A stretch of 64,000 bases of DNA from NCBI GenBank assembly GCA_028714335.1, contig JAQTMM010000001.1:8181-72180 (forward strand). Direction: 5' to 3'. Of the stretch, positions 1-64,000 are shown one piece after another. Position 1 is the first letter of the stretch. The number at the start of each line of letters is the position of its first letter. Source of the stretch: Dehalococcoidales bacterium (GTDB lineage: Bacteria; Chloroflexota; Dehalococcoidia; Dehalococcoidales; RBG-16-60-22). The position numbers were made by a program, and so were the translations under genes. The notes beneath the pieces were generated by a model. The model was not told the DNA's origin. It ran no database searches and worked only from the letters and a program-made list of their open reading frames with translations.

Positions 1-1
1 T

Positions 2-523
2 AGAGTTCTAGAGCACCTAAGTGTTGAAGAAAATCTTAATATTGGTGCCTATCGTCGTAATGATAGAGCTGGTATTAAAAGCGATCTAGATATGGTATTC
101 AATTACTTTCCTAAATTAAAGGATTTTCGTCGCCGAACAAGCGGCTATTTATCGGGCGGCGAGCAGCAAATGCTCGTTATTGGTCGAGCGATGATGGCCC
201 GCCCCAAACTTATGTTGCTCGATGAACCTTCATTGGGACTGGCTCCGCTTTTTGTTCATGAAATTTTTAAAATCATAAAGAAAATTAATGCGGAACAAAA
301 GGTGGCGATTTTACTGGTTGAACAAAATGTCCGCGCCGCCTTTGGTATAGCCGATTACGGCTACGTAATGGAAAATGGGCGGATCGTATTGGATGGTCCT
401 GCAGATAAACTCCGGGATAACGAAGACGTAAAAGAATTTTACCTGGGCCTGTCAACCGTAGGTTCACAAAAAAGCTTCCGTGATATAAAGCATTATCGAC
501 GGAGAAAGAGATGGCTTTCCTGA
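2..523 (+). CDS. livF: Liv-type (branched-chain amino acid family) ABC transporter ATP-binding subunit, C-terminal part; 5' end outside window
   Basis: Frame is open from base 2 (RVLEHLSVEENLNIGAY...) into the listed ORF. It carries the ABC signature LSGGEQQ and Walker B LMLLDEP. LivH/LivM-like permeases follow. Confidence 0.85.
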   Translation, partial: RVLEHLSVEENLNIGAYRRNDRAGIKSDLDMVFNYFPKLKDFRRRTSGYLSGGEQQMLVIGRAMMARPKLMLLDEPSLGLAPLFVHEIFKIIKKINAEQKVAILLVEQNVRAAFGIADYGYVMENGRIVLDGPADKLRDNEDVKEFYLGLSTVGSQKSFRDIKHYRRRKRWLS

Positions 524-539
524 GGTAAAGGAAAAATCG

Positions 540-2474
540 ATGAAGACTGAGGTAAGAAAAGAAGACCGCGGCGATACCTGGCCGAAAATCCTACGGTTTA
601 ATTACGAAAAATACGGCGCAAAACATAAAGCCATGCGCAAGAAACTCTTTGGCATCTGGCAGTCTTACTCCTGGCAGGATTACTATCATAACGTTAAGTA
701 CTTAGCTCTAGGCTTGCTTGCGCTGGGTTTTAAAAAGAATGCAAAGCTGCTGATAATCGGTGATAATGCGCCGGAATGGTATTTCGCTGAACTTGCTGCG
801 CAGTCTAACCACGGTATAAGTGTCGGACTTTATTCCGATTTAACACCAGGTGAAATCCAATATATCGTTACCGATTCAGAGGCTTCTTTTGCGTTAGTGG
901 AGGACCAGGAACAGGTTGATAAATTACTTGAAAGTAAACAAAAACTTCCACTACTCAAGAAAATCATTTACTGGAGATATAAGGGCCTTTCCAATTATAA
1001 AAATCCTGAAATAATCGGTTACCGGCAGGTAATAGAACTTGGTAAAAAGTATGAAAATGACCATTTTGGTTTATTTGAAGAAAATATTGCCACAGGTAAA
1101 GCAGATGATATTTGTTCCTTAGTCTATACTTCCGGAACTACTGGTGAGAATCCCAAGGGAGCAATGCACTCATTCAAGACCATGAAGTATGGCTCCGATT
1201 GTTATTTAGACCTCGACCCAATATTTGAATCAGACAACATTATGTCGTACTTGCCACCAGCTTGGATAACCGAGCAATGGTTGGGCATCGGTTCTCACCT
1301 GTTATCGGGCTGTATCGCGAACTTTCCTGAAGGAGTTGAAACACAACAACAGGATATCCGCGAAATCGGGCCGACGATGGTATTTTATAACGCCCGTCTC
1401 TGGGAGACGCAAGCTAGTCGTGTTCAATCAAGAATGCAAGGTACTGATTTTATTAAAAAATTCATCTATCATTTGTTTCTGCCAGTAGGCTATAAAGTAG
1501 CTGATATGAAATTTAAAAATATAAAGCCCGGGCTTCTATGGAAACTACTCCATTCCATGGGTGACTTGGTGATATTTCGGCCTATCCGGGACAACCTAGG
1601 CCTGATTAACGCCAGGATTTGCTATTCCGCCGGTTCTTCTTTAAGTCCGGATATTATCAGGTTTTTTCACGCTTTAAACGTGCCGTTAAAAAGCCTTTAT
1701 GGCTCCACTGAAGGAGGCGCGCTGACTGGCGCCGGAAACACTGATATTAAGCCAGAAACAGTCGGCCCGTTACATCCCGGTATTGAGATAGAAATTTCCA
1801 AGGATGGAGAAATTTACAGCCGGCATCCCGGTATGTTCTTGGGTTATTATAACAATTCTAAAGCCACCGCAGATGTGCTTAAAAACGGATGGTTCTGCAG
1901 CGGTGATTGTGGCTACTTAACACAAGAAGGCCATCTAGTCTTTGTTGACCGCATTGAGGATATCGTAAAACTTAAATCCGGTGAACAATTGGCACCCCAG
2001 GAAATCGAAAGTCGCTTGAAATTCAGCCAGTACATCAAGGACGCATGGGTAATGGCCGGACCCAAAAATGAATACGTAGCAGCAGTCATTATTATCGATA
2101 ATGTAAGTATCGGACCATGGGCAGATCGGCATAAAGTGACCCATACAACCTTTAGTGACCTCGCCCAGAAACCTGAAGTGTATGAATTAATCAGACAGGA
2201 AATCACCAAAATTAATCTCAATTTTCCGGCTGGTTGTCAGATAAAAAAGTTTGTCAACCTGCATAAAGAGTTTGATCCCGATGAAGGCGAATTAACTAGG
2301 AACCGAAAATTGCGGAAATCATTCTTGGCTGAGCGTTACCGCGGATTGGTTGCTGCCATATATAAAGACCAATCTTCGGTAACGCTCGAAACCCAGGTAA
2401 AATACCGCGATGGCCGAATCGATTCCACTAAACACCAAATCAGCATCTGGGAAATAGAGAGGACTAAACGATGA
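540..2474 (+). CDS. AMP-dependent acyl-CoA synthetase/ligase (long-chain-fatty-acid--CoA ligase-like)
   Basis: 644 aa with AMP-binding signature YTSGTTGENPKG. Its stop overlaps the next start (ATGA at 2471-2474), so it sits inside the transporter operon. Confidence 0.85.
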   Translation: MKTEVRKEDRGDTWPKILRFNYEKYGAKHKAMRKKLFGIWQSYSWQDYYHNVKYLALGLLALGFKKNAKLLIIGDNAPEWYFAELAAQSNHGISVGLYSDLTPGEIQYIVTDSEASFALVEDQEQVDKLLESKQKLPLLKKIIYWRYKGLSNYKNPEIIGYRQVIELGKKYENDHFGLFEENIATGKADDICSLVYTSGTTGENPKGAMHSFKTMKYGSDCYLDLDPIFESDNIMSYLPPAWITEQWLGIGSHLLSGCIANFPEGVETQQQDIREIGPTMVFYNARLWETQASRVQSRMQGTDFIKKFIYHLFLPVGYKVADMKFKNIKPGLLWKLLHSMGDLVIFRPIRDNLGLINARICYSAGSSLSPDIIRFFHALNVPLKSLYGSTEGGALTGAGNTDIKPETVGPLHPGIEIEISKDGEIYSRHPGMFLGYYNNSKATADVLKNGWFCSGDCGYLTQEGHLVFVDRIEDIVKLKSGEQLAPQEIESRLKFSQYIKDAWVMAGPKNEYVAAVIIIDNVSIGPWADRHKVTHTTFSDLAQKPEVYELIRQEITKINLNFPAGCQIKKFVNLHKEFDPDEGELTRNRKLRKSFLAERYRGLVAAIYKDQSSVTLETQVKYRDGRIDSTKHQISIWEIERTKR

Positions 2475-3361
2475 CTTTCTTTCTGCAATTAGTTATAACG
2501 GGCTTTGGGTTAGGCATGGTTTATGCCCTCATCGCCATCGGTTTTGTCATCATCCTCAAGTGCTCCAAGGCATTTAACATAGCCCAGGGCCAGTTCGTGA
2601 TGATCGGCGGCTATTTGGGTTTCACCTTCCTAGTTACTTTTAATTTACCGGTCTGGGCTAGCATTCTTGCAGCGATCGCCGTTGCAGTTGTTATGGGGGG
2701 ACTAATTGAGAGGCTGACATTACGACCGCTAGTCGGCCAATCGGTGTTAGCTATTATTATGATGACAATTGCCCTGGGGACGATACTGGAAGGTGTTGCA
2801 ACCTTAGTATGGGGTGGAGAATATAAAGCATATCACGGAGCATTGCCTACTATAACACTAAAAGTCGGTGAATTTTCAATACCTCCTGAAACATTGATTG
2901 GAATTATAGTTTCTATATTGGTCGTAGTAGCACTAATGGCTCTCTTTCGTTATGCCAAAATTGGGCTTGCCATGCGGGCTACGGCTGAGGATGAGCAGGT
3001 TGTGCAAAGCGTTGGGATTAAAGTAACCAGCATCTATACAATTTCCTGGATGATAGCCTGTGTAGTGGGTGTCGTTAGCGGTATTATACTCGGTGGAGTA
3101 TCTGGCGTAATGGTTTCCATGTCTGAAGTAGGCATGAAAGCTTTAGCTGTCGTGCTACTTGGAGGAATTGACTCCATCGGCGGCGCGATTCTGGCAGGTA
3201 TTATTATCGGCGTATTAGAAAATGTGGCCGCGGGTTATCTGGACCCGCTATTGCCTTCTGGCGGCGGCCTCGCCAATGTTTTCCCATTTATTATTATCAT
3301 TATCGTGTTGATTTTTAAGCCACACGGCTTGTTCGGCTTGAAGAGGATAGAAAGGATTTAG
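2471..3361 (+). CDS. livH: Liv-type ABC transporter permease (LivH-like)
   Basis: 296 aa polytopic membrane protein. The N-terminus FLQLVITGFGLGMVYALIAIGF is typical of the LivH family. It is translationally coupled to its neighbours. Confidence 0.85.
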   Translation: MTFFLQLVITGFGLGMVYALIAIGFVIILKCSKAFNIAQGQFVMIGGYLGFTFLVTFNLPVWASILAAIAVAVVMGGLIERLTLRPLVGQSVLAIIMMTIALGTILEGVATLVWGGEYKAYHGALPTITLKVGEFSIPPETLIGIIVSILVVVALMALFRYAKIGLAMRATAEDEQVVQSVGIKVTSIYTISWMIACVVGVVSGIILGGVSGVMVSMSEVGMKALAVVLLGGIDSIGGAILAGIIIGVLENVAAGYLDPLLPSGGGLANVFPFIIIIIVLIFKPHGLFGLKRIERI

Positions 3362-3363
3362 TC

Positions 3364-4416
3364 ATGAGCTTACCCAGTGGGATTTTTCAAGAAAGCTATG
3401 GCCAGGACATGGCTATCCTCCGTACCAAGCAACAATGGATTTGGCTGCTAATTTTCCTTGCCGTGCTCTTTACTATGCCGTTATATTCCAGCGACAAAAT
3501 TATGACCCTAGCAACTATGATGGGCATTAGTGTTATCAGCGTACTTGGTCTTAATATCCTAACTGGCTATTGCGGCCAGATTTCTCTTGGTCACGCCGGT
3601 TTTATGGCTGTCGGCGGTTATGTTTCCGCGATGCTTACTGCCAATCTCGGCTGGCCTTTCTGGGCAGCTTTGCCCTGCGCCGGTCTAGCCGCCGGGTTAG
3701 TGGGGATTCTCTTCGGACTCCCGTCGCTGAAGATAAAAGGTTTTTACCTCATTATGGCCACTGTAGCTGCCCAGTTTATTGTCATCTGGCTTATCCTCCA
3801 ATTCCGCGGTTTTACCGGCGGCACTGATGGTCTTGCAGTCCCCCGGCCAGAGCTTTTTGGCTATGTCATAAAAACCAAGGGAGCATATTTCCTGCTGGTG
3901 ATGATAATCGCCTGCCTGGCGACATTTTTCGCAAAAAACTTGGTGAGGACTAGGGTAGGGCGGGCTTTCATTGCCATTCGTGATAATGACTTGGCAGCGG
4001 AGGTCATGGGTGTAAATCTTTTATCCTATAAACTGCTGGCTTTCTTCATTGGCTGCGTCTATGCAGGAGTAGCTGGTTCTCTACTAGTTCACTATTTTGC
4101 GTTTGCCGACATTAATATGTTTCCTTTCGGTGATTCTGTGTGGTACCTAGCGATGTTGATTGTTGGTGGCATGGGCAGCACTACCGGTGCTATTTTCGGG
4201 GTTATTACTCTAAAGTTACTGGATGAGGCGATGATACTAGCTGGTCCAGCTTTAGCTGCAGCTTTCCCCGCTATCGCCGCCCAGGCAGCGGCTTCATTGA
4301 GTCTTATTATGCGGGGGTTAGTAATTGTCATTTTCCTGATTTTTGAACCTAGGGGTTTGGTGCACCGCTGGGAGTTGATTAAAGCTTATTTCAAACGTTG
4401 GCCTTTTTCTGTGTAA
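3364..4416 (+). CDS. livM: Liv-type ABC transporter permease (LivM-like)
   Basis: 350 aa hydrophobic protein with GYCGQISLGHAGFMAVGGY, a motif typical of LivM. It starts 3 nt after the livH-like stop. Confidence 0.85.
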   Translation: MSLPSGIFQESYGQDMAILRTKQQWIWLLIFLAVLFTMPLYSSDKIMTLATMMGISVISVLGLNILTGYCGQISLGHAGFMAVGGYVSAMLTANLGWPFWAALPCAGLAAGLVGILFGLPSLKIKGFYLIMATVAAQFIVIWLILQFRGFTGGTDGLAVPRPELFGYVIKTKGAYFLLVMIIACLATFFAKNLVRTRVGRAFIAIRDNDLAAEVMGVNLLSYKLLAFFIGCVYAGVAGSLLVHYFAFADINMFPFGDSVWYLAMLIVGGMGSTTGAIFGVITLKLLDEAMILAGPALAAAFPAIAAQAAASLSLIMRGLVIVIFLIFEPRGLVHRWELIKAYFKRWPFSV

Positions 4417-4509
4417 TACCGAAACGAAATACTAAAGGAGGTGGATTTATTAGGGAAAAAATGATTATTGTCCAATCGATCGATCTGTCAATCGTAAAAA
4501 GGAGAAAAT

Positions 4510-5835
4510 ATGAAAAAATTTAAGCCGTTTTTAACCGTTTCACTCACTCTTCTACTAGCATTAATTTTGGTGTTGACTTCTTGCAATGGTGAAAGTACAA
4601 CAGTTACAGCCACAGTCACCACCTCTTCAACATCAACCACAACTACAGCCAGCCCAGTTACACTCTATATCGGAGGGACTTTTGCTCTGACCGGCGCTTA
4701 CGCCGAAGATTGTGCTGCGGTTCTCGCTGGCTTCCAGGATTACGCCAAATACGTCAACGATAATCACATTATCGCCCCTTGGTATACAGATAAAACAATA
4801 CCCAGCAATATTACCTTTGAAGTACTCTGGGGAGACGATCAGTTGGCGCCAGACAAAGCCCTGACTATATATGATGACCTCAAATCTCAGGGCATGCTGG
4901 TTGAACGAATCACTGGTTCGCCCGAAGGTTTAGCGTTGAAAGATAGATTGAATGAAGACCGCATCGGCGCTACCAGCCAGTCCACCTCGCCTTCTTATCT
5001 CTCACCGCCCCAAACGATCTTTACCAACGCCCCGATTTACACCGACCAGATGGCTGCCGCCGCCGAATGGTTCCTTGAACAATGGATTGCGGCCGGCCAT
5101 ACCGAAAAACCTCGTGTAGCCTATCTCACTGCCGATAGCTCTCTTGGCAGGGGCATCGACATTCCGGAAATGCAGGCATACTTGGAAGAACTCGGCTATG
5201 AATTTGTCGGTAGCCAGTTTGTACCGATGGTTCCAACTACTCCGCCGACCACCCAACTGCTTTGGTTGAAGGATAACAACGTTAACCTGACTCTCGGGTG
5301 TATGATCAATCCCGGCTCTCAGCCGACCATCAAAGAAGCCGTCAGGCTTGGTATGGGTCCGGACCTCGAGTACGAAATAACCTTTGTTTTCGCTAATCCT
5401 TCTCACCTCCAGGTCTTTGTCCCGGCGATGGGTGAATTGGGCAACGGTGTAGTTGTCACCGGCGATTTCGTCGCTCTGGATGCCGACGTTCCCGGTGTCG
5501 ACTTTGCCAACATGCTTCAGGATGAATATCGTCCAGATAACAAAATCAGCCACGTGATGTACCTAGACGGCATTATCGAGGCTATGACCCAGATCGAAGC
5601 GTTAAGATTAGCCATGCTGCAAAAACCGGCGGACCAATTAACAGCGCTGGATGTTTTAGAGTATGGTTTCTACCAGATTGAAGACTTCAACGTGGGCAAT
5701 ATCACAATATCCAATCTTACATATGGCCCGGGTGATGTCGAAGGCGTCGATATGGTACGTATTCAACAGGTACAGGACGGAGTAATTGTTGAGGTTGGCT
5801 CTTACCCACTCCGACACATCTATAAGCACGAATAG
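4510..5835 (+). CDS. ABC transporter substrate-binding lipoprotein (type I periplasmic binding fold, LivK-like), with Thr/Ser-rich linker
   Basis: SD aaaggag lies upstream. The signal peptide has a lipobox (LVLTSC, Cys25) followed by ESTTVTATVTTSSTSTTTTASP. The gene is last in the transporter operon and is followed by a clean terminator. Confidence 0.75.
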   Translation: MKKFKPFLTVSLTLLLALILVLTSCNGESTTVTATVTTSSTSTTTTASPVTLYIGGTFALTGAYAEDCAAVLAGFQDYAKYVNDNHIIAPWYTDKTIPSNITFEVLWGDDQLAPDKALTIYDDLKSQGMLVERITGSPEGLALKDRLNEDRIGATSQSTSPSYLSPPQTIFTNAPIYTDQMAAAAEWFLEQWIAAGHTEKPRVAYLTADSSLGRGIDIPEMQAYLEELGYEFVGSQFVPMVPTTPPTTQLLWLKDNNVNLTLGCMINPGSQPTIKEAVRLGMGPDLEYEITFVFANPSHLQVFVPAMGELGNGVVVTGDFVALDADVPGVDFANMLQDEYRPDNKISHVMYLDGIIEAMTQIEALRLAMLQKPADQLTALDVLEYGFYQIEDFNVGNITISNLTYGPGDVEGVDMVRIQQVQDGVIVEVGSYPLRHIYKHE

Positions 5836-5868
5836 CTAGATAGTGATAACAAGAATTTAAGAACCTTA

Positions 5869-5905
5869 CAGAAAGGCTGGGATAAAACCCAGCCTTTCTG
5901 TTTCT
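5869..5905 (+). terminator. Rho-independent terminator after the binding-protein gene
   Basis: Perfect 13-bp stem cagaaaggctggg / cccagcctttctg with loop ataaaa, followed by tttct. Confidence 0.8.
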
Positions 5906-5950
5906 AATAATGGGGTGTTATTTATACGTGTAAAATATTTAAGTTTATTA

Positions 5951-5996
5951 TACAATTATGAATTAAAACTGAAGGAAAGTTCAAAGGTTCTGTCTA
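5951..5996 (+). repeat. Copy 1 of a 46-bp intergenic direct repeat (tacaattatgaattaaaactgaaggaaagttcaaaggttctgtcta)
   Basis: Hand alignment to 7601-7646 gives 44/46 and to 21986-22031 gives 43/46, all in the same orientation. The flank gtattt..tta upstream is also similar. The downstream flank actgcagtccacca resembles the copy 3 flank. Confidence 0.9.
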
Positions 5997-6127
5997 TTAT
6001 ATACTGCAGTCCACCATTTTTCTCCTCCCACTATTTCCACAAAAAAATCAACAGGGTATTTTTCTTCTTTTATTTTTGGTACTATGTATTTACACACTAA
6101 GTGATGAAGTAGATATTAGGAGAGAAT

Positions 6128-7360
6128 ATGCTGGAAAGAAAAACGGGGATATCCGCATTTCCTGACAAGCTCGACGTGTACAGATTAACCGACAGTATAC
6201 GTACGGTACAGTGCAATTTACATCAGGAAGCTCATTACGCCTACGCAAGCTGGGTCATTACGGATGACGGAGTGGTCGTCATCGATACCGGCGAACCATC
6301 TATCAGTTCCCTAATCAATGAGGAAATCGCCAGGGAAACCGACAAACCGGTGAAATACGTGATATATACCCACGGACACGCTGATCATTCCCGCGGTACC
6401 TATGCGTTTATGAAGCACAATCCCAGGATAATCGCTCATGAAAATCTGATATCCCGGTTTAAACGCCACGAGTTGACTGCCGAATACATCAACAGGATCA
6501 TGAAAATCCAGATACACTTTGATCTGCAAAGCGAGCGTATGCCGAAGTACCCCTTCATTTATCCTACTGAAACATACACGAACGAATATGAATTCCGACT
6601 GGGAGGCAAGACCTTTTATTTGTTTCATGGCAAGGGAGAAACGGATGACCACACACTCGTCTGGATACCGGAAGAGAAGGCCGTATTCTGCGGGGACTTG
6701 CTGGAAGCTTCGTTTCCCAATCTGGGCAATCCCTTTAAAGTCCAGCGGTACGCTGAGGAATGGGCTGTTGCCATGGAAAGAGTACTCGCGCTTGACCCGG
6801 ATATTGCCATCGGCGGCGATGTCGTCCTTATTACTAAGGAAAAGATACTTGAAGTGCTTGGTGAGAATATTGAACTCCTGAGATTTCTCCAGGATTCGGT
6901 AGTAAAAGCAGCCAATGAAGGGAAAAGCCTGGAACAGATAACCGAGGAAATCCAGCTTCCCCCTCATCTGGAAAAAAGCCCTAATTTACGGCAGATATAC
7001 TCGCGGCGGGAGTTTGCTATCTACAACATATGGAAACGGTATTGCGGGTACTTTGATTTTTCCCCCTCCAGTCTCCTGCCCCGGCCTAAAAAGGAGCTAT
7101 CCGGCGTAGTACGCGGCCTCATAGGCAATGATGAAGCTATTGTAAGAGCGGCGAAGAAACTCATGGCCGATGGGCAGTTGCAACTCGCGCTTGAGACGTT
7201 GGATATTATTTTGAAAACAGATTATGAATATGTGCCTGCCCGCCGGGAGAGAATGGAGATACTCAAAAAGCTGTTTGATACTGATATATGCCTCATGTCA
7301 CGTAATACGTGGCTGTATTATCTTGAAGAGGACAAACGCTTTCTTGAACAGCACTCTTAG
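6128..7360 (+). CDS. MBL-fold metallo-hydrolase, alkyl/aryl-sulfatase-like (MBL domain plus helical C-terminal domain)
   Basis: 410 aa with metallo-beta-lactamase motif YTHGHADHSRG and later D/H ligands (GETDDHTLVW). SD aggagag lies upstream. The sulfatase-like subfamily is only an impression from the C-terminal helical region. Confidence 0.75.
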   Translation: MLERKTGISAFPDKLDVYRLTDSIRTVQCNLHQEAHYAYASWVITDDGVVVIDTGEPSISSLINEEIARETDKPVKYVIYTHGHADHSRGTYAFMKHNPRIIAHENLISRFKRHELTAEYINRIMKIQIHFDLQSERMPKYPFIYPTETYTNEYEFRLGGKTFYLFHGKGETDDHTLVWIPEEKAVFCGDLLEASFPNLGNPFKVQRYAEEWAVAMERVLALDPDIAIGGDVVLITKEKILEVLGENIELLRFLQDSVVKAANEGKSLEQITEEIQLPPHLEKSPNLRQIYSRREFAIYNIWKRYCGYFDFSPSSLLPRPKKELSGVVRGLIGNDEAIVRAAKKLMADGQLQLALETLDIILKTDYEYVPARRERMEILKKLFDTDICLMSRNTWLYYLEEDKRFLEQHS

Positions 7361-7584
7361 TGCTATTCGGTTATGGCCTATTCGTTAAAAACGTAGCATC
7401 AGACCAGTTCCCCTGCCTTGAGCTTCCTGATGAAGCCTGGGATACGCCAAAGCTGTTGTCTGAATGCCCACTTTGCCACAAAACACTAAAGTTTAACCCA
7501 TTCATTGTGGACAATAAAAGGAGATATAGGCGTAATAATCAAAGAAATTATATCGAGTACTACACAAATATCCAGAATGTATGA
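7360..7584 (+). CDS. Hypothetical small protein (74 aa), doubtful
   Basis: GTG start overlaps the stop of the MBL gene. It has a CPLCH motif and a basic tail, with no recognisable family and no SD. Confidence 0.25.
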   Translation: MLFGYGLFVKNVASDQFPCLELPDEAWDTPKLLSECPLCHKTLKFNPFIVDNKRRYRRNNQRNYIEYYTNIQNV

Positions 7585-7600
7585 TGTTTGTATTTTATTA

Positions 7601-7646
7601 CACAATTATGAATTAAAACTGAAAGAAAGTTCAAAGGTTCTGTCTA
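7601..7646 (+). repeat. Copy 2 of the 46-bp intergenic direct repeat
   Basis: cacaattatgaattaaaactgaaagaaagttcaaaggttctgtcta, with 2 mismatches to copy 1. It lies in the gap between convergent genes. Confidence 0.9.
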
Positions 7647-7749
7647 TGGTATTCAACCTTCCGCGGTGAGATATTTTGTTGTACCGCCATCGCGGAGTCT
7701 ACCCCCTATATTGATGGCTGGACTATAGGGGTAGTGTAAAATGAATTTT

Positions 7750-9252
7750 TTATTGTGCTTCCCATCCTTGCGCCCTCTCTACAGCACGTTTCCAGTTGTG
7801 ATATAGAGTTTCCCGTTCATCCGCATTCATCTTTGGCTCAAAGGTAGCGGTGCTGTGCCATTGTTTTCCGATTTCTTCCACATCTTGCCAAACCCCCACA
7901 GCTAAACCGGCCAGATAAGCCGCCCCCAGTGCTGTTATTTCGGGGATTTGTGCTCGTTGAATGGGTATACCAAGAATGTCTGCCTGGAATTGCATCAAGA
8001 GGTTATTAACACTGCCGCCACCATCAACACGGAGTACTGGAATTTTAATATTTGACGCTTCTTTTATAACATCGATAACATCACGGGTCTGATAGGCGAT
8101 TGCTTCTAATGCCGCTCTTGCCAGATGCCCTTTACTACTGCCTCGGGTGAGACCGAAAATAGAACCACGGGCATACATATCCCAATGAGGAGCGCCTAAT
8201 CCCACGAAAGCAGGTACAAAATAGACACCGCCGTTGTCAGGAACAATGCCCGCTAGTGTCTCGCTTTCGGCTGCGGTCTTGATCAGCCCCAGATTATCTC
8301 GTAACCATTGAATAACCGCCCCGGTTATAAAGATGCTGCCCTCCATCGCGTAAGTTGCCTGGTTCCTGAGCCCCCAGGCTACCGTGGTGATGATGCCTTT
8401 GTCAGAGAATATCGGTTTTTCGCCCGTATTTACCAGCACAAATGAACCCGTGCCGTAGGTGTTTTTTGCCATACCTTTTTGATGGCAGGCTTGACCGAAT
8501 AGACTTGCTTGCTGATCTCCAACGATACCCGCGACGGGTATATGCGCATCATCAAATATTCCTTCGGCAGTTTCTCCGTACACGAAACTCGATGGCAATA
8601 ACTGAGGCAATATGACGCTCGGGATGCCCAGTATTTGAAGAAGATCAGTATCCCACTGAAGCGTACTGATATTGAGCAACATAGTACGGCTGGCGTTAGA
8701 ATAATCTGTAACATGAATTTTCCCTTTGGTGAGATTCCAGACTAACCAGGTATCAATCGTACCGCAAATCAGGTCTCCTTGTTTTGCCCGTTCCCACCCG
8801 TGAGGAATATTATCCAGTAACCACTTAATCTTGGTGCCGGAGAAATAGGCGTCGATTGGTAGCCCAGTCTTTTGTCTAATTAGCTTTTCCAGTCCTTGTT
8901 TCTTCAGGTCCTCGCACAAACCAGAAGTACGGCGGCATTGCCAGCAGATTGAGGGATGGACCGGTTTCCCGCTGGATCGTTCCCACACCACCACACTCTC
9001 TCGCTGGTTGGTTATGCCCAGAGCACTTACTTTAGAGAAAGGAATGCCGGCTTTGTGCACAGCTTCATTCCCCACCGTAACACAGCTTTGGAAAATCTCA
9101 TCAGGAGCATGTTCCACCCATCCCGGTTGTGGAAAGATCTGGCGTATTTCCCGGTATGCCCGGGAAACCACATGGCCTTTTTCGTCAAATAACAAGGCGG
9201 TGCTACCGGTAGTGCCTTGATCTAAAGCTAGAATATAACTTCCTATAACCAT
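7750..9252 (-). CDS. glpK: Glycerol kinase
   Basis: 500 aa with an FGGY-family N-terminus YILALDQGTTGSTALLFD and conserved GlpK blocks (ITNQRESVVVWE, AYFSGTKIKWLLDN). Confidence 0.95.
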   Translation of the reverse strand: MVIGSYILALDQGTTGSTALLFDEKGHVVSRAYREIRQIFPQPGWVEHAPDEIFQSCVTVGNEAVHKAGIPFSKVSALGITNQRESVVVWERSSGKPVHPSICWQCRRTSGLCEDLKKQGLEKLIRQKTGLPIDAYFSGTKIKWLLDNIPHGWERAKQGDLICGTIDTWLVWNLTKGKIHVTDYSNASRTMLLNISTLQWDTDLLQILGIPSVILPQLLPSSFVYGETAEGIFDDAHIPVAGIVGDQQASLFGQACHQKGMAKNTYGTGSFVLVNTGEKPIFSDKGIITTVAWGLRNQATYAMEGSIFITGAVIQWLRDNLGLIKTAAESETLAGIVPDNGGVYFVPAFVGLGAPHWDMYARGSIFGLTRGSSKGHLARAALEAIAYQTRDVIDVIKEASNIKIPVLRVDGGGSVNNLLMQFQADILGIPIQRAQIPEITALGAAYLAGLAVGVWQDVEEIGKQWHSTATFEPKMNADERETLYHNWKRAVERAQGWEAQ

Positions 9253-10868
9253 CAGGCAACTCCTTTACGGAAGCTCTGACTGAGATCAACTAAATCCAAA
9301 TATTCCCGGATTTGTTTTTGTTTTTCTTTATTATTCCAACCTAATAATAATCCCATTTCTTGAGCGACTGATTCAACCGCGTTCCGGCCTTGGTTGTGAC
9401 TCAATCCGAGAACGCTACGGCGTAACATAAAATCACTAACAGTTAGGGCTTCTTCCTCCAATATTGCATGTTTTATTTGAGCAAATATATCCGGATATCC
9501 AGGTATGATATTTTCCCCCAGATGATTGTCCTGGTCAACATAAGCCAGTACTGAAGCTAGCCTTGAACCATAAATACTCGCGAGGTAACTGATAGTCTCG
9601 AAAGGGATGTCTTTTTTTCGGGATATTTTCAGTACATCCTCTTGACCGATTGCCGGACATCCGGGAAGCGGAGTCTGTGCCGTGGTGCAGGGGATATTTT
9701 TCAATAGCTTTTTACACACCAGGTTGACAGCTTCTTCAGCAATAGCACGGTAGGCAGTTATTTTACCTCCCAAAATCGATATTAAACCTGTCACTCCGTC
9801 TTTGCGTTGATGATCTATAAGTTTATGAGCTCTGGAGGTATTAGATTCTTTTTTCTTACTAGCTGTTACTAAAGCTCTTAATCCTGCCATAGTATAACAA
9901 ATATCATCGCGTGTAAATTGGGGAAAATAATTACAGGTCTCCGATACAAGATAATCGACATCCGTACTCCCAGCGCTTACTCTATCCAAATCGTCTGAAT
10001 AGTCTGTATCAGTTGTTCCGATTAGTGAGTAGCCGTTCCAGGGGATGACAAAAAAAACGCGATCGTCGCTTTTAGCAAACAGAAACAACGCCTGGCTAGT
10101 CAATTTCCGGGTTACCAGATGGATACCTTTTGTCCGGCGGAGATTATTCTGGCGGCTGAGGTGGACCTTATTCCAGATAAGATCAGCCCACGGTCCTGCC
10201 GCATTAATTACCATGCGTCCCCGTGCTATATATTCACGTCCCGTAATAATATCCCTAAGATTAATTCCCCTGATGGTATTACCATCCACTAGGAAACCGG
10301 TAGCTTCAGTATGGTTCAAGATGCAAGCGTTATTTCCTGCCGCACTAAGAGCGTTTTCCAGACAAAGCCGCTCCATATAGCGGGCTTGGCAATCATAAAA
10401 AAGATAAGAACCTACTAAATCCGGAATACTGGCTAGAGCCGGTTCCAGATTTAACGTTTCATCACGTGAGAGACGCTTACGAGACGGCAGACTTTTCCCC
10501 GCGGCTAGAATATCGTATAAGCACAGACCGAAAGGTAACGATATCCGGTATAATGGTTCACTCCGTAGCAGAGGTATGATGAAGGCGAGGCGGTCTACTA
10601 AGTGAGGAGCGATATGCAGCAGAGTTTCCCGCTCAAGTAGGTCTTGCCTGACCAGTTTGAAATCGAGCATGCGTAGATAACGTAGTCCGCCGTGGATCAG
10701 GCGGGTAGAGCTCGAAGTCGTACCGCAGGCGAAGTCCTCTTTTTCGACTAGTAAGGTATCTAGTCCACGGAGGGCGGCATCACGAACGATTCCGGTTCCT
10801 ATAATACCTCCCCCAATAACTATCAAATCGAACGTTTTATTTTTCAGGTTTTTAAAATTTCGTTTCAT
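9252..10868 (-). CDS. glpD: FAD-dependent glycerol-3-phosphate dehydrogenase
   Basis: 538 aa with FDLIVIGGGIIGTGIVRDAALRGL and the GTTSSSTRLIHGGLRYL block typical of GlpD/GlpA. Its stop abuts the glpK start. Confidence 0.85.
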   Translation of the reverse strand: MKRNFKNLKNKTFDLIVIGGGIIGTGIVRDAALRGLDTLLVEKEDFACGTTSSSTRLIHGGLRYLRMLDFKLVRQDLLERETLLHIAPHLVDRLAFIIPLLRSEPLYRISLPFGLCLYDILAAGKSLPSRKRLSRDETLNLEPALASIPDLVGSYLFYDCQARYMERLCLENALSAAGNNACILNHTEATGFLVDGNTIRGINLRDIITGREYIARGRMVINAAGPWADLIWNKVHLSRQNNLRRTKGIHLVTRKLTSQALFLFAKSDDRVFFVIPWNGYSLIGTTDTDYSDDLDRVSAGSTDVDYLVSETCNYFPQFTRDDICYTMAGLRALVTASKKKESNTSRAHKLIDHQRKDGVTGLISILGGKITAYRAIAEEAVNLVCKKLLKNIPCTTAQTPLPGCPAIGQEDVLKISRKKDIPFETISYLASIYGSRLASVLAYVDQDNHLGENIIPGYPDIFAQIKHAILEEEALTVSDFMLRRSVLGLSHNQGRNAVESVAQEMGLLLGWNNKEKQKQIREYLDLVDLSQSFRKGVA

Positions 10869-10931
10869 AAAGCGTCCTTTCTGATGCGAGACTAAGTATT
10901 CTAGGCGTATACAGGAATATTGGCTGATAGA

Positions 10932-11717
10932 CTAAATATGTTTTTTTAACCACTCCTCCATATCGGCCATAACTTGAAGATACTCGGGCTCATTAAATAT
11001 CTCGTGTAAAAGTCCGGCATAGGGCTTATGCGTCTTATCCGTAGAACCTATCATATCGTACAGGACCTTACTGCGTGCGCCGTCCTCACCGCCGGCGCCG
11101 GCCATAATCAGGACCGGTAGATGAATACTCGATACCTTGGCTGTCAATTCCTGCATTCTGTTCCGCATAGCATGATTTACCGGAACTGGCCCGTGATATA
11201 CCAGAGGGTCATTGACATAAGCGGCTATTACTGCGGGGTCCCGGCTGAGCGTGGCAACGGGCAAAGGTTGGCCAGGAGGTGGAGGTTGCATTGGCGGGGT
11301 GCCAGGTTTGACTAGACCTCCACCGGATGTGATTAGTCCGGTGAGTTCACTCTGGTACTCCAGGCAATAACACAGGCTAATTATGGACCCCATACTGTGT
11401 CCGATGAGGAATATTTTTTCCTTTGGATTCTTCCGGCGTATAATATCGAAAAAGGTTTTAAGGTCTAAGACGTAATCATGGAAATCATCCACCTGGACGC
11501 GTTCGCCATCCGATTTGCCATGCCCCCGGTGATCTAGAGCATAAACAGCAAAACCACGGGGAACGAAGTAGTTAACCACATTGTCATAGCGCCCGCTATG
11601 CTCTGCAAAACCATGGGCAATCAGCAAAATCGCCTTAGGTTGGCCTTCCGGCAGCCAGTACTGATAATAGATATTGAAGTCTCGGTATCCTTTAAAATTT
11701 GCTTCCTGGTGCTTCAT
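10932..11717 (-). CDS. Alpha/beta hydrolase, monoacylglycerol lipase / lysophospholipase-like
   Basis: 261 aa with HGFAEHSGRY, HRGHGKSDG and the nucleophile elbow GHSMGS. It lies directly upstream of glpD-glpK on the same strand. Confidence 0.8.
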   Translation of the reverse strand: MKHQEANFKGYRDFNIYYQYWLPEGQPKAILLIAHGFAEHSGRYDNVVNYFVPRGFAVYALDHRGHGKSDGERVQVDDFHDYVLDLKTFFDIIRRKNPKEKIFLIGHSMGSIISLCYCLEYQSELTGLITSGGGLVKPGTPPMQPPPPGQPLPVATLSRDPAVIAAYVNDPLVYHGPVPVNHAMRNRMQELTAKVSSIHLPVLIMAGAGGEDGARSKVLYDMIGSTDKTHKPYAGLLHEIFNEPEYLQVMADMEEWLKKHI

Positions 11718-11862
11718 TGAGATATCACTCCTCTATTAATTTATATATTCACCTGTTCAGTGGCGTACGGGGAATATCTGCTATTATCCAAGGTATACTA
11801 AATTGACAATTATTCTTAACTACTGTTAAGTATTAGTGAAATATTGGTTAATATTTACATAT

Positions 11863-11879
11863 TTGACAAATAATGTCAA
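11863..11879. promoter_or_regulatory. Candidate TetR operator overlapping a candidate promoter
   Basis: Inverted repeat TTGACA-aataa-TGTCAA lies 50 nt upstream of the TetR start. TATAAT is at 11884-11889. A second TTGACA is at 11803 and a CTTAAC-tact-GTTAAG palindrome is at 11815-11830. Confidence 0.45.
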
Positions 11880-11929
11880 TATGTATAATTATAGTATAAA
11901 CAAATAATTCACGAAAATGGAGCTTGTAG

Positions 11930-12463
11930 ATGAAAGATAAAAGAAGCATCACGCGCAAGCAAATAATTGATGCAGCATCTGCCTGCTTTGCCGAGTACGG
12001 TTATGACAAGACGACCTTTGATGACGTAGCCAAAAGAGCGGGGATATCAAGAACGCTAATATATACTTATTTTAAAAGCAAGCAGGAATTTTTCTTTACC
12101 ATGATGGACGAAAAACACAAAAATTACCTGCGTCAATCTCAAGAAGTGCTCAATTCTAGTCTGTCAACCAAGGAAAAATTACGTAAAATAATCGATATTT
12201 GGATAATCGACCCTCACCGGATTATATATAAATCTCCCCTGCCCAATATCTGGCTTAAACCGGTTAAAAGTATCCAGGAAAGTGAAAAGCTGTTAAGGGG
12301 AGACTTCATAAAATCACTTGTCCCTTTAGTCGGTTATGATTTAGCAGAGGTGATTGTCTTTTCTTACAAAGGGCTGCTGGATGATAAACCCTCAATTGAA
12401 ATTTTAGAAAAACGGACTGATATTCTGATTAGCAGCTTAAAGATGCTCCCGAACGATGAATAA
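11930..12463 (+). CDS. TetR/AcrR family transcriptional regulator
   Basis: 177 aa with an N-terminal HTH region RKQIIDAASACFAEYGYDKTTFDDVAKRAGISRTLIYTYFKSK. SD ggag lies upstream. Confidence 0.9.
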   Translation: MKDKRSITRKQIIDAASACFAEYGYDKTTFDDVAKRAGISRTLIYTYFKSKQEFFFTMMDEKHKNYLRQSQEVLNSSLSTKEKLRKIIDIWIIDPHRIIYKSPLPNIWLKPVKSIQESEKLLRGDFIKSLVPLVGYDLAEVIVFSYKGLLDDKPSIEILEKRTDILISSLKMLPNDE

Positions 12464-12523
12464 CTATTAAAGGTAACGTCAAGCCCCAATCATGACTATG
12501 TAGTTATAGATTTAGAAAGGAAA

Positions 12524-13918
12524 GTGGATTCCATGCAAATTGTTAAAACGGATAAAGGCAATGTTTCAGGAACAACGATTGGTGAACCCGGGAAAGAGGT
12601 ATCCGTTTTCAGGGGCATTCCATTCGCCGCTCCACCGGCGGGAGAATTCCGCTGGCAGGCACCACAACCAGTTAAAGCCTGGTCAGGAGTGCGTGATTGT
12701 ACGCAATTCAGTCTAACCGCTCCCCAGAATCCCAGGTTCGGCGATTTATCGGCCGGTGCCAGCGAAGACTGCTTATATCTCAATGTCTTGACACCGGCTG
12801 AAACTTTTGAAGACAAGCTGCCGGTGATGGTCTGGATGCATGGAGGGATGTATGCGCTCGGCTCGGGTAATGATCTCCTCTCAAATCACTGCCGGCTGCC
12901 GCAGCACGGCATCGTGCTCGTCACCATCAATATGCGGCTTGATGTTATCGGTCTCTTAGCTCATCCCCAACTTTCTGCTGAATCGCCCAACAGTGTTTCC
13001 GGTAACTATATGTTTCTGGATATGATAGCCGCATTACAATGGGTACAGCGCAATATCGCCGCCTTTGGAGGCGACCCTAAAAATGTCACCATCTTCGGTG
13101 AGTCCGGCGGCGGCGCCAAGGTTTCAACGCTTGTAGCCTCACCACTGACGAAAGGTCTATACCATAAAGCTATCTGCGAGAGCGGTACCGCTACCGCGAG
13201 GACATGGTGGACCGGTCAGCCTTTGGAAAAACTTGAGGCGATGGGAGAAAGGATTTTTGAAATACTCGGTGTCAAAACAATTGAAGCCGCTCGGGCTATC
13301 CCCTACAAAAAAATATACGAAGCCAACGCTCAATTAATCCAAGAGAGTGGCAGTCAATGGGGTATTGTCGACGCTGCCGTGGACGACTGGTTCCTGCCCG
13401 ATACTCCGCTTAACATCTACCGTGCCGGTAAAATGAATCCGGTCCCGTTAATTAATTGCGCCAATGCCGGCGAATTGACGACCATGTTCCCGATGCTGGT
13501 GCCTGGCTATGTTGAAATGTTTAGTGGGATGGAAAAAGCTGGCACTAGCAGCTACGCCTGCATTTTTGATCAGGTACCGGCAAATTGGCGGCAGGAAGGT
13601 ATGGAGCACGCACCCCATGGCCTTGAGTTGCTGTACGTTTTTGGAGACTATGACAATACAACCGGATGGTGGGAAATGACATACGGCATGATGTCAATGA
13701 TGGGTTCACCGCTCAAATCGAAAACCCCAGGGCTGAACGAAACAGACAAGTACGTATCCGAGTCGATGATGAGATACTGGACGCAGTTTGCCCGCAACGG
13801 TGATCCTAACGGGAACGGGCTGCCAGAGTGGCCGGTATATACTACTTTAAATAACAGTTATTTATATATGAATGAGACACTTGAAGTTAAAACCGGTTTT
13901 TCTGAAATATCCAAGTAA
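12524..13918 (+). CDS. Type-B carboxylesterase (para-nitrobenzyl esterase-like), paralog 1
   Basis: 464 aa with FRGIPFAAPP, EDCLYLNV and the nucleophile motif GESGGG. No signal peptide. Confidence 0.9.
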   Translation: MDSMQIVKTDKGNVSGTTIGEPGKEVSVFRGIPFAAPPAGEFRWQAPQPVKAWSGVRDCTQFSLTAPQNPRFGDLSAGASEDCLYLNVLTPAETFEDKLPVMVWMHGGMYALGSGNDLLSNHCRLPQHGIVLVTINMRLDVIGLLAHPQLSAESPNSVSGNYMFLDMIAALQWVQRNIAAFGGDPKNVTIFGESGGGAKVSTLVASPLTKGLYHKAICESGTATARTWWTGQPLEKLEAMGERIFEILGVKTIEAARAIPYKKIYEANAQLIQESGSQWGIVDAAVDDWFLPDTPLNIYRAGKMNPVPLINCANAGELTTMFPMLVPGYVEMFSGMEKAGTSSYACIFDQVPANWRQEGMEHAPHGLELLYVFGDYDNTTGWWEMTYGMMSMMGSPLKSKTPGLNETDKYVSESMMRYWTQFARNGDPNGNGLPEWPVYTTLNNSYLYMNETLEVKTGFSEISK

Positions 13919-13933
13919 CAAAATGGAGTGTTT

Positions 13934-15673
13934 ATGGAAAGAATCGTTGACGAGATAGTGTATCCTAATCCCACTCCTCCCGGCGTTAACCTCGAAAAAA
14001 ATGTGTATGCGACTATGCGTGACGGCATAAAAATAGCACTAGATATCTATAAACCAGCCGATGAAAAAGGACCATGGCCGGTTATATTAGCCTATTCTCC
14101 TTTCCCCAAGGAGCGCATTTTCGAAAGTGCCAAACCCGGTTTTTATTGCTCTCATGGTTATGTGTGTGTGCAGGCTAGCGAGCGTGGCAGCGGTTTTAAC
14201 CAGGGTAGATTCAATTTACACGGAACGCAGGCTGCGCAGGATGGATATGACCTGGTGGAATGGATTGCCGGGCAACCATGGTGTACTGGGAATGTGGGTA
14301 TGATGGGCGCTTCCGGTTACGGCGTTATGCAGTGGCTAACTGCGCCCCTGAATCCGCCTCACTTAAAAGCGTTGGTAGTGCTGGCTACCACGGACAATTA
14401 CCGGGGCCTGTGTTACCCCGGCGGCGTGTTACGTAAACCGTTTGTCTTGAACCTGGTTTCAGGATTGACGCAAGGAGCAATTTGGCCCGGCCCTATCTCC
14501 GGCAAAGAAATGCCCATGAATGTCATTGCGGAAATCCTGGCACATACGGAAGACGGGCCTTTCTGGTGGGAGCACGGCGGCGGCTGGAAGCGGATAAGCG
14601 AGATAAAAGCTCCAGTATTGAATATTGTCAACGCGCCTAATCGTTTACATGCCATCTATCATTTAAGATCGTATGCGGATATAAAGTCCCCGAAGAAACT
14701 TATCGTGACCCCGTGGACTAACGAGAACTACCAGCCATGGATATTCGAAACAACAGCCTTCAATATGCAAATATTGCGATGGCTGGACTACTGGCTGAAA
14801 GGTGTCGACACCGGCATCATGGATGAACCGGAAGTAGCTATCTTCGATAACGGTATTGGAACCTGGCGGTATGAAAACGAGTACCCGTTAAAGCGTACCG
14901 TGTGGACGAAATTCTATCTACATGATGAAGTAATCAACCAGACGCAACCCCTAGCAAATGAACAACCTGATTTCTACGAAAATATCAGTCTGAATACTGC
15001 CATGTTGGCTTCTTACGGTATCGATATGCCAGTTTCTCCAAAGAAAAACTATATAACGTATCTTTCATCACCTCTGGAGGAAGATATCAAGGTGTGTGGG
15101 CCGGTTAGTTTTACGCTATATGCCTCGACTACTGAAGAGGTTACTAGCGACTGGTCGTTCTTCATAAAAATGGGAGAGATGGTGTCTGAAGGAACTCCTC
15201 TTAACCCCATTACCGATCAGCCAGAAACAAAGCCCGAGGTTAACGATAGATTTACACCAGAGAATGTTCAGATATGGAGCTGGGGTTCACTCAAGGCAAA
15301 GTTCCGTGAAATTGACGAGAGACTGTCTCGACCCGGCTCTCCGTGGCACTCGTATCAAAGCTCCCAACAGCTGGAGCCCTGTACTATCTACGAGTTTCAG
15401 ATTGAACTCCAACCGGTCTTTAAAACTTTTAGAAAAGGCTGTCGTATCTGGCTAAAAATCGCCAGTGACGATGTTCTTTATGCCACGCTGGATAGCGCAT
15501 CGAGGTATGTAGAAACACCAATTTCACCGGAAAACAGCCAGATTTCCATTTATCATAACGTTAAGTATCCATCGCATATATTGCTGCCCGTCATTCCAGA
15601 CGCTCCTGAAATCGCGTCTGTAAAACCACCACTATGCGACGCCTTACCGGGAGCACCGCGTTTTACGGAATAA
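13934..15673 (+). CDS. CocE/NonD family hydrolase (X-Pro dipeptidyl-peptidase S15 family)
   Basis: About 579 aa with typical N-terminal blocks (MRDGIKIALDIYKP, GYVCVQASERGSG, DGYDLVEWIAGQPWCTGNVGMMGASGYG). I chose ATG 13934 (SD ggag 5 nt upstream) over GTG 13928. Confidence 0.85.
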   Translation: MERIVDEIVYPNPTPPGVNLEKNVYATMRDGIKIALDIYKPADEKGPWPVILAYSPFPKERIFESAKPGFYCSHGYVCVQASERGSGFNQGRFNLHGTQAAQDGYDLVEWIAGQPWCTGNVGMMGASGYGVMQWLTAPLNPPHLKALVVLATTDNYRGLCYPGGVLRKPFVLNLVSGLTQGAIWPGPISGKEMPMNVIAEILAHTEDGPFWWEHGGGWKRISEIKAPVLNIVNAPNRLHAIYHLRSYADIKSPKKLIVTPWTNENYQPWIFETTAFNMQILRWLDYWLKGVDTGIMDEPEVAIFDNGIGTWRYENEYPLKRTVWTKFYLHDEVINQTQPLANEQPDFYENISLNTAMLASYGIDMPVSPKKNYITYLSSPLEEDIKVCGPVSFTLYASTTEEVTSDWSFFIKMGEMVSEGTPLNPITDQPETKPEVNDRFTPENVQIWSWGSLKAKFREIDERLSRPGSPWHSYQSSQQLEPCTIYEFQIELQPVFKTFRKGCRIWLKIASDDVLYATLDSASRYVETPISPENSQISIYHNVKYPSHILLPVIPDAPEIASVKPPLCDALPGAPRFTE

Positions 15674-15780
15674 AGTTAATGCTAAAAGATAATATGGCTA
15701 GAGCGGTTTCCCAAACACTATTATTTATTGGCGCCACTTAAAAGCTAAAAGATTTTTGTTAAGGAAGGGCTGATAGAAAA

Positions 15781-16221
15781 ATGAATGATTATGAGAAAAG
15801 ACTAAAGAAATTAGAGGATATCCAAGCCATCAAGGATTTACATAGAGAATATGTTTACTGGGTTAATAACTGTGAATGGGATAAAGTAATTGAGTGTTTC
15901 ACAGAAGACTGTTCTGTCAATATCGGGAGTTGGGGTTTACGCAATGGCAAAGATTCGCTGCCAAAACTCTTTAAAGAAGATATCGCCCATAATAACAAAG
16001 GCAAAGGCAGGGATGGCCATTTTGCTATTATGCCCGTAATTACTGTTGACGGTGATAAAGCCAAAGGCCATTGGTTAATGTATATTATGATATCAGACCC
16101 GAAAACCGGGAAAGCCCTGAAGTGGGCAATCGGAAGACATGACGTAGAATATGCCAGACTCAATGGAAATTGGAAGATTCATAATATTATTTGGGCTAGT
16201 CCTTGGCCGGCGAATCTTTAA
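15781..16221 (+). CDS. SnoaL-like / NTF2-fold protein
   Basis: 146 aa. The N-terminus LEDIQAIKDLHREYVYWVNNCEWDKVIECFTEDC is typical of SnoaL_4-type NTF2-like proteins. Confidence 0.65.
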   Translation: MNDYEKRLKKLEDIQAIKDLHREYVYWVNNCEWDKVIECFTEDCSVNIGSWGLRNGKDSLPKLFKEDIAHNNKGKGRDGHFAIMPVITVDGDKAKGHWLMYIMISDPKTGKALKWAIGRHDVEYARLNGNWKIHNIIWASPWPANL

Positions 16222-16371
16222 TTATTTTTTCAAGGCAGGATTCACGGTTTTGTTGTCTTTATTACATCTCTGCAATATAATCAGGTACGGATTCATAGTG
16301 ATTTAAAATATTACCTGCAGATTACTGACTCTACCATAATCTTGTAAAAAGTAAAGTTTTTAGAGGCGAAA

Positions 16372-17019
16372 ATGGGTAAAAAATGTCTGATTACGTATTC
16401 CTCAATCACAGGCCACACAGAAAAAGTGGCGCTTAAATTCAAAGATACATTTGAAACACGCGGCTGGCAATGTGATGTTTTCAAAGTACGTAAAAACGCT
16501 GAAGATATTCTCCGGCCTCCTTTTGATATCCGTTCCTATGATTTTGTATGCGCCGGCTCTGGACTAAGGGCTCATCTACCTTATAATGAAGTACTAAACA
16601 TGTTAAGAGGATTTAGAACGGGGATGGATCCTCGCATTACGTTAAAGTTCAGGGATGAAACCATTTCCTATATAAATGAACCCGTACCTGAAATACCTCC
16701 ACACAAAGACCCAAAGATTGAACATAAAAAAATAATTCTGGGACCCGATTCACCTAAGGCAGTAGTATTCATCACCTATGCCGGCTACGAATTCGGACCT
16801 AAAGAGGCAGAGCCTGCTTCAACGTTACTGGCATTAGAACTGGAGCATATCGGTTTCCAATGTATTGGTCATTTTTACTGTCCGGGTACGTATCTTGATA
16901 ATCCCATGCCCAGGACTTTCCATGGAGATATCCGCGGCAGACCTGATGAGAAAGATTTACTGAAAGCACAGATGTTTATCGAAGAAAAGCTTGAGGAGAT
17001 AGCTGACCGGAATAAATAA
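16372..17019 (+). CDS. Flavodoxin-like fold protein
   Basis: 215 aa. The N-terminal KCLITYSSITGHTEKVA resembles the flavodoxin FMN phosphate-binding loop. A long insertion follows. Confidence 0.55.
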   Translation: MGKKCLITYSSITGHTEKVALKFKDTFETRGWQCDVFKVRKNAEDILRPPFDIRSYDFVCAGSGLRAHLPYNEVLNMLRGFRTGMDPRITLKFRDETISYINEPVPEIPPHKDPKIEHKKIILGPDSPKAVVFITYAGYEFGPKEAEPASTLLALELEHIGFQCIGHFYCPGTYLDNPMPRTFHGDIRGRPDEKDLLKAQMFIEEKLEEIADRNK

Positions 17020-17047
17020 TCCCGTCGGCAGAAAGAACATTGACGTT

Positions 17048-17989
17048 ATGAGTACGATAAATTCCGTTCTCGGCCCACTAGATACTAAAGACCTAGGTTT
17101 TACGTTAATGCATGAACATGTGATGTGTCAGGCCTTCGTTGCAGATAATTATCCTGAACTCTTCGGCGATGGTTACATGAACCATATTATTAATGGCGTA
17201 ACAGCGGCTAAGAAAGGCGGCGTTGATACCATCATTGACGCTACTACTTTCGACCTAGGGCGAGATGTAACGAGACTGGCTGAAATTGCCCGGCGTACTA
17301 AGGTTAACATTATAGCCTGTACCGGATGGTGGATGAATGCACCCGAGCACATCGCTGGTAATTCTCCTGACTTATATGCCGACCTGTTCGTCCGAGAGAT
17401 TCAACAAGGTATTGCCGGCACCGGAATTAAAGCCGGCATCCTTAAATCCGCGGCCGATTTTGGAGGTGTAACGGCAACAGGTGAAATAATGTTGCGCGCT
17501 GTGGCTAGAGCCCACCGCCGGACTTTAGTCCCTATCATGTTGCATTCATACGCTCCTGAACAGGTAGCCAGACGGCAGTTAGCTATCCTTAAAGAGGAGG
17601 GGGTTGAACTGAAAAGGGTCGCGGTTGACCATGTTAATGACACCACTGATTTTGAATACCTTAACTGGCTTTTAGAACAGGGATGTTATCTTGGTATGGA
17701 CCGTTATCCGGGGCTCAACTTAAGTTCATATGCCCGAACAAAAACCCTGAAGCAGTTAATTGATGATGGATGGATTGACCGCCTGCTTCCTTCGCATGAT
17801 TTATGTTTGGTTACTCCTTTAACATTTTATCCGCCTGAAGTAAAAGCAAGTATTGATAAGGAGAATCCCTATGGATATCTTTACATCAAGGAGGTTGTAT
17901 TCCGCCAGCTTGAAGATATGGGAGTATCACAAGCTGTGTTGAAAACGCTTTGTATAAATGGTCCGAGGAAGTTTTTCGAGGGCTTATAG
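17048..17989 (+). CDS. Phosphotriesterase-related amidohydrolase (PTE/PHP family, possibly lactonase)
   Basis: 313 aa with GFTLMHEHV (HxH metal motif), conserved later His residues (IMLHS, DHVND) and the SHD block. Confidence 0.8.
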   Translation: MSTINSVLGPLDTKDLGFTLMHEHVMCQAFVADNYPELFGDGYMNHIINGVTAAKKGGVDTIIDATTFDLGRDVTRLAEIARRTKVNIIACTGWWMNAPEHIAGNSPDLYADLFVREIQQGIAGTGIKAGILKSAADFGGVTATGEIMLRAVARAHRRTLVPIMLHSYAPEQVARRQLAILKEEGVELKRVAVDHVNDTTDFEYLNWLLEQGCYLGMDRYPGLNLSSYARTKTLKQLIDDGWIDRLLPSHDLCLVTPLTFYPPEVKASIDKENPYGYLYIKEVVFRQLEDMGVSQAVLKTLCINGPRKFFEGL

Positions 17990-18019
17990 AGTATTTTTAT
18001 TCAACGGTAATATACTAGT

Positions 18020-19561
18020 ATGATTAGACCACAACAAGAGAAAAAGATAATCAATACCCGGGTTGGCTACCTGCCGCCCCTGAAACCGCCGCCTGTTAAA
18101 AACAGAAAAGACATAGTCCCTGAGAGGATTTATAATTTTGAAATTCCGTCTGATCCCGTTCCATTTAGTGAAATCAAGAAATATATAGATGCTGAAGTTG
18201 TGGTAGTAGGGGCTGGCATCGCCGGATTAAGTGCGGCTCTTTCTGCAGCCGAAGCAGGGACCAAGACTATATTGTTAGAAAAGACGGCTACAGTCCAGGC
18301 TCGCGGTCATGATAACGCCTTTATCGGCAGCCGGCTTCAAGCGAAGTTAGGCATAAAAATTGATAAAGACGAAATCATCTTGAATCTCATGAAATACGGG
18401 GCTAACAAACCCGATCAAAGATTGATAAGGATGTGGGCAGAGGGAAGCGGAAAAACTGCAGACTGGCTGATGGATATGACGGATACTGCGGGTATCGAGG
18501 TGATTATAAAACAATATCCTCCCCCACCAGCATTCAATAACACTACCGAATATTATCCTCAATACCACGTTACGCACCATTATCGTAATGAACGTCTGGT
18601 AGCAAAATGCTTACTAGATAATGCAATAAAAAAAGGCGTTGTCACGTATTTTAAGACTCGTGCTAAGCAATTGTTGCGAAAAGGAAAAGACCGGGTCACC
18701 GGCGTCATCGCCCAAAATGAAGCTGGAGAATATCTACAATTCAATGCTGCTAAAGCCGTTATACTCTGTACCGGAGATTACGGCAATAACGCCGAAATGA
18801 TGGCTAAATATTGTCCTCAATCAGCCTATCTCGCGCCAATGATACTTACCTCTACCGGAGATGGGCATATAATGGCTATGTGGATTGGTGGCGTAATGGA
18901 ACCGGGACCGCATACACCGATGATACACGGCCCCGCCGGTCCCCTGCTTAGTGCGGCCTACTTACAAGTAAATCTCCTTGGGAAAAGATTTCAAAATGAA
19001 GATGTACCGATTCAAAGTAATGTCAATGCCGTTGAACGACAACCCAATAGAATAGCCTGGCAGGTATTCGATTCCAAATATCCGGCTGAACTCCCTTATC
19101 ATGGGCTGGGCTTGGGTAAAATTATCATTGCGACGGGAAAAATACGGCAGGAAGTATCCCAAGTAGCTATCGCAGCCAACTCAATCGAAGAACTGGCGGT
19201 AAAGATGAAACTGCCCATCGTAACGTTCAAGGCTACCGTAAAGAGGTACAATGAATTGGCACGTTCGGGGAAAGACCTGGATTTTGGGAAACGGTCTGAC
19301 CGGATGTCTCCGATTGACAAGCCACCATACTATGCCGGTAAAAGTGGTTATTCTTTACTTACCGTCCTGGGTGGTCTGAATATCAATGATAGGTTACAGC
19401 CACTAGATAAAAACTGGGAAGTCATTCCTGGAATTTATCTTGCAGGAAATACCATGGGTAACCGTTTCTCTATCGATTACCCAACTATGTGTCCCGGGCT
19501 TAGTCACGGTATGGCCATACACTATGGGCGGATTGCTGGTTTAAACGCAGTATATCAATAA
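18020..19561 (+). CDS. FAD-dependent oxidoreductase, FAD_binding_2 type (3-ketosteroid dehydrogenase / fumarate-reductase flavoprotein-like)
   Basis: 513 aa with dinucleotide motif VVVVGAGIAGLSAALSAAEAG and C-terminal PGIYLAGN. Subfamily cannot be fixed by eye. Confidence 0.75.
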   Translation: MIRPQQEKKIINTRVGYLPPLKPPPVKNRKDIVPERIYNFEIPSDPVPFSEIKKYIDAEVVVVGAGIAGLSAALSAAEAGTKTILLEKTATVQARGHDNAFIGSRLQAKLGIKIDKDEIILNLMKYGANKPDQRLIRMWAEGSGKTADWLMDMTDTAGIEVIIKQYPPPPAFNNTTEYYPQYHVTHHYRNERLVAKCLLDNAIKKGVVTYFKTRAKQLLRKGKDRVTGVIAQNEAGEYLQFNAAKAVILCTGDYGNNAEMMAKYCPQSAYLAPMILTSTGDGHIMAMWIGGVMEPGPHTPMIHGPAGPLLSAAYLQVNLLGKRFQNEDVPIQSNVNAVERQPNRIAWQVFDSKYPAELPYHGLGLGKIIIATGKIRQEVSQVAIAANSIEELAVKMKLPIVTFKATVKRYNELARSGKDLDFGKRSDRMSPIDKPPYYAGKSGYSLLTVLGGLNINDRLQPLDKNWEVIPGIYLAGNTMGNRFSIDYPTMCPGLSHGMAIHYGRIAGLNAVYQ

Positions 19562-19572
19562 GGAGGGACTTG

Positions 19573-21012
19573 ATGAATCAAATTAAATTAGATACTGGTG
19601 ATATTACAGGCTCTAAAGTAAGTCAATCGGGTCGTGATGTCTATATCTATAAAGGCATTCCTTATGCCGCCCCTCCGGTTGGTGAATTACGCTGGAAGCC
19701 GCCGCAGCCGGCAGCATTGTGGTCCGGTGTCCTGGCATGTACCGAATTCAGTGTTCAAGCCGCCCAATACCCGGACCCCAATGGTCCCGGGACAATGAAA
19801 AGTGTAGCAACGAGTGAAGATTGCCTTTACCTAAACGTCTTGACTCCAACTCAAAATAAAAACGATAAGTTACCAGTGATGGTTTGGTTGCATGGCGGCG
19901 GTCTTAGATATGGAAACGGCAACTTTCCTTTAAGTGTCAATCTCGGGCTGCCACTCCATGGAGCCGTGCAGGTGAATATTAATCATCGCTTAGGGGTCAT
20001 GGGCCTACTGGCGCATCCCCTGCTTACCAGAGAATCTTCCCAACACGCTTCAGGTGATTACATGTTCCTCGATATGATAGCTGCCTTACAATGGGTAAAA
20101 CGAAATATTGCCGCTTTTGGCGGCGACCCCAATAATGTGACCATCTTTGGCGAGTCCGGCGGTGGACTGAAAGTTGCCGCCCTTATGGCTTCACCATTAG
20201 CTAATGGGTTATTCCATCGGGCGATCATCGAAAGCGGCGGACGTTACTTCGATTCAGAACCACTCAAAGAAATGGAAACGTTCGGAGAAAGACTATTTCA
20301 CAAACTCGGCATTGATAAAGAAAAAGACCCTCTAGCCGCAGTACGTGAATTACCCTGGGAAACGATTATTAATACCGATCAGGAACTTAATACTGAGATG
20401 GGGCCGGAATACCTGTTCATGGGTCCGTGGCAAGTTGTTCACGAAGGCTGGTTTTTGCCGGAGAACTTAGTCGACATGTTCCAGAACGGCCGGAGGAATC
20501 AAGTACCTTATATCGTGGTAGCCAACAAAGGAGAGTTGACCGGTCCCGGTTCGCTGATTGCCAACATGATGATTAAAGACTACTTAAGGTTATTAACCGG
20601 GCAAAGTACTGCTAATTCGCGGGGATACGCCGCGCTCTTTGACCAGGTGCCGGAAGGTTGGAAGCGCGAAGGCTGTGTGGCGTCTCATGGCATGGAACTG
20701 CATTTTGTATTCGGCGCTCTCGATGATACAGAATCCTGGGCGGCGAGTAAGGGCGGGTACGCTTCTTCTGGAGCACAGTCTCCGATTCCTACGATATCTA
20801 ATTCGGATAGGGTAGTTGCTGAAACCATTCTGACCATATGGACTACGTTTGCCAAAACCGGTAATCCCAGCGTGAAAGGACTCATCGAGTGGCCGGCCTG
20901 GGATGAAGCTACTGATAAATATCTATTAATTACCGATCCTCTTCAGATAAAGCAAGGATATTCTGACCTCATGAAAATTAAACCTGACACATCGAAATGG
21001 ACCATTGTTTAG
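19573..21012 (+). CDS. Type-B carboxylesterase, paralog 2
   Basis: About 479 aa with YKGIPYAAPP, EDCLYLNV and GESGGG, clearly paralogous to 12524-13918. ATG 19573 has the SD aggaggg 5 nt upstream; TTG 19570 is the alternative. Confidence 0.9.
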   Translation: MNQIKLDTGDITGSKVSQSGRDVYIYKGIPYAAPPVGELRWKPPQPAALWSGVLACTEFSVQAAQYPDPNGPGTMKSVATSEDCLYLNVLTPTQNKNDKLPVMVWLHGGGLRYGNGNFPLSVNLGLPLHGAVQVNINHRLGVMGLLAHPLLTRESSQHASGDYMFLDMIAALQWVKRNIAAFGGDPNNVTIFGESGGGLKVAALMASPLANGLFHRAIIESGGRYFDSEPLKEMETFGERLFHKLGIDKEKDPLAAVRELPWETIINTDQELNTEMGPEYLFMGPWQVVHEGWFLPENLVDMFQNGRRNQVPYIVVANKGELTGPGSLIANMMIKDYLRLLTGQSTANSRGYAALFDQVPEGWKREGCVASHGMELHFVFGALDDTESWAASKGGYASSGAQSPIPTISNSDRVVAETILTIWTTFAKTGNPSVKGLIEWPAWDEATDKYLLITDPLQIKQGYSDLMKIKPDTSKWTIV

Positions 21013-21127
21013 TGATAACGTTGTTGAGGAATCGTATTGTATCCCTAGGGAGAAAATATACAAAAGTCTATCCAAAAAAGTTCAATATTACGTATCAGCA
21101 GTTAAATAAGTCATAGGAGAGGCACTC

Positions 21128-21886
21128 ATGAAAACTAGCGGTAATACAATTTTGATTACAGGAGGAGCCACCGGTATCGGTTTCGGCCTCGCTGAAGCTT
21201 TTATAAATGCAGGTAACAGAGTGCTTATTTGTGGGAGAAGACAGGCTAAGCTAGAAGAAGCCAGACTAAAATTACCGGATTTACAGATATTTCAATGTGA
21301 TGTCACGTCAAAAGATGGTCGCGAATCTCTCTGCAATTGGGTAAAAAATCAGCATCCAAGTTTAAATATCTTAGTGAATAATGCTGGAGTTTCTGGCCTT
21401 ATCGATTTTAAGAAAGGTGTTCCGGAAGCATTTAAAAGCGAAGATGAAATTGAAACCAACCTTAAAGCTCCGGTATTGTTATCAGGTTATTTTATACCTC
21501 TGCTACTAGGGAAAACCGACGCTGCGATTATCAACATTTCTTCAGGTTTAGCTTTCATTCCCCTGGTTTCTTCACCTTTATACGGTGCCACTAAAGCCGG
21601 GCTCCATTCCTTCAGCCTCGCTTTAAGATTCCAATTGAAAGACACAAATATTAAAGTCTTTGAGCTGATGCCGCCAATCTGTGACACGGATTTAGGCAAG
21701 GATGCTTCCGACGATGCCCCAAGACCATCGTATCTTAAGGGAATCCCGCCTTCCGAATTTGCTAAAGATGCGTTAACCGCTATAGAGAATGATCAATATG
21801 AATTTGCCTCCGGTGAAGCCAAACAGCTGAAAGATGGTTCCCAGCGGAACTTTGAAGAGACTTTTCAATCAACTAATAGCCGGTAA
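21128..21886 (+). CDS. Short-chain dehydrogenase/reductase (SDR)
   Basis: 252 aa with cofactor motif TGGATGIG, NNAG and catalytic YGATK. Confidence 0.9.
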   Translation: MKTSGNTILITGGATGIGFGLAEAFINAGNRVLICGRRQAKLEEARLKLPDLQIFQCDVTSKDGRESLCNWVKNQHPSLNILVNNAGVSGLIDFKKGVPEAFKSEDEIETNLKAPVLLSGYFIPLLLGKTDAAIINISSGLAFIPLVSSPLYGATKAGLHSFSLALRFQLKDTNIKVFELMPPICDTDLGKDASDDAPRPSYLKGIPPSEFAKDALTAIENDQYEFASGEAKQLKDGSQRNFEETFQSTNSR

Positions 21887-21985
21887 TACGCATTATATAT
21901 TGTGGTTCAAACAGAGTCCGACTCTCCCCAGACTCCTTACTCAGCTAAATAAATGTCTATTTTGTTGAATATCGGTATTTGAGTG

Positions 21986-22031
21986 TACAATTATGAATTT
22001 AAACTGAAGGAAAGTTCAAAGGTTCTATCTG
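21986..22031 (+). repeat. Copy 3 of the 46-bp intergenic direct repeat
   Basis: tacaattatgaatttaaactgaaggaaagttcaaaggttctatctg, with 3 mismatches to copy 1. The downstream flank actgcagcccatca resembles the copy 1 flank. It is followed by a bulged hairpin at 22057-22084. Confidence 0.9.
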
Positions 22032-22716
22032 TTGGACACTGCAGCCCATCACTAAAGCCAAAAGAGGCTTTTAGACCTCTTGGCTGAAGCTGGAAGAGGT
22101 TTCCAAATCCCCCAATAAAAGCTGAACGAGTTTTCTAGATCCCCCTATTGTTGTTCAATCTAGCGCAATTGAACAAAACTGATATTTGTGCAATGTCGCC
22201 TCATTGAGCTATAAGTTATATTGAATAATTTCAAGAATTAGCTTGTTTATCATCCCTGCTTCTCTATAGTGAAAATAAAAAAGTAAAATGAATCATATGA
22301 CACTCGAATGAATAAGCAGAAAAAATGATGGAGCTTTATCCAGGAATTATCTAAAAATATATAGAAAGAACAAATGAGTCGTCCGACTATATTTGTGAGA
22401 AAATAGCCCAGGTGATTTTCGGGGTAGGACCTTTGTCAAATATATTTAAAAAATCTTCTTTATCCTTAAAAGGACAAGCCTCTTCTGTCTAACAAGCAAG
22501 GTGAAGGTCTCTCTCACCGGTTTTCCGTGCTTATCTTGAATCCCGGGTTGGCTTGGTGTAGCCTGAGTCAGGCAATCTCAAACGAGCTGTAGCAAAGGCA
22601 TTTCTATCCAAATCCAAGTATCTGATCATTTATCAGACACAAGAGCAACCGAGGATGTATAATAAAGAGAAAAGCTTTTATATCTCGGTAAATCCTCATC
22701 AGCATGGAGAAGACGA

Positions 22717-23601
22717 ATGCCAACGGGACTCAAAATAAACTGCAGCGATCCATCTAAAGCCGACATCGTAATTTTATGTGCTCCTTATGACAGAACTGCT
22801 TCGTTCCGCAAAGGCGCAGTGAAAGGCCCGGCTGCAATAGTATCGAGCCTCAAATATCAGATGGAAACATACGATCGATTTGCCGGTTCAATGCCTTCGC
22901 CGGAGCGCAAGATTTCCATGTGTGAATTAAGAAACCTTAACCGACGTTCACCGTCTGCCATGGTAAGCTGCGTTAAACAGGAATACGAGAGGTATATCAA
23001 TCATGGAGCTTTTGTCTTGATGATCGGTGGTGAGCACTCCGTTTCCACCGGCGCTCTTGAGGCACTGGCTTCGCTTAATAATTCACGAGAGATCACTGTT
23101 TGCCAAATCGATGCACACTTGGATCTGCGACATGACGATTCCGATTATAGTGACAGTCCGCATGGCATGTACGCCCACTGCACCGTCATGAGGAGAGCTG
23201 TTGACCTCGGATTTAAGTGCGCCCACGTGGGTGTTCGGGCATACGCCAAAGAAGAAATGGATTTCGCCCGGGACAACGGGCATAAAGTATTCGAATGGGG
23301 AATAAGTCCGGTTCCCAATCCGGAAATTATCGTGGAATCAATCACTACAGATCTGGTTTACTTGACGATCGATGTTGATGGTATTGATCCTGCGTATATG
23401 CCTGCCACTGGAACTCCAGTTCAAGGCGGTTTAGAGTGGTACTATACCTTTAACCTGCTCCGAAGTCTTTTCCAGAATAAGGAAATTATTGGCGCCGATG
23501 TGGTTGAAGTGGCGCCACGCCCCTTCGATGTTTTAACAGAATATGGCGCGGCTCAACTTTGCTATACAATTCTAGCTCTCAGGGAAACCTGTAAAAAATA
23601 A
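22717..23601 (+). CDS. speB: Agmatinase / arginase-family ureohydrolase
   Basis: 294 aa with Mn-ligand blocks GGEHS, IDAHLDL and DVDGIDP. It lies directly upstream of an arginine decarboxylase gene. Confidence 0.85.
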   Translation: MPTGLKINCSDPSKADIVILCAPYDRTASFRKGAVKGPAAIVSSLKYQMETYDRFAGSMPSPERKISMCELRNLNRRSPSAMVSCVKQEYERYINHGAFVLMIGGEHSVSTGALEALASLNNSREITVCQIDAHLDLRHDDSDYSDSPHGMYAHCTVMRRAVDLGFKCAHVGVRAYAKEEMDFARDNGHKVFEWGISPVPNPEIIVESITTDLVYLTIDVDGIDPAYMPATGTPVQGGLEWYYTFNLLRSLFQNKEIIGADVVEVAPRPFDVLTEYGAAQLCYTILALRETCKK

Positions 23602-23649
23602 CTCCCTATAATCAACAAATTTATCTGATATATGCAAACAGGAGGACCG

Positions 23650-24195
23650 ATGAAAATACCAAAGATGATGTTCCTAACCAAGGGCGTCGGTATTGATAAA
23701 AACAGGCTGTCTTCTTTTGAGCTTGCCCTGCGCAGCGCTGGTATCGAGCGTTTTAACCTCGTGCATGTATCTAGTATCTTGCCGCCTCTCTGCAAGGTTG
23801 TCCCCAAAAATGAAGGTGTTCTGGAATTGGTAGATGGACAGATTGTTTATTGTGTGATGGCTAGGAATGAAACCAACGAACCCAACAGGCTGATATCCGC
23901 TTCAATCGGTGTCGCCATGCCGAAGAACAAAAAACACTATGGCTATCTTTCAGAACATCACGCCTTCGGTCAAACTGCGGAAATTGCTGGAGATTATGCC
24001 GAAGATCTGGCTGCAACTATGCTGGCTTCCACCCTGGGGATACCCTTTGACCCGGATCAAGCCTGGGACGAACGCAAAAAATTATATCGGGCTACTGGCA
24101 TATTTTTCAAGACAAGCAATTGTTGTCAATCGGTTGAGGGAAATAAGGACGGACTCTGGACTACCGTGATCGCAGCGGCTGTTTTTATCACGTAA
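23650..24195 (+). CDS. pdaD: Pyruvoyl-dependent arginine decarboxylase
   Basis: N-terminus KIPKMMFLTKGVGIDKNRLSSFELALRSAGIERFNLVHVSSILPP carries the Ser-Ser self-cleavage site of the PdaD family. I chose ATG 23650 (SD aggagg) over ATG 23632. Confidence 0.85.
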   Translation: MKIPKMMFLTKGVGIDKNRLSSFELALRSAGIERFNLVHVSSILPPLCKVVPKNEGVLELVDGQIVYCVMARNETNEPNRLISASIGVAMPKNKKHYGYLSEHHAFGQTAEIAGDYAEDLAATMLASTLGIPFDPDQAWDERKKLYRATGIFFKTSNCCQSVEGNKDGLWTTVIAAAVFIT

Positions 24196-24253
24196 TTCTT
24201 TGAGCCAGGCTATTCCGTTAACGCCTTTTATACGCCCGGTGAGGTAGTATCCC

Positions 24254-24889
24254 CTAGGTTATTTTTACAGCGATATCACTTAAAGCGTTTCCGGCTACAT
24301 CAACGCGGTCAGCGGCGTTGCTAAGGTGGCGGTAAATTTCACGCAGTTTCAGGATATAAAGCACCTCAGTAATATCCTTGGCTTCGTTGAAGAGTTTAGA
24401 AAGCGCCTGATGATAAATCAGTTCCACCTGGTTTTCCAGTTTTTTAGCGCGTGAAGCGTGCTGTAAAATATTCTTGGGATTATTCTTTAATTGGAAAATC
24501 GCCTGGTTAATCTCGCCGGTGGCTTCCCTCAAAGTGATGACCATGCTGGTGAGGTAATCGTTGGGTTTAACTTCTAACGTCGCCATCTCGTCAATAGTCA
24601 TGTAGGCGTAATCCAGGATATCGTCCACTGCCCGTGAGAGGGCAAAAATATCCTCGCGGTCAATGGGGGTAACAAAGCTCTGGTTGATTTCCTGTATCAG
24701 GACACGCCGCACCTCGTCCGCCTCCTTCTCCACACTCTCAACCTCTTTAGCCAGAGAAATATTAGAAGTTTTCATGAATTGTTCCAGAGCGTTTATCCCC
24801 TGCAGCGTTTTTTCCGACTGTTCAACCAACAATTCAAAGAAGGGGTCCTTCTTTCTCTGAAAAATGCTTAAAAAACGTGAAAAACTCAT
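24254..24889 (-). CDS. DUF47 / PhoU-like Pit accessory protein
   Basis: 211 aa helical protein directly downstream of a PiT transporter gene, which is the classic pairing. The DDILDYAY-type block is typical of the TIGR00153 family. Confidence 0.75.
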   Translation of the reverse strand: MSFSRFLSIFQRKKDPFFELLVEQSEKTLQGINALEQFMKTSNISLAKEVESVEKEADEVRRVLIQEINQSFVTPIDREDIFALSRAVDDILDYAYMTIDEMATLEVKPNDYLTSMVITLREATGEINQAIFQLKNNPKNILQHASRAKKLENQVELIYHQALSKLFNEAKDITEVLYILKLREIYRHLSNAADRVDVAGNALSDIAVKIT

Positions 24890-24915
24890 TGTTCAACTCC
24901 TAAAGTATTCTTGAA

Positions 24916-25947
24916 CTATACACCCATTAAACTTAAGAAATACGTAACCAGCAAATAGACAAGATAGGATATTATAGCAGTTGCGGGCATTGTAATAAAC
25001 CACATGCTCAACACCTTAATGCCTACGTTCCAACGCACCGTCTTGATTCTTTCCGCCGCCCCTGTGCCTAAAACCGAGCTGGATGTCACCTGGGTGGTGG
25101 ATACCGGCATACCGACAAAGTTAGCCACCTGGATAATACCGGCGCTGGCAAGCTGGGCGCTTAAGCCGTTAATGTGTCGGACACGGTAGTAGCCCCTCCC
25201 CACTGTTCTTAAAACCTTGTTGCCGGTAGAAATAATACCCACGCCCAAAGCCAATCCGCAGGTTAGAACCACCCACAAAGGTATATCGCCGCCAGTCGAG
25301 GATTCGAGGATACCGGCGGAAATTAGAGAAAACACGATGATGCCCATGGGACGCTGGGCGGCATTAGCGCCGGTGACCAGCGCCAGGCCGAGCGTTATGA
25401 TTATCTCTAAAGTAATTATCAATTGGTTGATTACCGGTTTGGCACGGCGGACCGCCAGATATGCCAGTTTGGTGACGATGTAGGAAAGAAAGAAACCCAT
25501 AAAGGGCGACATTATCAATAATCCAAAGATTATCAGGACGGTGCTCCACTGCACGGCGATGAAACCTGCCGCGGCGATGCCGGCGCCGACAAAGCCCCCC
25601 ACCAGAGCCATTGAGGCGGAAATCGGGAAGCCAAAAATGGTACACACGACATTCCAGCCGGTGGCGACGAGCAGCGTTATTAAAACCACCACCATGCCGT
25701 ACTCGTTGTGGCTGACGACGGAGGGGTCAATGATGCCGACGGCGAAGGTTTTAGCTACGGTCGTGCCGAGGACGCACGCCCCGAGGAATTCCAGCACGCC
25801 TACGACGAAAAGAGCCTTGCGCGGCGAAATCGCTTTGGTGGAAATGACCACTGCCGCGACATTCGGCTCGTTATAACCGGTGGAGAATGAAAAGCCTAAC
25901 GCGGCCATCACCACCAAAATAGAAAAAACTAAAGTCATCGTATCCAT
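24916..25947 (-). CDS. Inorganic phosphate transporter, PiT family
   Basis: Polytopic membrane protein with PiT-type blocks (GYNEPNVAAVVIST, GMPVSTTQVTSSSVLG). Start ATG 25947 (MDTMTL) is preferred over TTG 25977, but this is uncertain. Confidence 0.8.
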   Translation of the reverse strand: MDTMTLVFSILVVMAALGFSFSTGYNEPNVAAVVISTKAISPRKALFVVGVLEFLGACVLGTTVAKTFAVGIIDPSVVSHNEYGMVVVLITLLVATGWNVVCTIFGFPISASMALVGGFVGAGIAAAGFIAVQWSTVLIIFGLLIMSPFMGFFLSYIVTKLAYLAVRRAKPVINQLIITLEIIITLGLALVTGANAAQRPMGIIVFSLISAGILESSTGGDIPLWVVLTCGLALGVGIISTGNKVLRTVGRGYYRVRHINGLSAQLASAGIIQVANFVGMPVSTTQVTSSSVLGTGAAERIKTVRWNVGIKVLSMWFITMPATAIISYLVYLLVTYFLSLMGV

Positions 25948-26187
25948 TGGAAAAAAACCTCGTTGAAGCCAACTCAACGATTATTGCACTATATGTAACT
26001 TGAGTTGACAAATAAATATGATATACCATACATATGGGATTAGTCAATTTAACCGATTTGCCTAATGGGCAATTCCAGATATGTTAACTTGACAAAACAG
26101 AGCCCTATGCTTTTAGAATAATAAGTACGATAGTTGCATATATTGCGATTTTTTGTCGTTTTCTAAAATCTAGATTGGAGTGGATAT

Positions 26188-26979
26188 ATGCCTAAAGTCA
26201 CCGAGAAGACAAAAACAAAAGCGCCGGCATTTAAGTCGGTGTTTAGGGTTGCCGCGATACTAAATTGCCTGGATAAAGGCATCGGCACGGTATCGGAAAT
26301 AGCCAACGTTTTAAAAGTTAACAAGTCCACTGTTTACCGCCTATTGCAGGCTATGGTCGCGGCAGAAATCACACTGCGCAATCCCATCAACCGCCGTTAC
26401 TACATCGGCCCGTTAATCGCCCAGATTGCCACCAACCCCAGCGTTACGCACAATACCCTGGTGCTAAACGCTATTAACGAAATGGAACGTTTATCTGAAC
26501 TGACCGGTGAATCCATCGCCATGAATGTATTGGTCGGCGTAAATACCTACGTCTTGCATGAAATCCCCAGCACACAAGACATCCAGATAGTCGCCAAGAA
26601 AAGCGTCGGGTACAACCTGCACGCCGGGCCCAATTCGCGGGTGCTGCTGACACAACTCAACAACAAAGACCTGAAAAAGGTTATCGGGAACATCAAGTTT
26701 GTAAAACTTACAGAGCGGACAATCACCAGTAAAGAAGCCCTGATGGAGGAACTGAAGAAAATCAAAAAGCAGGGGTACGCCGCGGGCTGGGGCGAAAGAG
26801 TCCCCGGCGCGATGAGTATATCGGTACCCATCAAGAATTACGTGCTGCCGGCTTCAATAGGCATACTAGGGCTGGAAAGCCGCATGAAGCCCAAACTCGA
26901 GGAATATGTTACCGCGCTGAAGAAAGCCGCCGCGAACATCGAGAACAGCCTTACCAAACAAGACACCGGCAACGATTAG
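26188..26979 (+). CDS. IclR family transcriptional regulator
   Basis: 263 aa with an N-terminal wHTH (SVFRVAAILNCLDKGIGTVSEIANVLKVNKSTVYRLLQAM) plus a C-terminal effector-type domain. Confidence 0.85.
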   Translation: MPKVTEKTKTKAPAFKSVFRVAAILNCLDKGIGTVSEIANVLKVNKSTVYRLLQAMVAAEITLRNPINRRYYIGPLIAQIATNPSVTHNTLVLNAINEMERLSELTGESIAMNVLVGVNTYVLHEIPSTQDIQIVAKKSVGYNLHAGPNSRVLLTQLNNKDLKKVIGNIKFVKLTERTITSKEALMEELKKIKKQGYAAGWGERVPGAMSISVPIKNYVLPASIGILGLESRMKPKLEEYVTALKKAAANIENSLTKQDTGND

Positions 26980-27001
26980 CCGGATAATTTTTTAGTTAAT
27001 A

Positions 27002-27691
27002 TCAGTGCTGCGACAGGCACCAGGCTTTGGTTTTAGCCGCGTAATCCAGCACCTGTTCATCGGTGCGGAAATCCCCTACCCCGCATCTATTGTAGTGCGT
27101 CATCCCGGCAACGTCTCTGATTATCTTAGTGTCGGCTGGAGCATCAGGATAGCCCAGCACCATCATATCGTAAATCGTCAACGCTCCGGGGATGCCGATG
27201 ATTTTCTTGATAGCGCTTTCGGCGTCGGGGCGGGAGGTGGCGGTGTACCACTGCGACGCCAGTCCCAGTGAAGTGGCGGCGAGGTGCATCAATAAAAAGG
27301 CGTTAGCCAGGCTGGAAGCATAGAGTCCGGCGGCGCGCGCTTTATCCGCCCCAGCATTGCCGGGGAGTCCGACGCTGGCACGCCAATCGCACAAAAGCAG
27401 AATAAAGACCGGAGCGTCCTTAAAGCTTCTGCGGGCGACGGCGGCTTTGGCGGGGTCTTTGATGGGCGGGCCGTGCCGTTCTAGAGCGGCAACGACTTTG
27501 TTTTTAACGTCCGGGTCTTTAACAATAACAAATTCCCAAGGCTGGGTGTGAAACGCCGATGGCGCCCAGCGCGCCACTTCTATAATTTTAGTGATGTATT
27601 CATCAGGGACAGGATCGGGTTTAAACTGGCGGATGGTACGCCTTTTCCTGGCAATATCCAATAGGCAATCATACTGGTTTGTGCTGTTCAT
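27002..27691 (-). CDS. Nitroreductase family protein
   Basis: Contains IARKRRTIRQFKPDPVPDEYITKIIEVARWAPSAFHTQPWEFVIV. ATG 27691 has an SD ggag 7 nt upstream; the longer ORF to 27763 lacks one. Confidence 0.85.
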   Translation of the reverse strand: MNSTNQYDCLLDIARKRRTIRQFKPDPVPDEYITKIIEVARWAPSAFHTQPWEFVIVKDPDVKNKVVAALERHGPPIKDPAKAAVARRSFKDAPVFILLLCDWRASVGLPGNAGADKARAAGLYASSLANAFLLMHLAATSLGLASQWYTATSRPDAESAIKKIIGIPGALTIYDMMVLGYPDAPADTKIIRDVAGMTHYNRCGVGDFRTDEQVLDYAAKTKAWCLSQH

Positions 27692-27881
27692 CGGCGGACT
27701 CCTATGCGTGTTTTCCTTCATCACAGACCACGAGGGGAATCTTTTGTTCGACTGTATGAACACTAAGCCGTGACGGTTGCATTATAACAATAAAAATTGT
27801 TTTTCACCAAAATTATCAGGGGTGATATATATTTATTTTTGTAATATAATACGGGGGAACGTTAAAGACAGGAGGTGAACT

Positions 27882-29030
27882 TTGGTGAAAAAATCTATTT
27901 CCTTTACTATTTTAGTTTCTCTTCTCATTCTAGTATTATTAACCTCAACATCATGCGACAAGATATTTAATACGACATCAGGCCAACAAACCACGACTAC
28001 TCAAGGCCAGACCACAACCACCACGACAAGCCAAACCTCAACGACCCAAACTACCACTACAACCACAACTACAGCGCAAGCGGGCACCTGGTCTTTTTTG
28101 GGGCCATCCAACGTGGACGGCACGGATATCGCCATCTCGCCCAATGATCCGCAGACCATTTATCTTGCCAGCAACGGCGGCGGTATCTATAAAAGCACGG
28201 ACGGCGGCGTAAGCTGGACGACTAAGAACAGCACACTTCTCAATGCTAATATCTGTGCTGTCGCTGTTGATCCGTATAACTCCAATGTAGTTTATGCCGC
28301 TTCGGTGGAATACCCCATCATGGGGCTGTTCCGCTCTATCGACGGTGGTGACCAGTGGTCCACAGTGATTACCGATTCCCCGGTTAACGAAGTATACATC
28401 GACCCATCAAACAGCAACATAGTTTATGCCGCCATTCACGCCCAGGGACTCTGGAAATCCACCGATGGCGGTAACACGTGGGCAGTAACGGGCATCGCCA
28501 GCGCGATTGTTAATGCTGTTGCTGTTGACCCTAACAACTCTAATATTGTGTACGCCGGCGGGGAAAACTGGGGGGATACGGAGTTGGGTGGTCTTTTTAG
28601 GTCCACCAACGGCGGCGCTACTTTCCAGTCTAATGGGCCGTATGGTAAATTGATCTACTGCATTGCTATTGACCCTTCGAACACCAACCGAGTTTATGTT
28701 GGGGCTAAAGGCCCGTGGGACATCCCCAGCTCCGGACTCTGGAGAACCAACGACGCCGGAGTGTCATGGCAATCTATCGCTTTTGGCAGCTATGAGATAC
28801 AAAGCCTGCTGATCAACCCCTCGTTGCCGAATGAGCTATACGCCATAGCCATCACCGGCAACCGGGAAGGCGCCATGCCCAACGCCGTCCCCTACATCAC
28901 GGTGGACTACGGTATGACATGGAGAGAAATTTCCGTGGGGTTATCAACAACGTCAACACTCCGCCTGGTATCTGACGGTCACGGTGAGATATACCTCGGC
29001 GCTTATTACGGAGTTTATAAACTCAATTAA
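27882..29030 (+). CDS. Secreted lipoprotein with BNR/Asp-box (beta-propeller) repeats and a poly-Thr linker
   Basis: GTG start follows the SD aggagg. Lipobox is LLTSTSC. A long T/Q-rich linker follows. At least six SxDxGxTW-like boxes are present (STDGGVSWT, SIDGGDQWS, STDGGNTWA, STNGGATFQ, TNDAGVSWQ, TVDYGMTWR). Confidence 0.8.
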   Translation: MVKKSISFTILVSLLILVLLTSTSCDKIFNTTSGQQTTTTQGQTTTTTTSQTSTTQTTTTTTTTAQAGTWSFLGPSNVDGTDIAISPNDPQTIYLASNGGGIYKSTDGGVSWTTKNSTLLNANICAVAVDPYNSNVVYAASVEYPIMGLFRSIDGGDQWSTVITDSPVNEVYIDPSNSNIVYAAIHAQGLWKSTDGGNTWAVTGIASAIVNAVAVDPNNSNIVYAGGENWGDTELGGLFRSTNGGATFQSNGPYGKLIYCIAIDPSNTNRVYVGAKGPWDIPSSGLWRTNDAGVSWQSIAFGSYEIQSLLINPSLPNELYAIAITGNREGAMPNAVPYITVDYGMTWREISVGLSTTSTLRLVSDGHGEIYLGAYYGVYKLN

Positions 29031-29047
29031 CGAGAAAGGACACTGAA

Positions 29048-30058
29048 ATGGGCCAGTACGATAAATACATCTGCACGACGCTAAAGAAAAGAGACCAGCT
29101 GCCGGGACCCAATCCGGAAGAGATTGATAAACTCCATGCGGCGGGCAAGCGCATCAGCATGGAGCACACGCTGTGGATTGACAGCGATATTATTCCGGGG
29201 GCATTCTACGGCGAGGCGACCTGGATATGGCCCGGTACTTATCCCGGCATAATCTCGCGTGAAGACCAGATGAAGCTGCCCACCAACGATAAACCGATGT
29301 TCCCTCACGCCCATGACTTTCCCGAATTGCTTTCGTGGTGGGGAACCAATCCAGAAAACCCTGCCGACACGGGCGAGATGGGGATGATTATGGGAGATGA
29401 ACTCGTTCCTCTGCCCAACAGCTGGGTGTGCTATATACCCGCCGGCATGAAACACATGCCCACGATGGGCAAAGGCACCAAAAGAACGACCAAACCGGTC
29501 TGCCACTGGACGTCGGGACCGGGGTTTTACGACCGCGAACACGAGGATAAAGAAGATATCCATGACCTGAAGACGTTTGAGATGCCCAAGGAAAAACCAC
29601 TAGCAGAACTGAATGCCACCAAATACTTTGTTTACGGCACTAAGCCGGGGCAGGCAAGGCAGAGATACATGCTGCCCTACGACCCGCAGTACGTCAAGCC
29701 GATGGCGCTGGTTGACGATGTGGTGGTGCCGGGCTGCGAGTTTGGGTGCGAGACGCTGTGGCTGCTGCCGGGTGATAAAAGCCAAGCCGGCTACAACATG
29801 ATACAGGAACAAAGCGTACCCTACGGCAGGTCAATTGTTTTTCAGGCAATGAACTTCGATGACATCACCGACCTTTGCGCTGAAGTGGAGTTATGGATAG
29901 GCGGTGAAAAGCTCGTCATCAACAAGACCTTCGGGGCTTACATACCCCCGGACATTAAAGCCGGCCCGATGATTATCCGCAATATTCAAAAGCAAGTATT
30001 CTTTATGATTTCCTATCCGGTGGGGGCGGGGTTAACTAAATGGCGGGGCGGGAAGTAA
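29048..30058 (+). CDS. Hypothetical protein, probable bicupin (N-terminal half with metal-binding cupin motifs)
   Basis: 336 aa with no signal peptide. HAHDFPE (HxHxxxE) and IPAGMKHMP (PxGxxH) match cupin motifs 1 and 2. The second half is cupin-like without ligands. It starts 18 nt after the BNR gene. Confidence 0.5.
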   Translation: MGQYDKYICTTLKKRDQLPGPNPEEIDKLHAAGKRISMEHTLWIDSDIIPGAFYGEATWIWPGTYPGIISREDQMKLPTNDKPMFPHAHDFPELLSWWGTNPENPADTGEMGMIMGDELVPLPNSWVCYIPAGMKHMPTMGKGTKRTTKPVCHWTSGPGFYDREHEDKEDIHDLKTFEMPKEKPLAELNATKYFVYGTKPGQARQRYMLPYDPQYVKPMALVDDVVVPGCEFGCETLWLLPGDKSQAGYNMIQEQSVPYGRSIVFQAMNFDDITDLCAEVELWIGGEKLVINKTFGAYIPPDIKAGPMIIRNIQKQVFFMISYPVGAGLTKWRGGK

Positions 30059-30330
30059 AAGATAAACATTATCGTGCCTTGAATGGTGGATTCCCGCCTC
30101 CGCGAGAATGACAGAATAGAGTGAAGGGGTGGGGAACAAAAATCCCATCCCTTTTGCTTTTGACAATTGATGCAGGAGTCAATCACCTGTTGCTTAATAC
30201 CGTTACATAACGTATACTTAAGATATAGTTCCAGTTTAGGTTAGTACAAACTTCTTAAAGTTTAATCAGAATAATATCAAGTATTGGATGACCTTAGCTC
30301 TAACTAAATAATAAGAGAGGAGGCCATCCA

Positions 30331-30669
30331 ATGAGTTTTACAGACAAAACCCTCACCTGTTCCGATTGCAACACTACCTTTACCTTCAGCGCTGAAGAAC
30401 AGGAGCAATTCCAATCGCGAGGTTACACCAACGAACCTAAACGCTGCCCGGAATGCCGTGAGACCAGGAAAGCCAACCGTTTTAACAACGAAGGCAACAG
30501 CTACGGGAATAACAGTTACAGTAACCGCAGTTTTAGTTCCGCACCCCGCCAGATGTTCGCGGCAGTTTGCTCCGATTGCGGCAAGTCAACCAGTGTACCA
30601 TTCGAGCCCAAACAGGGCCGACCGGTTTACTGCAGTGATTGTTACCGCAAAGTAAGAGACAGCCGGTAA
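30331..30669 (+). CDS. Zinc-ribbon protein with two CxxC...CxxC modules separated by an N/S-rich spacer
   Basis: 112 aa. Module 1 is CSDC...CPEC and module 2 is CSDC-x17-CSDC (CxxC-x17-CxxC type). A strong SD gagaggagg lies upstream. Confidence 0.65.
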   Translation: MSFTDKTLTCSDCNTTFTFSAEEQEQFQSRGYTNEPKRCPECRETRKANRFNNEGNSYGNNSYSNRSFSSAPRQMFAAVCSDCGKSTSVPFEPKQGRPVYCSDCYRKVRDSR

Positions 30670-30692
30670 CTTCCAACAAATTCACGAAAACG

Positions 30693-30724
30693 ATATGGGC
30701 TGTGTATATCTTCTCAGCCCATAT
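30693..30724 (+). terminator. Stable hairpin after the zinc-ribbon gene (terminator-like, no U-tract)
   Basis: Perfect 10-bp stem atatgggctg / cagcccatat with a 12-nt loop. Confidence 0.4.
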
Positions 30725-30765
30725 CCACTAAATCCTGTCAGAACTCACCGTAAAGGAGCATTATT

Positions 30766-31149
30766 ATGATTGCCAAAGCGCCTACTAAAAAAATGGAATT
30801 CGGTGAACATGACGAAGGTTTCATCAAACAACTTGCACAAGACATCGGCTGCTATTACTGTAAGTCGAATCAGCGCACTTATAGCCTTAACAGATTTAAA
30901 TCGAAAACACAGGGAGAAATGGGCGTCTTCGCCTGGGTTCATAAAGAAGGAGACGATTATTTCTGGGTATCTACCCGAAAAATCTGGATAGAAGCAGCTA
31001 AAGCCAAAGTATTAGCCCGCCGCAAATCCGCCAAACCATCCTGCTTCCCCCGCGATAATCAACACGCCGATGACAGCGTATGTTTAGACGCTAAAGACAA
31101 TTACGATAAAACCGTAAACTCGTTAAAACTTGTGCACAAGATGCGGTAA
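30766..31149 (+). CDS. Hypothetical protein (127 aa)
   Basis: SD aaggag lies 7 nt upstream of the ATG. No family recognised. It has a basic C-terminal half. Confidence 0.5.
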   Translation: MIAKAPTKKMEFGEHDEGFIKQLAQDIGCYYCKSNQRTYSLNRFKSKTQGEMGVFAWVHKEGDDYFWVSTRKIWIEAAKAKVLARRKSAKPSCFPRDNQHADDSVCLDAKDNYDKTVNSLKLVHKMR

Positions 31150-31167
31150 ACCCCGGACGGCTGTGTT

Positions 31168-32256
31168 TTACTCGAACTTTATGATATTGCGCAATGCCTC
31201 GCCCTTTTTCAGGGAATCTACAGCTTCGTTGATTTTCTCCAATGGGTAGTAGGCGGTAATAAGCTCGTCGAGCTTGAGTTTGCCAGCCTTGTAAAGCGAG
31301 ATAAGGAACGGGATATCAACGCTGGAGCGGATAGAGCCGCCGCCGGCACCGGTCAATATCTTTTCCCCGAAGATGAATTCAAGAGGAGTAAATTCTTTTA
31401 AGTCTCCCCCAGCTAGTCCAATGATAACCGTCATGCCCATGACACCGGACATAGAAAAGCCCATCCTAATCGCCTCCACCTTGCCCACCGTCACAAAAAC
31501 GTAGTCTGCACCCCTGCCATTGGTCATATCCTGCACGGCTTTTACGGGGTCTTTTTCCTTAGCAATGTTCACGGTATGCGTCGCGCCGAATTCGTTAGCG
31601 GTTTTCAGCTTGCTATCGAGGACGTCCACAGCGATAACAGGATAGGCGCCGGAGAAAACCGCCCCCTGGATTGAATTAAGGCCTACACCACCCGTCCCGA
31701 CGACTACAACGCTGCTCATAGCGGGTACTTTTGCCCGGTTGACCACCGCCCCGAAGCCGGAAGTCACCCCACAGGCCAGGAGACAGGCTTTATCCAGCGG
31801 CATGTCTTTGGGGATGGTGGTAACAAGCTCCTGAGGCACGGTGGTATATTCCACAAAGCCGCCCACAGGCCCTGCCATCAGCGCGAGGGGTTGCCCTTTG
31901 GCGTTCTTGTGCTTGGGCCGGCTAAAAGCGTCACGTTCCACGCAATAATGGGGTTTACCGATTTTACAATAGTAACACCTGCCGCAGCCGGAGGTCACCG
32001 TCCCGATGATAACGGTATCGCCTTTTTTGACCTTATAGACGCCCTCCCCGACCGCGTCAACGTAGCCGGAGGTTTCGTGGCCGGCCAGACCGGGCAACGG
32101 CGAAGGAATCTCTCCGGTAAAAAAGTGGAGGTCGCTATGGCAGACAGCGGTATAGGCAACCTTGACTTTAACCTCGCCTTTGCCGGGGTCATCCACCGTC
32201 ACGCCGTCCTCAACAACCAGTGGCTTATTGACTTCGTATAAAATCGCCGCTTTCAT
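31168..32256 (-). CDS. Zinc-dependent alcohol dehydrogenase (MDR family), paralog A
   Basis: Contains MKAAILYE..., catalytic Zn ligands CHSDLH and GHETSG, and structural Zn CGRCYYCKIGKPHYC. Start 32256 is chosen by analogy with the paralog and a purine-rich SD. Confidence 0.9.
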   Translation of the reverse strand: MKAAILYEVNKPLVVEDGVTVDDPGKGEVKVKVAYTAVCHSDLHFFTGEIPSPLPGLAGHETSGYVDAVGEGVYKVKKGDTVIIGTVTSGCGRCYYCKIGKPHYCVERDAFSRPKHKNAKGQPLALMAGPVGGFVEYTTVPQELVTTIPKDMPLDKACLLACGVTSGFGAVVNRAKVPAMSSVVVVGTGGVGLNSIQGAVFSGAYPVIAVDVLDSKLKTANEFGATHTVNIAKEKDPVKAVQDMTNGRGADYVFVTVGKVEAIRMGFSMSGVMGMTVIIGLAGGDLKEFTPLEFIFGEKILTGAGGGSIRSSVDIPFLISLYKAGKLKLDELITAYYPLEKINEAVDSLKKGEALRNIIKFE

Positions 32257-32283
32257 ATATTTGCCTTTCATCTAACTTTATGT

Positions 32284-33366
32284 CTACTCAAACATGATTA
32301 CGTTACGGAAGCCCTCGCCCTTTTCCGTCAGGGCCATAGCTTCATTGATTTTCTCCAGCGGGAAGTGGCCGGAAACCAGCTCATCCAGCTTAAGCCCGCC
32401 GGTCCGATACAGGTTGATAAGGTCAGGAATATCCTGTTGGAGATTGGTGGCGCCCATAAAGCTGCCGATGAGGTTTTTCTCGGTGGGAATCATATCCAGC
32501 GGGGTCAGGCTGACCTGGCTTTTATAGTTGGGTAGGCCAATCATGGCAACAGTGCCGCGAATGGCGGCAAAGGTAACGCCCTGGCTGATGGCGGCGGTAC
32601 TGCCCACAGTCACGAAGACGTAGTCCGCCCCTCTGCCATGAGTCAGTTTGAGGATTTCGTCTACGGCTTTTTCGTTTTTGGCGTTAACTGTATGGGTGGC
32701 GCCGAACTTCTTAGCCAGTTTCAGTTTGCCGTCCAGGACATCCACCGCGATGACAGGATAGGCGCCGATGTAAGCCGCACCCTGGATGGAGTTAATGCCC
32801 ACACCGCCAACGCCCATCACCACGACGCTCTGGAAGGGCCGTACCTTGGCGCGGTTGACCACGCCGCCAAAACCGGTAATAACACCGCAGGCAAGCAAAG
32901 CCGCCCTATCCAGAGGCATATCTTTGGGTACTTTAACTACCTGCGATATATCAACAACAACATGTTCCGCAAAGCCGCCGATGTTGCCCTTAAGGTCTAA
33001 AGGCTTACCGTTCTTGTTACGGACGCGAGGTTCCTGGGGTGGGTCAAAGCGGTGTTCACAGAGGTGGGGGTTGCCCGTAGTGCAGTAGTAGCATGTGCCG
33101 CAATGCGCCAGTAGGGAAACGACCACCGGGTCGCCGATAGCAACGGACGTTACACCCTCGCCGAGTTTTTCTATATAGCCGGCGGTTTCATGCCCCCCGA
33201 TAAAGGGTACGCCACCGGGCATTTCTCCCTTCATATCATGGATATCACTATGGCAGATAGCCGTAGCCGCCACGCGTATCATAACCTCCCCTTTACCCGG
33301 TTCGCGCAGGCTAACCTCCTCCAGCACCATGGGTTTGTTGAACTCATAACAAACGGCAGCCTTCAT
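32284..33366 (-). CDS. Zinc-dependent alcohol dehydrogenase (MDR family), paralog B
   Basis: 360 aa with MKAAVCYE..., CHSDIH, GHETAG and CGTCYYCTTGNPHLC. SD aaggagg lies upstream. Confidence 0.9.
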   Translation of the reverse strand: MKAAVCYEFNKPMVLEEVSLREPGKGEVMIRVAATAICHSDIHDMKGEMPGGVPFIGGHETAGYIEKLGEGVTSVAIGDPVVVSLLAHCGTCYYCTTGNPHLCEHRFDPPQEPRVRNKNGKPLDLKGNIGGFAEHVVVDISQVVKVPKDMPLDRAALLACGVITGFGGVVNRAKVRPFQSVVVMGVGGVGINSIQGAAYIGAYPVIAVDVLDGKLKLAKKFGATHTVNAKNEKAVDEILKLTHGRGADYVFVTVGSTAAISQGVTFAAIRGTVAMIGLPNYKSQVSLTPLDMIPTEKNLIGSFMGATNLQQDIPDLINLYRTGGLKLDELVSGHFPLEKINEAMALTEKGEGFRNVIMFE

Positions 33367-33543
33367 GAAATCCTCCTTTAAGAAAAACTATGAATGTAAT
33401 CTAATAAGGCCTGTTCAGAGCAAATCCTCTGTAAGAGGCTATAACATTGCATACAAATAAGTCAACTGCCGTTTTTGGGGCTATTGAAAGGCTTATAGAC
33501 CTTTGTCATAATGTGATATAATCATCCTTGAAGGTAACGAGAT

Positions 33544-34776
33544 ATGAGAACGCGTCCAAAGTGCCCTAAATGCGGTCAGGACATCATCGGCCAATTTTGC
33601 CGCTGGTGTGGAGAGCCTTTACCCGGCAGCCGCGCCGCTTTAGATAAGGAAAGGCAACAACGAGAAAATCCTGAGCCAGCAACTCAAGCGACCGTTACAC
33701 CCGACCCGAAAACTGCCGAACCGGTTAAAAAAGTTGAGGAAGCATTACCAAGGGCTCAAAAGGTTGCAGACCCGATGCCTAAAGTGGCGAATGAGTCTAT
33801 GGCTGAAAACGAAGAGTTTGAAGACGAGTTGCCGGAAATTAATGAGGCGGCGGAAGAAGATATCGAAGCACCTATAAACGAACCTCAAGCTATTATCGCC
33901 GACGCCCAGGAAGAAGCCCGTCAAATATTAGAGCAGGCGGAATTGGAAGCAGCGGAAATCACTGCTAGAGCTAAAAAACAGTCCGAAGAACGCGCCGGCA
34001 AATTACTCGCCGAGGCGACGAATACAGCGGGGCAAATCATCCGGGAGGCGGACGAGCAGACCAAGAAACTGCCGGACAGAGAAATCGTTGAAGCGACGGC
34101 GGAAAAATTGGTTGCCGAAGCGCGCCAGAGAGCTGACGAAATTGTCAGCGTTGCCGAAAGCACTGCCAGAGATCTGATGCAGCAGGAAAAAATCATGACC
34201 GAGGCTAGAAAAGAAGCCGATAAATTAATTAAAGAAGCGCAGGCTAAAGTGGCGGAAATAATCCAAAAAGGCGAACAGGACGCCAGAGAAATCAAGGAAG
34301 ACGCTGAAAAAGTCGCTAGTGATATTGCCGGACGGGCAAAGAACAGAGCCGACAAAATTAAGTATGAAGCAGAACTTGCCGCTAAAGAACTTGTATCTAA
34401 AGAAAGCGTATTGGCCGCCGCCAAAGTTGAAGTGAACAAAATAACCGCCGAGGCTAAGAAAAACGCCGCGCAGATTATCCGTGAAGCCAAGCGCACCGTA
34501 TCACAATTAAGGACCACAATTTCGAGCCAGGCGGAAAAAGAGGCTGCTGCATTCACCTCTAAAGCGGAAAAGAGCGCCGCGGCGGCGACGGCAAAAGCCA
34601 AAACTAAGGTCGAGGAAGAATCCGGTAAACTCCTCACCGAGGCACAGCAAAAAGCCAGGGAAATCGTGCGGAACGCCAAGGACACCGCTAAAGAAGCTTT
34701 GGGTAAAGCCAAAACACCTTCAAAATCGCGCACAGCCCCGGCTAAAAAATCCAGCCCGGCGGCAAAGCCAAAGTAA
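33544..34776 (+). CDS. Zinc-ribbon protein with long repetitive E/A/K-rich coiled coil and basic tail
   Basis: 410 aa. The N-terminus is CPKCGQDIIGQFCRWCGEPL, followed by an acidic linker. Reiterated A-E-A-x-x-x-A-x-x-I-I-x-E-A-like helical units follow (QIIREADEQ, DKLIKEAQAKVAEIIQKGEQDA, AQIIREAKR, AREIVRNAKD). An extended -10 tgtgatataat lies upstream. Confidence 0.7.
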   Translation: MRTRPKCPKCGQDIIGQFCRWCGEPLPGSRAALDKERQQRENPEPATQATVTPDPKTAEPVKKVEEALPRAQKVADPMPKVANESMAENEEFEDELPEINEAAEEDIEAPINEPQAIIADAQEEARQILEQAELEAAEITARAKKQSEERAGKLLAEATNTAGQIIREADEQTKKLPDREIVEATAEKLVAEARQRADEIVSVAESTARDLMQQEKIMTEARKEADKLIKEAQAKVAEIIQKGEQDAREIKEDAEKVASDIAGRAKNRADKIKYEAELAAKELVSKESVLAAAKVEVNKITAEAKKNAAQIIREAKRTVSQLRTTISSQAEKEAAAFTSKAEKSAAAATAKAKTKVEEESGKLLTEAQQKAREIVRNAKDTAKEALGKAKTPSKSRTAPAKKSSPAAKPK

Positions 34777-34920
34777 AGTAAAAAAAGCTACACAAAAGCC
34801 GATAAACACCCCATCTTCCCCACCAAAACATCCCCTTTTAGTTCAGTCACAATTTAGCCGTTTGCCTGATTTTTCACCCGAATTACTATTGATTTTGTAT
34901 TAACCCAGACTTTCGATGTA

Positions 34921-34949
34921 TGGACAATTAGCATAAATGTGCTTATAAT
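34921..34949 (+). promoter_or_regulatory. Candidate sigma-70-type promoter of the MMPL gene (possibly leaderless)
   Basis: TGGACA, a 17-nt spacer, then TATAAT. The ATG at 34958 is only 8 nt after the -10 box and no SD is present. Confidence 0.45.
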
Positions 34950-34957
34950 TTACTAAG

Positions 34958-37480
34958 ATGTTTGCTCGTTTTGGCAAATTCGCTCAAAAATACAAGTATT
35001 ACATCTTAGCCTTCTGGCTGGCATTCACGGTCTTTATGTTCATCCAGGCGCCAGTACTGTCGGAGGTCGGCGTCACCGACCAGAGCCAATTCCTCCCCTC
35101 GCAAACTGAATCTGTTTACGCACGCAATCTCGTCACAGAAAAATTCGCCACTACATCGTCCGCCGGCAGCATCATCGTAGTTTATAACCCCACCGGGCTA
35201 ACCGACGAGGACATGGCCGACGCCAGGGCGTTGCATGACTGGTTACTTTCCGGCCAAGGCACCCAATATGTTGACTTCGTCGCTTCCGTGTACGAAAACG
35301 AAGCATTAAAGGCATCGTTAATCAGCCAGGACCAGACGACGATGTTGATAAACGTCGGTTTTTCCACGGAAGTGCTGAACGACGTAAAACAGGACATCAT
35401 AGCAATCAGGGAAGAATTTACCCAGTACCCGAATACGATTTTCTACTTCACGGGGAGCGAGGGTTTTCTGAACGATCTGTTCGAATCCGTTCAGCGCACG
35501 ATTGATAAGTCTACCTGGGTAACGCTCATACTGGTCGTTGTATTACTGTTATTCATCTACCGCTCGCCAATTGCAGCGCTGGTGCCGCTATTGGCCATCG
35601 GTATGAGTTTCTTAGTCACGCGTGGTGTCATCGGCTACCTCGCCCAGGCGGGCATCAGTTTCTCCACGGTAACCGACGCTTATATAGTGGTAACTATCTT
35701 CGGCGTCGGCACGGATTACTGTCTCTTTATCATTTCGCGCTTCCGCGAGGAGATGGGGCAAAGGGAACAAAAACCGGGGATAGAAACGACGATGAAACGC
35801 ATCGGGCCGGTTATTCTGGCCAGCGCCGTTACGGTAGTCATCGCTTTCCTGTGCTTAAGCGTCTCGAAATTCGAAATGACCCGGACCAGCGGCCTGGCGC
35901 TGGCTATCGGTATCGGTGTTACCCTGTTGGTCGGGTTAACGCTGGTGCCATCATTGATGGCAATCTTCGGGAAGAAGCTGTTCTGGCCATCTAAAACTAT
36001 GGGCGCGGTCAAGCAAATCCCCTCCCCTGTTAAAGCCAAGAAGGGATGGATTAGCTGGGATAAAATCGGGGCATGGGTATCGCAGCATCCGCTGTGGGTA
36101 GCGATACCGATTATCATGTTACTGGTCTTGCCCTACATCGCCATACCCAGGCTAACGTTATCCGCCAACGTATTAACTCAGCTATCGGAAGAAGAAGAAT
36201 CATCGAAGGGCTTGAACGTTATACGTGAACACTTTCCCGTGGGCGAGCTATCGCCAATGGTGTTGCTGATACAATCTGAAGAAGGCTCCATGTATACGCC
36301 GGAAACGCTGGTGGCCATTGACGCCGTAACACAGGACTTATCCAATACGGCGGACATCAGCCGAGTGCAATATCCATCGGTGCCGGCAAAAGAACTAATT
36401 GCTACAAGCGCACAGATAAAGAGCCTTGGGGACATGATATTGACACCCAATTTTAACTCGACTATGCTATCTTCTTTAAGTCCCCTCTCCACCCAGCTGG
36501 AGCAGCTGGCTTTAAACTACAGCGGAATTGTTTACAGCCAAAACTTCAATCAGGCGATGGGCAACCTTCAGTATATTTCAACACTAAGCGGGCAATTAGC
36601 TGTAACGCCACAGGCAGAACTGCCGGTATTGTTATATCAGCTGCAGAGTGAGGTTTATAACCTTAGTGATAGTCTGGCGGGGCTGGGCAATGAATTTGCT
36701 TTTAATAGCACCGGCATATTCAGCAACTGGCTGAAATCGGTTTACTTCTCAATCGACTATAGTATAGCCAGGATATATTTGATTCCGAGCGTAGATCCAT
36801 ATTCCAACGAGGCGAGTCTGGCCGTGCCGAGAATCAGGGATGAAGTTAAAACCGCAGTTGCCGCAGCCGGTATTGAAAACGCTGACGTTTACGTGGGCGG
36901 CGATACCGCTATGTATGCGGACATGCTGACCACCAGCAACGATGACCTGACGATAGTTATTATTGTGACATCGGTAGGTATAATGGCGGTTATTTTCCTG
37001 CTGTTGCGCAGTCTGGTTGCCTCTATATACATGGTGATAACGGTGCTGCTAAATTACGGCGCCACGCTGGGCATTACGGCATGGATTTTCCAGGATTTGC
37101 TGGGCTACAAAAACCTCATCAATATGCTGCCGGTCTTCCTCTTTGTGATACTGGCGGCGGTGGGAGCCGATTATAACATCTTCTTAGTATCGCGCATCAG
37201 GGAAGAAACCGAGACCCGGTCCATCAAAGAAGCGGTACACAACGCCGTGGCGCATACCGGCAACGTAATAACGTCGTGCGGTATTATTCTGGCGGGCACT
37301 TTTGCTACGCTGGCGAGTTCATCGTTCCCGATGGTGGCGGAAATCGGGGTGGCTATTGCCATCGGCATAATAATAGACACCTTTGTGGTCCGCGCCCTGC
37401 TGGTGCCGTCGCTGGCGACGTTATTCGGGCGGTGGGGCTGGTGGCCTTCAAAGCTGTTCAAGACTCTAAAGAACAAATAG
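34958..37480 (+). CDS. MMPL / RND-superfamily membrane transporter
   Basis: 840 aa with two hydrophobic 6-TM bundles, each preceded by a large soluble loop. The conserved MMPL block GVGTDYCLFIISRFREE is repeated as AVGADYNIFLVSRIREE. Confidence 0.85.
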   Translation: MFARFGKFAQKYKYYILAFWLAFTVFMFIQAPVLSEVGVTDQSQFLPSQTESVYARNLVTEKFATTSSAGSIIVVYNPTGLTDEDMADARALHDWLLSGQGTQYVDFVASVYENEALKASLISQDQTTMLINVGFSTEVLNDVKQDIIAIREEFTQYPNTIFYFTGSEGFLNDLFESVQRTIDKSTWVTLILVVVLLLFIYRSPIAALVPLLAIGMSFLVTRGVIGYLAQAGISFSTVTDAYIVVTIFGVGTDYCLFIISRFREEMGQREQKPGIETTMKRIGPVILASAVTVVIAFLCLSVSKFEMTRTSGLALAIGIGVTLLVGLTLVPSLMAIFGKKLFWPSKTMGAVKQIPSPVKAKKGWISWDKIGAWVSQHPLWVAIPIIMLLVLPYIAIPRLTLSANVLTQLSEEEESSKGLNVIREHFPVGELSPMVLLIQSEEGSMYTPETLVAIDAVTQDLSNTADISRVQYPSVPAKELIATSAQIKSLGDMILTPNFNSTMLSSLSPLSTQLEQLALNYSGIVYSQNFNQAMGNLQYISTLSGQLAVTPQAELPVLLYQLQSEVYNLSDSLAGLGNEFAFNSTGIFSNWLKSVYFSIDYSIARIYLIPSVDPYSNEASLAVPRIRDEVKTAVAAAGIENADVYVGGDTAMYADMLTTSNDDLTIVIIVTSVGIMAVIFLLLRSLVASIYMVITVLLNYGATLGITAWIFQDLLGYKNLINMLPVFLFVILAAVGADYNIFLVSRIREETETRSIKEAVHNAVAHTGNVITSCGIILAGTFATLASSSFPMVAEIGVAIAIGIIIDTFVVRALLVPSLATLFGRWGWWPSKLFKTLKNK

Positions 37481-37504
37481 CCCCATAGTCAACATACCGC
37501 AACC

Positions 37505-38839
37505 TTAATCATCGTCGTCTTTTTTCCGGAAAGTGAATTTACCCTTAGGCTTTTCTTCTTCTCCACTGTGTCCGGTTAAAAGCTGCCAGCTGGAAATCTC
37601 GGAAACATTGCGCACTTCCTTAATTTGACGCAGCAGGAAGACCACCACGACGGCGCGCAACACGCCGGAGATGACGAACAGGGTGCGCAGCGGATAACCC
37701 AAAAGCGGCGGCAGGTGGGGCGCAATAACGCCGCCAATCGTCGCTCCCAGGCAGCATGCTAGCCCATCCATCGCTCCAAAGACCGCCAATTGCCTGGTGC
37801 GTTCCTGTGGCACCGAGGCATCGTAAGTGAAATTAATGCCGGAGAGGCTAAAACCCGACCAAACGAATCCGCTGATGATGTTGGCACAAACCAGATAAAT
37901 GATATTGTCGCTGAAGACCCAGAAAATAGGCATCAGCCAGATCAGGCCGGTAGTGAGGCGCACTACCTTAAGGTTGCCCCACTTATCGGCGCGGCGGCCC
38001 CAGAACGGCAGGAATACCAGCACCGCCAGCTGGCTGGAAGAACTGACGATGCAGTAATACAGGTAATTAAAGTTTAAGTCCCGGAACATGAAAACCGTAA
38101 AGAACGGGCCGGAAAGCATCGTGCAGAAATCAATCAGCGCGAAAAACAGCATGAACTTGCCGAGATTCGTTGAACTTATGCTCTTGATTATCTGGAGCAA
38201 GCTACGGCTCTTTTTCCGGCTGACTATCGGTAGCGGTTCATACTGCTTGGAAATAAAAACGCCGGAAAGGATGCGGAACAGCGTAGCCGAACCGAAAAGG
38301 ATGGCGTAGCCGATGAAAATGTTGCTGGAAAACAATAGCAAGATACCAGCCGCCGCATAAGAAAACACCTGCGTTATAAAACCAGCCACCTGCCCCCGGA
38401 ACCCGAAATACCTGCCCCGCAAGCGCATCGGAACAAGGTCCGCCATCATGCTGCCCCAGGCGGGGTTGGCTATCGCCCCAAAGGTAACGCCGGCCGTGAC
38501 AAAGGCAATCAGCCACCACACCGGCGAGATGTGAAAAACAAATGGCACCAGCAAGATGGGAATAAACATGAGGGCGTGCATTAAAACCATCGGTAAAATA
38601 AAGCCCTTGCGGCTGCCCGCCCGGGTGGACAGATAGGGCGCTGAAAGCTGGGAAACAGACATCGCCAGGCTGGGGATGCTGGAGAGCAAACCTATCTGGG
38701 TGGTGGAGGCGTTAAGCTCCAGGGCAAGCGGGGATATATAATTCTGGGTAAGCCCCAGCATCACCGAATAAGACGCGGCGTCCATGACGCTGTATCTTAG
38801 GCTTTTTCTTACCTGGTGCGTTTCAAGTTGAGTGTTCAT
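37505..38839 (-). CDS. MFS transporter
   Basis: 444 aa with about 12 predicted hydrophobic segments and an MFS-like loop motif (GRRADKWGN). No SD before the ATG. Confidence 0.75.
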   Translation of the reverse strand: MNTQLETHQVRKSLRYSVMDAASYSVMLGLTQNYISPLALELNASTTQIGLLSSIPSLAMSVSQLSAPYLSTRAGSRKGFILPMVLMHALMFIPILLVPFVFHISPVWWLIAFVTAGVTFGAIANPAWGSMMADLVPMRLRGRYFGFRGQVAGFITQVFSYAAAGILLLFSSNIFIGYAILFGSATLFRILSGVFISKQYEPLPIVSRKKSRSLLQIIKSISSTNLGKFMLFFALIDFCTMLSGPFFTVFMFRDLNFNYLYYCIVSSSSQLAVLVFLPFWGRRADKWGNLKVVRLTTGLIWLMPIFWVFSDNIIYLVCANIISGFVWSGFSLSGINFTYDASVPQERTRQLAVFGAMDGLACCLGATIGGVIAPHLPPLLGYPLRTLFVISGVLRAVVVVFLLRQIKEVRNVSEISSWQLLTGHSGEEEKPKGKFTFRKKDDDD

Positions 38840-38861
38840 GTGTTTTTGTTAATTAAAGAGA

Positions 38862-38924
38862 TAAAAAAACCCCGGGCGATTCGCACCGAGGCACAATTAA
38901 CGAAATAGTTAAAAACAATCGCCC
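38862..38924 (-). promoter_or_regulatory. Terminator-like hairpin plus U-run inside the putative 5' leader of the MFS gene (possible attenuator)
   Basis: On the minus strand the outer 8-bp stem is GGGCGATT...AATCGCCC, with an inner stem TTAAC/GTTAA. It is followed by GGGGTTTTTTT and ends 23 nt before the ATG. A candidate -10 TATAAT (minus strand) is at 38991-38996. Confidence 0.35.
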
Positions 38925-39126
38925 TTTGTTTTCTTTACAAATATTTCCCCCTATTGTACTTTTCAATGAGCACTGTATTTCTCCCAACACATTATAATAA
39001 CGGCCAATCTAGTTTGACGATAGCGGAAGGGTCTTAATAAATACATATCTTACTCCAACGGCGGTGAAAACACAATATGGACAGGCGCCGGAGGAATTTT
39101 CGCTTTTACCATTCACAATATATTCC

Positions 39127-39169
39127 TAAAAAAGGGCGACAAAAGATTCAGCGGCGGATTTTCTGTTGC
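39127..39169 (-). terminator. Probable rho-independent terminator of the nitroreductase gene
   Basis: On the minus strand the stem is gcaacagaaaat...atcttttgtcgc (12 positions with 2 mismatches), followed by cc-tttttt. Confidence 0.5.
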
Positions 39170-39235
39170 TTTATTATGGACAATATTACCGGTGTCACTG
39201 GCGCAGATGGCAATAACTATTTACTTGCTGGTTAC

Positions 39236-39925
39236 TTAGCTAAACCCATAGAAAGTCGTTATCTCATCCTGCGGGACACGGTCACGGTAATCGTCGTTAA
39301 CTTCGTTCTCCCAGTCCGGATAGCCGATAGCGATACCTAAAGCAATCACCTTATCCGCGGATATACCTAGTTCCTTGCGGATGATGTCCGGATAGACGAC
39401 GGCCATTGCCTGCGCGATGGTCCCCAGACCATTATCCACCGCCAGCAGCATGAGGTTCTGCACCGCTGAGCCGGAGTCGTAAAGCGACCAGACGTTGACG
39501 CCTTTTTCCTGATAGACGAAGTTCTTGTTGATGACAAGGTAAATACAGCAAGGCGCACCGTAATGGCGGAAGTTCAGGTTCATGCGGGCGGCCATTTCTT
39601 CCGGCGTAGCCTGGCTGGTGCGTCCTTTATTCTCCTTGACCTGCATGGATTTGATGCGGGAGATGTAAGGCTCGGGGAAATCGTAGGGACGGGCGACCTC
39701 GGACTGGGAAGTCTGCATGCCCTGCGGGCCGCGCTTAATAAAAGCGTCCTGAATGGCTTTAAGCTTGGCGCCGGTAACAACAACGAATTCCCAGGGCTGG
39801 GTATTAGCCCAGGAAGGTGCGCGCTGCGCCTGCTCGATGATTTCTACGAGCATATTCTTTTCGATGGGGTCGGGCTTAAAAGCCCTGATACTCTTTCTTT
39901 GTCTTATTGCCTCTACAAGGTCCAT
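39236..39925 (-). CDS. Nitroreductase family protein
   Basis: 229 aa with EAIRQRKSIRAFKPDPIEKNMLVEIIEQAQRAPSWANTQPWEFVVV. SD aggagg lies upstream. Confidence 0.85.
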   Translation of the reverse strand: MDLVEAIRQRKSIRAFKPDPIEKNMLVEIIEQAQRAPSWANTQPWEFVVVTGAKLKAIQDAFIKRGPQGMQTSQSEVARPYDFPEPYISRIKSMQVKENKGRTSQATPEEMAARMNLNFRHYGAPCCIYLVINKNFVYQEKGVNVWSLYDSGSAVQNLMLLAVDNGLGTIAQAMAVVYPDIIRKELGISADKVIALGIAIGYPDWENEVNDDYRDRVPQDEITTFYGFS

Positions 39926-39956
39926 ATTAGCAATCCTCCTTATTTAACCGCGTGAG

Positions 39957-41213
39957 TCATTTTTTAGCTTTGGGCGGTATCTTCCTCTCCGGGTCGAATA
40001 CACCGCCTACCTCAATTTCCTCCGGTTTTTTCTTTCTACCCTGCATTATAACCAGTATTGAGGTTAATACGATGCTGATGATAATCACACCGTAGGTCAC
40101 GTTTTTAATCATTTCGCCGCCGGGTATACCTTCCTGTAAAGGTATGCTGGCTAAAACGACTGCTGCCAATCCCTTGGGTACCATCGCTGTCATCAGGTTG
40201 AGGTCACGCCTGGGGAGTTTCTTTCTGATGCAAAGCCTGACAGCGGGTACGCGCACCATAAAGGCGGCAACGACCATCAACAACCCCACCCAGATGTACA
40301 GGCTGCTGATGAATTGCAGCGAAAGCCCCATGTAGATAAAAAAGAAGGTTTTCAGCAGGAAAGACACTTCGCTGAAGAATACCCGCTCTGTCTCACTTAA
40401 TCCTACCGCTTCAACGTGCTTTTTAAAAACAGGGATGCGCAGTCTTTCAATGTTGCCGATGGCAATCCCGAAAGCAAGGGCGGTAATGGGGCCGCTAAAG
40501 CCAAGCATTTCCACGGCGCCAAAGAGGATAAAGACAAACGCGGGAGTGGTAAAGATGGCATTTTTAATAACGCGTATGCGGTTCAATAACAGCGACCACA
40601 CAAAGCCACCGGCAACCCCGATAGCCAAAGCCGCGAGGAAGGAAGCCGCCAGGTGGGCGGAAATAGGCCCTATTTCAAAACTGCCGTTAGAATACGCCTG
40701 AATTAAAGCGATGGTGATAACGATGCTAAGGACATCGTTAACGGTAGATTCCACCGAAAGTAGGGTCTCGGTTTCTTCCTCGACGTCAAGCTGTCTGACC
40801 AGCGGAATAACCACAGCCTCGGAAGTGGAGCCGACAATCGCTCCAAGGATGAAAGCCGGGATGACATCAAGGTTTAAAAGCCATATTGCCAAACCCGCCA
40901 CCACTCCCATCGTTAGGAAAAAACTCAAAGGGGCAAGGAGCATTGCGCCACCCAGCACGGAACGGAGCGTCCGCAACTTTAAAGCAATGCCGCTTTCAAA
41001 GAGGATGATAATCAAAGTAATAGTAGTAAAAACCGGGCCCACTGACCCGAATAAATCCGGCGTTATTAGTCCGAAAATCGGGCCAATGAATATGCCGATG
41101 AGTATCAAGAAAATGACATCGGGTATTTTGGTGCGGCTGAAAATGCCGGTAAACAGGTGGGCTAAAAATACAATGATACCGATAAAACCGATTACTTGAG
41201 CGACAGTATCCAC
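39957..41213 (-). CDS. Cation:proton antiporter (Na+/H+ exchanger family, CPA1-like)
   Basis: 418 aa polytopic protein. The pattern of short TM helices, the LFESG-like block (ILFESGIAL) and a charged C-terminal tail fit this family. Confidence 0.75.
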   Translation of the reverse strand: MDTVAQVIGFIGIIVFLAHLFTGIFSRTKIPDVIFLILIGIFIGPIFGLITPDLFGSVGPVFTTITLIIILFESGIALKLRTLRSVLGGAMLLAPLSFFLTMGVVAGLAIWLLNLDVIPAFILGAIVGSTSEAVVIPLVRQLDVEEETETLLSVESTVNDVLSIVITIALIQAYSNGSFEIGPISAHLAASFLAALAIGVAGGFVWSLLLNRIRVIKNAIFTTPAFVFILFGAVEMLGFSGPITALAFGIAIGNIERLRIPVFKKHVEAVGLSETERVFFSEVSFLLKTFFFIYMGLSLQFISSLYIWVGLLMVVAAFMVRVPAVRLCIRKKLPRRDLNLMTAMVPKGLAAVVLASIPLQEGIPGGEMIKNVTYGVIIISIVLTSILVIMQGRKKKPEEIEVGGVFDPERKIPPKAKK

Positions 41214-41350
41214 CCGATATTTCTCCTTAATGGGAAAAAAAGATATATAAAAATTATGCCATTATACCCCGTAAACTGCAAGTTAATTGGGTGTCAAGAC
41301 GCGAGAATTGCATAGAAGTTAGCCTATTAAAAAATGGTATAATTATTGTA

Positions 41351-42472
41351 ATGAATAAAACTAAGTCCAAGCCCCTCATGGGCACTGTAAAATACCGTGA
41401 AGGCGAGGATTTCTGGAAAATCGTCAACGAATCTCTGACCGTGTTTTTTAAGGACGCGCTGCGCATTTCACTTAAAGACCCGGGGCAGGCTTTGTATTTT
41501 TTACAAACGGCAAAAAACCAGCGTAAAGCCGCCGGGTTACGTGCCAAAGCGGAAAAAGACGGCATCCGCGTGCCGCCCATCATGGTTTTCAGCGTGACCG
41601 ACCGGTGCAACCTCAACTGCAAAGGCTGCTACAACAAAGCGCTGCGCCAGATATCCAGCGATGAGATGAGTGAGGAGAAAATCAGGGGCATCCTGACGGA
41701 AGCCAGGGATATGGGCATCTCCTTCGTGGTGCTGCTTGGCGGCGAACCGCTGGTACGCCGGGAAATCATTTCCATCACCGCTGGCTTCCCGGAGATTATC
41801 TTCCTGGTAATTACCAACGGCACACTGCTTAACGATGATATCCTTGCCCAGCTAAAGGGGCAGCGCAACTTCGTGCCGGTAATCAGCCTGGAGGGGTGGG
41901 AAAACGATACCGATGACCGCCGGGGCAAAGGCGTTTATGAAAAACTGCAAAAGGTTATCGCTAGAGTTAAAAAGGCCCATCTATTCTGGAGTGTTTCAGT
42001 GACAGTCACCCGCTCAAACTTTACCACGGTTACCGACATCGCTTTTATTAACTTCCTCTACAAGTTGGGGTGCAAGCTGTTTTTCTTCGTGGAATACACC
42101 CCGGTGGACGAGGGCACCGAGGATTGGGTAATCACCGAAAAACAGCGCGACGAGTTATTGAAGATAAGGGATAAACTGCGCCGAGATTATAACGCGTTAT
42201 TCGTCGCCCTGCCGGGAGATGAGGATGAAATCGGGGGCTGTCTTTCCGCCGGGCGCGGTTTTATCCACGTTAACGCCCGCGGCGACGTCGAACCGTGCCC
42301 CTTCGCGCCCTATTCCGACGCCAACCTGATGAAAATGTCGTTAAAAGATGCCCTTAAATCGGACTTTCTTAAAGCCATCCGCGAAAAACGCCAAAACTTC
42401 CACGAACCAAGCGGCGGCTGTTCTTTGTGGGCTGAACGGGAGTGGGTTAAATCTATACTGGTAAAAGACTAA
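41351..42472 (+). CDS. Radical SAM protein (function unknown)
   Basis: Cluster motif CNLNCKGCY, SAM-binding-type GGEPL, and a Cys-containing C-terminal region (GGCLSAG, EPCPF, GGCSLW). ATG 41351 lies 7 nt after an extended -10 TGgTATAAT (41335-41343), so I prefer it over GTG 41291. Confidence 0.8.
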   Translation: MNKTKSKPLMGTVKYREGEDFWKIVNESLTVFFKDALRISLKDPGQALYFLQTAKNQRKAAGLRAKAEKDGIRVPPIMVFSVTDRCNLNCKGCYNKALRQISSDEMSEEKIRGILTEARDMGISFVVLLGGEPLVRREIISITAGFPEIIFLVITNGTLLNDDILAQLKGQRNFVPVISLEGWENDTDDRRGKGVYEKLQKVIARVKKAHLFWSVSVTVTRSNFTTVTDIAFINFLYKLGCKLFFFVEYTPVDEGTEDWVITEKQRDELLKIRDKLRRDYNALFVALPGDEDEIGGCLSAGRGFIHVNARGDVEPCPFAPYSDANLMKMSLKDALKSDFLKAIREKRQNFHEPSGGCSLWAEREWVKSILVKD

Positions 42473-42585
42473 ACCGGTAACACTCTGCAAATAAATACAA
42501 CGATAATTCCGTTTTTTACGTATCTATCATTTTGACATATCATTGCTTTTGCGTTATTTTCATTCCTTGACAGAAGACAATGTAA

Positions 42586-44631
42586 ATGGTAGAACTATTC
42601 GTATGTTCCCTGGAAAATGAAAACACTAACACAATGGAAGATTCTATTAAGTCCAAAGAGCAATTAATCAAAGAGCTTGATAAAGCCCGCCAAGAAATTG
42701 AGTCTCTAAAAACCCGCCTGGCGGAACGCGAAAAAGAAAATACGTATAATAAGCAATGGGTGCAAGCATTTAATATTGCTTTTGCTAACCTCCCCGTTCC
42801 TTTATCCATCTCCAATATTGAGGACTCTAAATTCTTGGTGGTTAATGATGCCTTTGTCCAATTCACAGGCTACACAAGAGAAGAAATCATTGGCCGTACC
42901 TATAATGACCTTAACCTTGCTGTAAATCCCAAAGATATGGAATATATGGAAAAAAGCCTTAAGACGACCGGGAAACTGATTAATACCGAAATTCTCTCCC
43001 GGGCAAAATCCGGCGAAATGCGTACAGGCCTATTCACCGCCATAGATGTCCATATAGAAGACACCCAGTATTTACTCATCCTGATTGCCGACATTACGGA
43101 AATAAAGAGGATGGAGGCTTCGTTAAAAGAATCGGAGAATATGCTGGCGATAGCCTTCCGTGCCAGCCCCCACGCACTCCTAATTACATCAATTTACGAA
43201 GGAAGATTTATTGAGGTCAACGACAACGTCTGCCGGATGGCTGGGTACAGCCGCGAGGAGTTAATCGGCCATACCTTCACTGAACTAAATATCTGGAATG
43301 ATAAAACTTTATTCGAGAGAATGGCCAAAGAGCTCTTTGAAAAAGGGCGCATAACGAACATGGAGTTCGAGTGGCAGACTCGCAATGGTCAAAGATTAGC
43401 GACGTTGTTATCTGCAGAAATTGCTGAAATCAACGGGCAACAATGTGTTGTTGCCTCGGTAACCGATATCACGCAGCTGAAAACAATGGAACAAGAACTC
43501 CGAAAATCCGAAGAACGCTTCGCCAAAGCCTTCAGTTCTATGTCAGGGATTTTAAGTATCTCCAAAATTTCCGACGGTACGTTCTTAGAAATTAACGACA
43601 GCTTTACCCGCACACTGGGGTACACCCGCAAAGAAACCATCGGACATACAGCAACGGAACTTAATATATGGGTAAATCCCAGCGACAGGAAAAAGATGAT
43701 CCGCCAACTGATAGAAACCGGCAGTATCAAGAATGAGGAATACTTTAACCATACGAAATCTGGCGAAGTGCGCACCCTCCTCTTTTCAGCGGTGCAAATC
43801 GAGTTCGAGGGAGAACCATGTGTACTGGCGACAACCAATGATATTACGGATTACAAAAGCATGGAAGCGGAAGCGCGTGAAGCCGGTAACCTAAGAGAAC
43901 TGGATAGATTGCGCACCGAACTTCTGGCAAACGTTTCACACGAATTGCGCACACCGCTGGCGGGGATTAAGGGCTTCGCCACAATGCTTTTGGACTACGA
44001 CAAGAAACTCTCGGTAAGCGAAAAACGCGAATACCTGGAAACGATAGACAAAAACACCGACCGCATGGTGGAACTTATCGAACAGCTGCTGGAAATGTCG
44101 CGATTGGGCAGCGGGATGCTCTCAATTCAAAAAGTGCCCACCGACATCATCAGTCTCTGCCAGGTAGTCATCAAAGAAGCCCAGGTCAGGGCGCCGAACC
44201 ATGTCTTTAGTTTAGATTTACCACCAAGATTACCGACGATATACGTTGATGACAAACGCATCCGGCAGGTGCTGGACAACATCATTAACAACGCCGTTAA
44301 ATATTCCAACGCCGGCATGGAGATTAAAGTAGCCGTCCGCACCGTAGAGAAAGATATGCTCTTTTCCATCACCGACCACGGCGTGGGTATACCGAAACAA
44401 GACCTGCCCAACCTGTTCCAGCGCATGTTCCATCCGCCGCATTTACAGAAGATGGGAACGGGCGGCGCGGGGCTGGGGTTATCTATTTCGAAAGGGCTCA
44501 TTGAAGCGCACGGCGGTAAAATCTGGATTGAAAGCAAGGAAGGCGTGGGTACGAGGTGCTACTTCACGCTGCCGATTAATAACCGACGCAAAAACTCCAC
44601 GGTGAAAAAAAGTAAAAAAGACAAAGCCTAG
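42586..44631 (+). CDS. Cytoplasmic multi-PAS sensor histidine kinase
   Basis: 681 aa with no TM segment. A coiled-coil N-terminus is followed by reiterated PAS units (...FTGYTREEIIGRT..., ...MAGYSREELIGHT..., ...TLGYTRKETIGHT...). The H-box is SHELRTPL and the HATPase N/G boxes are NNAVKY and GTGGAGLGLSI. The start could instead be ATG 42634. Confidence 0.9.
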   Translation: MVELFVCSLENENTNTMEDSIKSKEQLIKELDKARQEIESLKTRLAEREKENTYNKQWVQAFNIAFANLPVPLSISNIEDSKFLVVNDAFVQFTGYTREEIIGRTYNDLNLAVNPKDMEYMEKSLKTTGKLINTEILSRAKSGEMRTGLFTAIDVHIEDTQYLLILIADITEIKRMEASLKESENMLAIAFRASPHALLITSIYEGRFIEVNDNVCRMAGYSREELIGHTFTELNIWNDKTLFERMAKELFEKGRITNMEFEWQTRNGQRLATLLSAEIAEINGQQCVVASVTDITQLKTMEQELRKSEERFAKAFSSMSGILSISKISDGTFLEINDSFTRTLGYTRKETIGHTATELNIWVNPSDRKKMIRQLIETGSIKNEEYFNHTKSGEVRTLLFSAVQIEFEGEPCVLATTNDITDYKSMEAEAREAGNLRELDRLRTELLANVSHELRTPLAGIKGFATMLLDYDKKLSVSEKREYLETIDKNTDRMVELIEQLLEMSRLGSGMLSIQKVPTDIISLCQVVIKEAQVRAPNHVFSLDLPPRLPTIYVDDKRIRQVLDNIINNAVKYSNAGMEIKVAVRTVEKDMLFSITDHGVGIPKQDLPNLFQRMFHPPHLQKMGTGGAGLGLSISKGLIEAHGGKIWIESKEGVGTRCYFTLPINNRRKNSTVKKSKKDKA

Positions 44632-45101
44632 AACTTGCCGATTAGCAAATCGTAGGTGTCGGATAAAGCCTGCGGGATTACCTTGGTATCGCCGAGCACC
44701 GGCATAAAATTATTATCCCCCTGCCAGCGCGGCACGATGTGGCTGTGAAAATGGTCCTCGATGCCGGCACCAGCTACCCTGCCCAGATTCGCCCCAACAT
44801 TAAAGCCGGCGGGATCATATACTTTTTTCAGCACAACGACGCCGTGGCTGACTAATTCATAATGCTCGTTACGCTCGGCTTCGCTAAGCTCTTCCATGTT
44901 GCCGGTATGGCGGTAAGGCGCTATCAAAAGGTGGCCGGGATTATAGGGGTAGCTGTTGAGCATGATAAAGTTGTGCTTGCCGCGGTAGAGGATATAGTTG
45001 GCATTATCAGCGGTTTCTTTGGGCTTATCGCAAAGTATGCAGCCGGCAGGTTTTTCGGCGCGGATGTATTCAATGCGCCACGGCGCCCAGACGTATTTCA
45101 T
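44628..45101 (-). CDS. HIT family nucleotide hydrolase/phosphorylase (Ap4A phosphorylase-like)
   Basis: 157 aa with N-terminal WAPWRIEYI and histidine triad HFHSHIVPR. Confidence 0.85.
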   Translation of the reverse strand: MKYVWAPWRIEYIRAEKPAGCILCDKPKETADNANYILYRGKHNFIMLNSYPYNPGHLLIAPYRHTGNMEELSEAERNEHYELVSHGVVVLKKVYDPAGFNVGANLGRVAGAGIEDHFHSHIVPRWQGDNNFMPVLGDTKVIPQALSDTYDLLIGKF

Positions 45102-45166
45102 CGTAAAATCTCCACAGGGTTTCGCTCCTGATATTCTAGTCGCTTGCCAGGCTGCGCGTCAACAAG

Positions 45167-46288
45167 CTATATGACCTGATTTGCTTTTAACTTGGACATC
45201 TCTGGTTTGGTAAGCCCAAGCAGTTTGCCGTAGACATATTCGTTATCGGCGCCGGGCGAAGGCGCGGGTTTTTTGTATTCGGCTCTAGCCGCTGACATCC
45301 TAAACGGAACTGCATCAACCAGCGGCGCGATGCTGCTCTTAATAAAGAAACCGCGCGCTTTAAGCTGGGGGTTTTTAGTTAAGTCTCTAGCGTCCTTTAT
45401 AATGCCTCCCGGTACGCCGCTCCTCTGGAGGCGGGACATCACCTCCGTCGCGGTATATTGCTGTGTCCATCCGGTTACCATTATATTCAGTTCTTCGCGG
45501 TTGTTCAGGCGGCCGGATAACGTGGAAAACTTAACGTTTTCCGCCCAGATGGGATTCCCCAGGGCTTTTTTAAGACCGCGCCACTGCGCCTCGTTGGTGA
45601 TAGACAAAACGCACCAGCGGCCGTCACGGCAAAGATAAATGTTTTGGGGCGCTGATAGCGGCGAATTATTCCCGAGGGGTGTAAATTCATCGAACGGCAG
45701 CATTTGTATCATTATGTCAACTTCTGAAAGGTCGATGTGCTGCCCTTTGCCGGTTTTGCGCCGTTGCTCCAGAGCCTCCATCAACTTTATGGAAGCATAC
45801 AGCCCTGCCACGTGGTCGGCGTAAGAGAATCCGGGGCCAAGGGGCGGCCCGCCGGGGAACGATGTAAAGTGCGTCATGCCGGACAAAGCCTGAACAGTAG
45901 CGCCAAAACCGTTGTAGCTGCTCTGTTTGCCCATCACCGACAGGCTAACCAGAATTATCTCCGACTTCGACTTTTTAAGGTTATCATAATCCATGCGCCA
46001 GTTGGCCAGGACACGCGGGGAAAAGTTCTCCACTACCACGTCGCAGATTTGGGCGAGGCGGCGGGCTAAAGCGACACCCTCCAGCCGATTGAGGTTTAGA
46101 GTGATGCCCAGCTTGTTGCGGTTCCATGTTTTATAATAGCCGCGGGCAAAAGCGTTATTCTCCATCGCCATCACCGGCGACTGGACCTTAATGACCTCCG
46201 CCCCAAAATCCGCCAGCAGCCGCGTGGCATAAGGGCCTGCCAGCGCCCAGGTGAAGTCTAGTATGCGGATATTATTTAATATACTCAT
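45167..46288 (-). CDS. Family III CoA-transferase (CaiB/BaiF type)
   Basis: 373 aa with IRILDFTWALAGPYATRLLADFGAEVIKV and a full-length-type C-terminus. Confidence 0.85.
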   Translation of the reverse strand: MSILNNIRILDFTWALAGPYATRLLADFGAEVIKVQSPVMAMENNAFARGYYKTWNRNKLGITLNLNRLEGVALARRLAQICDVVVENFSPRVLANWRMDYDNLKKSKSEIILVSLSVMGKQSSYNGFGATVQALSGMTHFTSFPGGPPLGPGFSYADHVAGLYASIKLMEALEQRRKTGKGQHIDLSEVDIMIQMLPFDEFTPLGNNSPLSAPQNIYLCRDGRWCVLSITNEAQWRGLKKALGNPIWAENVKFSTLSGRLNNREELNIMVTGWTQQYTATEVMSRLQRSGVPGGIIKDARDLTKNPQLKARGFFIKSSIAPLVDAVPFRMSAARAEYKKPAPSPGADNEYVYGKLLGLTKPEMSKLKANQVI

Positions 46289-46359
46289 ATTATGTATCTA
46301 GTCTTAACTGCCCCATCTATGTTATAATAAATAGCTGAAATACGTTTAAGGATATTTAC

Positions 46360-46491
46360 ATGGCCACCAAACAAGCTAAAACCGAAAAACCTCAAAAAGA
46401 CCTGAAAACCTTTATTGAGAACGTCAACAAGAGAGACAAGACTAACGGCTTAAAGATAACCTTCGGCTTTACCAAGCGCAAGAGGAAGTAA
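46360..46491 (+). CDS. Possible small basic protein (43 aa), not in the supplied ORF track
   Basis: My translation is MATKQAKTEKPQKDLKTFIENVNKRDKTNGLKITFGFTKRKRK. SD aagga lies 7 nt upstream and TATAAT-like gttataat lies further upstream. Confidence 0.35.
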   Translation: MATKQAKTEKPQKDLKTFIENVNKRDKTNGLKITFGFTKRKRK

Positions 46492-46497
46492 GCCTTT

Positions 46498-47511
46498 TTA
46501 AGTTTTTACCCTCCTTTTTCTTTTCTTTTTACCCTCAAACGGCTGTTCGTCCATAAAGTCCGGGCGGTAAGTATCCGTTGATTCCATGTCCTGCAGCCAG
46601 CCGTTTTCTATGCCCAATTTCTCCGCCAAATCAACCACCTGCTGGTATTCCTGCGGTGTTATCTTGCGATTCAATTCTTCGTATTTATAGGCGCGGTGGG
46701 TGGGGTAATACTGCGCCATGATGCTGACTGTCATATTAGGCGAAACCTCTTTAACCAGCCACTCTAAAGATTCGGTGCTGCCGGCGGTATCTTCAGGGAG
46801 GATAAGGTGGCGGACGATAAGCCCCTTTTGAGCGATGCCGTCTTCATCCAAAGCAAGGTCGCCGACCTGCCGCTGCATCTCAAGAATAGCGGCGCGGGCA
46901 TGGGCAACGTACCGCCTGACGTGAGAATAACGCTTAGCCAGCTTGTTATCCGCGTAACGGATGTCGGCGAGGTAAACGCTGATAATACCATCCAGTTCCT
47001 TTAAAGTCTTTAACGAGTCGTAGCTGCTGGTGTTATAGATCAACGGCAGGTGCAACCCCATCGGGACGGCCTCGACTAAAGCGCCGATAATCTGGGGTAC
47101 GAAGTGGGATGGGGTTACCAAATTGATGTTGTGGCACTTGAGTTCGTCCTGCAGGTAAAGCATATGCCGCGCTAATTGTGAGACGGAAATTTCGTTTTTC
47201 TTTTGTGCCAACGGCGATTGGCTTATCTGGTAGTTCTGGCAGTAAACACAGCGCATGTTGCAATTGCCGAAAAATATCGTCCCCGACCCCCTGGTGCCGG
47301 AGAGGACGGGCTCTTCGCCGTGGTGGGCGCAGTAGGAAGAAACGATTGGTAACGCGCCGGAATGGCAGCGTCCCAGCTTACCATTAAGGCGGTCAACGGC
47401 GCATTCGCGGGGGCAGATATCACAGGCGGACAGCCGCGCGTTAAGAGCCTCCGCGCGGCGCTTAAGCTCGCCGGACTTATAAAGGGCTAGATAACCCGGT
47501 TCAAATACCAC
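46498..47511 (-). CDS. Radical SAM enzyme, PflX-like (putative glycyl-radical-activase-related family)
   Basis: 337 aa with cluster motif CNMRCVYCQN. An N-terminal Cys-rich segment CDICPRECAVDR...GRCH suggests an extra cluster. Confidence 0.75.
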   Translation of the reverse strand: MVFEPGYLALYKSGELKRRAEALNARLSACDICPRECAVDRLNGKLGRCHSGALPIVSSYCAHHGEEPVLSGTRGSGTIFFGNCNMRCVYCQNYQISQSPLAQKKNEISVSQLARHMLYLQDELKCHNINLVTPSHFVPQIIGALVEAVPMGLHLPLIYNTSSYDSLKTLKELDGIISVYLADIRYADNKLAKRYSHVRRYVAHARAAILEMQRQVGDLALDEDGIAQKGLIVRHLILPEDTAGSTESLEWLVKEVSPNMTVSIMAQYYPTHRAYKYEELNRKITPQEYQQVVDLAEKLGIENGWLQDMESTDTYRPDFMDEQPFEGKKKRKRRVKT

Positions 47512-47512
47512 G

Positions 47513-47914
47513 TTACTTTTTCCTGACCTCTAAAACTAAACCGTCAATCTTCACCACCTCCACCTCCTCCCCTTTTTCTATAGTTCCTTTGGCAACTCTG
47601 GCTTTCCAGTACTCACCCTTAATTTTAACCATGCCGGCGGGGGAAAGCGCTTCGGTGACAATACAGGTTGCGCCGACCATTTCTTCGGCGCCGGTAAGGA
47701 CGCGACGCCGGATAGCGGGGATTACTGCTTTGTGCATGAGAAAGATAAAGACAAGCATCACAGCAACAACAATTAAAATCAGCTGCCAGGTAAATTCAAC
47801 ATCGAACAACCACAAGCCGAGGAAGATAACCGCCAGTATCAGAATGTCGTCCAACAGTGACGCGGCGACAATGATCCATGCTTTAAGTAAAGACATTTCA
47901 CCTTTTTTGTTCAT
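47513..47914 (-). CDS. NfeD-family membrane protein (short form with C-terminal OB fold)
   Basis: 133 aa with an N-terminal TM hairpin, then GATCIVTEALSPAGMVKIKGEYWKARVAKGTIEKGEEVEVVKIDGLVLEV, typical of the NfeD C-domain. Its stop lies 1 nt before the radical SAM start. Confidence 0.8.
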   Translation of the reverse strand: MNKKGEMSLLKAWIIVAASLLDDILILAVIFLGLWLFDVEFTWQLILIVVAVMLVFIFLMHKAVIPAIRRRVLTGAEEMVGATCIVTEALSPAGMVKIKGEYWKARVAKGTIEKGEEVEVVKIDGLVLEVRKK

Positions 47915-48764
47915 TTTCCGGTCCTTTAACCTGCGCCCAGGGAAAACGCATTAATTGCCCCAGTTCCTCTAATTCGCCCGCCTGATGATTTAACGTCCAT
48001 ATCTCAACTACCTCGATGATGTGGTTGAGGTGCTGGTCGCGGTAGCGTCTATCGCGCCATTTGGCGTCGGTGAGGTCGTCCGCCATGCCCTCGGACACCA
48101 TCAGCTCCACCAGACTATCCCAGCGGTGGTGGATGGTCAATAATATATACCCGTCCCGGCAACGGAAGATGCGAAAGGCGCTGTTCCAATGCAGGCTGCC
48201 CTGCCGCTTGGATACGGTTTTTTCGACCAAATAGCGGGGCAGGATATAGTCAGTCGAAGCCGCCACGCACTCCATGATGGAGATATCCAGATACTGCCCG
48301 ATGCCGGTTGTGTGCATCTGCCACAACGCCAGGAAGATGCCGTTGACGGCAAAGAGCGAGGCGATATTATATGACTGATTCCCAAAGAGCTTTAGGGGCT
48401 GTAATTGCTCGCCGGTAACGGAAAGCCAGCCGCCCATAGCCTGATTTACCAGGTCGCTGGATTTCAGGTTCTTGTAGGGCCCGGTCTGCCCGAAGTGAGT
48501 AATAGAGGCCATGATAAGCTGCGGATTGATTTTACTTAAAACGTCGTAGCCGGCGCCAAGTGAAGCCAGATAACCCGGCGGAAAGGTCTCGATAAGGATA
48601 TCGGCGTTGGTGACAAAGTTGCGAAACCGCTTATCCTCCGGGGCGACGGTGGTTATATGGGCGCCCATATCCGAGAGGAGTTTAATACAGAGCTCGGCCT
48701 TTTCATCCGTCAGGTCAATAACAGAAAAACCGGTGAGAGTATTATCCTTTGACTTATCAAACAT
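47898..48764 (-). CDS. Family III CoA-transferase-like protein, short (lacks about 75 C-terminal residues relative to the paralog)
   Basis: 288 aa with FSVIDLTDEKAELCIKLLSDMGAHITTV (the usual AGP motif is replaced) and ITHFGQTGPY. It ends where the paralog continues. Its 3' end overlaps the NfeD start by 17 nt. Confidence 0.65.
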   Translation of the reverse strand: MFDKSKDNTLTGFSVIDLTDEKAELCIKLLSDMGAHITTVAPEDKRFRNFVTNADILIETFPPGYLASLGAGYDVLSKINPQLIMASITHFGQTGPYKNLKSSDLVNQAMGGWLSVTGEQLQPLKLFGNQSYNIASLFAVNGIFLALWQMHTTGIGQYLDISIMECVAASTDYILPRYLVEKTVSKRQGSLHWNSAFRIFRCRDGYILLTIHHRWDSLVELMVSEGMADDLTDAKWRDRRYRDQHLNHIIEVVEIWTLNHQAGELEELGQLMRFPWAQVKGPENEQKR

Positions 48765-48789
48765 TTTCCAAGTCTATCAGCTAAGGGCT

Positions 48790-50478
48790 TTATTTTTGCT
48801 GCTTTTGAATCTTCGCCCATGTATCCCGCAGCGTGATGGTGCGATTAAAGACCGGTTTGCCGGGGGCGGTATCCGGGTCAACGCAGAAGTAGCCCATTCT
48901 CTCGAACTGGAAGAAATCGCCGGGTTTGGCGTCAGCCAGCGACGGCTCAAGGCGGCACGATTTTAGGATTTCCAATGAATTGGGATTGAGGTAGTCTTTA
49001 TAATCGGCGCCTTCCTCAACGTCCATCGGGTTTTCCTTGGTGAAAAGGTGGTCGTAGAGGCGTACTTCAGCCTCGACGGCGTGCTTGGCCGAGACCCAGT
49101 GCATCGTTGACTGAACCTTACGCCCGTCCGGGGCGTCGCCGCCGCGGGTGGCGGGGTCATAAGTGCAATGCACCTCTACTACCTCGCCTTTGTCGTTTTT
49201 CTCCACACCGACGCAGGTAATCAGGTAGGCGTAACGCAACCTCACCTCACGTCCCGGCGACAGCCGGTAGTATTTAGGAGCCGGCACTTCCATAAAATCT
49301 TCCTGCTCGATGTAGAGGACTTTAGAGAACGACACTTTACGCGTTCCGGCGGCGTGGTCTTCGGGGTTATTTACCGCGTCGAACTCCTCCACCTGGTCGT
49401 CCGGGTAGTTATCTATGACCAGACGCAGGGGGCGTAAAACGCCCATGACGCGGGGGGCGCGCTTATTTAAATCTTCGCGGAGGCAGTGCTCCAGGAAGTT
49501 GATGTCAATGATGGTATTGGCTTCGGAGATGCCGCTGGACTCACAATATAGCTTTAGTGCTTCGGGCGTGTAGCCGTGGCGGCGCAGGCCGGAAAGCGTA
49601 GGCATCCGTGGGTCGTCCCAGCCGGAAACAAAGCCAGTATCAACCAGCGGGCCAAGCACACGTTTACTTACTACGGTGTAGGTCAGGCTGTACCTGCCAA
49701 ATTCGATTTGCTGCGGGTGGAAAATACCAAGCTCATCTAAAAACCAATCATACAGGGGGCGGTGGTCCTTAAACTCCAGCGAGCAGAGGGAATAGGTAAC
49801 GCCCTCGATAGAGTCTTCCAACCCGTGCGCCCAGTCGTACATCGGGTAGATGCACCATTTATCGCCGGCGTGCATGTGCGTGGCGTGCTGAATGCGGTAC
49901 ATCAGGGGGTCGCGCATATTCATATTGGAAGCGGACATATCAATCTTGGCGCGCAGCACCTTGGCGCCGTCAGGGAATTCACCGTTGCGCATGCGTTCAA
50001 ATAAATCCAGATTTTCCTCAATCGAGCGGTCGCGGTAGGGGCTATGCTTGCCCGGGGTTGTAAAGTCGCCGCGGTTCTTGCTGATTTCCTCCGCCGACGA
50101 ATCGTCAACGTAGGCTTTGCCTTTTTTAATTAACTGGACGGCGTATTCATACATTTGCTCGAAGTAGTCCGAGGCGTAAAAGATACGGTCTTTAATGTTC
50201 CACCCCAGCCACTCGATGTCCTTGATAATAGCGTCAACGAACTCCTGCTTCTCGGTGATGGGATTGGTATCGTCGAAGCGCAGGTTGTGATAACCGCCAT
50301 ACTCCTCGGCTAAAGCGTAGCTAATCCAGATAGCCTTGGCGTGCCCGATATGCAGTAAACCGTTGGGCTCGGGGGGAAAACGCGTATTCACCTTGCCGCC
50401 GAACTTGCCCGTCTCGATATCCTGGCGGACAATATCCCGAATAAAGTCTTCTTGTTTTTTCACGTTGTCTGTGTTCAT
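48790..50478 (-). CDS. glnS: Glutamine--tRNA ligase
   Basis: 562 aa with class I HIGH ([12 protein letters not shown]) and a KMSKS-type VVSKR. The C-terminal beta-barrel anticodon-binding region is typical of GlnRS. SD aaggagg lies upstream. Confidence 0.9.
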
Positions 50479-50493
50479 ATTGTCCTCCTTCTT

Positions 50494-51963
50494 TTAGTTT
50501 TTCTCCAAAATGGATATCGCAGACTGTATTCTCTTCAGGCATCTTTCTTTACCCAAAGCAGCCATCGTTTCAAAAATGGGCGGGGTGGCATCGCTGGCGG
50601 TGATAGCAACACGTAAGGAATTAAAGAGTTGTCCCGCTTTTATACCCAGTGCTTCAGCGAGTGCTCTCAATGCGCTTTCCAGCTGGTCTTTATCAAAGCT
50701 CGCCAGCGGCGTGAGTTTTTCTTCGGCGCTTTTTAAAGCCTTGAGAGCCATTGCTGTATCGGTCTTTTTATCAACAAACTTGGCGGGGTCATACTGCAGC
50801 TCGTCAACAAAGAAGAAGCTGGCATAGTCCGCCGCGTCTTTGAGCGTAATAATGCGTTCCTTTATCAGCGGTACGATTTGTTTAATGTAGTCAACGTCCA
50901 GTGGCCGCTTAACTTCCGGCGGCAGGTATTTCTCTAAGAAAGGCATAAGCCGGTCGGTCAATTCATCAGGATTCAGGTTGCGGATATAAACGCCGTTCAT
51001 CCAGTCCAGTTTTTCCTGGTTAAAGGCGGCGGCGACTCTGCCCATCCGTTCCAGCGAAAAATTCTCCACTATTTGCTGGTGAGTCATGATTTCCGTCTTG
51101 TCGTCCAACGACCAGCCGATAAGCACCAAAAAGTTAAAAAGCGCTTCCGGCAGGTAACCCATATCACGGTACTCAAGGATAGAGATAGCGCCGCGGCGTT
51201 TGCTTAACTTGGCGCGGTCGGCGCCGACAATCATCGGCATATGCACGTACACCGGTGGGGTGTAGCCGAACGCTTTATACATGAGGAGGTGGCGGGGGGT
51301 GCTGGAAATCCACTCCTCGCCGCGGATGACGTGGGTAATTTTCATCGCCGTATCGTCAACGACGTTGGCGAGGTGATAAGTGGGATACCCGTCCGACTTC
51401 AGCATGACAAAGTCGTCGATGTTTTTATATTCGAACGTGATGTCGCCGTAAATAAGGTCGTGAAAATCGGCATGGCCTTCCAGCGGTACCTTAAAGCGCA
51501 CCACGGGCTTGATGCCCTCGGCTTCTTTAGCCTTACGTTGCTCGGGCGTCAGGTCGCGGCAGGCGCGGTCGTAACCCGTCGGCTGTTTACGCGCTTCCTG
51601 CTCTTTGCGCATCGCCTCAAGACGTTCCGATGAGCAGTAGCAGTAATAGGCATCCCCTTGTGCTACCAGTTTTTCGACGGCTTCTTTATAAAGTGGGAGG
51701 CGCTGCGATTGGTAATAAGGCGCGTAGGGGCCGCCGATACCGGGGCCTTCATCCCAATCCAGCCCCAGCCACTTTAGAGCCTCCATCATGTGCTCTACGG
51801 CGCCTTCTTCCTTGCGCCCGACGTCGGTATCCTCAATGCGCAGGATAAACGTACCGCCGGTGTGCCGCGCCAAAAGGTAATCGAAGATAGCCGTATGGAT
51901 ATTACCGGCGTGAACCTTGCCGGTGGGGCTGGGCGCAAAACGCACCCTGACGGGAACAGCCAT
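50494..51963 (-). CDS. gltX: Glutamate--tRNA ligase
   Basis: Contains RVRFAPSPTGKVHAGN and KLSKR. Start ATG 51963 is preferred over TTG 51969. Confidence 0.9.
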   Translation of the reverse strand: MAVPVRVRFAPSPTGKVHAGNIHTAIFDYLLARHTGGTFILRIEDTDVGRKEEGAVEHMMEALKWLGLDWDEGPGIGGPYAPYYQSQRLPLYKEAVEKLVAQGDAYYCYCSSERLEAMRKEQEARKQPTGYDRACRDLTPEQRKAKEAEGIKPVVRFKVPLEGHADFHDLIYGDITFEYKNIDDFVMLKSDGYPTYHLANVVDDTAMKITHVIRGEEWISSTPRHLLMYKAFGYTPPVYVHMPMIVGADRAKLSKRRGAISILEYRDMGYLPEALFNFLVLIGWSLDDKTEIMTHQQIVENFSLERMGRVAAAFNQEKLDWMNGVYIRNLNPDELTDRLMPFLEKYLPPEVKRPLDVDYIKQIVPLIKERIITLKDAADYASFFFVDELQYDPAKFVDKKTDTAMALKALKSAEEKLTPLASFDKDQLESALRALAEALGIKAGQLFNSLRVAITASDATPPIFETMAALGKERCLKRIQSAISILEKN

Positions 51964-52113
51964 TACCAAACTTCCTCCACAAATTTATGTATTTATTCTA
52001 CCATTCCATCGTAATAAATTGCTATGGAGCGACAAATACAACATAGCGTAAATGACATTATGTTATATGATACAATATAAAGAGAGACATTAAGGGAGGA
52101 AGGAGCAAAGGGT

Positions 52114-52683
52114 ATGGCTAAAGCAGAAAAGGACATGGTTATCAGCGGCGTCAAACCCGTCACTATAATTGTCAGCCGCCAGGTATTCCCCGGCAAGGAA
52201 AAGGAATACAATGAGCTGGCCCGGCAGATGATTGAGGAATCCGCCAAAGTACCCGGCAACTTGGGTGTGACCATGTTAGCTCCGGAGCCAGGCAAAGGGG
52301 GACTACATCACCTTATCTGGCGCTTCGCCGACGAAAAATCCATGCACATCTGGGAAACTTCTTACATACGCCAAAAGCTTTCCCACCAGGCGGACGCCTT
52401 TTCACGCCGCATCCGGCAGGAAGCTACTGGGCTGGAAACATGGTTTGCCATACCGGACTGCCCGGAACTGGAAAGCCCCAAGCCCTGGAAGATGGCGGTA
52501 GTTACGTGGATAGGCGTGTTTTTCGGCTCCTGCCTTATTATATATTTACTGGAATTATTCTGGAAAAGCCCGAATTTCTGGCTATTTAACGGGGTAGTCG
52601 GCGCCATACTGGTAGCCTCGCTAACGTGGGGGATAATGCCGGTTTTGAGCCGGTACGTTTTCAGGAAATGGCTGCATAAGTAG
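52114..52683 (+). CDS. ABM (antibiotic-biosynthesis-monooxygenase-like) domain protein with C-terminal membrane anchor
   Basis: 189 aa. The N-terminal approximately 110 aa look like a ferredoxin-like ABM pattern. Two C-terminal TM helices follow. Confidence 0.5.
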   Translation: MAKAEKDMVISGVKPVTIIVSRQVFPGKEKEYNELARQMIEESAKVPGNLGVTMLAPEPGKGGLHHLIWRFADEKSMHIWETSYIRQKLSHQADAFSRRIRQEATGLETWFAIPDCPELESPKPWKMAVVTWIGVFFGSCLIIYLLELFWKSPNFWLFNGVVGAILVASLTWGIMPVLSRYVFRKWLHK

Positions 52684-52726
52684 TTAGCGTTAGGAAAAAA
52701 TCCTTCGACTACGCTCAGGATAAATT

Positions 52727-52753
52727 AAGAGGGGCTTTACGCCCCTCTTTTAT
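52727..52753 (+). terminator. Rho-independent terminator between convergent genes
   Basis: 9-bp stem aagaggggc / gcccctctt with loop tttac, followed by ttatt. Confidence 0.65.
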
Positions 52754-53953
52754 TTAGTCCTTCTTTTTTGCTGGCGGGGGTCCGGGAGGCCCAATGGGCA
52801 CGTCGGAGTAAAGCGCTTCGTGGGCTTTTTTCAGCCAGCTGGGAATATCAATCTCCTGCGGGCATTTTGAAAGACATTCGCCGCATTCGGTGCACTTATC
52901 GGCGCGCTGGTCCTGCGGTATGCCAAAAGCGCTATTATAAATGAACTTACCATGTTGTACATCGTCGTACATAACAGCGTCGTTATAAATCTGAAAGACG
53001 TTGGGGATTTGCACACTGCTGGGGCAGGGCTGGCAGTACTGGCAGGCGGTGCAGGGGATGGGGCTTAAGCTCCTGTAGGCTTCGGTCATTTTCTTGACCA
53101 CCGCCAGGTCTTCCGCCGTCAACGAACCGGGGCCTTTAAAATCACTGGCCAGTTTAACGTTTTGCTTCACCTGCTCCATAGTGCTCATGCCGCTTAAGGT
53201 CAGGGAGATTTCCGGCTGATTCCAGAGCCAATCCAGCGCCCATTCAACCGCCGGCATCTGGCGTTTGGCTTCTTTGATGACTTTAGCGACGGGGGCAGGC
53301 ATGGGGTCTTTGGAGAGTTTGCCGCCGCGTAGTGGCTCCATAATTACAAGGGCGATACCTTTAGACGCGGCGTACTGCACGCCTTCGCGCCCGGCCTGCT
53401 CGTTTTCGTCCATATAGTTATACTGGACCTGTGACAGTACCCAGTTATCATAGCCGTCAACGATTTGCTTAAAAACATCGGTGGTGTCATGGAAGGAGAA
53501 GCCAAGTCGCCCGAACTTTCCGTCCGCCATCTGCTTTTCCGCCCAGTTGAGGACTTTCCACTCTTTAACCTTGCCCCAGCCTATTTTGTTCAGCCCGTGC
53601 AGCAGATAAAAATCTATCTTATCAACATCTAGTTTCTTAAGCTGTTCATTTAAAATTTTATCAATGTCATCGGGTTTTTCCATGAAATTTACGGGGAGTT
53701 TAGTCACGAGCTTCATCTTCTGGCGGTAGCCATCCTTAAGCGCCTTGCCAACGACGATTTCACTCTGTCCCTGGTGATACATGTAAGCGGTGTCGATGTA
53801 GTTCACGCCGTTATCGGCGGCGTAGCGAATCATCTTGATGGCTTCCGATTCGTCAATCTTACTCTGGTCGCCGTCAATGACGGGCAGGCGCATAGCGCCA
53901 AAACCTAATGCCGATACTTTCCAGTCTAACTTTCCAAATTTACGGTACTGCAT
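52754..53953 (-). CDS. Aldo/keto reductase fused to a C-terminal 4Fe-4S dicluster domain
   Basis: 399 aa with AKR N-terminus MQYRKFGKLDWKVSALGFGAMRLP. The C-terminus has CTACQYCQPCP and CTECGECLSKCP. Confidence 0.85.
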   Translation of the reverse strand: MQYRKFGKLDWKVSALGFGAMRLPVIDGDQSKIDESEAIKMIRYAADNGVNYIDTAYMYHQGQSEIVVGKALKDGYRQKMKLVTKLPVNFMEKPDDIDKILNEQLKKLDVDKIDFYLLHGLNKIGWGKVKEWKVLNWAEKQMADGKFGRLGFSFHDTTDVFKQIVDGYDNWVLSQVQYNYMDENEQAGREGVQYAASKGIALVIMEPLRGGKLSKDPMPAPVAKVIKEAKRQMPAVEWALDWLWNQPEISLTLSGMSTMEQVKQNVKLASDFKGPGSLTAEDLAVVKKMTEAYRSLSPIPCTACQYCQPCPSSVQIPNVFQIYNDAVMYDDVQHGKFIYNSAFGIPQDQRADKCTECGECLSKCPQEIDIPSWLKKAHEALYSDVPIGPPGPPPAKKKD

Positions 53954-54065
53954 GGGTAACTCCTTGTTATTAAAATATGGGGTTCATAATAACGCGATAT
54001 ATCGGGATATTCTAATTCTCATTTTCGCACGTTTATTGGAAAGATGCAACCGTAAAAGTAAAGAA

Positions 54066-54962
54066 TTAACCGATTTCTTCTAAAGCTTTTTGTAAATCTG
54101 GCGGGAGGGGCGATTCAAGGGTAATTTCCTTGCCGGTGGAGGGTTGTTTAAAGGTGATTTTGGCGGCGTGGAGGAACTGGCGGGGAAAGCGGGAGGACTT
54201 TAATCCGTAGGTAATGTCGCCGGCTACGGGGAAGTTGATAGCCGCCAGGTGCACCCTAATCTGGTGGGTACGCCCGGTCTCCGGTTTGATTTCCAGCAGA
54301 GTGTATTTGCCGACATAATTAACGACATGGTATTCGGTACGCGCCTCTCGCCCTTTAGCGACGACGGCCATACGCTGGCGGTGGGCGGGGTCGCGGCCGA
54401 TAGCGGCTTCAATAGTGCCCCTCTCCGGCGTTAGTTTGCCATGCACCAGAGCGATATAAGTCTTTTTAACGACGCGGTCTTTGAATTGCCTGGAGAGGTT
54501 CGCCTGGGCAACGCGGTTCTTGGCGATAATAATCAGTCCGGAAGTGTCTTTGTCCAAGCGGTGGACTATGCCGGGGCGGAGTGAATCGGCGTCTTTAACG
54601 AGGGAGGGCAAGTAGTTCAAGACAGCATTAGCGACAGTGAACGAGGGGTGGCCGGGAGCGGGGTGGACGGGCAGACCCGCCGGTTTATCCACAACAAGTA
54701 AATCGTCGTCTTCATAAACTATTTTTAAAGGGATATTTTTCGGTTCGAGGCGGGAGGGGAGTTCGGGGGGAATAGAAATATCTACTTTATCGCCGGTGTT
54801 GAGCTTTAGGCTGGGTTTTGCCGGTTCACCGTTGACAGTAATAAAGCCGTCACGGATAAGCTGCTGGGCGTGGGTGCGCGAGAGTTCAGGGCACCTGTCC
54901 CCGGCAAACTTGTCGAGGCGTACTCCGGCGGCATCGGCGACGAAGGAATACTCCTTAGTCAT
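54066..54962 (-). CDS. rluD: RluA-family 23S rRNA pseudouridine synthase (RluD-like) with N-terminal S4 domain
   Basis: 298 aa with catalytic block HRLDKDTSGLIIIAK and GRTHQIRVH. Confidence 0.9.
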   Translation of the reverse strand: MTKEYSFVADAAGVRLDKFAGDRCPELSRTHAQQLIRDGFITVNGEPAKPSLKLNTGDKVDISIPPELPSRLEPKNIPLKIVYEDDDLLVVDKPAGLPVHPAPGHPSFTVANAVLNYLPSLVKDADSLRPGIVHRLDKDTSGLIIIAKNRVAQANLSRQFKDRVVKKTYIALVHGKLTPERGTIEAAIGRDPAHRQRMAVVAKGREARTEYHVVNYVGKYTLLEIKPETGRTHQIRVHLAAINFPVAGDITYGLKSSRFPRQFLHAAKITFKQPSTGKEITLESPLPPDLQKALEEIG

Positions 54963-55464
54963 CTTTACTTTTAAACAAACCCGAATAAAAAATCAGGCGG
55001 TAAGCAATAATAATGGCGCCGACTACGGTACACATATCAGCCACATTAAAAGCCGGCCAAATTTTAAAATCGAGGAAGTCGGTGACATGCCCCTGGCGGA
55101 TGCGGTCAATCAGGTTATTACCGATAGTGCCGGCCGTCACCATCGCCATTGAAACGATAACCCAGTTGTTGCGCAGGAAGGCGATGCGATTACGCATGAA
55201 TAAAGCCAGATACATGATAACCAGAACGCCGATTATGGCAATAACGATAATGAGTAGTGAATAACCCTTTAAAATCCCAAAGGACGCGCCCGTGTTCTGG
55301 ATATGGTCAATCTGGAAAAAACCAAAATCAACAAATACTTCACCGGGGAGCAGGCTTGCCCGGATTAAAGCCTTGGTAACCTGGTCGGCAATGACGACGA
55401 AAACGACGACACTGCAGAAGATTATATCCCGCCACTTATCTCTGGCGGGGCGCAACTTTTCCAT
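54955..55464 (-). CDS. lspA: Lipoprotein signal peptidase (signal peptidase II)
   Basis: 169 aa with 4 TM segments and blocks NTGASFG and FNVAD. It overlaps the rluD start by 8 nt. Confidence 0.9.
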   Translation of the reverse strand: MEKLRPARDKWRDIIFCSVVVFVVIADQVTKALIRASLLPGEVFVDFGFFQIDHIQNTGASFGILKGYSLLIIVIAIIGVLVIMYLALFMRNRIAFLRNNWVIVSMAMVTAGTIGNNLIDRIRQGHVTDFLDFKIWPAFNVADMCTVVGAIIIAYRLIFYSGLFKSKDD

Positions 55465-55870
55465 TCTTTGCTAATGACGCTTTACAATTTAGACACAGGA
55501 CCGACTGTGGACGCGCCTCTAAACGCTCCGGGTTAATAGGCTCGCCGCAGCTTTCGCATAAACCATAGGTGCCTTTTTCTATTTTGGATAAAGCGTGCTC
55601 GACGGAAGCCATCTCCTTGCGGACGCGATTCTCCAGAGCGAGGCGTTTTTCCAGCTCCAGAGTCTCGGTGGCTTCTTCTTCGCGTTTGCCAAAGGGGCTG
55701 CCCTCGCGCCGCTCTTCAGCGGTGGAGGCATTGTTGTGCAATGCCTCCAGTTCTTCGCCAAGGCGCTTATATTCAATTTTCAGTTGTTCTTGATGTTTTT
55801 TGTACTGTTCCACGATAGCCCCCTGCATCCGCTTCTTTTGCACATAGTGTGAAGCTTTTTGGAATATCAC
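55436..55870 (-). CDS. DksA/TraR-family C4 zinc-finger protein
   Basis: Coiled-coil N-terminus plus CESCGEPINPERLEARPQSVLCLNC. The true start may be ATG 55828, because a TTAACA-16-TATAGT promoter-like element overlaps GTG 55870. Confidence 0.75.
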   Translation of the reverse strand: MIFQKASHYVQKKRMQGAIVEQYKKHQEQLKIEYKRLGEELEALHNNASTAEERREGSPFGKREEEATETLELEKRLALENRVRKEMASVEHALSKIEKGTYGLCESCGEPINPERLEARPQSVLCLNCKASLAKNGKVAPRQR

Positions 55871-56163
55871 TATATTCGACTATACATATGTGTTAATACA
55901 CAGGGAATAAGATGAGAAGCGAAAAGGTTTGCGATAGGTTAGTATTAAAGCATCATTGGCCGGCTACTGATGCCAAGCAGCAGCCGGCATCGTATAGCCA
56001 CGGTTAAGACAGGACATTTAGCTGATTTTTCCCCCAGCCAATAAAGCATATCAACAGTGTAAACTATTTATTCCTTTTGGTCAATGGTTTTCTGGCAAAA
56101 TTTTTGAGTATATATTGACGTTTTATGGCAATATGCGAAAAATGGTAGCCCCATAGCGCGTTT

Positions 56164-56430
56164 TTAGGCCTTACGCTGCCCGTATTTGAACTTGGTGAAC
56201 AACAGCCAGCCGTTTAAAACGATGCCGATGGAGTTCCAAATAATAATAGCCGTGAGGTTCAGCATAATGCCGTAAACTAACCAGATAATGATGCCAAGCA
56301 ATAACGACGAGGTGAAAATAAGGCTGATTTCATGGGCGCTTTTTAGCTTGTAAACACGCATAATCTGTGGAATAACCGCAAATGTTGTAAAGACTCCGGC
56401 AATAATACCCAGATATTCTGGTGGGGACAA
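56164..56430 (-). CDS. SemiSWEET / PQ-loop family small membrane transporter
   Basis: 88 aa with 3 TM helices and the PQ motif (FAVIPQIMRV). TTG start has a strong SD aggagg 8 nt upstream. Confidence 0.75.
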   Translation of the reverse strand: MSPPEYLGIIAGVFTTFAVIPQIMRVYKLKSAHEISLIFTSSLLLGIIIWLVYGIMLNLTAIIIWNSIGIVLNGWLLFTKFKYGQRKA

Positions 56431-56671
56431 GGGACTTACCTCCTATTTCGAGAATCGGTCATGATTAATTTTAACATAACCACCCTGTTACGCGTAATTA
56501 AACGCTTAAAACACCCCAAATTCAGGGTTAACACCCATATATTATGGGAAATAGCCTCCTCCGAAAGTCCTTAGGAATAAAGTAACATATGATTGCTAAG
56601 TTAATTATGGGAAAATATTAATAGGGACAATGTCTGTAATTGGCCAACGGATAGAATCAGGAGAATACTAA

Positions 56672-57133
56672 ATGGTAACCACTACTAGAATTAATCGAAC
56701 AGCTGCGCCTAAGGCTAAATACCTCAAGCCATCAGAGGACGTTTTAACCTACACCACCGTCACCCAGTCGCTAAAGCGGATACTGGCCTGTGCCCAGGAA
56801 GAACTGGAATTCATCCGTGAGATGAAAGCCGAAGCAATTCAATACCGTCAGGACGCGCTGAAAAAGGACGATTCCGAAGGCCGTCAACTAATCCTGAACG
56901 CCAGACTAATCAAACACCGCGAAATCGAAGAGGTTGTCCGGCAAGCCGGCGAAGAGATACAGAAGATACTGGCGGACATCAGGATAACGCGCATCAGCCT
57001 GCAGGACGAACTTATTAGAGAAAGCGAAATCGCCGAGGCCAACCGACTCAACGTTATTTTCGACTCGATTAAAGAGGCGTTCCAGAAACCTGAAGGAAAA
57101 AATTTGGCAAAGAACCTGCAACCCTTAAGATAA
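56672..57133 (+). CDS. Hypothetical coiled-coil protein (153 aa)
   Basis: SD aggag lies upstream. The protein is helical and E/R/K-rich with no recognised family. A clean terminator follows. Confidence 0.55.
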   Translation: MVTTTRINRTAAPKAKYLKPSEDVLTYTTVTQSLKRILACAQEELEFIREMKAEAIQYRQDALKKDDSEGRQLILNARLIKHREIEEVVRQAGEEIQKILADIRITRISLQDELIRESEIAEANRLNVIFDSIKEAFQKPEGKNLAKNLQPLR

Positions 57134-57161
57134 AAACCAGATATACCATTCCACGCTTATT

Positions 57162-57195
57162 AACTTCCCTGCCAAAAACAGGGAAGTTTTATTTT
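57162..57195 (+). terminator. Rho-independent terminator
   Basis: 10-bp stem aacttccctg / cagggaagtt with loop ccaaaaa, followed by ttattttg. Confidence 0.8.
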
Positions 57196-57241
57196 GTCGT
57201 TATTTAGGACATGGAGTAAAATGTCAGCAGAGAGGCAATCA

Positions 57242-57898
57242 ATGGGCATCAAGGAAAACGTAAAGCAAATACTAAGTGAACTGCCTCCCGGCGCAGAACT
57301 CGTCGCCGCCGCCAAGACAAAGACGCCGCAGGAAATCATGGAGGCGGTGGCAGGGGGCGTTAGGATAGTCGGGGAGAACTATGTGCAGGAAGCCGAAGCC
57401 GTCATCCAAGTTGTAGGTAGTAAAGTGGCGTGGCACTTCATCGGGCACCTGCAGCGCAATAAAGTAAAAAAAGCCGTTGAGCTTTTCGACATGATAGAGA
57501 CGGTGGACTCCTTAGAACTAGCCGCCGAAATAGACAAAAGGTGTTCCCAAAGCGGCAAGATGATGCCGGTACTCATCGAGGTAAACTCCGGGCGGGAGGT
57601 TCAAAAAGCGGGCGTCATGCCGGAGGAGGTTTTAGGGCTGATTAAGGCAGTAGCGGAACTGAAGAACATAAGGGTGGAGGGGCTAATGACCATGGGGTCT
57701 GCAACCGTGGACGCCGATGAACTACGTAAGAACTTCCGCGAGACCAAGCAACTATTCGACCAGCTAAAGCAGTTACAAATCCCTAACGTGGAAATGAAAT
57801 ACCTTTCAATGGGAATGACGGACTCGTATAAAATAGCCCTGGAGGAAGGGGCTAATATGGTGAGGATTGGGAGTAAGATATTCGGGGCGAGGGGCTAA
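57242..57898 (+). CDS. yggS: YggS-family pyridoxal-phosphate homeostasis protein
   Basis: Contains VAAAKTKTPQEI, the IVGENYVQE block, HFIGHLQRNK and LSMGMTDSY. The TTG 57194 start overlaps the upstream terminator, so ATG 57242 (or 57221) is preferred. Confidence 0.85.
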   Translation: MGIKENVKQILSELPPGAELVAAAKTKTPQEIMEAVAGGVRIVGENYVQEAEAVIQVVGSKVAWHFIGHLQRNKVKKAVELFDMIETVDSLELAAEIDKRCSQSGKMMPVLIEVNSGREVQKAGVMPEEVLGLIKAVAELKNIRVEGLMTMGSATVDADELRKNFRETKQLFDQLKQLQIPNVEMKYLSMGMTDSYKIALEEGANMVRIGSKIFGARG

Positions 57899-59307
57899 CG
57901 GCCGCGGGTTTTAGGGCGGCGGGGGTTAGACTTCAAGTTGCGCTTAACTTCATTACGGAAGTCCGGCGCAATAATGGCAAAGATAACGCTGATATTGCGG
58001 TCCACCAGGCGCGAACTGATAGATGAGTCAACGTCGTTCATGATATCGTCTAAAGTCAGGCGGGTAGTGATAATGGTGGGCAACCTGCTGTTATAGCGGT
58101 AGTTGATAAGCTGGTAAAGCTTTTCCTTCACCCAGGAGTTGGTGGACTGTTCCCCAAAGTCGTCCATAACCAAAAGCGGGGCAGTCTTAACGCTCTCAAA
58201 AAGCTGGTCGTAGGAGATCTTGCTTTCCGGGTTGAAAGCCGAGCGCAGGTGGTCAAGGAAGTCCGGCACAACGACGAATAAAGCGGGTTTACCCATCTCG
58301 TAGCGGTGATTGACAATAGCGGAGGCGAGGTGGGTCTTGCCACAGCCCGTCTCTCCCATAAAGACCAGCCAGCCCTCGGGGTTCTTAGCGAAATCGAAGG
58401 CGAGCCGGTAAGCGGCGTCCATATTATCCTGCTGCTCCATAGATAAATCGGTGCGGCGCTTATAATTAATAAAGGTCATGTTCTTCTGTAATTCAAACTC
58501 CGGCGACCAGGCATAAATAGATGCCGTGGACGCTTCCTCTAAAGCGAAGACGCGGCACAAACGCGTATCGGTAAGGCGCGTTCGTAAACGGTCGTCCAGT
58601 TGGTCTAAAGACACAGATGTGACGATAATCGTCGGCAAGGTAGCGTTAAAGCGTGAGGTCAGGAGCTGGTCGAGTTTTTCCTTTGCCCAGTTGGTACCGG
58701 ACTGTACACCAAGGTCGTCCAGAGCCAGCAGCGGGGCGCTTTTAACCTGCTCGAAAAACTCGTCGTAAGGCGTCTCGCTGTCGGGATTGACTCCAGAGCG
58801 CAGCTTATCAAGCAAATCCGGGGTGGTGATATAGAGGGCGGGAAGACCATTTTCAATGCACTCGTTGACGATAGCCGCCGCCAGGTGGGTTTTACCAGAG
58901 CCGCTGGGCCCACTAAAGACCAGCCAGCCTTCCGGCTTTTCGGCAAACTCTTTGGCGGCTTTAAACGCCTGACTAAAGCGCTCCTGCGCCTGCGTGCTGG
59001 CGGTCCTGCCTTCCGGGAGAAGATTCTCGAAGGTGAAACGAACTAAAGAGCCGAGGTTGGAATACTTCTTAAGGCGCGTAAAGCGTTTATCGTCCTGTTT
59101 TTGCCTGACGCATTTACAGGGCACAGTGCGGCTATAATCCGGCTGCCCTGATGGCAAAAGGGGATGCACCACCCTGGCTCCCTTGCAGATAGGGCAATCC
59201 GTAGCTTTTTGCTCCGGCTCTTCAATGCCGAACGGCGTGTCCGTACTTTCCTTTGAAGTACTTTTGAGGCCCTGTTTCTTTAGTATCTCGCTGATATGTT
59301 CCATCAC
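57895..59307 (-). CDS. DnaC/DnaI-like helicase-loader ATPase with two tandem AAA+ modules and an N-terminal Cys motif
   Basis: 470 aa with CPICKG...PCKC at the N-terminus. Walker A appears twice (GPSGSGKTHLAAAIVNE and GETGCGKTHLASAIVNH) and Walker B twice (LLALDDLG and LLVMDDFG). The two halves align over about 160 aa. Confidence 0.75.
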   Translation of the reverse strand: MMEHISEILKKQGLKSTSKESTDTPFGIEEPEQKATDCPICKGARVVHPLLPSGQPDYSRTVPCKCVRQKQDDKRFTRLKKYSNLGSLVRFTFENLLPEGRTASTQAQERFSQAFKAAKEFAEKPEGWLVFSGPSGSGKTHLAAAIVNECIENGLPALYITTPDLLDKLRSGVNPDSETPYDEFFEQVKSAPLLALDDLGVQSGTNWAKEKLDQLLTSRFNATLPTIIVTSVSLDQLDDRLRTRLTDTRLCRVFALEEASTASIYAWSPEFELQKNMTFINYKRRTDLSMEQQDNMDAAYRLAFDFAKNPEGWLVFMGETGCGKTHLASAIVNHRYEMGKPALFVVVPDFLDHLRSAFNPESKISYDQLFESVKTAPLLVMDDFGEQSTNSWVKEKLYQLINYRYNSRLPTIITTRLTLDDIMNDVDSSISSRLVDRNISVIFAIIAPDFRNEVKRNLKSNPRRPKTRGR

Positions 59308-59929
59308 TGCGGCCTTCTACCGACCAATTCTCCAAAATCTTAGTGATATATCTAATACTTCTTTTATTATGTAAAACTGCCTCTTTAATAGCGTCATGAA
59401 TCCAGCCGGCGGGGTAACGGCTTTCGGCGTCGCGGAGCTCTTCTGATATCATGGGAGTCAACATGCCGATGTTCTGCTCGTAAAGGGTAAAGATATCCGG
59501 CAGCGGTTCGGCGGTAACGGGGATGGCTTTAGCGGCTTTAATCCCCGCCATTTTAAGTTCGCCACTTTTGATTTTCTCCACCACATGGCGGTTCTGTTCG
59601 TCATTGAGGAAGTAGATATCCTGTTGGTTCCCCCCCCCTTCCGTCGTCACACTCACTAAAGCGCCATGGTCAACCGCCAGCTTTAAAGCGCCGCGCAGTT
59701 TTTCCTCCGAGTTATCAATCCCCTGCATCAGAGCGGGGTTTTCCAGTAATTCACTAAAGGCAATAAAGCGCGGCGAGCCTTTCTTAACGTAAAGCGACGC
59801 CATTATATATAAAATGGTTTTTAGTTCGGTAACATCCGTAATCTGCGGCAGTAAGCCGCTAAAGAAAGCGTTAGGCACGGCGGTGTACTGTACCCTGCCG
59901 CCGGACGGGAATCCCTCGAACTTTGTCAT
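59222..59929 (-). CDS. DnaD-domain replication initiation / primosome protein
   Basis: 235 aa. The C-terminal block FTLYEQNIGMLTPMISEELRDAESRYPAGWIHDAIKEAVLHNKRSIRYITKILENW is typical of the DnaD/DnaB_2 domain. It overlaps the dnaB stop by 4 nt. Confidence 0.7.
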   Translation of the reverse strand: MTKFEGFPSGGRVQYTAVPNAFFSGLLPQITDVTELKTILYIMASLYVKKGSPRFIAFSELLENPALMQGIDNSEEKLRGALKLAVDHGALVSVTTEGGGNQQDIYFLNDEQNRHVVEKIKSGELKMAGIKAAKAIPVTAEPLPDIFTLYEQNIGMLTPMISEELRDAESRYPAGWIHDAIKEAVLHNKRSIRYITKILENWSVEGRSDGTYQRDTKETGPQKYFKGKYGHAVRH

Positions 59930-61305
59930 AGCAGTGTCGGCTCCACGCTGCCCAGTGATTCAAATTTTGCCAGTGTATGCCGGAAGCGCAGTTTAATACG
60001 CCCGGTGGGGCCGTTGCGGTGCTTGGCGATAATGACGTCGGCTTCCTCGCGGGGGTATTCGCGGTCGGGATGGGCGGCTATCCACTCTTCTTCGCTCTTA
60101 TAATAATATTCGTCGCGGTAGATAAAGAGAACGACGTCGGCGTCCTGCTCGATGCTGCCGCTTTCACGTAAGTCGGAGAGCTGCGGCTCGTGGGAGGCGC
60201 GCCATTCAACGGCACGGCTTAACTGGGAGACGGCAACCACCGGAGCGTCAATCTCACGCGCCAGCGCTTTAAGAGAACGCGAGATAAGGCTGATTTCCTG
60301 CACGCGGTTTTCGCCGCGGCCGGAGCTTTCGCCCTGCATCAACTGGAGGTAATCCAAAATAACCAAATCAATGCCCCGCTCGTAATTAAGCCGCAGAGCT
60401 TTAGAGCGCATTTCCGCCATGCGAATCATTGGCGTATCATCAATATAAATCGGGGCTTCGGAAAGGACGCCAGTAGCCTCCATGACCTTGCGCTCTTCAT
60501 CTTCCGTCTTGTGCTCGCCAAAGCGGATGCGCCGCGCGTTAATGCCCGATTCGCTGGAGACCAGACGCGTTACTAACGAATCGCGGCTCATTTCCAGGCT
60601 GAAAAGGGCAACCGTAGCGCGGTGCTCGACGGCGGCATTGCGGGCGATGTTCAAAGCCAGACTGGTCTTGCCCATACTGGGGCGTCCGGCAATAATAACC
60701 AAATCGGAGCGCTGCAGCCCGTTGAGCATTTCATCCAGCCCGGCAAAACCGGAGGGGATGAAGGTCAGGCGCTCGGTGCGGTCTTCGGAGGGCGGTGTGA
60801 CTTCAAAGTATTTATCCAGCACCTCGCGGATGTGGGTGAGGTCGTTAGAGCCGCCGCCGCGGCGTAAACGGAAGAGAACACCTTCGGCTTTAGCTAAGCC
60901 TTCCTCGACATCAGGCGCGGCTTCGTAGCCGATGGCTGAAATCTGCTGGCCGGCATTGATGAGCTGGCGCATGATGGAAAGGCGATAGACAATGCGGGCG
61001 TAATGCTCGATGTCCAGCGAGGTAGCGGGAACGGATATTAAATAGCTTAAACGTGCGGCGCCGCCTACTGCATCCAGCTTGCTCTGGCGGGAAAGCTCCT
61101 GCGCCATGGTAACGTTGTTGATAGCTTCGTCGCGCTGGTAAAGCCCTATCGCCGCCTCATAACACAGCCGGTTCGACTCAAAGTAGAAATCGGACGCCTT
61201 CAGAAAATCGGCAATCTGGAAGATAGACGTGCCGTCAATCAGCAATGAGCCGACAACCGCTTCCTCGGCGTCATTGTCGGTAGGCGGGAGTTTGACATCG
61301 TTCAC
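59926..61305 (-). CDS. dnaB: Replicative DNA helicase
   Basis: 459 aa with PPTDNDAEEAVVGSLL, Walker A GRPSMGKTS and Walker B LVILDYLQLM. Confidence 0.95.
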   Translation of the reverse strand: MNDVKLPPTDNDAEEAVVGSLLIDGTSIFQIADFLKASDFYFESNRLCYEAAIGLYQRDEAINNVTMAQELSRQSKLDAVGGAARLSYLISVPATSLDIEHYARIVYRLSIMRQLINAGQQISAIGYEAAPDVEEGLAKAEGVLFRLRRGGGSNDLTHIREVLDKYFEVTPPSEDRTERLTFIPSGFAGLDEMLNGLQRSDLVIIAGRPSMGKTSLALNIARNAAVEHRATVALFSLEMSRDSLVTRLVSSESGINARRIRFGEHKTEDEERKVMEATGVLSEAPIYIDDTPMIRMAEMRSKALRLNYERGIDLVILDYLQLMQGESSGRGENRVQEISLISRSLKALAREIDAPVVAVSQLSRAVEWRASHEPQLSDLRESGSIEQDADVVLFIYRDEYYYKSEEEWIAAHPDREYPREEADVIIAKHRNGPTGRIKLRFRHTLAKFESLGSVEPTLL

Positions 61306-61322
61306 GCGGAATTACTCCTTAA

Positions 61323-62084
61323 TTATTCTGCTGTATCTTCTTTTTTCTTACTCTTAGCTTTAGTTTTCTTTTCTTTTTTAGCTTCAGGAGCAGATTCTTC
61401 CGGTTTCGATTCTTCTTCTTTTACAGCCTTGGGTGTGGGAGCTTCTTCTTTAGCCTCTGCTTTAGCTTTCTTTTGCTTGGCGGGTTTTTCAGCTTTAGCT
61501 TCGGCGGGTTCTCCAGCTTTTTCAGCTACAGGTTCTTCTTCCACCTTGGGAGTTTTTTCTTTCTTGGGTTTCTTTTCTTTCTTAGCTTCCGCCGGTTCTT
61601 CTTCCTTGGGCTTGCGGGTGGGAACCTCGGCGCCTTCAGCATCTGACATGACGGTAACGACGATGCCCGCAGTGATTTCATGAGAGAACCTGACGGTTAC
61701 GTCAAAAACGCCGATATGGCGAATCGGCTCAGCGAGATCAATCCTTTTCTTATCAATCTCGTGGCTGGCAGTCTTATTCAATTCCTCGGCAATGTCGGCG
61801 GCGGTAACCGAGCCATAGAGTTTATCTTTATCGCCGACCTTGGCTTTAAGGGTGATTTCAGTGCCCTTTATTTTATTCGCCAGTTCGGTCATTTCGGCAT
61901 CTTCAAGTTCGCGCTGCTTGACGAGTTTCTTCAGATGCGATTCGAGGGCAGCCGCAGTGGAAGAGGTGGCTAACACCGCCATTTTCCGCGGGAATAGATA
62001 GTTACGGGCGTAGCCGTTAGCGACCTCTTTGGTCTGACCGACCCTGGCAACTCTGGGGACGTCTGTTAAAAAAATGACTTTCAC
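61323..62084 (-). CDS. rplI: 50S ribosomal protein L9 with a roughly 107-aa K/E/A/P-rich C-terminal extension
   Basis: GTG start (VKVIFLTDVPRVARVGQTKEVANGYARNYLFP) has the SD aaggag 6 nt upstream. The canonical L9 ends near VVTVMS and a low-complexity tail follows. Confidence 0.85.
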   Translation of the reverse strand: MKVIFLTDVPRVARVGQTKEVANGYARNYLFPRKMAVLATSSTAAALESHLKKLVKQRELEDAEMTELANKIKGTEITLKAKVGDKDKLYGSVTAADIAEELNKTASHEIDKKRIDLAEPIRHIGVFDVTVRFSHEITAGIVVTVMSDAEGAEVPTRKPKEEEPAEAKKEKKPKKEKTPKVEEEPVAEKAGEPAEAKAEKPAKQKKAKAEAKEEAPTPKAVKEEESKPEESAPEAKKEKKTKAKSKKKEDTAE

Positions 62085-62181
62085 AATATTCTCCTTTTTG
62101 GGTGACAAGTTATTATGACGCAAAGCATAGTTGCACGTCAATATTTACTAACAAAATATTTTGAAAAATCCGGCACAACTG

Positions 62182-63105
62182 TTAACCGCTGATGTATTTT
62201 CCCGCATTAATGGCGGCTACAGCGCCATCGCCGGCGGCGCCGACGACCTGCCGAATGGAGCCGCTTCGGATATCGCCGGCGGCGTAAATGCCGGGGACGT
62301 TGGTCTCCAGCTTTTCATTGGTGACAATAGCTCCAACGGCGTCCAGCGTCACCAGCCCCTTAAGATAGCCGGTGGCGGGCTGGGACCCAACAGCAACAAA
62401 CACGCCGGAAACATCGAGGTTGGACTCCTCATTGGTAACAACGTTGCGGAGTTTAAGCTGTTTGACCAGTTTTTCACCGACTATTTCCAGAACCACCGTA
62501 TCCCAGAGCACGTTAATCTTTTTATCCGTCAGGACTTTTTCCTGCACAATCTTGGTAGCGCGGAGTTCGTGGCGGCGGTGGATAATGGTTACTTTCGTGG
62601 CGAACTTGGTAAGCTCCAAAGCCTCTACAGCCGCGGCGTTGCCGCCCCCAACGACAGCTACCGCTTTATCGCGGAAAAAAGCACCGTCGCAGGTGGCGCA
62701 GTAAGAAACGCCCTTGCCGGAGAATGTATCTTCGCCGGGCACGTTGAGTTTCTGGCGTTCCGCGCCGCCGGCAATAATCACGGCTTTAGCCACAAAATCG
62801 CCCTGCGGCGTCTTCACGACTTTATCTTTACCGTTTACTTCCAGTCCAACGACTTCATCGTAAAGCGTCTCCGCCCCAAACTTTTCCGTCTGCTGGTGCA
62901 TTGCCTGTGTCAGCTCGATGCCGCCGATGCCTTCGGCATAGCCGGGGTAGTTCTCTACCTGGCTAGTGTTGATAATTTGGCCGCCGACGGCCGCTTTCTC
63001 AATCAACAGCGTGGACAGGCGGGCACGGGCGGTATAGATACCGGCGCTTAAGCCGGCAGGCCCGCCGCCGATAATGATAACATCGTATTTCTTTGCGTCA
63101 GCCAT
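62182..63105 (-). CDS. trxB: Thioredoxin-disulfide reductase
   Basis: 307 aa with YDVIIIGGGPAGLSAGIY, redox-active CATCDG and the NADPH motif VVGGGNAA. Confidence 0.95.
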   Translation of the reverse strand: MADAKKYDVIIIGGGPAGLSAGIYTARARLSTLLIEKAAVGGQIINTSQVENYPGYAEGIGGIELTQAMHQQTEKFGAETLYDEVVGLEVNGKDKVVKTPQGDFVAKAVIIAGGAERQKLNVPGEDTFSGKGVSYCATCDGAFFRDKAVAVVGGGNAAAVEALELTKFATKVTIIHRRHELRATKIVQEKVLTDKKINVLWDTVVLEIVGEKLVKQLKLRNVVTNEESNLDVSGVFVAVGSQPATGYLKGLVTLDAVGAIVTNEKLETNVPGIYAAGDIRSGSIRQVVGAAGDGAVAAINAGKYISG

Positions 63106-63112
63106 TAAAATC

Positions 63113-63442
63113 CTAACCCGCTAAAGCGGTGTCAATGCTCTTTTTAAGCTCCGGCTTGGGGCGGAAGCCGACAAGGTTGGAAACCGGCTGGCCGTCTTTA
63201 AAGATAATAAGGGTGGGGATGCTCATTACGCCGTATTTACTGGCAATTCCAGCATTATCGTCAACGTTGAGTTTCATAAAGGAGACTTTGCCGTCGTACT
63301 CGTCAGACAGCTCGTCAACGATTGGGGCTACCATGCGGCAGGGCCCGCACCAGGGCGCCCAAAAATCCACGAGGACAGGCGTTTTTGCTTTTAACACCAT
63401 TTCATCAAATTTCGCTTCGTTCACTTCCGTTGGTTTGCTCAT
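63113..63442 (-). CDS. trxA: Thioredoxin
   Basis: 109 aa with [13 protein letters not shown]. Confidence 0.95.
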
Positions 63443-64000
63443 AACGTTCCTCTCTTATCTTTTCTATAATACCATGTTCAACTGTCTCTTTGGCCAGGCC
63501 GATAGCGTTTTTAATCGCCCGGGCTTTACTGCGCCCGTGGGCTATGATGACCGCGCCGTTAACGCCTAAAAGACAGGCGCCGCCGTATTCGCTAAAGTCC
63601 AGCTTCTTTGTCCAGGCGCCCAAGCCGATATCCTTAAGAAGCTCGCGCGTTCTTAAACGGGAGACACTGGAAAAGATATGGCCAAGCTCCTGAATTGAGT
63701 TTAAGAAACTATCGTTAAAACCTTCAATCGTTTTCAGGACGATGTTACCGGTAAACCCGTCAGTAACTATAACGTCGGCGGTCTTGCGTGAGATATCGTG
63801 CCCTTCGATATTTCCGATAAAACTGATGGATTTATCCAGTTTTAAGAGCTCATAGGCTTCCTGCGCCAAACGATTGCCTTTACCTTCTTCGGCACCGTTG
63901 CTTAAAAGTCCGACCCGCGGGAAGGGAATACTAAGAATATACTTGCTATAAAGACTGCCCAGACGGGCAAACTCCAGCAGGTGCTCGGGCCGGCAGTCGG
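63405..64000 (-). CDS. plsX: Phosphate acyltransferase PlsX, C-terminal part (5' end outside window)
   Basis: I translated beyond the listed ORF and the frame stays open to the window edge (...[27 protein letters not shown]...[14 protein letters not shown]). The stop overlaps the trxA start by 38 nt. Confidence 0.85.

Follow-up and report, generated by a model that had tools for sequence, protein, structure and literature searches.

Why should one short intergenic sequence recur in direct orientation among the accessory genes of a Dehalococcoidales genome? The question was addressed for a 64-kb stretch of DNA (the window), in which an initial annotation had described three copies of a 46-bp element and had offered as explanations a recombination target separating cassette-like segments, a regulator-binding site, or a small RNA or termination module.

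Three copies of a ~72-nt element in the window

A 45-mer from copy 1 matched the window at 5951–5995, 7601–7645 and 21986–22030, all on the + strand, with 0, 2 and 2 mismatches, and never occurred in 100 dinucleotide-preserving shuffles, confirming three direct copies where none is expected by chance; the identities of 44/46 and 43/46 to copy 1 given earlier were also read from the sequence. The length of 46 bp proved too short, as a profile built from related copies extended each copy to ~72 nt (Table 1); it detected no fourth copy in the window. The copy 1 tail is TATTATATACTGCAGTCCACCA, ending at 6016, and copy 3 carries the same type, CTGTTGGACACTGCAGCCCATCA, with CCACCA changed to CCATCA, the two having ACTGCAG(T/C)CCA(C/T)CA in common, whereas the copy 2 tail, ATGGTATTCAACCTTCCGCGG, is unlike both. 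The longest stretches identical between copies 1 and 2 span only 22–23 nt. The reading frame ATG-AAT-TAA, annotated in every copy, is present in copies 1 and 2 and is replaced in copy 3 by ATG-AAT-TTA-AAC-TGA, and the proposed upstream flank, gtattt..tta, is weak and found in this window alone.

Table 1. Positions of the element copies and associated features in the window.
Feature	Position	Strand	Details
Element copy 1	5946..6017	+	Arm ~5946-5995; profile match E=4e-18; 45-mer exact
Element copy 2	7596..7666	+	Arm as copy 1, tail different; profile match E=1e-15
Element copy 3	21981..22052	+	Arm and copy-1-type tail; profile match E=4e-19; 45-mer with 2 mismatches
Segment missing from L077	5998..7593	+	blastn
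MBL segment	6011..7419	+	blastn, 94.2% identical to L069/L070
Block between copies 2 and 3	7667..21980	.	14.3 kb; Pfam assignments
Decayed ssrA 3'-end direct repeat	21902..21936	+	45 nt upstream of copy 3; nhmmer E=0.005

All three copies are intergenic, as annotated. Copies 1 and 2 bracket one MBL/alkyl-sulfatase-like gene (6128–7360), and Pfam confirmed the lipase-glpD-glpK genes and hydrolases in the block between copies 2 and 3, which encodes glpK, glpD, a lipase, a TetR regulator, two carboxylesterases, an S15 peptidase, a phosphotriesterase, an FAD oxidoreductase and an SDR dehydrogenase. The GC content of this block is 45.2%, compared with 51.2% in the core-gene part of the window (48–64 kb). 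Pfam scans of ~65 ORFs revealed no integrase, transposase or recombinase in the window, and ARAGORN no tRNA or tmRNA gene, upholding the initial annotation. An IstB-like Pfam match was rejected as a transposition gene, being a DnaC-type helicase loader adjoining DnaB.

Presence and absence of the MBL segment

In the closest relatives (L077, L078 and L079; 95–97% identical to the window), the gene order is PBP (a periplasmic substrate-binding protein), a single copy of the element, and glpK. Blastn aligned window positions 1–5997 with L077 5492–11487 (97.1%) and 7594–13298 with L077 11434–17139 (95.3%), and the 54 nt by which the alignments overlap in L077 are the element itself. The segment missing from L077 contains the copy 1 tail, the MBL gene, 176 nt of unique DNA and the 5' flank of copy 2, and together with one repeat unit makes up a 1,650-bp indel. 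The single copy in L077 is a hybrid, with the start and 5' flank of copy 1 and the tail and downstream flank of copy 2 (the latter two 95% identical), so that copies 1 and 2 bracket an indel. These alignments show that a recombination event between two direct copies, falling inside the element, explains why genomes have or lack the MBL segment. Downstream, the first 5.6 kb of the 14.3-kb block is collinear with L077 at 95%, up to the end of the L077 contig.

The positions at which alleles diverge are scattered: the apparent junction lies in columns 9–53 for the window and L077, at or before columns 57, 71 and 75 in other comparisons, and at or after column 65 for L042/L052, a scatter that is also compatible with homologous recombination, or with slippage between the repeats. 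Three substitutions fall in the core of the L077 copy, a rate close to that in its flanks, which gives no sign of stronger constraint on the core than on the flanking DNA. Of the earlier cassette reading, the part that holds is boundary marking, as seen in the L077 indel; no support was found for site-specific recombination, the junctions being scattered and a recombinase lacking.

Replacement of the element by tRNA and ssrA 3' ends

The MBL segment was also found at a second site. In L069/L070, which are from the same two assemblies as the 95–97% relative, it lies directly 3' of an intact tRNA-Ile(GAU) (ARAGORN, L069 7035–7111). Homology between the window and L069 begins at 6011, inside the terminal CCACCA common to copy 1 and tRNA-Ile, after which both run on as TTTTTCTCC. 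The remaining L069 genes lack close matches in the window (best 53% amino-acid identity), and the right end of the segment at 7419 has no recognisable site. At homologous junctions in relatives, then, a genuine tRNA-Ile 3' end can take the place of the tail, and deletion alone is insufficient to explain an MBL segment at two CCACCA-ended sites in ~95% identical genomes.

The last 18 nt of the family consensus match those of the L069 tRNA-Ile gene at 15 of 18 positions, and local alignment of tail and tRNA-Ile scored 21, compared with 9.8 ± 2.0 for shuffles (maximum 18). The consensus tail corresponds to parts of a tRNA 3' end, namely the 3' strand of the T-stem, the acceptor strand and ACCA. 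The tails of copy 1 (TCCACCA) and of L060/L066 look more tmRNA-like, and that of copy 2 bears a weak, non-significant resemblance to the ssrA T-arm (13/17 against the ssrA repeat, z about 1.8). This tRNA/tmRNA-like tail was a feature overlooked in the initial annotation.

More distant relatives (80–89%) have a repeat of the tmRNA (ssrA) 3' end, of the Dehalococcoides type CCCTCCCCCGTCTCCACCA, at the junction where the window has the element, all alternative alleles following a conserved flank that ends in ..TAAGT (alignment z about 6.9). The repeat is intact in L080 (GGAGTTCGACCCTCCCCCGTCTCCACCA; 80% PBP identity) and decayed in L085 (89%); L082 (81%) carries an inverted pair of T-arm fragments there, and the downstream genes differ in each. 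L080 has a second ssrA repeat 8.8 kb upstream, so its PBP block is bounded by direct repeats. The synteny check proposed in the initial annotation returned both a close relative that lacks the MBL segment and distant ones with an ssrA repeat and other downstream genes; the latter show that, at this second homologous junction, an ssrA 3'-end repeat can take the place of the entire element. Compared with L080 and L085, L077 appears to have the arm as an extra ~50 nt immediately 5' of an ssrA-like fragment. An nhmmer profile built from the ssrA 3'-end repeats of L080 and L003 located a decayed repeat beside copy 3 (27/39 identical to GTGTTTCAGGTGGAGTTCGACCCTCCCCCGTCTCCACCA, counted by eye); in L003, too, an ssrA repeat precedes an element copy, by 66 nt.

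A low-copy family in Dehalococcoidia

Exact-core scans located the ~72-nt unit in 12 MAG contigs of Chloroflexota/Dehalococcoidia and in ~34 contigs from metagenomes; these carry between one and three copies each, ~40 distinct ones in all. Each has a ~50-nt conserved arm (consensus ATTGAACAATTATGAATTCAGGCTGAAGGAAAGTTCAAAGGTTCTG) followed by a ~20-nt tail. The apparent invariance of the core is a search artefact, as the family was collected by exact matches to a 19–21-nt core; arm and tail columns outside that requirement are nevertheless ~80–90% conserved among genomes with unrelated flanking genes, and constraint or recent horizontal spread is needed to explain this. Copies from one genome are more alike than copies from elsewhere: a pair located on one scaffold (L010, L013) has 132 nt in common at 91%, up to GCCCAC.

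The copies coincide with breaks in synteny. Metagenome copies with one common flank diverge at or just after the element, and several contigs terminate inside it. The upstream gene is co-directional with the element in 26 of 36 cases, downstream genes lie on the opposite strand as often, and in L015 a 316-aa gene lies between two copies. The divergence beside the element, like the L077 indel, supports the view that the copies sit at joins between accessory-gene blocks, as cassette-like boundaries. The earlier proposal also named a generic REP-type element as the finding that would speak against it; this was rejected, the motif having few copies and being linked to presence/absence polymorphism.

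No protein family turned up repeatedly within 8 kb of the ~40 copies, and inspection of the large ORFs adjoining ten copies revealed no apparent recombinase. No transposase, TnpB or IscB gene was found near any copy, no DsiB-type module was seen next to one, and an intact target gene with attL was seen for none.

Possible origins of the element

We put at about even the likelihood that the element is an att-derived boundary repeat in a genomic-island accretion zone, made up of integrase-less mobilizable islands. A mobilizable island would integrate into the 3' end of a tRNA or tmRNA gene; arm plus tail is the arrangement expected at the island-side (attR-type) junction, from which we infer the origin of the element, and repeated integration would leave tandem segments each ending in a direct copy. 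The arm may be the recombinase-binding part of the island end, on which a recombinase encoded elsewhere in the genome could act in trans. A serine recombinase of the DsiB/CcrB type, like that of the Dehalococcoides ssrA islands, and a tyrosine integrase are the candidates.

The junction columns, the lack of nearby recombinases, the flank-like substitution rate of the L077 core and the degenerate tails of copies 2 and 3 would also suit passive scars, that is, fossil junctions of old integrations that no longer function site-specifically; short dispersed repeats would then have produced the MBL indel and other rearrangements through RecA-dependent recombination or slippage during replication. 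We consider this unlikely, since 22–23 nt of identity between copies 1 and 2 would be little for homologous recombination to act on, and both the conservation of the unsearched columns and the MBL segment at two CCACCA-ended sites argue against it.

A tRNA-sized, tRNA-derived non-coding RNA gene with an encoded CCA end would agree with a discrete, sharply bounded ~72-nt unit ending in ACCA, with its standing in for a tRNA gene upstream of MBL, and with the co-directional upstream genes and few copies per genome; islands and rearrangements would cluster at it for the same reason as at tRNA genes. Such a gene is improbable. RNAalifold gave 4 invariant pairs at -1.5 kcal/mol, no complementary covariation was seen in the alignment, and 4 of 5 element sequences, including the reverse complement, folded worse than shuffles (z +0.9 to +1.5), the fifth, copy 3, folding like the shuffles (z -0.06). 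A 5' acceptor strand and a conserved upstream promoter are absent, and no tRNA-like match was found by ARAGORN or in Rfam (E<=10). Lacking conserved structure, covariation and an Rfam match, the small-RNA or terminator candidate of the initial annotation is unsupported.

Its regulator-site candidate was similarly left without a conserved promoter. A DNA-binding protein present throughout the lineage could recognise the element as an operator or promoter through the AAGTTC/AGGTTC half-repeats or an ATTGWACAAT-like motif that occurs twice in inverted orientation (columns 7–13 and 53–59); the two occurrences pair in 81% of cells and show no covariation, as expected of a DNA site. All three window copies have a minus-strand match to TTGAAC-18-CATAAT, and TG[AT]ACAA is modestly enriched in downstream flanks (0.74 versus 0.13 per kb; 3 sites). 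However, the -10 positions vary across the family, the neighbouring genes share neither function nor orientation, and it would be left unexplained why an ssrA repeat or a tRNA can stand in place of the element and why the tail is tRNA-like, making this a poor prospect.

A miniature transposable element (MITE or IS200/IS605-type end) inserting beside T-arm-like or CCA-ended sequences is very improbable: the sharp boundaries and the extra ~50 nt of arm in L077 would fit, but terminal inverted repeats, a target-site duplication and a subterminal hairpin are all absent, copies are few and have no transposase, TnpB or IscB nearby, and neither HEARO nor IS605-orfB RNA was matched in Rfam.

Relation to known systems

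For an att-derived boundary repeat, a close parallel is CIMEs and accretion at tRNA genes (the ICESt1/ICESt3 model), in which segments flanked by directly oriented att sites lack an integrase and can come or go as units with a related integrase in trans. The repeats in direct orientation and the lack of an own integrase are alike here, as would be gain and loss of segments as units, whereas an integrase-bearing partner element and a circular form were not observed. Integron cassettes likewise have short same-orientation repeats separating single genes or small groups (here MBL and the L015 gene), usually 3' of a co-directional gene; unlike attC, the element has no RYYYAAC...GTTRRRY end core sites, stable single-strand hairpin, intI or attI, and its downstream genes lie on either strand equally often. 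REP/BIME sequences are also short, intergenic and present in several copies per genome, whereas the element is low-copy, non-palindromic, tRNA-like in its tail and coincident with gene-content breakpoints.

The ssrA islands of Dehalococcoides, a genus of the same bacterial class, also have boundaries at synteny breaks and tandem accessory segments between direct repeats of a tRNA-like gene's 3' end, many of the segments being integrase-free and interpreted as cis-mobilizable (PMC3146451, which also cites the CIME/accretion model; PMC13390414). Their repeat itself occurs at the same junction in the 80–89% relatives and, decayed, by copy 3. There the repeat is 20 nt and the conserved part, the dsiB 3' end, lies downstream of it; here the repeat is ~72 nt, most of it a conserved arm unrelated to tRNA or tmRNA and placed upstream of the tRNA-like tail, the tail itself resembles tRNA-Ile or otherwise ends in CCACCA instead of being an ssrA end, and no copy was seen to have a DsiB-type module beside it. 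About half of the Dehalococcoides islands have an integrase right beside a repeat, and its absence here counts against an att-derived origin. Overall, the element looks like a variant of known tRNA/tmRNA-linked genomic-island boundaries and not a new kind of system, and the segments that it flanks would behave as integrase-less, cis-mobilizable elements.

Extent and context of the element in the window

The initial annotation had described three direct 46-bp repeats in the window. A search with the 45-mer of copy 1 recovered the other two on the + strand (at 7601 and 21986, two mismatches each); the same 45-mer had no match in 100 shuffles, which places the repeats well beyond chance. Alignment of 280 nt around each copy confined the likeness to the element and a few flanking bases. 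A profile built from related copies delimited a unit of ~72 nt, comprising a conserved arm of ~50 nt and a tail of ~20 nt (see the table of features), and revealed no fourth copy in the window; a diverged candidate at ~30213, upstream of the zf_Tbcl gene, gave no profile match and was dropped. The 3' tail of copy 2 is unlike that of copies 1 and 3, and the ATG-AAT-TAA string ascribed to all three copies is present in copies 1 and 2 only. The gene context previously described around the copies agrees with our Pfam and ORF annotation. The window was also borne out to hold no tRNA or tmRNA gene, and Pfam detected no integrase or transposase among its ~65 ORFs.

Positions of the element, ssrA-derived sequences and other features in the window and in compared contigs
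Feature	Contig	Position	Strand	Remark
Element copy 1	window	5946-6017	+	profile from related copies
Element copy 2	window	7596-7666	+	profile from related copies
Element copy 3	window	21981-22052	+	profile from related copies
Promoter-like TTGAAC-18-CATAAT, leftward	window	5955-5984, 7605-7634, 21990-22019	-	one per window copy
Decayed Dehalococcoides-type ssrA 3' end	window	21902-21936	+	45 nt upstream of copy 3, E=0.005
Two strong hairpins	window	7661-7734		between copy 2 and glpK 3' end
Carboxylesterase paralogues	window	12524-13918, 19570-21012		both in the 14.3-kb block
zf_Tbcl gene, 5' region	window	30213-30462		73% identical to L069 region
zf_Tbcl gene, 5' region	L069	8591-8843		73% identical to window region
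Two adjacent class Ic aminoacyl-tRNA synthetase genes	window	48790-51969	-	one GlnRS-like, one GluRS-like
tRNA-Ile(GAU)	L069	7035-7111		intact
ssrA repeat	L003	5972-6009		followed by element
Element	L003	6075-6147
ssrA 3'-end repeats, direct	L080	709-747, 9510-9547		bracket an 8.8-kb block
ssrA T-arm palindrome	L082	8509-8547		two inverted fragments
ssrA repeat, reverse complement	L073	857-893	-	~150 nt from MBL homologue
Element, diverged second copy	L015	3565-3623	-

Several other features of the window were recorded. The GC content of the left 22 kb is 45%, as against 51% in the core-gene part, which fits accessory DNA and is weak evidence. The two hairpins downstream of copy 2 (CCGCG...CGCGG and CTACCCCCTATA...TATAGGGGTAG) are kept in L077, a contig from a close relative, and are probably terminators of convergent genes. 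The carboxylesterase paralogues share ~71% DNA identity over 240 nt, as seen indirectly via L077. The treble-clef zinc finger (zf_Tbcl) gene has a 5' region that recurs in L069, a metagenome contig otherwise non-syntenic with the window. In L069 the gene comes first in a cluster that also encodes RRM proteins and a DEAD helicase, and its 5' region may be the conserved leader of a cold-shock-like regulon.

A family of elements in Dehalococcoidia

A scan of one genome per species with a 21-nt core retrieved 12 Chloroflexota MAG contigs with the ~72-nt unit, mostly from Dehalococcoidia, along with three chance matches, and a subsequent metagenome scan yielded ~34 further contigs. Overall, ~40 distinct copies were collected, with the family consensus ATTGAACAATTATGAATTCAGGCTGAAGGAAAGTTCAAAGGTTCTGTGTATTGTACACTGTGGCCCACCAT (alignment A2). 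Because exact matches to the core were used to retrieve these copies, its apparent invariance among them is an artefact. The core does vary, with three substitutions in the copy of a close relative, and profile searches yielded diverged copies with other cores; columns 4-27 and 48-73, which played no part in retrieval, are genuinely conserved. Contigs have few copies, one to three each. Copies are closest to others of their own genome; for the two found on a single scaffold, a stretch of 132 nt is 91% identical, the similarity stopping at GCCCAC. The window itself is Dehalococcoidales DNA: its agmatinase is identical to that of an NCBI Dehalococcoidales MAG, and homologues of its MBL-hydrolase protein at 60-95% were labelled Dehalococcoidales or Dehalococcoidia. 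Scans of viral contigs gave a single chance match in one set and none in the other, phage and plasmid collections gave no match, and a literature search with the core sequence returned nothing. Eight contigs (L004, L007, L029, L050, L058, L026, L039, and L084) terminate in or right at the element or an ssrA repeat, which is how contigs should behave where a multi-copy sequence disrupts assembly.

Presence and absence of the MBL segment

Three contigs from relatives (L077, L078, and L079) aligned to window positions 1-5997 at 97.1% and to 7594-13298 at 95.3%. In L077 the two alignments overlap by 54 nt, which corresponds to a single copy of the element. This copy is a hybrid: its 5' flank and initial bases are those of copy 1, and its tail and the flank beyond are those of copy 2. 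The exchange point lies inside the element, within columns 9-53. The window therefore differs from L077 by 1,650 bp, made up of a single repeat unit and the MBL segment, the DNA between copies 1 and 2 that carries the MBL-hydrolase gene. The segment is thus flanked by directly oriented repeats and is present in one genome and absent from the other, as in the ssrA genomic islands of Dehalococcoides, with the hybrid copy as the empty site. L077 ends within the 14.3-kb block that separates copies 2 and 3, and the comparison covers the segment between copies 1 and 2. Since the window and L077 provide a clean occupied/empty site, recombination is directly testable in read data or by PCR; an excised MBL circle would show the junction ...window 7419-7595 + flank 2 + arm + TATTATATACTGCAGTCCACCA + TTTTTCTCC...

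The MBL segment was also found next to a tRNA gene. The MBL gene DNA of L069 is 94.2% identical to window 6011-7419, and no other close gene is common to the two. In L069 the intact tRNA-Ile(GAU) gene ends in ...ATGGCCCACCA and is followed directly by TTTTTCTCC, and window copy 1 ends in ...GCAGTCCACCA and is followed by the identical TTTTTCTCC; the measured homology begins within the common CCACCA (window 6011). No recognisable site was seen at the right end of the segment (7419), and an extension of the L069 homology past this position was not significant and was dropped. Both L077 and L069 are from the JGI 3300029288 and ENA ERZ27247363 assemblies, from which we infer one population carrying PBP-element-glpK (PBP, periplasmic substrate-binding protein gene) and tRNA-Ile-MBL, with PBP-element-MBL-element-glpK in the window genome. 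In a further contig, L073, an MBL homologue (95% identical) lies close to a reverse-complement ssrA repeat, TGGTGGAGACGGGGGAGGG, so that in all three of its settings the MBL gene adjoins an island boundary.

The consensus tail and the final 18 nt of the L069 tRNA-Ile agree at 15/18 positions, with a score of 21 compared with 9.8 +/- 2.0 for shuffles. Like the att sites of the ssrA islands, the consensus tail reproduces the 3' end of a target tRNA or tmRNA. The tails in L060 and L066 match the ssrA end at 14/16 by eye, and the likeness of the copy 2 tail to the ssrA T-arm was not significant. In five contigs (L030, L066, L063, L037, and L049) the tail runs on as CCACC-TGA-GGGGAYTCGAAC, the reverse complement of a T-arm, and in L015 the GGGGAYTCGAAC motif flanks the diverged second copy on both sides. 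A reading of GGGGAYTCGAAC after some copies as the T-arm of a tRNA was dropped, as no complete tRNA is present there.

Exchange of the element for ssrA repeats at the PBP junction

The flank that follows the PBP gene and its terminator is conserved as far as ..TAAGT (z ~6.9), and the sequence beyond differs by lineage. At this shared junction an att sequence of the ssrA type replaces the element in L080, L085, and L082, with different downstream genes.

Sequences found after the PBP gene in the window and its relatives
Contig	PBP identity	Junction sequence	Downstream genes
Window/L077	99% (L077)	element	glpK
L080	80%	intact ssrA repeat GGAGTTCGACCCTCCCCCGTCTCCACCA	FAD-binding genes
L085	89%	decayed ssrA repeat	HD-domain gene
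L082	81%	inverted pair GGTGGAGTTCGA / TCGAACTCCACC	zinc-ribbon, nitroreductase, CoA-transferase genes

In the L080 repeat the final 19 nt are the Dehalococcoides ssrA direct repeat, identified via a primer in PMC3146451, and Rfam at E<=10 gave a 5.8-bit match of the L080 repeat to the tmRNA 3' end. The block bracketed by the two L080 repeats encodes a GerE regulator, an ABC transporter, an AMP-binding enzyme, and a binding protein, and is orthologous to window 1-5835; given the second ssrA repeat 8.8 kb upstream, this GerE-ABC-PBP block is an integrase-less island bounded by repeats. The L082 sequence is a near-perfect palindrome, GGTGGAGTTCGA-GTAGGG-TCGAACTCCACC, as if from inversion or head-to-head recombination at the T-loop. 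In L003, as at window copy 3, an ssrA repeat precedes the element, and the spacers between repeat and element in the two contigs have ATTTTGTT(C/G)AAT in common.

Comparison with genomic islands and other recombination systems

The element behaves as the junction sequence of an island-accretion zone, on the basis of gene-content breakpoints, a tail of the tRNA/tmRNA-target type, replacement by a real tRNA end or ssrA repeat, and the MBL indel. Dehalococcoides ssrA islands are arranged in tandem and bounded by ssrA 3'-end repeats, approximately half of them lack an integration module, and those without one have been read as cis-mobilizable (PMC3146451; also PMC13390414). The element-bounded zone is likewise tandem with direct boundary repeats, whereas the published ssrA repeat is 20 bp and the element is longer and built differently. 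The classification that suits the element best is a boundary repeat of genomic islands linked to tRNA/tmRNA genes. From its likeness to the ssrA islands we take it as the island-side end, which would consist of a recombinase arm and the duplicated target end; with an enzyme supplied in trans, copies would recombine and so insert or delete the DNA that they flank. The arm-and-tail anatomy, the MBL indel, and the exchange of the element for other sequences at homologous junctions are observed, whereas we infer what the arm does and which kind of enzyme acts on it.

The earlier proposal of cassette-like segments and a recombination target held in part, in that direct copies bracket the MBL indel, but no recombinase lies near any copy. 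A Pfam scan of ORFs found none in the 64-kb window, none of the protein families encoded within 8 kb of the ~40 copies is recurrent, and the large neighbouring ORFs are not recombinase-like by inspection of the extracted sequences; a recombinase gene beside the repeat, as in some segments of the ssrA islands, was found for none of the segments. No intact target gene with attL was seen for any copy. The island reading is further weakened by the MBL segment having no recognisable site at its right end and by the T-arm-like motif after some copies, for which it gives no account. Homologous recombination or slippage between scars is a live alternative, favoured by pairs of copies that share one flank and diverge at different columns (at or before 53, 57, 71, and 75, but at or beyond 65 for L042/L052).

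Other mobile systems fit less well. Integron attC sites have the core sites RYYYAAC ... GTTRRRY at both ends, and the element lacks that layout: its 5' ATTGAAC matches R'' at 6/7, with the complement GTTCAAA in the middle of the element and CCCACCA at its 3' end. Its folding z, with RNA energy parameters only, is ~0 to positive, at odds with an attC hairpin, and no tyrosine recombinase that could be an intI beside an attI site was found in the 64 kb. The low copy number per contig and the lack of TIRs and TSDs argue against a REP or MITE. GCGTATTGT resembles the R388 nic site, a reading dropped as there is neither an adjacent hairpin nor a relaxase, and in hand comparisons the half-sites do not fit dif/Xer, a LexA box, or an NtcA box.

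RNA, peptide, and promoter readings

The small-RNA and regulator-site readings of the initial annotation were unsupported by every test run (structure, covariation, Rfam, promoter, and neighbours). Rfam returned nothing at curated gathering thresholds on the window and eight loci; at E<=10, on four short regions, it gave only noise besides the L080 tmRNA match, and nothing tRNA-like. In the window and ~55 loci, the only tRNAs detected by ARAGORN were a tRNA-Glu in L015 (opposite strand) and the tRNA-Ile in L069, and no tmRNA was detected, permuted or not. RNAalifold gave four invariant pairs at -1.5 kcal/mol, mutual information revealed no complementary covariation, and the sole inverted repeat (columns 7-13 with 53-59) is conserved in sequence without covariation when taken as a helix. 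Four of five element sequences, including the reverse complement, folded worse than shuffles (z +0.9 to +1.5), and copy 3 gave z -0.06. With no conserved structure, covariation, or curated-family match, a structured ncRNA (tRNA-like, riboswitch, ribozyme, or omega-RNA) found no support.

A sigma-70 promoter module was not supported, as the first two -10 positions (columns 16-17 of A2) vary freely across the family. The upstream gene is co-directional with the element in 26 of 36 cases, and the downstream gene has no strand preference. A conserved peptide was rejected in both directions: the consensus leaves one forward frame open, yet in many copies the fourth codon is TAG or TAA, and the reverse frame, considered as an integrase C-terminus, is variable at first, second, and third codon positions alike and carries TAG in about one third of the copies.

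Implications for genome plasticity in Dehalococcoidia

The occurrence of the tRNA-Ile end, ssrA repeats, and the element at such junctions suggests that they are equivalent docking points. A bolder reading, which we consider improbable, is a Dehalococcoidia cassette system with the integrase in trans, in which a ~72-nt pseudo-tRNA-end module (arm plus CCACCA tail) is a portable docking site interchangeable with real tRNA/tmRNA 3' ends. If true, single genes such as the MBL hydrolase would be shuttled among tRNA genes, ssrA repeats, and other copies of the module, amounting to an integron-like gene-capture platform resting on tRNA-end mimicry. In a related scenario, the module might in addition be transcribed into a small RNA that derives from a tRNA and ends in CCA.

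Dehalococcoidia have small genomes, and their ecological range, including organohalide respiration, hydrolases, and transporters, hangs on a few plasticity zones, whose boundaries have so far been known only as 11-25-bp ssrA 3'-end repeats in the studied Dehalococcoides and Dehalogenimonas genomes. The element is a longer, recognisable boundary module common to many uncultured Dehalococcoidia, and its main value lies in a directly testable occupied/empty site and in its use as a practical marker for island junctions in MAGs and for assembly breaks.

Follow-up and report, generated by a model that had tools for sequence, protein, structure and literature searches.

In the cytoplasm of Lactiplantibacillus plantarum, the two-component hydroxycinnamate reductase HcrAB and the vinylphenol reductase VprA, systems accompanied by LysR-type regulators, carry out flavin-dependent reduction of C=C bonds that are in conjugation with an aryl or a carboxyl group. 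In HcrAB, an FMN-reductase-like protein, of the flavodoxin-fold class, is encoded beside the catalytic flavoprotein and the two form a heterodimer (PMC10295242). Soluble fumarate reductases [FRD; flavocytochrome c3, pdb:1d4c/1qjd] and the urocanate reductase UrdA [pdb:6t85] also reduce a C=C bond, and share a superfamily with the 3-ketosteroid dehydrogenases KstD [pdb:4c3x/7p18] and the delta4-(5alpha)-KstD [pdb:4at0]. Phosphotriesterase-like lactonases (PLLs), such as SsoPox, SisLac and the M. tuberculosis PHP-type protein [pdb:4if2], are usually encoded by stand-alone genes and are discussed as quorum-quenching enzymes. They hydrolyse gamma/delta-lactones and dihydrocoumarin, and their metal ligands are His22, His24, Lys137, His170, His199 and Asp256 (PMC3468530).

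Relatives of these enzymes lie together in the window, a stretch of 64,000 nucleotides from an uncultured anaerobic Dehalococcoidales bacterium, where a TetR gene and eight co-directional genes occupy positions 11930-21886 of the + strand. The TetR gene (11930-12463; Pfam TetR_N, 64 bits; no NCBIfam equivalog at or above cut-off) is followed by genes for a type-B carboxylesterase, CE1 (12524-13918; COesterase, 343 bits; GESGG at residue 192), a CocE/NonD (S15) protein with a degenerate catalytic triad (13928-15673; Peptidase_S15, 133 bits, and PepX_C, 72 bits), a SnoaL_4 (NTF2-fold) protein (15781-16221; 83 bits), a flavodoxin/WrbA-fold protein (16372-17019), a PLL (17048-17989; Pfam PTE, 229 bits; MHEH), an FAD_binding_2 flavoenzyme (18020-19561; 130 bits; GAGIAG), a second type-B carboxylesterase, CE2 (19570-21012; COesterase, 305 bits), and a classical SDR (21128-21886; adh_short, 144 bits; TGGATGIG, NNAG and YGATK). 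From TetR to SDR the intergenic gaps are 60, 9, 107, 150, 28, 30, 8 and 115 bp. The original prediction of eight same-strand genes behind a TetR regulator is thus borne out by the ORF coordinates, and its family calls by Pfam, save that the flavodoxin-like call fell below the cut-off there and is upheld by fold. All the motifs that it quoted were found, GESGGG in both esterases included. CE1 and CE2 are paralogs as proposed (45% identical), and a crude Kyte-Doolittle check of the N-termini revealed no hydrophobic or transmembrane-like segments in the island proteins, in line with the reported absence of signal peptides. The island is a genuine, yet ordinary-looking, catabolic gene island.

Co-occurrence of these genes in other genomes exists, but the eight do not form one conserved set. 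We surveyed metagenome loci (designated L001 and so on), 42 of them orthologous; of these 42, 23 were evaluable, with at least 1.9 kb upstream, and 10 were well flanked, by 5 kb or more on each side. The complete set was found in close relatives only; the flavodoxin-like, lactonase and flavoenzyme genes alone recur together, in 14 of the 23 evaluable loci. Type-B esterases are common in the loci yet vary, and CocE, SnoaL, SDR and TetR appear occasionally. A variant order, with the flavoenzyme gene first, is seen in L030/L031, and the flavodoxin-like and flavoenzyme genes occur without the lactonase gene in L015, L017, L023, L034 and L045. Among the well-flanked loci, the flavodoxin-like and lactonase genes accompany the flavoenzyme gene in eight, a type-B esterase in five, CocE in three, SnoaL in two, and SDR and TetR in one each. 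Flavoenzyme orthologs without either partner are found in L033/L035 and L028, where the upstream sequence is sufficient, and probably in L029 and L040, both outside the well-flanked set. These three genes, swapped between lineages, are the only widely conserved part of the island. They are abundant in metagenome contigs that we take, having recognised some of the sample names, to be of sediment, wetland and peat type. The neighbours of the three are heterogeneous (glycyl-radical enzymes, a HAL-like lyase, isochorismatase, HGD-D and a sugar-acid dehydratase), which argues against one fixed pathway, and the glycyl-radical enzymes and activase co-operonic with them in L039 and L022 indicate an anaerobic setting.

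Our preferred reading, which we hold tentatively, is that the island specifies a two-component flavin C=C reductase and a lactonase, fed by esterases and having neutral esters or lactones as substrates. The flavodoxin/WrbA-fold protein would hand electrons to the FAD_binding_2 enzyme in an arrangement like that of HcrAB. With these electrons the FAD_binding_2 enzyme would reduce a C=C bond in conjugation with a carbonyl or aryl group, on a substrate that is neutral and not a dicarboxylate; formation of a C=C bond is less likely, the direction of the reaction being judged from lifestyle only. The lactonase would open the lactone ring of the substrate or product of the flavoenzyme, and the variable type-B carboxylesterases would de-esterify precursors. 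Candidate substrates, as a class, would be plant- or necromass-derived compounds, for instance phenolic or acyl esters and lactones of the coumarin or butenolide type, with SnoaL_4 and SDR as presumptive lineage-specific additions.

The flavoenzyme is cytoplasmic and belongs to an orphan clade of the fumarate reductase/urocanate reductase/VprA/KstD superfamily. Its orthologs all fall in one 50% cluster, none of them characterised, and the closest other clusters at 50% identity carry either no name or an automatic label. Its best relatives of solved structure are FRD and UrdA, whose matches (121 and 108 bits) span residues 58-510 and so cover the flavin and capping domains in full. Unlike these enzymes it has no haem, FMN_bind domain or export signal, as judged by Pfam and Kyte-Doolittle analysis, and all the fumarate-binding and proton-donor residues are gone: P, I, L and M stand at the positions of FRD H365, R402, H504 and R545, and E378 and R381 are missing as well. 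Their loss rules out both a dicarboxylate as substrate and proton donation by the Arg. The best curated model is that of VprA, a vinylphenol reductase whose substrate is neutral, which is matched over the full length at 180 bits, far under the cut-off of 600. The island differs from the HcrAB/VprA systems in that no FMN-reductase domain is fused to the catalytic protein, the flavodoxin fold is supplied by a polypeptide of its own (215 aa, from an unannotated family), the regulator is of the TetR family and a lactonase is an integral neighbour.

The flavoprotein had been called KstD-type and combined with the SDR and the NTF2-fold protein in a scheme in which the esterases deacylate an alicyclic (steroid or terpenoid) ester, and the other three carry out oxidation, desaturation and isomerisation of the ring-A type, the NTF2-fold protein as isomerase or dehydratase. 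The C-terminal two thirds of the flavoenzyme do match 4at0 (91 bits) and KstDs (55-57 bits), and a DYP...G stretch near the C-terminus presumably recalls the KstD Tyr/Gly motif, but these matches are partial and weaker than those to the reductases and VprA, and scores for the NCBIfam KstD equivalogs are 112-116, where the cut-offs are about 790. The SnoaL_4 protein has weak PDB matches, to the SnoaL-like 8abv and to the bile-acid dehydratase BaiE (E 2e-4 to 2e-3, BaiE at about 1e-3), and in 12 of 66 loci a SnoaL_4-like gene neighbours an FAD_binding_2 gene of a paralogous clade; the PDB relatives of the SDR are generic, with 17beta-HSD14 among them. Both genes are accessory, however, joining the flavoenzyme gene in just one or two of the ten well-flanked loci, and an SDR ortholog was found only in loci of the window and L005 types. 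Given also an anaerobic host in which a high-potential acceptor for desaturation is not evident, and a window devoid of other steroid or terpenoid catabolic genes, ring-A chemistry, whose logic depends on the three least secure points, is improbable.

Assignment of the proposed electron donor rests on fold. Its Pfam flavodoxin score is 23.3 against a cut-off of 25, but the AF2 model (pLDDT 82.7) finds WrbA and flavodoxins as best Foldseek matches (E about 1e-8), and an FMN-loop-like SITGHT lies at residue 11, so that the protein is a putative FMN-dependent electron-transfer partner. Of the 417 family members, the best 120 show identities of 75% or more, and those of the 120 that bear a name are nearly all called 'hypothetical'. 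The gene adjoins that of the flavoenzyme, with or without the lactonase gene, in most ortholog loci. Genes 78-83% identical occur without either partner in L009 and L010, and the protein may therefore be a general redox carrier.

The lactonase resembles characterised PLLs in length and in the placement of all six ligands of the binuclear-metal set (H22, H24, K133, H166, H195 and D251), and differs in genetic setting, its gene lying between the flavodoxin-like and flavoenzyme genes and being exchanged with the latter. Type-B carboxylesterases and a phosphotriesterase are the classical organophosphate-detoxifying combination, and the locus has this pairing together with an alkylsulfatase-like metallo-beta-lactamase gene upstream; the lactonase also scores 183 bits against the OPH model and about 185 bits against solved phosphotriesterases. 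A cluster detoxifying organophosphates or xenobiotic esters by means of a true phosphotriesterase is nevertheless highly improbable: the OPH equivalog cut-off is 500, and the best solved relative of the lactonase (209 bits) is the 'phosphotriesterase homology protein' 4if2. Moreover, the sources of the module, going by the recognised sample names, are not obviously pesticide-exposed. PTE-like lactonases are described as natively lactonases with merely promiscuous phosphotriesterase activity.

Of the supposed four hydrolases, there are probably three. The best solved relatives of CE2 are the fumonisin B1 esterase FumD and the pNB esterase PnbA of B. subtilis (about 203 bits), and the GESGG nucleophile elbow is present; we take the HG(L/M)EL and (A/K)GEL stretches of CE1 and CE2 to be consistent with the triad His and Glu. 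CE1 and CE2, at 464 and 480 aa, do not reach the length of PnbA and FumD; they also differ in being cytoplasmic and in forming a duplicate pair in one locus. CE1 orthologs are confined to close relatives, other type-B paralogs (31-54% identity) being found elsewhere, whereas CE2 orthologs (79-96% identity) lie near the three conserved genes in several loci. The CocE-like protein (TIGR00976, 242 bits; cut-off 66) shares with Rhodococcus CocE the S15 alpha/beta-hydrolase and PepX_C jelly-roll domains and the nucleophile serine motif (Ser129), but has Asn at the positions of Asp259 and His287 in the HMMER alignment with 1ju3/1l7r. It is the same in every ortholog, the VN-xPN and PWTN stretches being invariant across 17 copies, whereas a paralog in L022 (25% identical) has NWYD and GPWAH. 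Catalytically non-canonical, with two of the three triad residues missing, the protein would be unable to use the canonical Ser-Asp-His triad and may instead be a binding or non-canonical subunit.

The island genes have dN/dS values of 0.06-0.17 and are therefore functional. Synonymous divergence (pS) between the window and L005 is 0.29-0.67 in the island and 0.81-0.84 in the GlpD, MGL, TetR and GlpK genes that flank it. The window is 93-97% identical to L002 except at about 17000-19560 (80-88%), where it is nearer to L001, which indicates that the lactonase and flavoenzyme genes were exchanged as one block and behave as a unit. Gene order is shuffled among loci, CocE lying before or after the three conserved genes and GlpK inside or outside. 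Saturation of the flanks but not of the island, together with the block exchange, speaks for lateral transfer, with purifying selection acting on the genes, and for later arrival of the island at this site. The original prediction had overlooked this mosaic signature. Such variability of composition, with only the three genes stable, would also be expected of a recombination hot-spot, where a redox pair and hydrolases that detoxify or scavenge independently have gathered, sharing a transfer history and no pathway. The exchange and shuffling are in keeping with this, as are a promoter-like box within the island, a MarR gene deleted alongside, and esterases next to the triad that are different paralogs (31-96% identity) in different loci. 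We regard it as rather unlikely, as the genes lie on a single strand with gaps of 8-30 bp within two sub-blocks, the lactonase and flavoenzyme genes move as a unit, purifying selection is strong on all genes, and 16 of the 42 loci, short as the contigs are, have a type-B esterase no more than 8 kb away, as do half of the well-flanked ones.

An observation missed at first is that TetR faces a divergent operon on the - strand, with which it shares an operator. Its first gene (10932..11717; Pfam Hydrolase_4, 199 bits) encodes an alpha/beta hydrolase resembling monoacylglycerol lipases and lysophospholipases, with a GHSMG nucleophile motif at residue 106. Next are a glycerol-3-phosphate dehydrogenase-like flavoprotein, GlpD (9252..10868; Pfam DAO and DAO_C; NCBIfam PRK12266 at 356.7 bits, slightly below the cut-off of 360), and, as last gene, the glycerol kinase GlpK (7750..9252; NCBIfam PRK00047, 757 bits, cut-off 498; TIGR01311, 708 bits, cut-off 590). 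The candidate operator is an imperfect 30-bp palindrome, TACATATTTGACAAATAATGTCAATATGTA (11856..11885), and its core TTGACA-N5-TGTCAA (11863-11879), noted previously, is real (one match against 0.07 expected). The -35 hexamers of the two divergent promoter-like sites both fall on this core, and the island and the divergent operon are thus probably co-repressed; promoter and terminator scans were at chance level overall. The half-site ACATATT.GACA/TGT..AATATGT also occurs between the TetR and Hydrolase_4 genes of L005, despite just 42% identity between the two TetR proteins.

Under our preferred reading, the divergent operon would use glycerol freed from glycerol esters. It could instead be the centre of an acylglycerol- or lipid-scavenging regulon, in which the serine esterases and the Hydrolase_4 protein free glycerol for GlpK and GlpD, TetR responds to the lipid or fatty-acid part and the redox genes are bystanders. 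The shared operator is consistent with this, as are the GlpK ortholog within the island operon of L005-L008, between TetR and the flavodoxin-like gene, Hydrolase_4 orthologs near the flavodoxin-like gene in L005-8, L010 and L066, and a TetR N-terminus resembling Bacillus FadR (53 bits, far under cut-off). Such a regulon is quite improbable, for glycerol genes are present in one of the ten well-flanked loci and in few lineages, beta-oxidation genes are absent nearby, the island is the later arrival and its three most conserved genes would be left without a role.

A smaller feature had also escaped notice. Upstream of the flavodoxin-like gene lies a promoter-like site (16253..16288, + strand; TTGTCT, 17 nt, TATAAT) with a conserved box, GCAATATAATCAGGTAC. 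The core of this box, AATATAATCAGGTAC, is near-invariant in the window, L001, L002, L024, L026 and L044, with one substitution in L044 and one gap in L026, and the upstream genes differ among these loci; the box probably drives the core module separately. Behind the SDR gene, a gene for a MarR-family regulator survives as a remnant of its initial 53 codons (21902..22060, + strand; tblastn, 75% over 53 aa). The gene is intact in the close relative L002, of which about 1.06 kb (8827-9884) corresponds to only 257 bp in the MarR region of the window.

The island consists of a TetR regulator (11930-12463, 177 aa) and, as the original prediction had it, eight further genes on the same (+) strand: the type-B carboxylesterase CE1 (12524-13918, 464 aa), a CocE/NonD-like protein (13928-15673, 581 aa), a SnoaL_4 protein (15781-16221, 146 aa), a flavodoxin-like protein, Fld (16372-17019, 215 aa), a phosphotriesterase (PTE)-like protein (17048-17989, 313 aa), a FAD_binding_2 flavoenzyme, FAD (18020-19561, 513 aa), a second type-B carboxylesterase, CE2 (19570-21012, 480 aa), and an SDR (21128-21886, 252 aa). 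The gaps between successive genes, from TetR to SDR, are 60, 9, 107, 150, 28, 30, 8 and 115 bp. ORF calls reproduce this arrangement, and Pfam and NCBIfam searches agree with all of the family names given earlier, Fld being recognised by its fold and falling below threshold in Pfam. The quoted motifs are all present in island proteins, CE1 and CE2 are indeed paralogs (45% identity), and a crude hydropathy check found no signal-like or membrane segment in island proteins, as expected if none has a signal peptide. No description of this gene cluster was found in the literature. The locus is best seen as a TetR-linked island of catabolic genes that includes a putative two-component flavin reductase; its families are all recognisable, and no component is new in kind. 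What sets it apart is a conserved and mobile Fld-PTE-FAD gene set (the triad), a CocE-like protein without its catalytic residues and a link to a glycerol operon.

The Fld protein and the flavoenzyme (70 metagenome loci) served as anchors for a survey of related MAG and metagenome loci, numbered L001 onwards, onto which all window proteins were mapped; a search of genome contigs with the PTE found a single related MAG. Locus L001 (DAIQQC010000004.1, a Dehalococcoidales MAG) is 85% identical to the window at the nucleotide level over 13920-19558. The genes do co-occur in other genomes, and nothing in the survey overturns the original prediction, but the complete island order was found only in the very close relatives L002, L003 and L014. 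Three loci (L001, L012 and L036) have CocE-SnoaL-Fld-PTE-FAD-CE2 without TetR, CE1 or SDR, and five (L005-L008 and L027) have TetR-GlpK-Fld-PTE-FAD-CocE-CE-SDR adjoining a divergent Hydrolase_4-GlpD pair. Forty-two loci encode an orthologous FAD protein (at least 67% identical), 23 of them with enough upstream sequence to be judged. Fld-PTE-FAD occurs in 14 of these 23, FAD-Fld-PTE in two more, and Fld-FAD without PTE in five. Where at least 5 kb is available on both sides (10 loci, some being pairs from one population), Fld and PTE each lie near FAD in 8/10, a type-B esterase in 5/10, CocE in 3/10, SnoaL in 2/10, and SDR, TetR and glycerol genes in 1/10 each. These counts mark the triad as the conserved unit. 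Paralogous FAD clades (45-64% identity) are without Fld and PTE, several having SnoaL_4-like neighbours. By the same comparison, the esterases are frequent, interchangeable accessories, different paralogs with 31-96% identity being used, and the remaining island genes are lineage-specific. A rival reading of the island, as a pathway-less hot-spot of independent hydrolases, is possible, if rather unlikely.

Other neighbours of the triad vary: an HAL-like ammonia-lyase and an MFS transporter in L021, isochorismatase and two HGD-D subunits in L024 and L030, and a sugar-acid dehydratase with a DHDPS-type aldolase in L019. An aryl-acrylate or urocanate substrate was considered from the ammonia-lyase, which occurs in this one locus only and is a lead rather than evidence. 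Glycyl-radical enzymes (GREs) of the PFL2/glycerol-dehydratase/sulfopropanediol-dehydratase group adjoin the triad at L039:1-6546 and L022:15547-17958; at 617 bits they fall short of the TIGR01774 cut-off of 678, and no equivalog was assigned. In L039 the order on one strand is activase-GRE-esterase-Fld-PTE-FAD-DUF3237-NmrA-like, the activase and GRE being co-operonic with the triad. GREs co-operonic with the triad in relatives (L039 and L022) identify the host as an anaerobe. Tandem paralogous proteins of 294 and 286 aa, matched by nothing in Pfam or NCBIfam, recur in four ortholog loci, including L001:4994-6776 and L012:457-2239, directly upstream of the CocE-like gene, and L022:4503-6285, between CE2 and a CE1-like esterase. 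DMSO-reductase-family molybdoenzymes adjoin FAD orthologs or paralogs at L033:2312-4963, L035:7127-9778 and L056:5275-7929, the last, representative of the cluster, having a pyrogallol-hydroxytransferase-like N-terminal domain, and FAD paralogs have OYE+Pyr_redox_2 enoate-reductase-like proteins and DctP binding proteins in their vicinity. Taken together, the molybdoenzymes and these paralog neighbours suggest that the organisms may carry out a broader reductive chemistry of aromatics and polyphenols.

The flavoenzyme had been described as KstD-type, a label that its scores do not sustain. Among solved structures it is closest to soluble fumarate reductases (FRDs; 121 bits over residues 58-510), then to urocanate reductase (108 bits), and the best curated model is that of the vinylphenol reductase VprA (NF053717; 179.7 bits, under the cut-off of 600), which aligns residues 58-510 with 7-478 of its 481 positions. 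Of the KstDs, a delta4-KstD matches only residues 193-512 (91 bits), PDB KstDs give 55-57 bits over a partial region, and the KstD equivalogs PRK12844 (116 bits against a cut-off of 789) and PRK07843 (112.5 against 788) each align in two split stretches. With the C-terminal 320 residues alone as query, only FRD alignments, and no KstD alignment, were returned. The steroid or terpenoid ring-A pathway originally proposed draws on the KstD-type label and on the SDR and SnoaL_4 proteins, both of which have only generic or weak characterised relatives. Set beside the FRD, urocanate reductase and VprA matches, it is improbable; the finding of the island was real, the pathway built on it over-extended.

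The flavoenzyme is not a fumarate reductase either, for the substrate-binding and catalytic residues are gone. Aligned to 1d4c, the flavoenzyme has P300 for H365, I331 for R402, L for H504 and M for R545 of the FRD, and the E378/R381 relay is gone, E378 being A312 and R381 deleted. It therefore probably does not bind a dicarboxylate, and the automatic JGI name ‘fumarate reductase flavoprotein subunit’ is misleading, an annotation trap. The FAD orthologs form a single cluster at 50% identity; the next clusters, at most 50% identical, are uncharacterised, and look-up of the nearest paralog clusters gave no informative names.

Fld scores 23.3 against Flavodoxin_1 (cut-off 25) over its N-terminal 50-60 residues only. 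Its predicted fold is a flavodoxin-like alpha/beta one (AlphaFold2 pLDDT 82.7, pTM 0.83) that matches WrbA, flavodoxins and the flavodoxin domains of flavodiiron proteins in Foldseek (E 3e-8 to 1e-5, TM ~0.5), and a SITGHT loop at residue 11 provides the N-terminal phosphate-binding loop. A precedent for such a pair is HcrAB of L. plantarum, in which an FMN-reductase-like protein and a catalytic flavoprotein reduce hydroxycinnamates (PMC10295242). The island resembles it in having a gene for a flavodoxin-fold partner near that for a flavoprotein, Fld lying at most two genes from FAD in most evaluable ortholog loci. Fld also occurs alone, without FAD or PTE.

The PTE-like protein matches PF02126 over its full length (229 bits, cut-off 22.4), with ‘phosphotriesterase homology protein’ 4if2 as its best solved relative. 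Judged by motif rather than superposition, the binuclear-metal ligands H22, H24, K133, H166, H195 and D251 occur in the expected motifs and order. This is the full set of four His, one Asp and one carboxylated Lys found in PTE-like lactonases (PLLs), for which His22, His24, Lys137, His170, His199 and Asp256 are listed and which hydrolyse gamma/delta-lactones and dihydrocoumarin (PMC3468530). Membership of the phosphotriesterase family might point to organophosphate detoxification, but the score against the OPH equivalog, 183 for a cut-off of 500, shows that the protein is not an OPH ortholog, and that role is very improbable.

The preferred reading joins these parts. Electrons would reach the FAD enzyme from the flavodoxin/WrbA-fold protein and be used to reduce a C=C bond in conjugation with a carbonyl or an aryl group; such reduction of a neutral substrate is made likely by the anaerobic host and the lack of a dicarboxylate site. 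An obligatory neighbour that is a putative lactonase points to a lactone as possible substrate or product, and the esterases would release such lactones or unsaturated compounds from esters. As a whole, this scheme of a flavin C=C reductase pair plus lactonase fed by esterases is tentative and falls somewhat short of an even chance. A more specific form of it is unlikely: that Fld, the PTE-like lactonase and an orphan flavoenzyme of the FRD/KstD superfamily make up an anaerobic module, not described before, that reduces and opens unsaturated lactones or related neutral enones, for example plant metabolites of the coumarin or butenolide type, with the CocE-like protein perhaps assisting as a non-catalytic or non-canonical subunit and with spread by gene-specific lateral transfer among Dehalococcoidales of sediments and wetlands. 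Anoxic sediments, wetlands and peat abound in non-dehalogenating Dehalococcoidales, which are uncultured and whose sources of carbon are for the most part a matter of guesswork. The module is a concrete target for enzyme discovery and a clue to their diet, being under strong purifying selection, present in hundreds of near-identical copies in metagenomes and exchanged between lineages. No long-standing question hinges on the island locus.

The original count of four hydrolases from three families holds for the families, but probably only three of the proteins are canonical. CE1 and CE2 match PF00135 with 343.5 and 305.5 bits (cut-off 27), have the nucleophile elbow GESGG at residues 192 and 194, and show His- and Glu-containing motifs in their sequences that may complete a Ser-Glu-His catalytic triad. 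The CocE-like protein clearly belongs to its family (TIGR00976 242.5 bits, cut-off 66.3; Peptidase_S15 133; PepX_C 72) and keeps the nucleophile motif GAS129GYG. In Rhodococcus CocE the catalytic triad is Ser117-Asp259-His287. VNAPN and PWTN of the island protein align in HMMER with GWYD(259) and PWSH(287) of CocE, which places Asn at Asp259 (moderate alignment confidence) and at His287 (high confidence). All 17 ortholog copies, 72-95% identical, have this Asn/Asn pattern, whereas a paralog in L022 with 25% identity still has D and H, in NWYD and GPWAH. The substitutions argue for one non-canonical or non-catalytic protein beside the three canonical hydrolases, and the name ‘CocE/NonD hydrolase’ is a second annotation trap where the catalytic Asp and His are missing. 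The SDR is of the classical kind (adh_short 144.5 bits; TGGATGIG at 11, NNAG at 84 and YGATK at 152).

Directly upstream of TetR, and divergent from it, lies an operon that the original prediction left out. It encodes an alpha/beta hydrolase (Hydrolase_4) of the monoacylglycerol-lipase/lysophospholipase type (10932-11717), a protein resembling glycerol-3-phosphate dehydrogenase (9252-10868) and a genuine glycerol kinase (7750-9252; 757 bits, cut-off 498). The TetR protein has the TetR_N helix-turn-helix (64 bits in Pfam), and an imperfect 30-bp palindrome at 11856-11885, in the 212-bp divergent region, is its candidate operator. The perfect core, TTGACA-N5-TGTCAA (1 match against 0.07 expected), coincides on each strand with the -35 hexamer of a promoter-like site, and the same half-sites are kept in the equivalent region of a second lineage, L005, whose TetR is only 42% identical. 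Since the palindrome covers both -35 boxes and its half-sites are conserved, one TetR operator common to both directions of transcription can reasonably be inferred. Putative co-repression with Hydrolase_4, GlpD and GlpK suggests that glycerol esters may be among the inputs in the window genome. It would also suit a pure glycerolipid-scavenging regulon, which, with glycerol genes near FAD in a single well-flanked locus, is distinctly improbable.

Promoter and terminator scans were at chance level overall, and only two sites supported by conservation are used here. Beside the operator, the second is in the 150-bp gap before Fld, where TTGTCT-17-TATAAT at 16253-16281 overlaps a box, GCAATATAATCAGGTAC, at 16272-16288. 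Its core, AATATAATCAGGTAC, is near-invariant in six loci with differing upstream genes, L044 having one substitution and L026 one gap. In the same chance-level scan no + strand terminator-like site was found in the intergenic gaps of the island, its sole + strand site lying inside the FAD gene (19414-19431). At least two transcription units are likely, TetR-CE1-CocE-SnoaL and Fld-PTE-FAD-CE2(-SDR), and a promoter of its own for the latter would fit a portable module. A second, different conserved leader precedes Fld at L015:185-390, L017:1269-1474, L021:1280-1485 and L009:9771-9976, where TTGACA is followed by a GC-rich, stem-forming stretch of ~130 nt (77% mean column identity in the four loci); in L009 this Fld does not adjoin FAD or PTE. 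An FMN riboswitch, suggested by likeness to the eye, was dropped, since Rfam gave no match either at the gathering threshold or at E<=10, and the leader could be an unrecognised regulatory RNA or a plain conserved promoter region. An Rfam search of the window likewise gave no matches.

All the island genes have dN/dS of 0.06-0.17 (Nei-Gojobori) and so are functional. Between the window and L005, the flanking GlpD, Hydrolase_4, TetR and GlpK are saturated at synonymous sites (pS 0.81-0.84, protein identity 43-67%), whereas the island genes have pS of 0.29-0.67 and protein identity of 79-91%. The divergence of the island genes is hence far more recent than that of the genes around them, which indicates gene-specific lateral exchange among Dehalococcoidales lineages and not protein-level constraint alone. 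Against L002 the window is 93-97% identical except at ~17000-19560, covering PTE and FAD, where identity drops to 80-88% and the window is closer to L001 (86-90%); PTE and FAD were replaced jointly. There is no change in GC at the island borders and no tRNA was found in the window. Sequenced plasmids gave no tblastn match above 34% identity, and hence no evidence of a plasmid vehicle.

The wider window offers some further observations. The absence of a CoA ligase noted originally is true within the island, but an AMP-binding, acyl-CoA-synthetase-like protein is encoded upstream at 540-2474. Between it and the glycerol genes lie ORFs at 2471-4416 and the genes for a solute-binding protein of the Peripla_BP_6 kind (4510-5835) and for a metallo-beta-lactamase that is alkylsulfatase-like and has an Alkyl_sulf_dimr domain (6128-7360). 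Downstream of SDR, ~1.06 kb that separates it from an arginase-family gene in L002 is reduced to 257 bp (matching at 21902-22060 and 22316-22444). All that survives is the start of a gene for a MarR-family regulator (53 codons) and the end of a 147-aa ORF (43 codons), so that the window genome has lost a second regulator of the locus. Next come arginase-family (agmatinase-like) and pyruvoyl-dependent arginine decarboxylase genes (22717-24195), syntenic in L002/L003 at 95-98% identity and probably for polyamine synthesis. GC is 0.43-0.47 over 1-24000, covering the transport, glycerol, island and arginase/PvlArgDC genes, and 0.45-0.55, mostly 0.48-0.55, over 24000-64000; the shift does not fall at the island borders. 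An MMPL-family transporter (34958-37480, 840 aa) has a weak sterol-sensing-domain match and adjoins two Zn-dependent alcohol dehydrogenases (31168-33366); it probably has nothing to do with the island.
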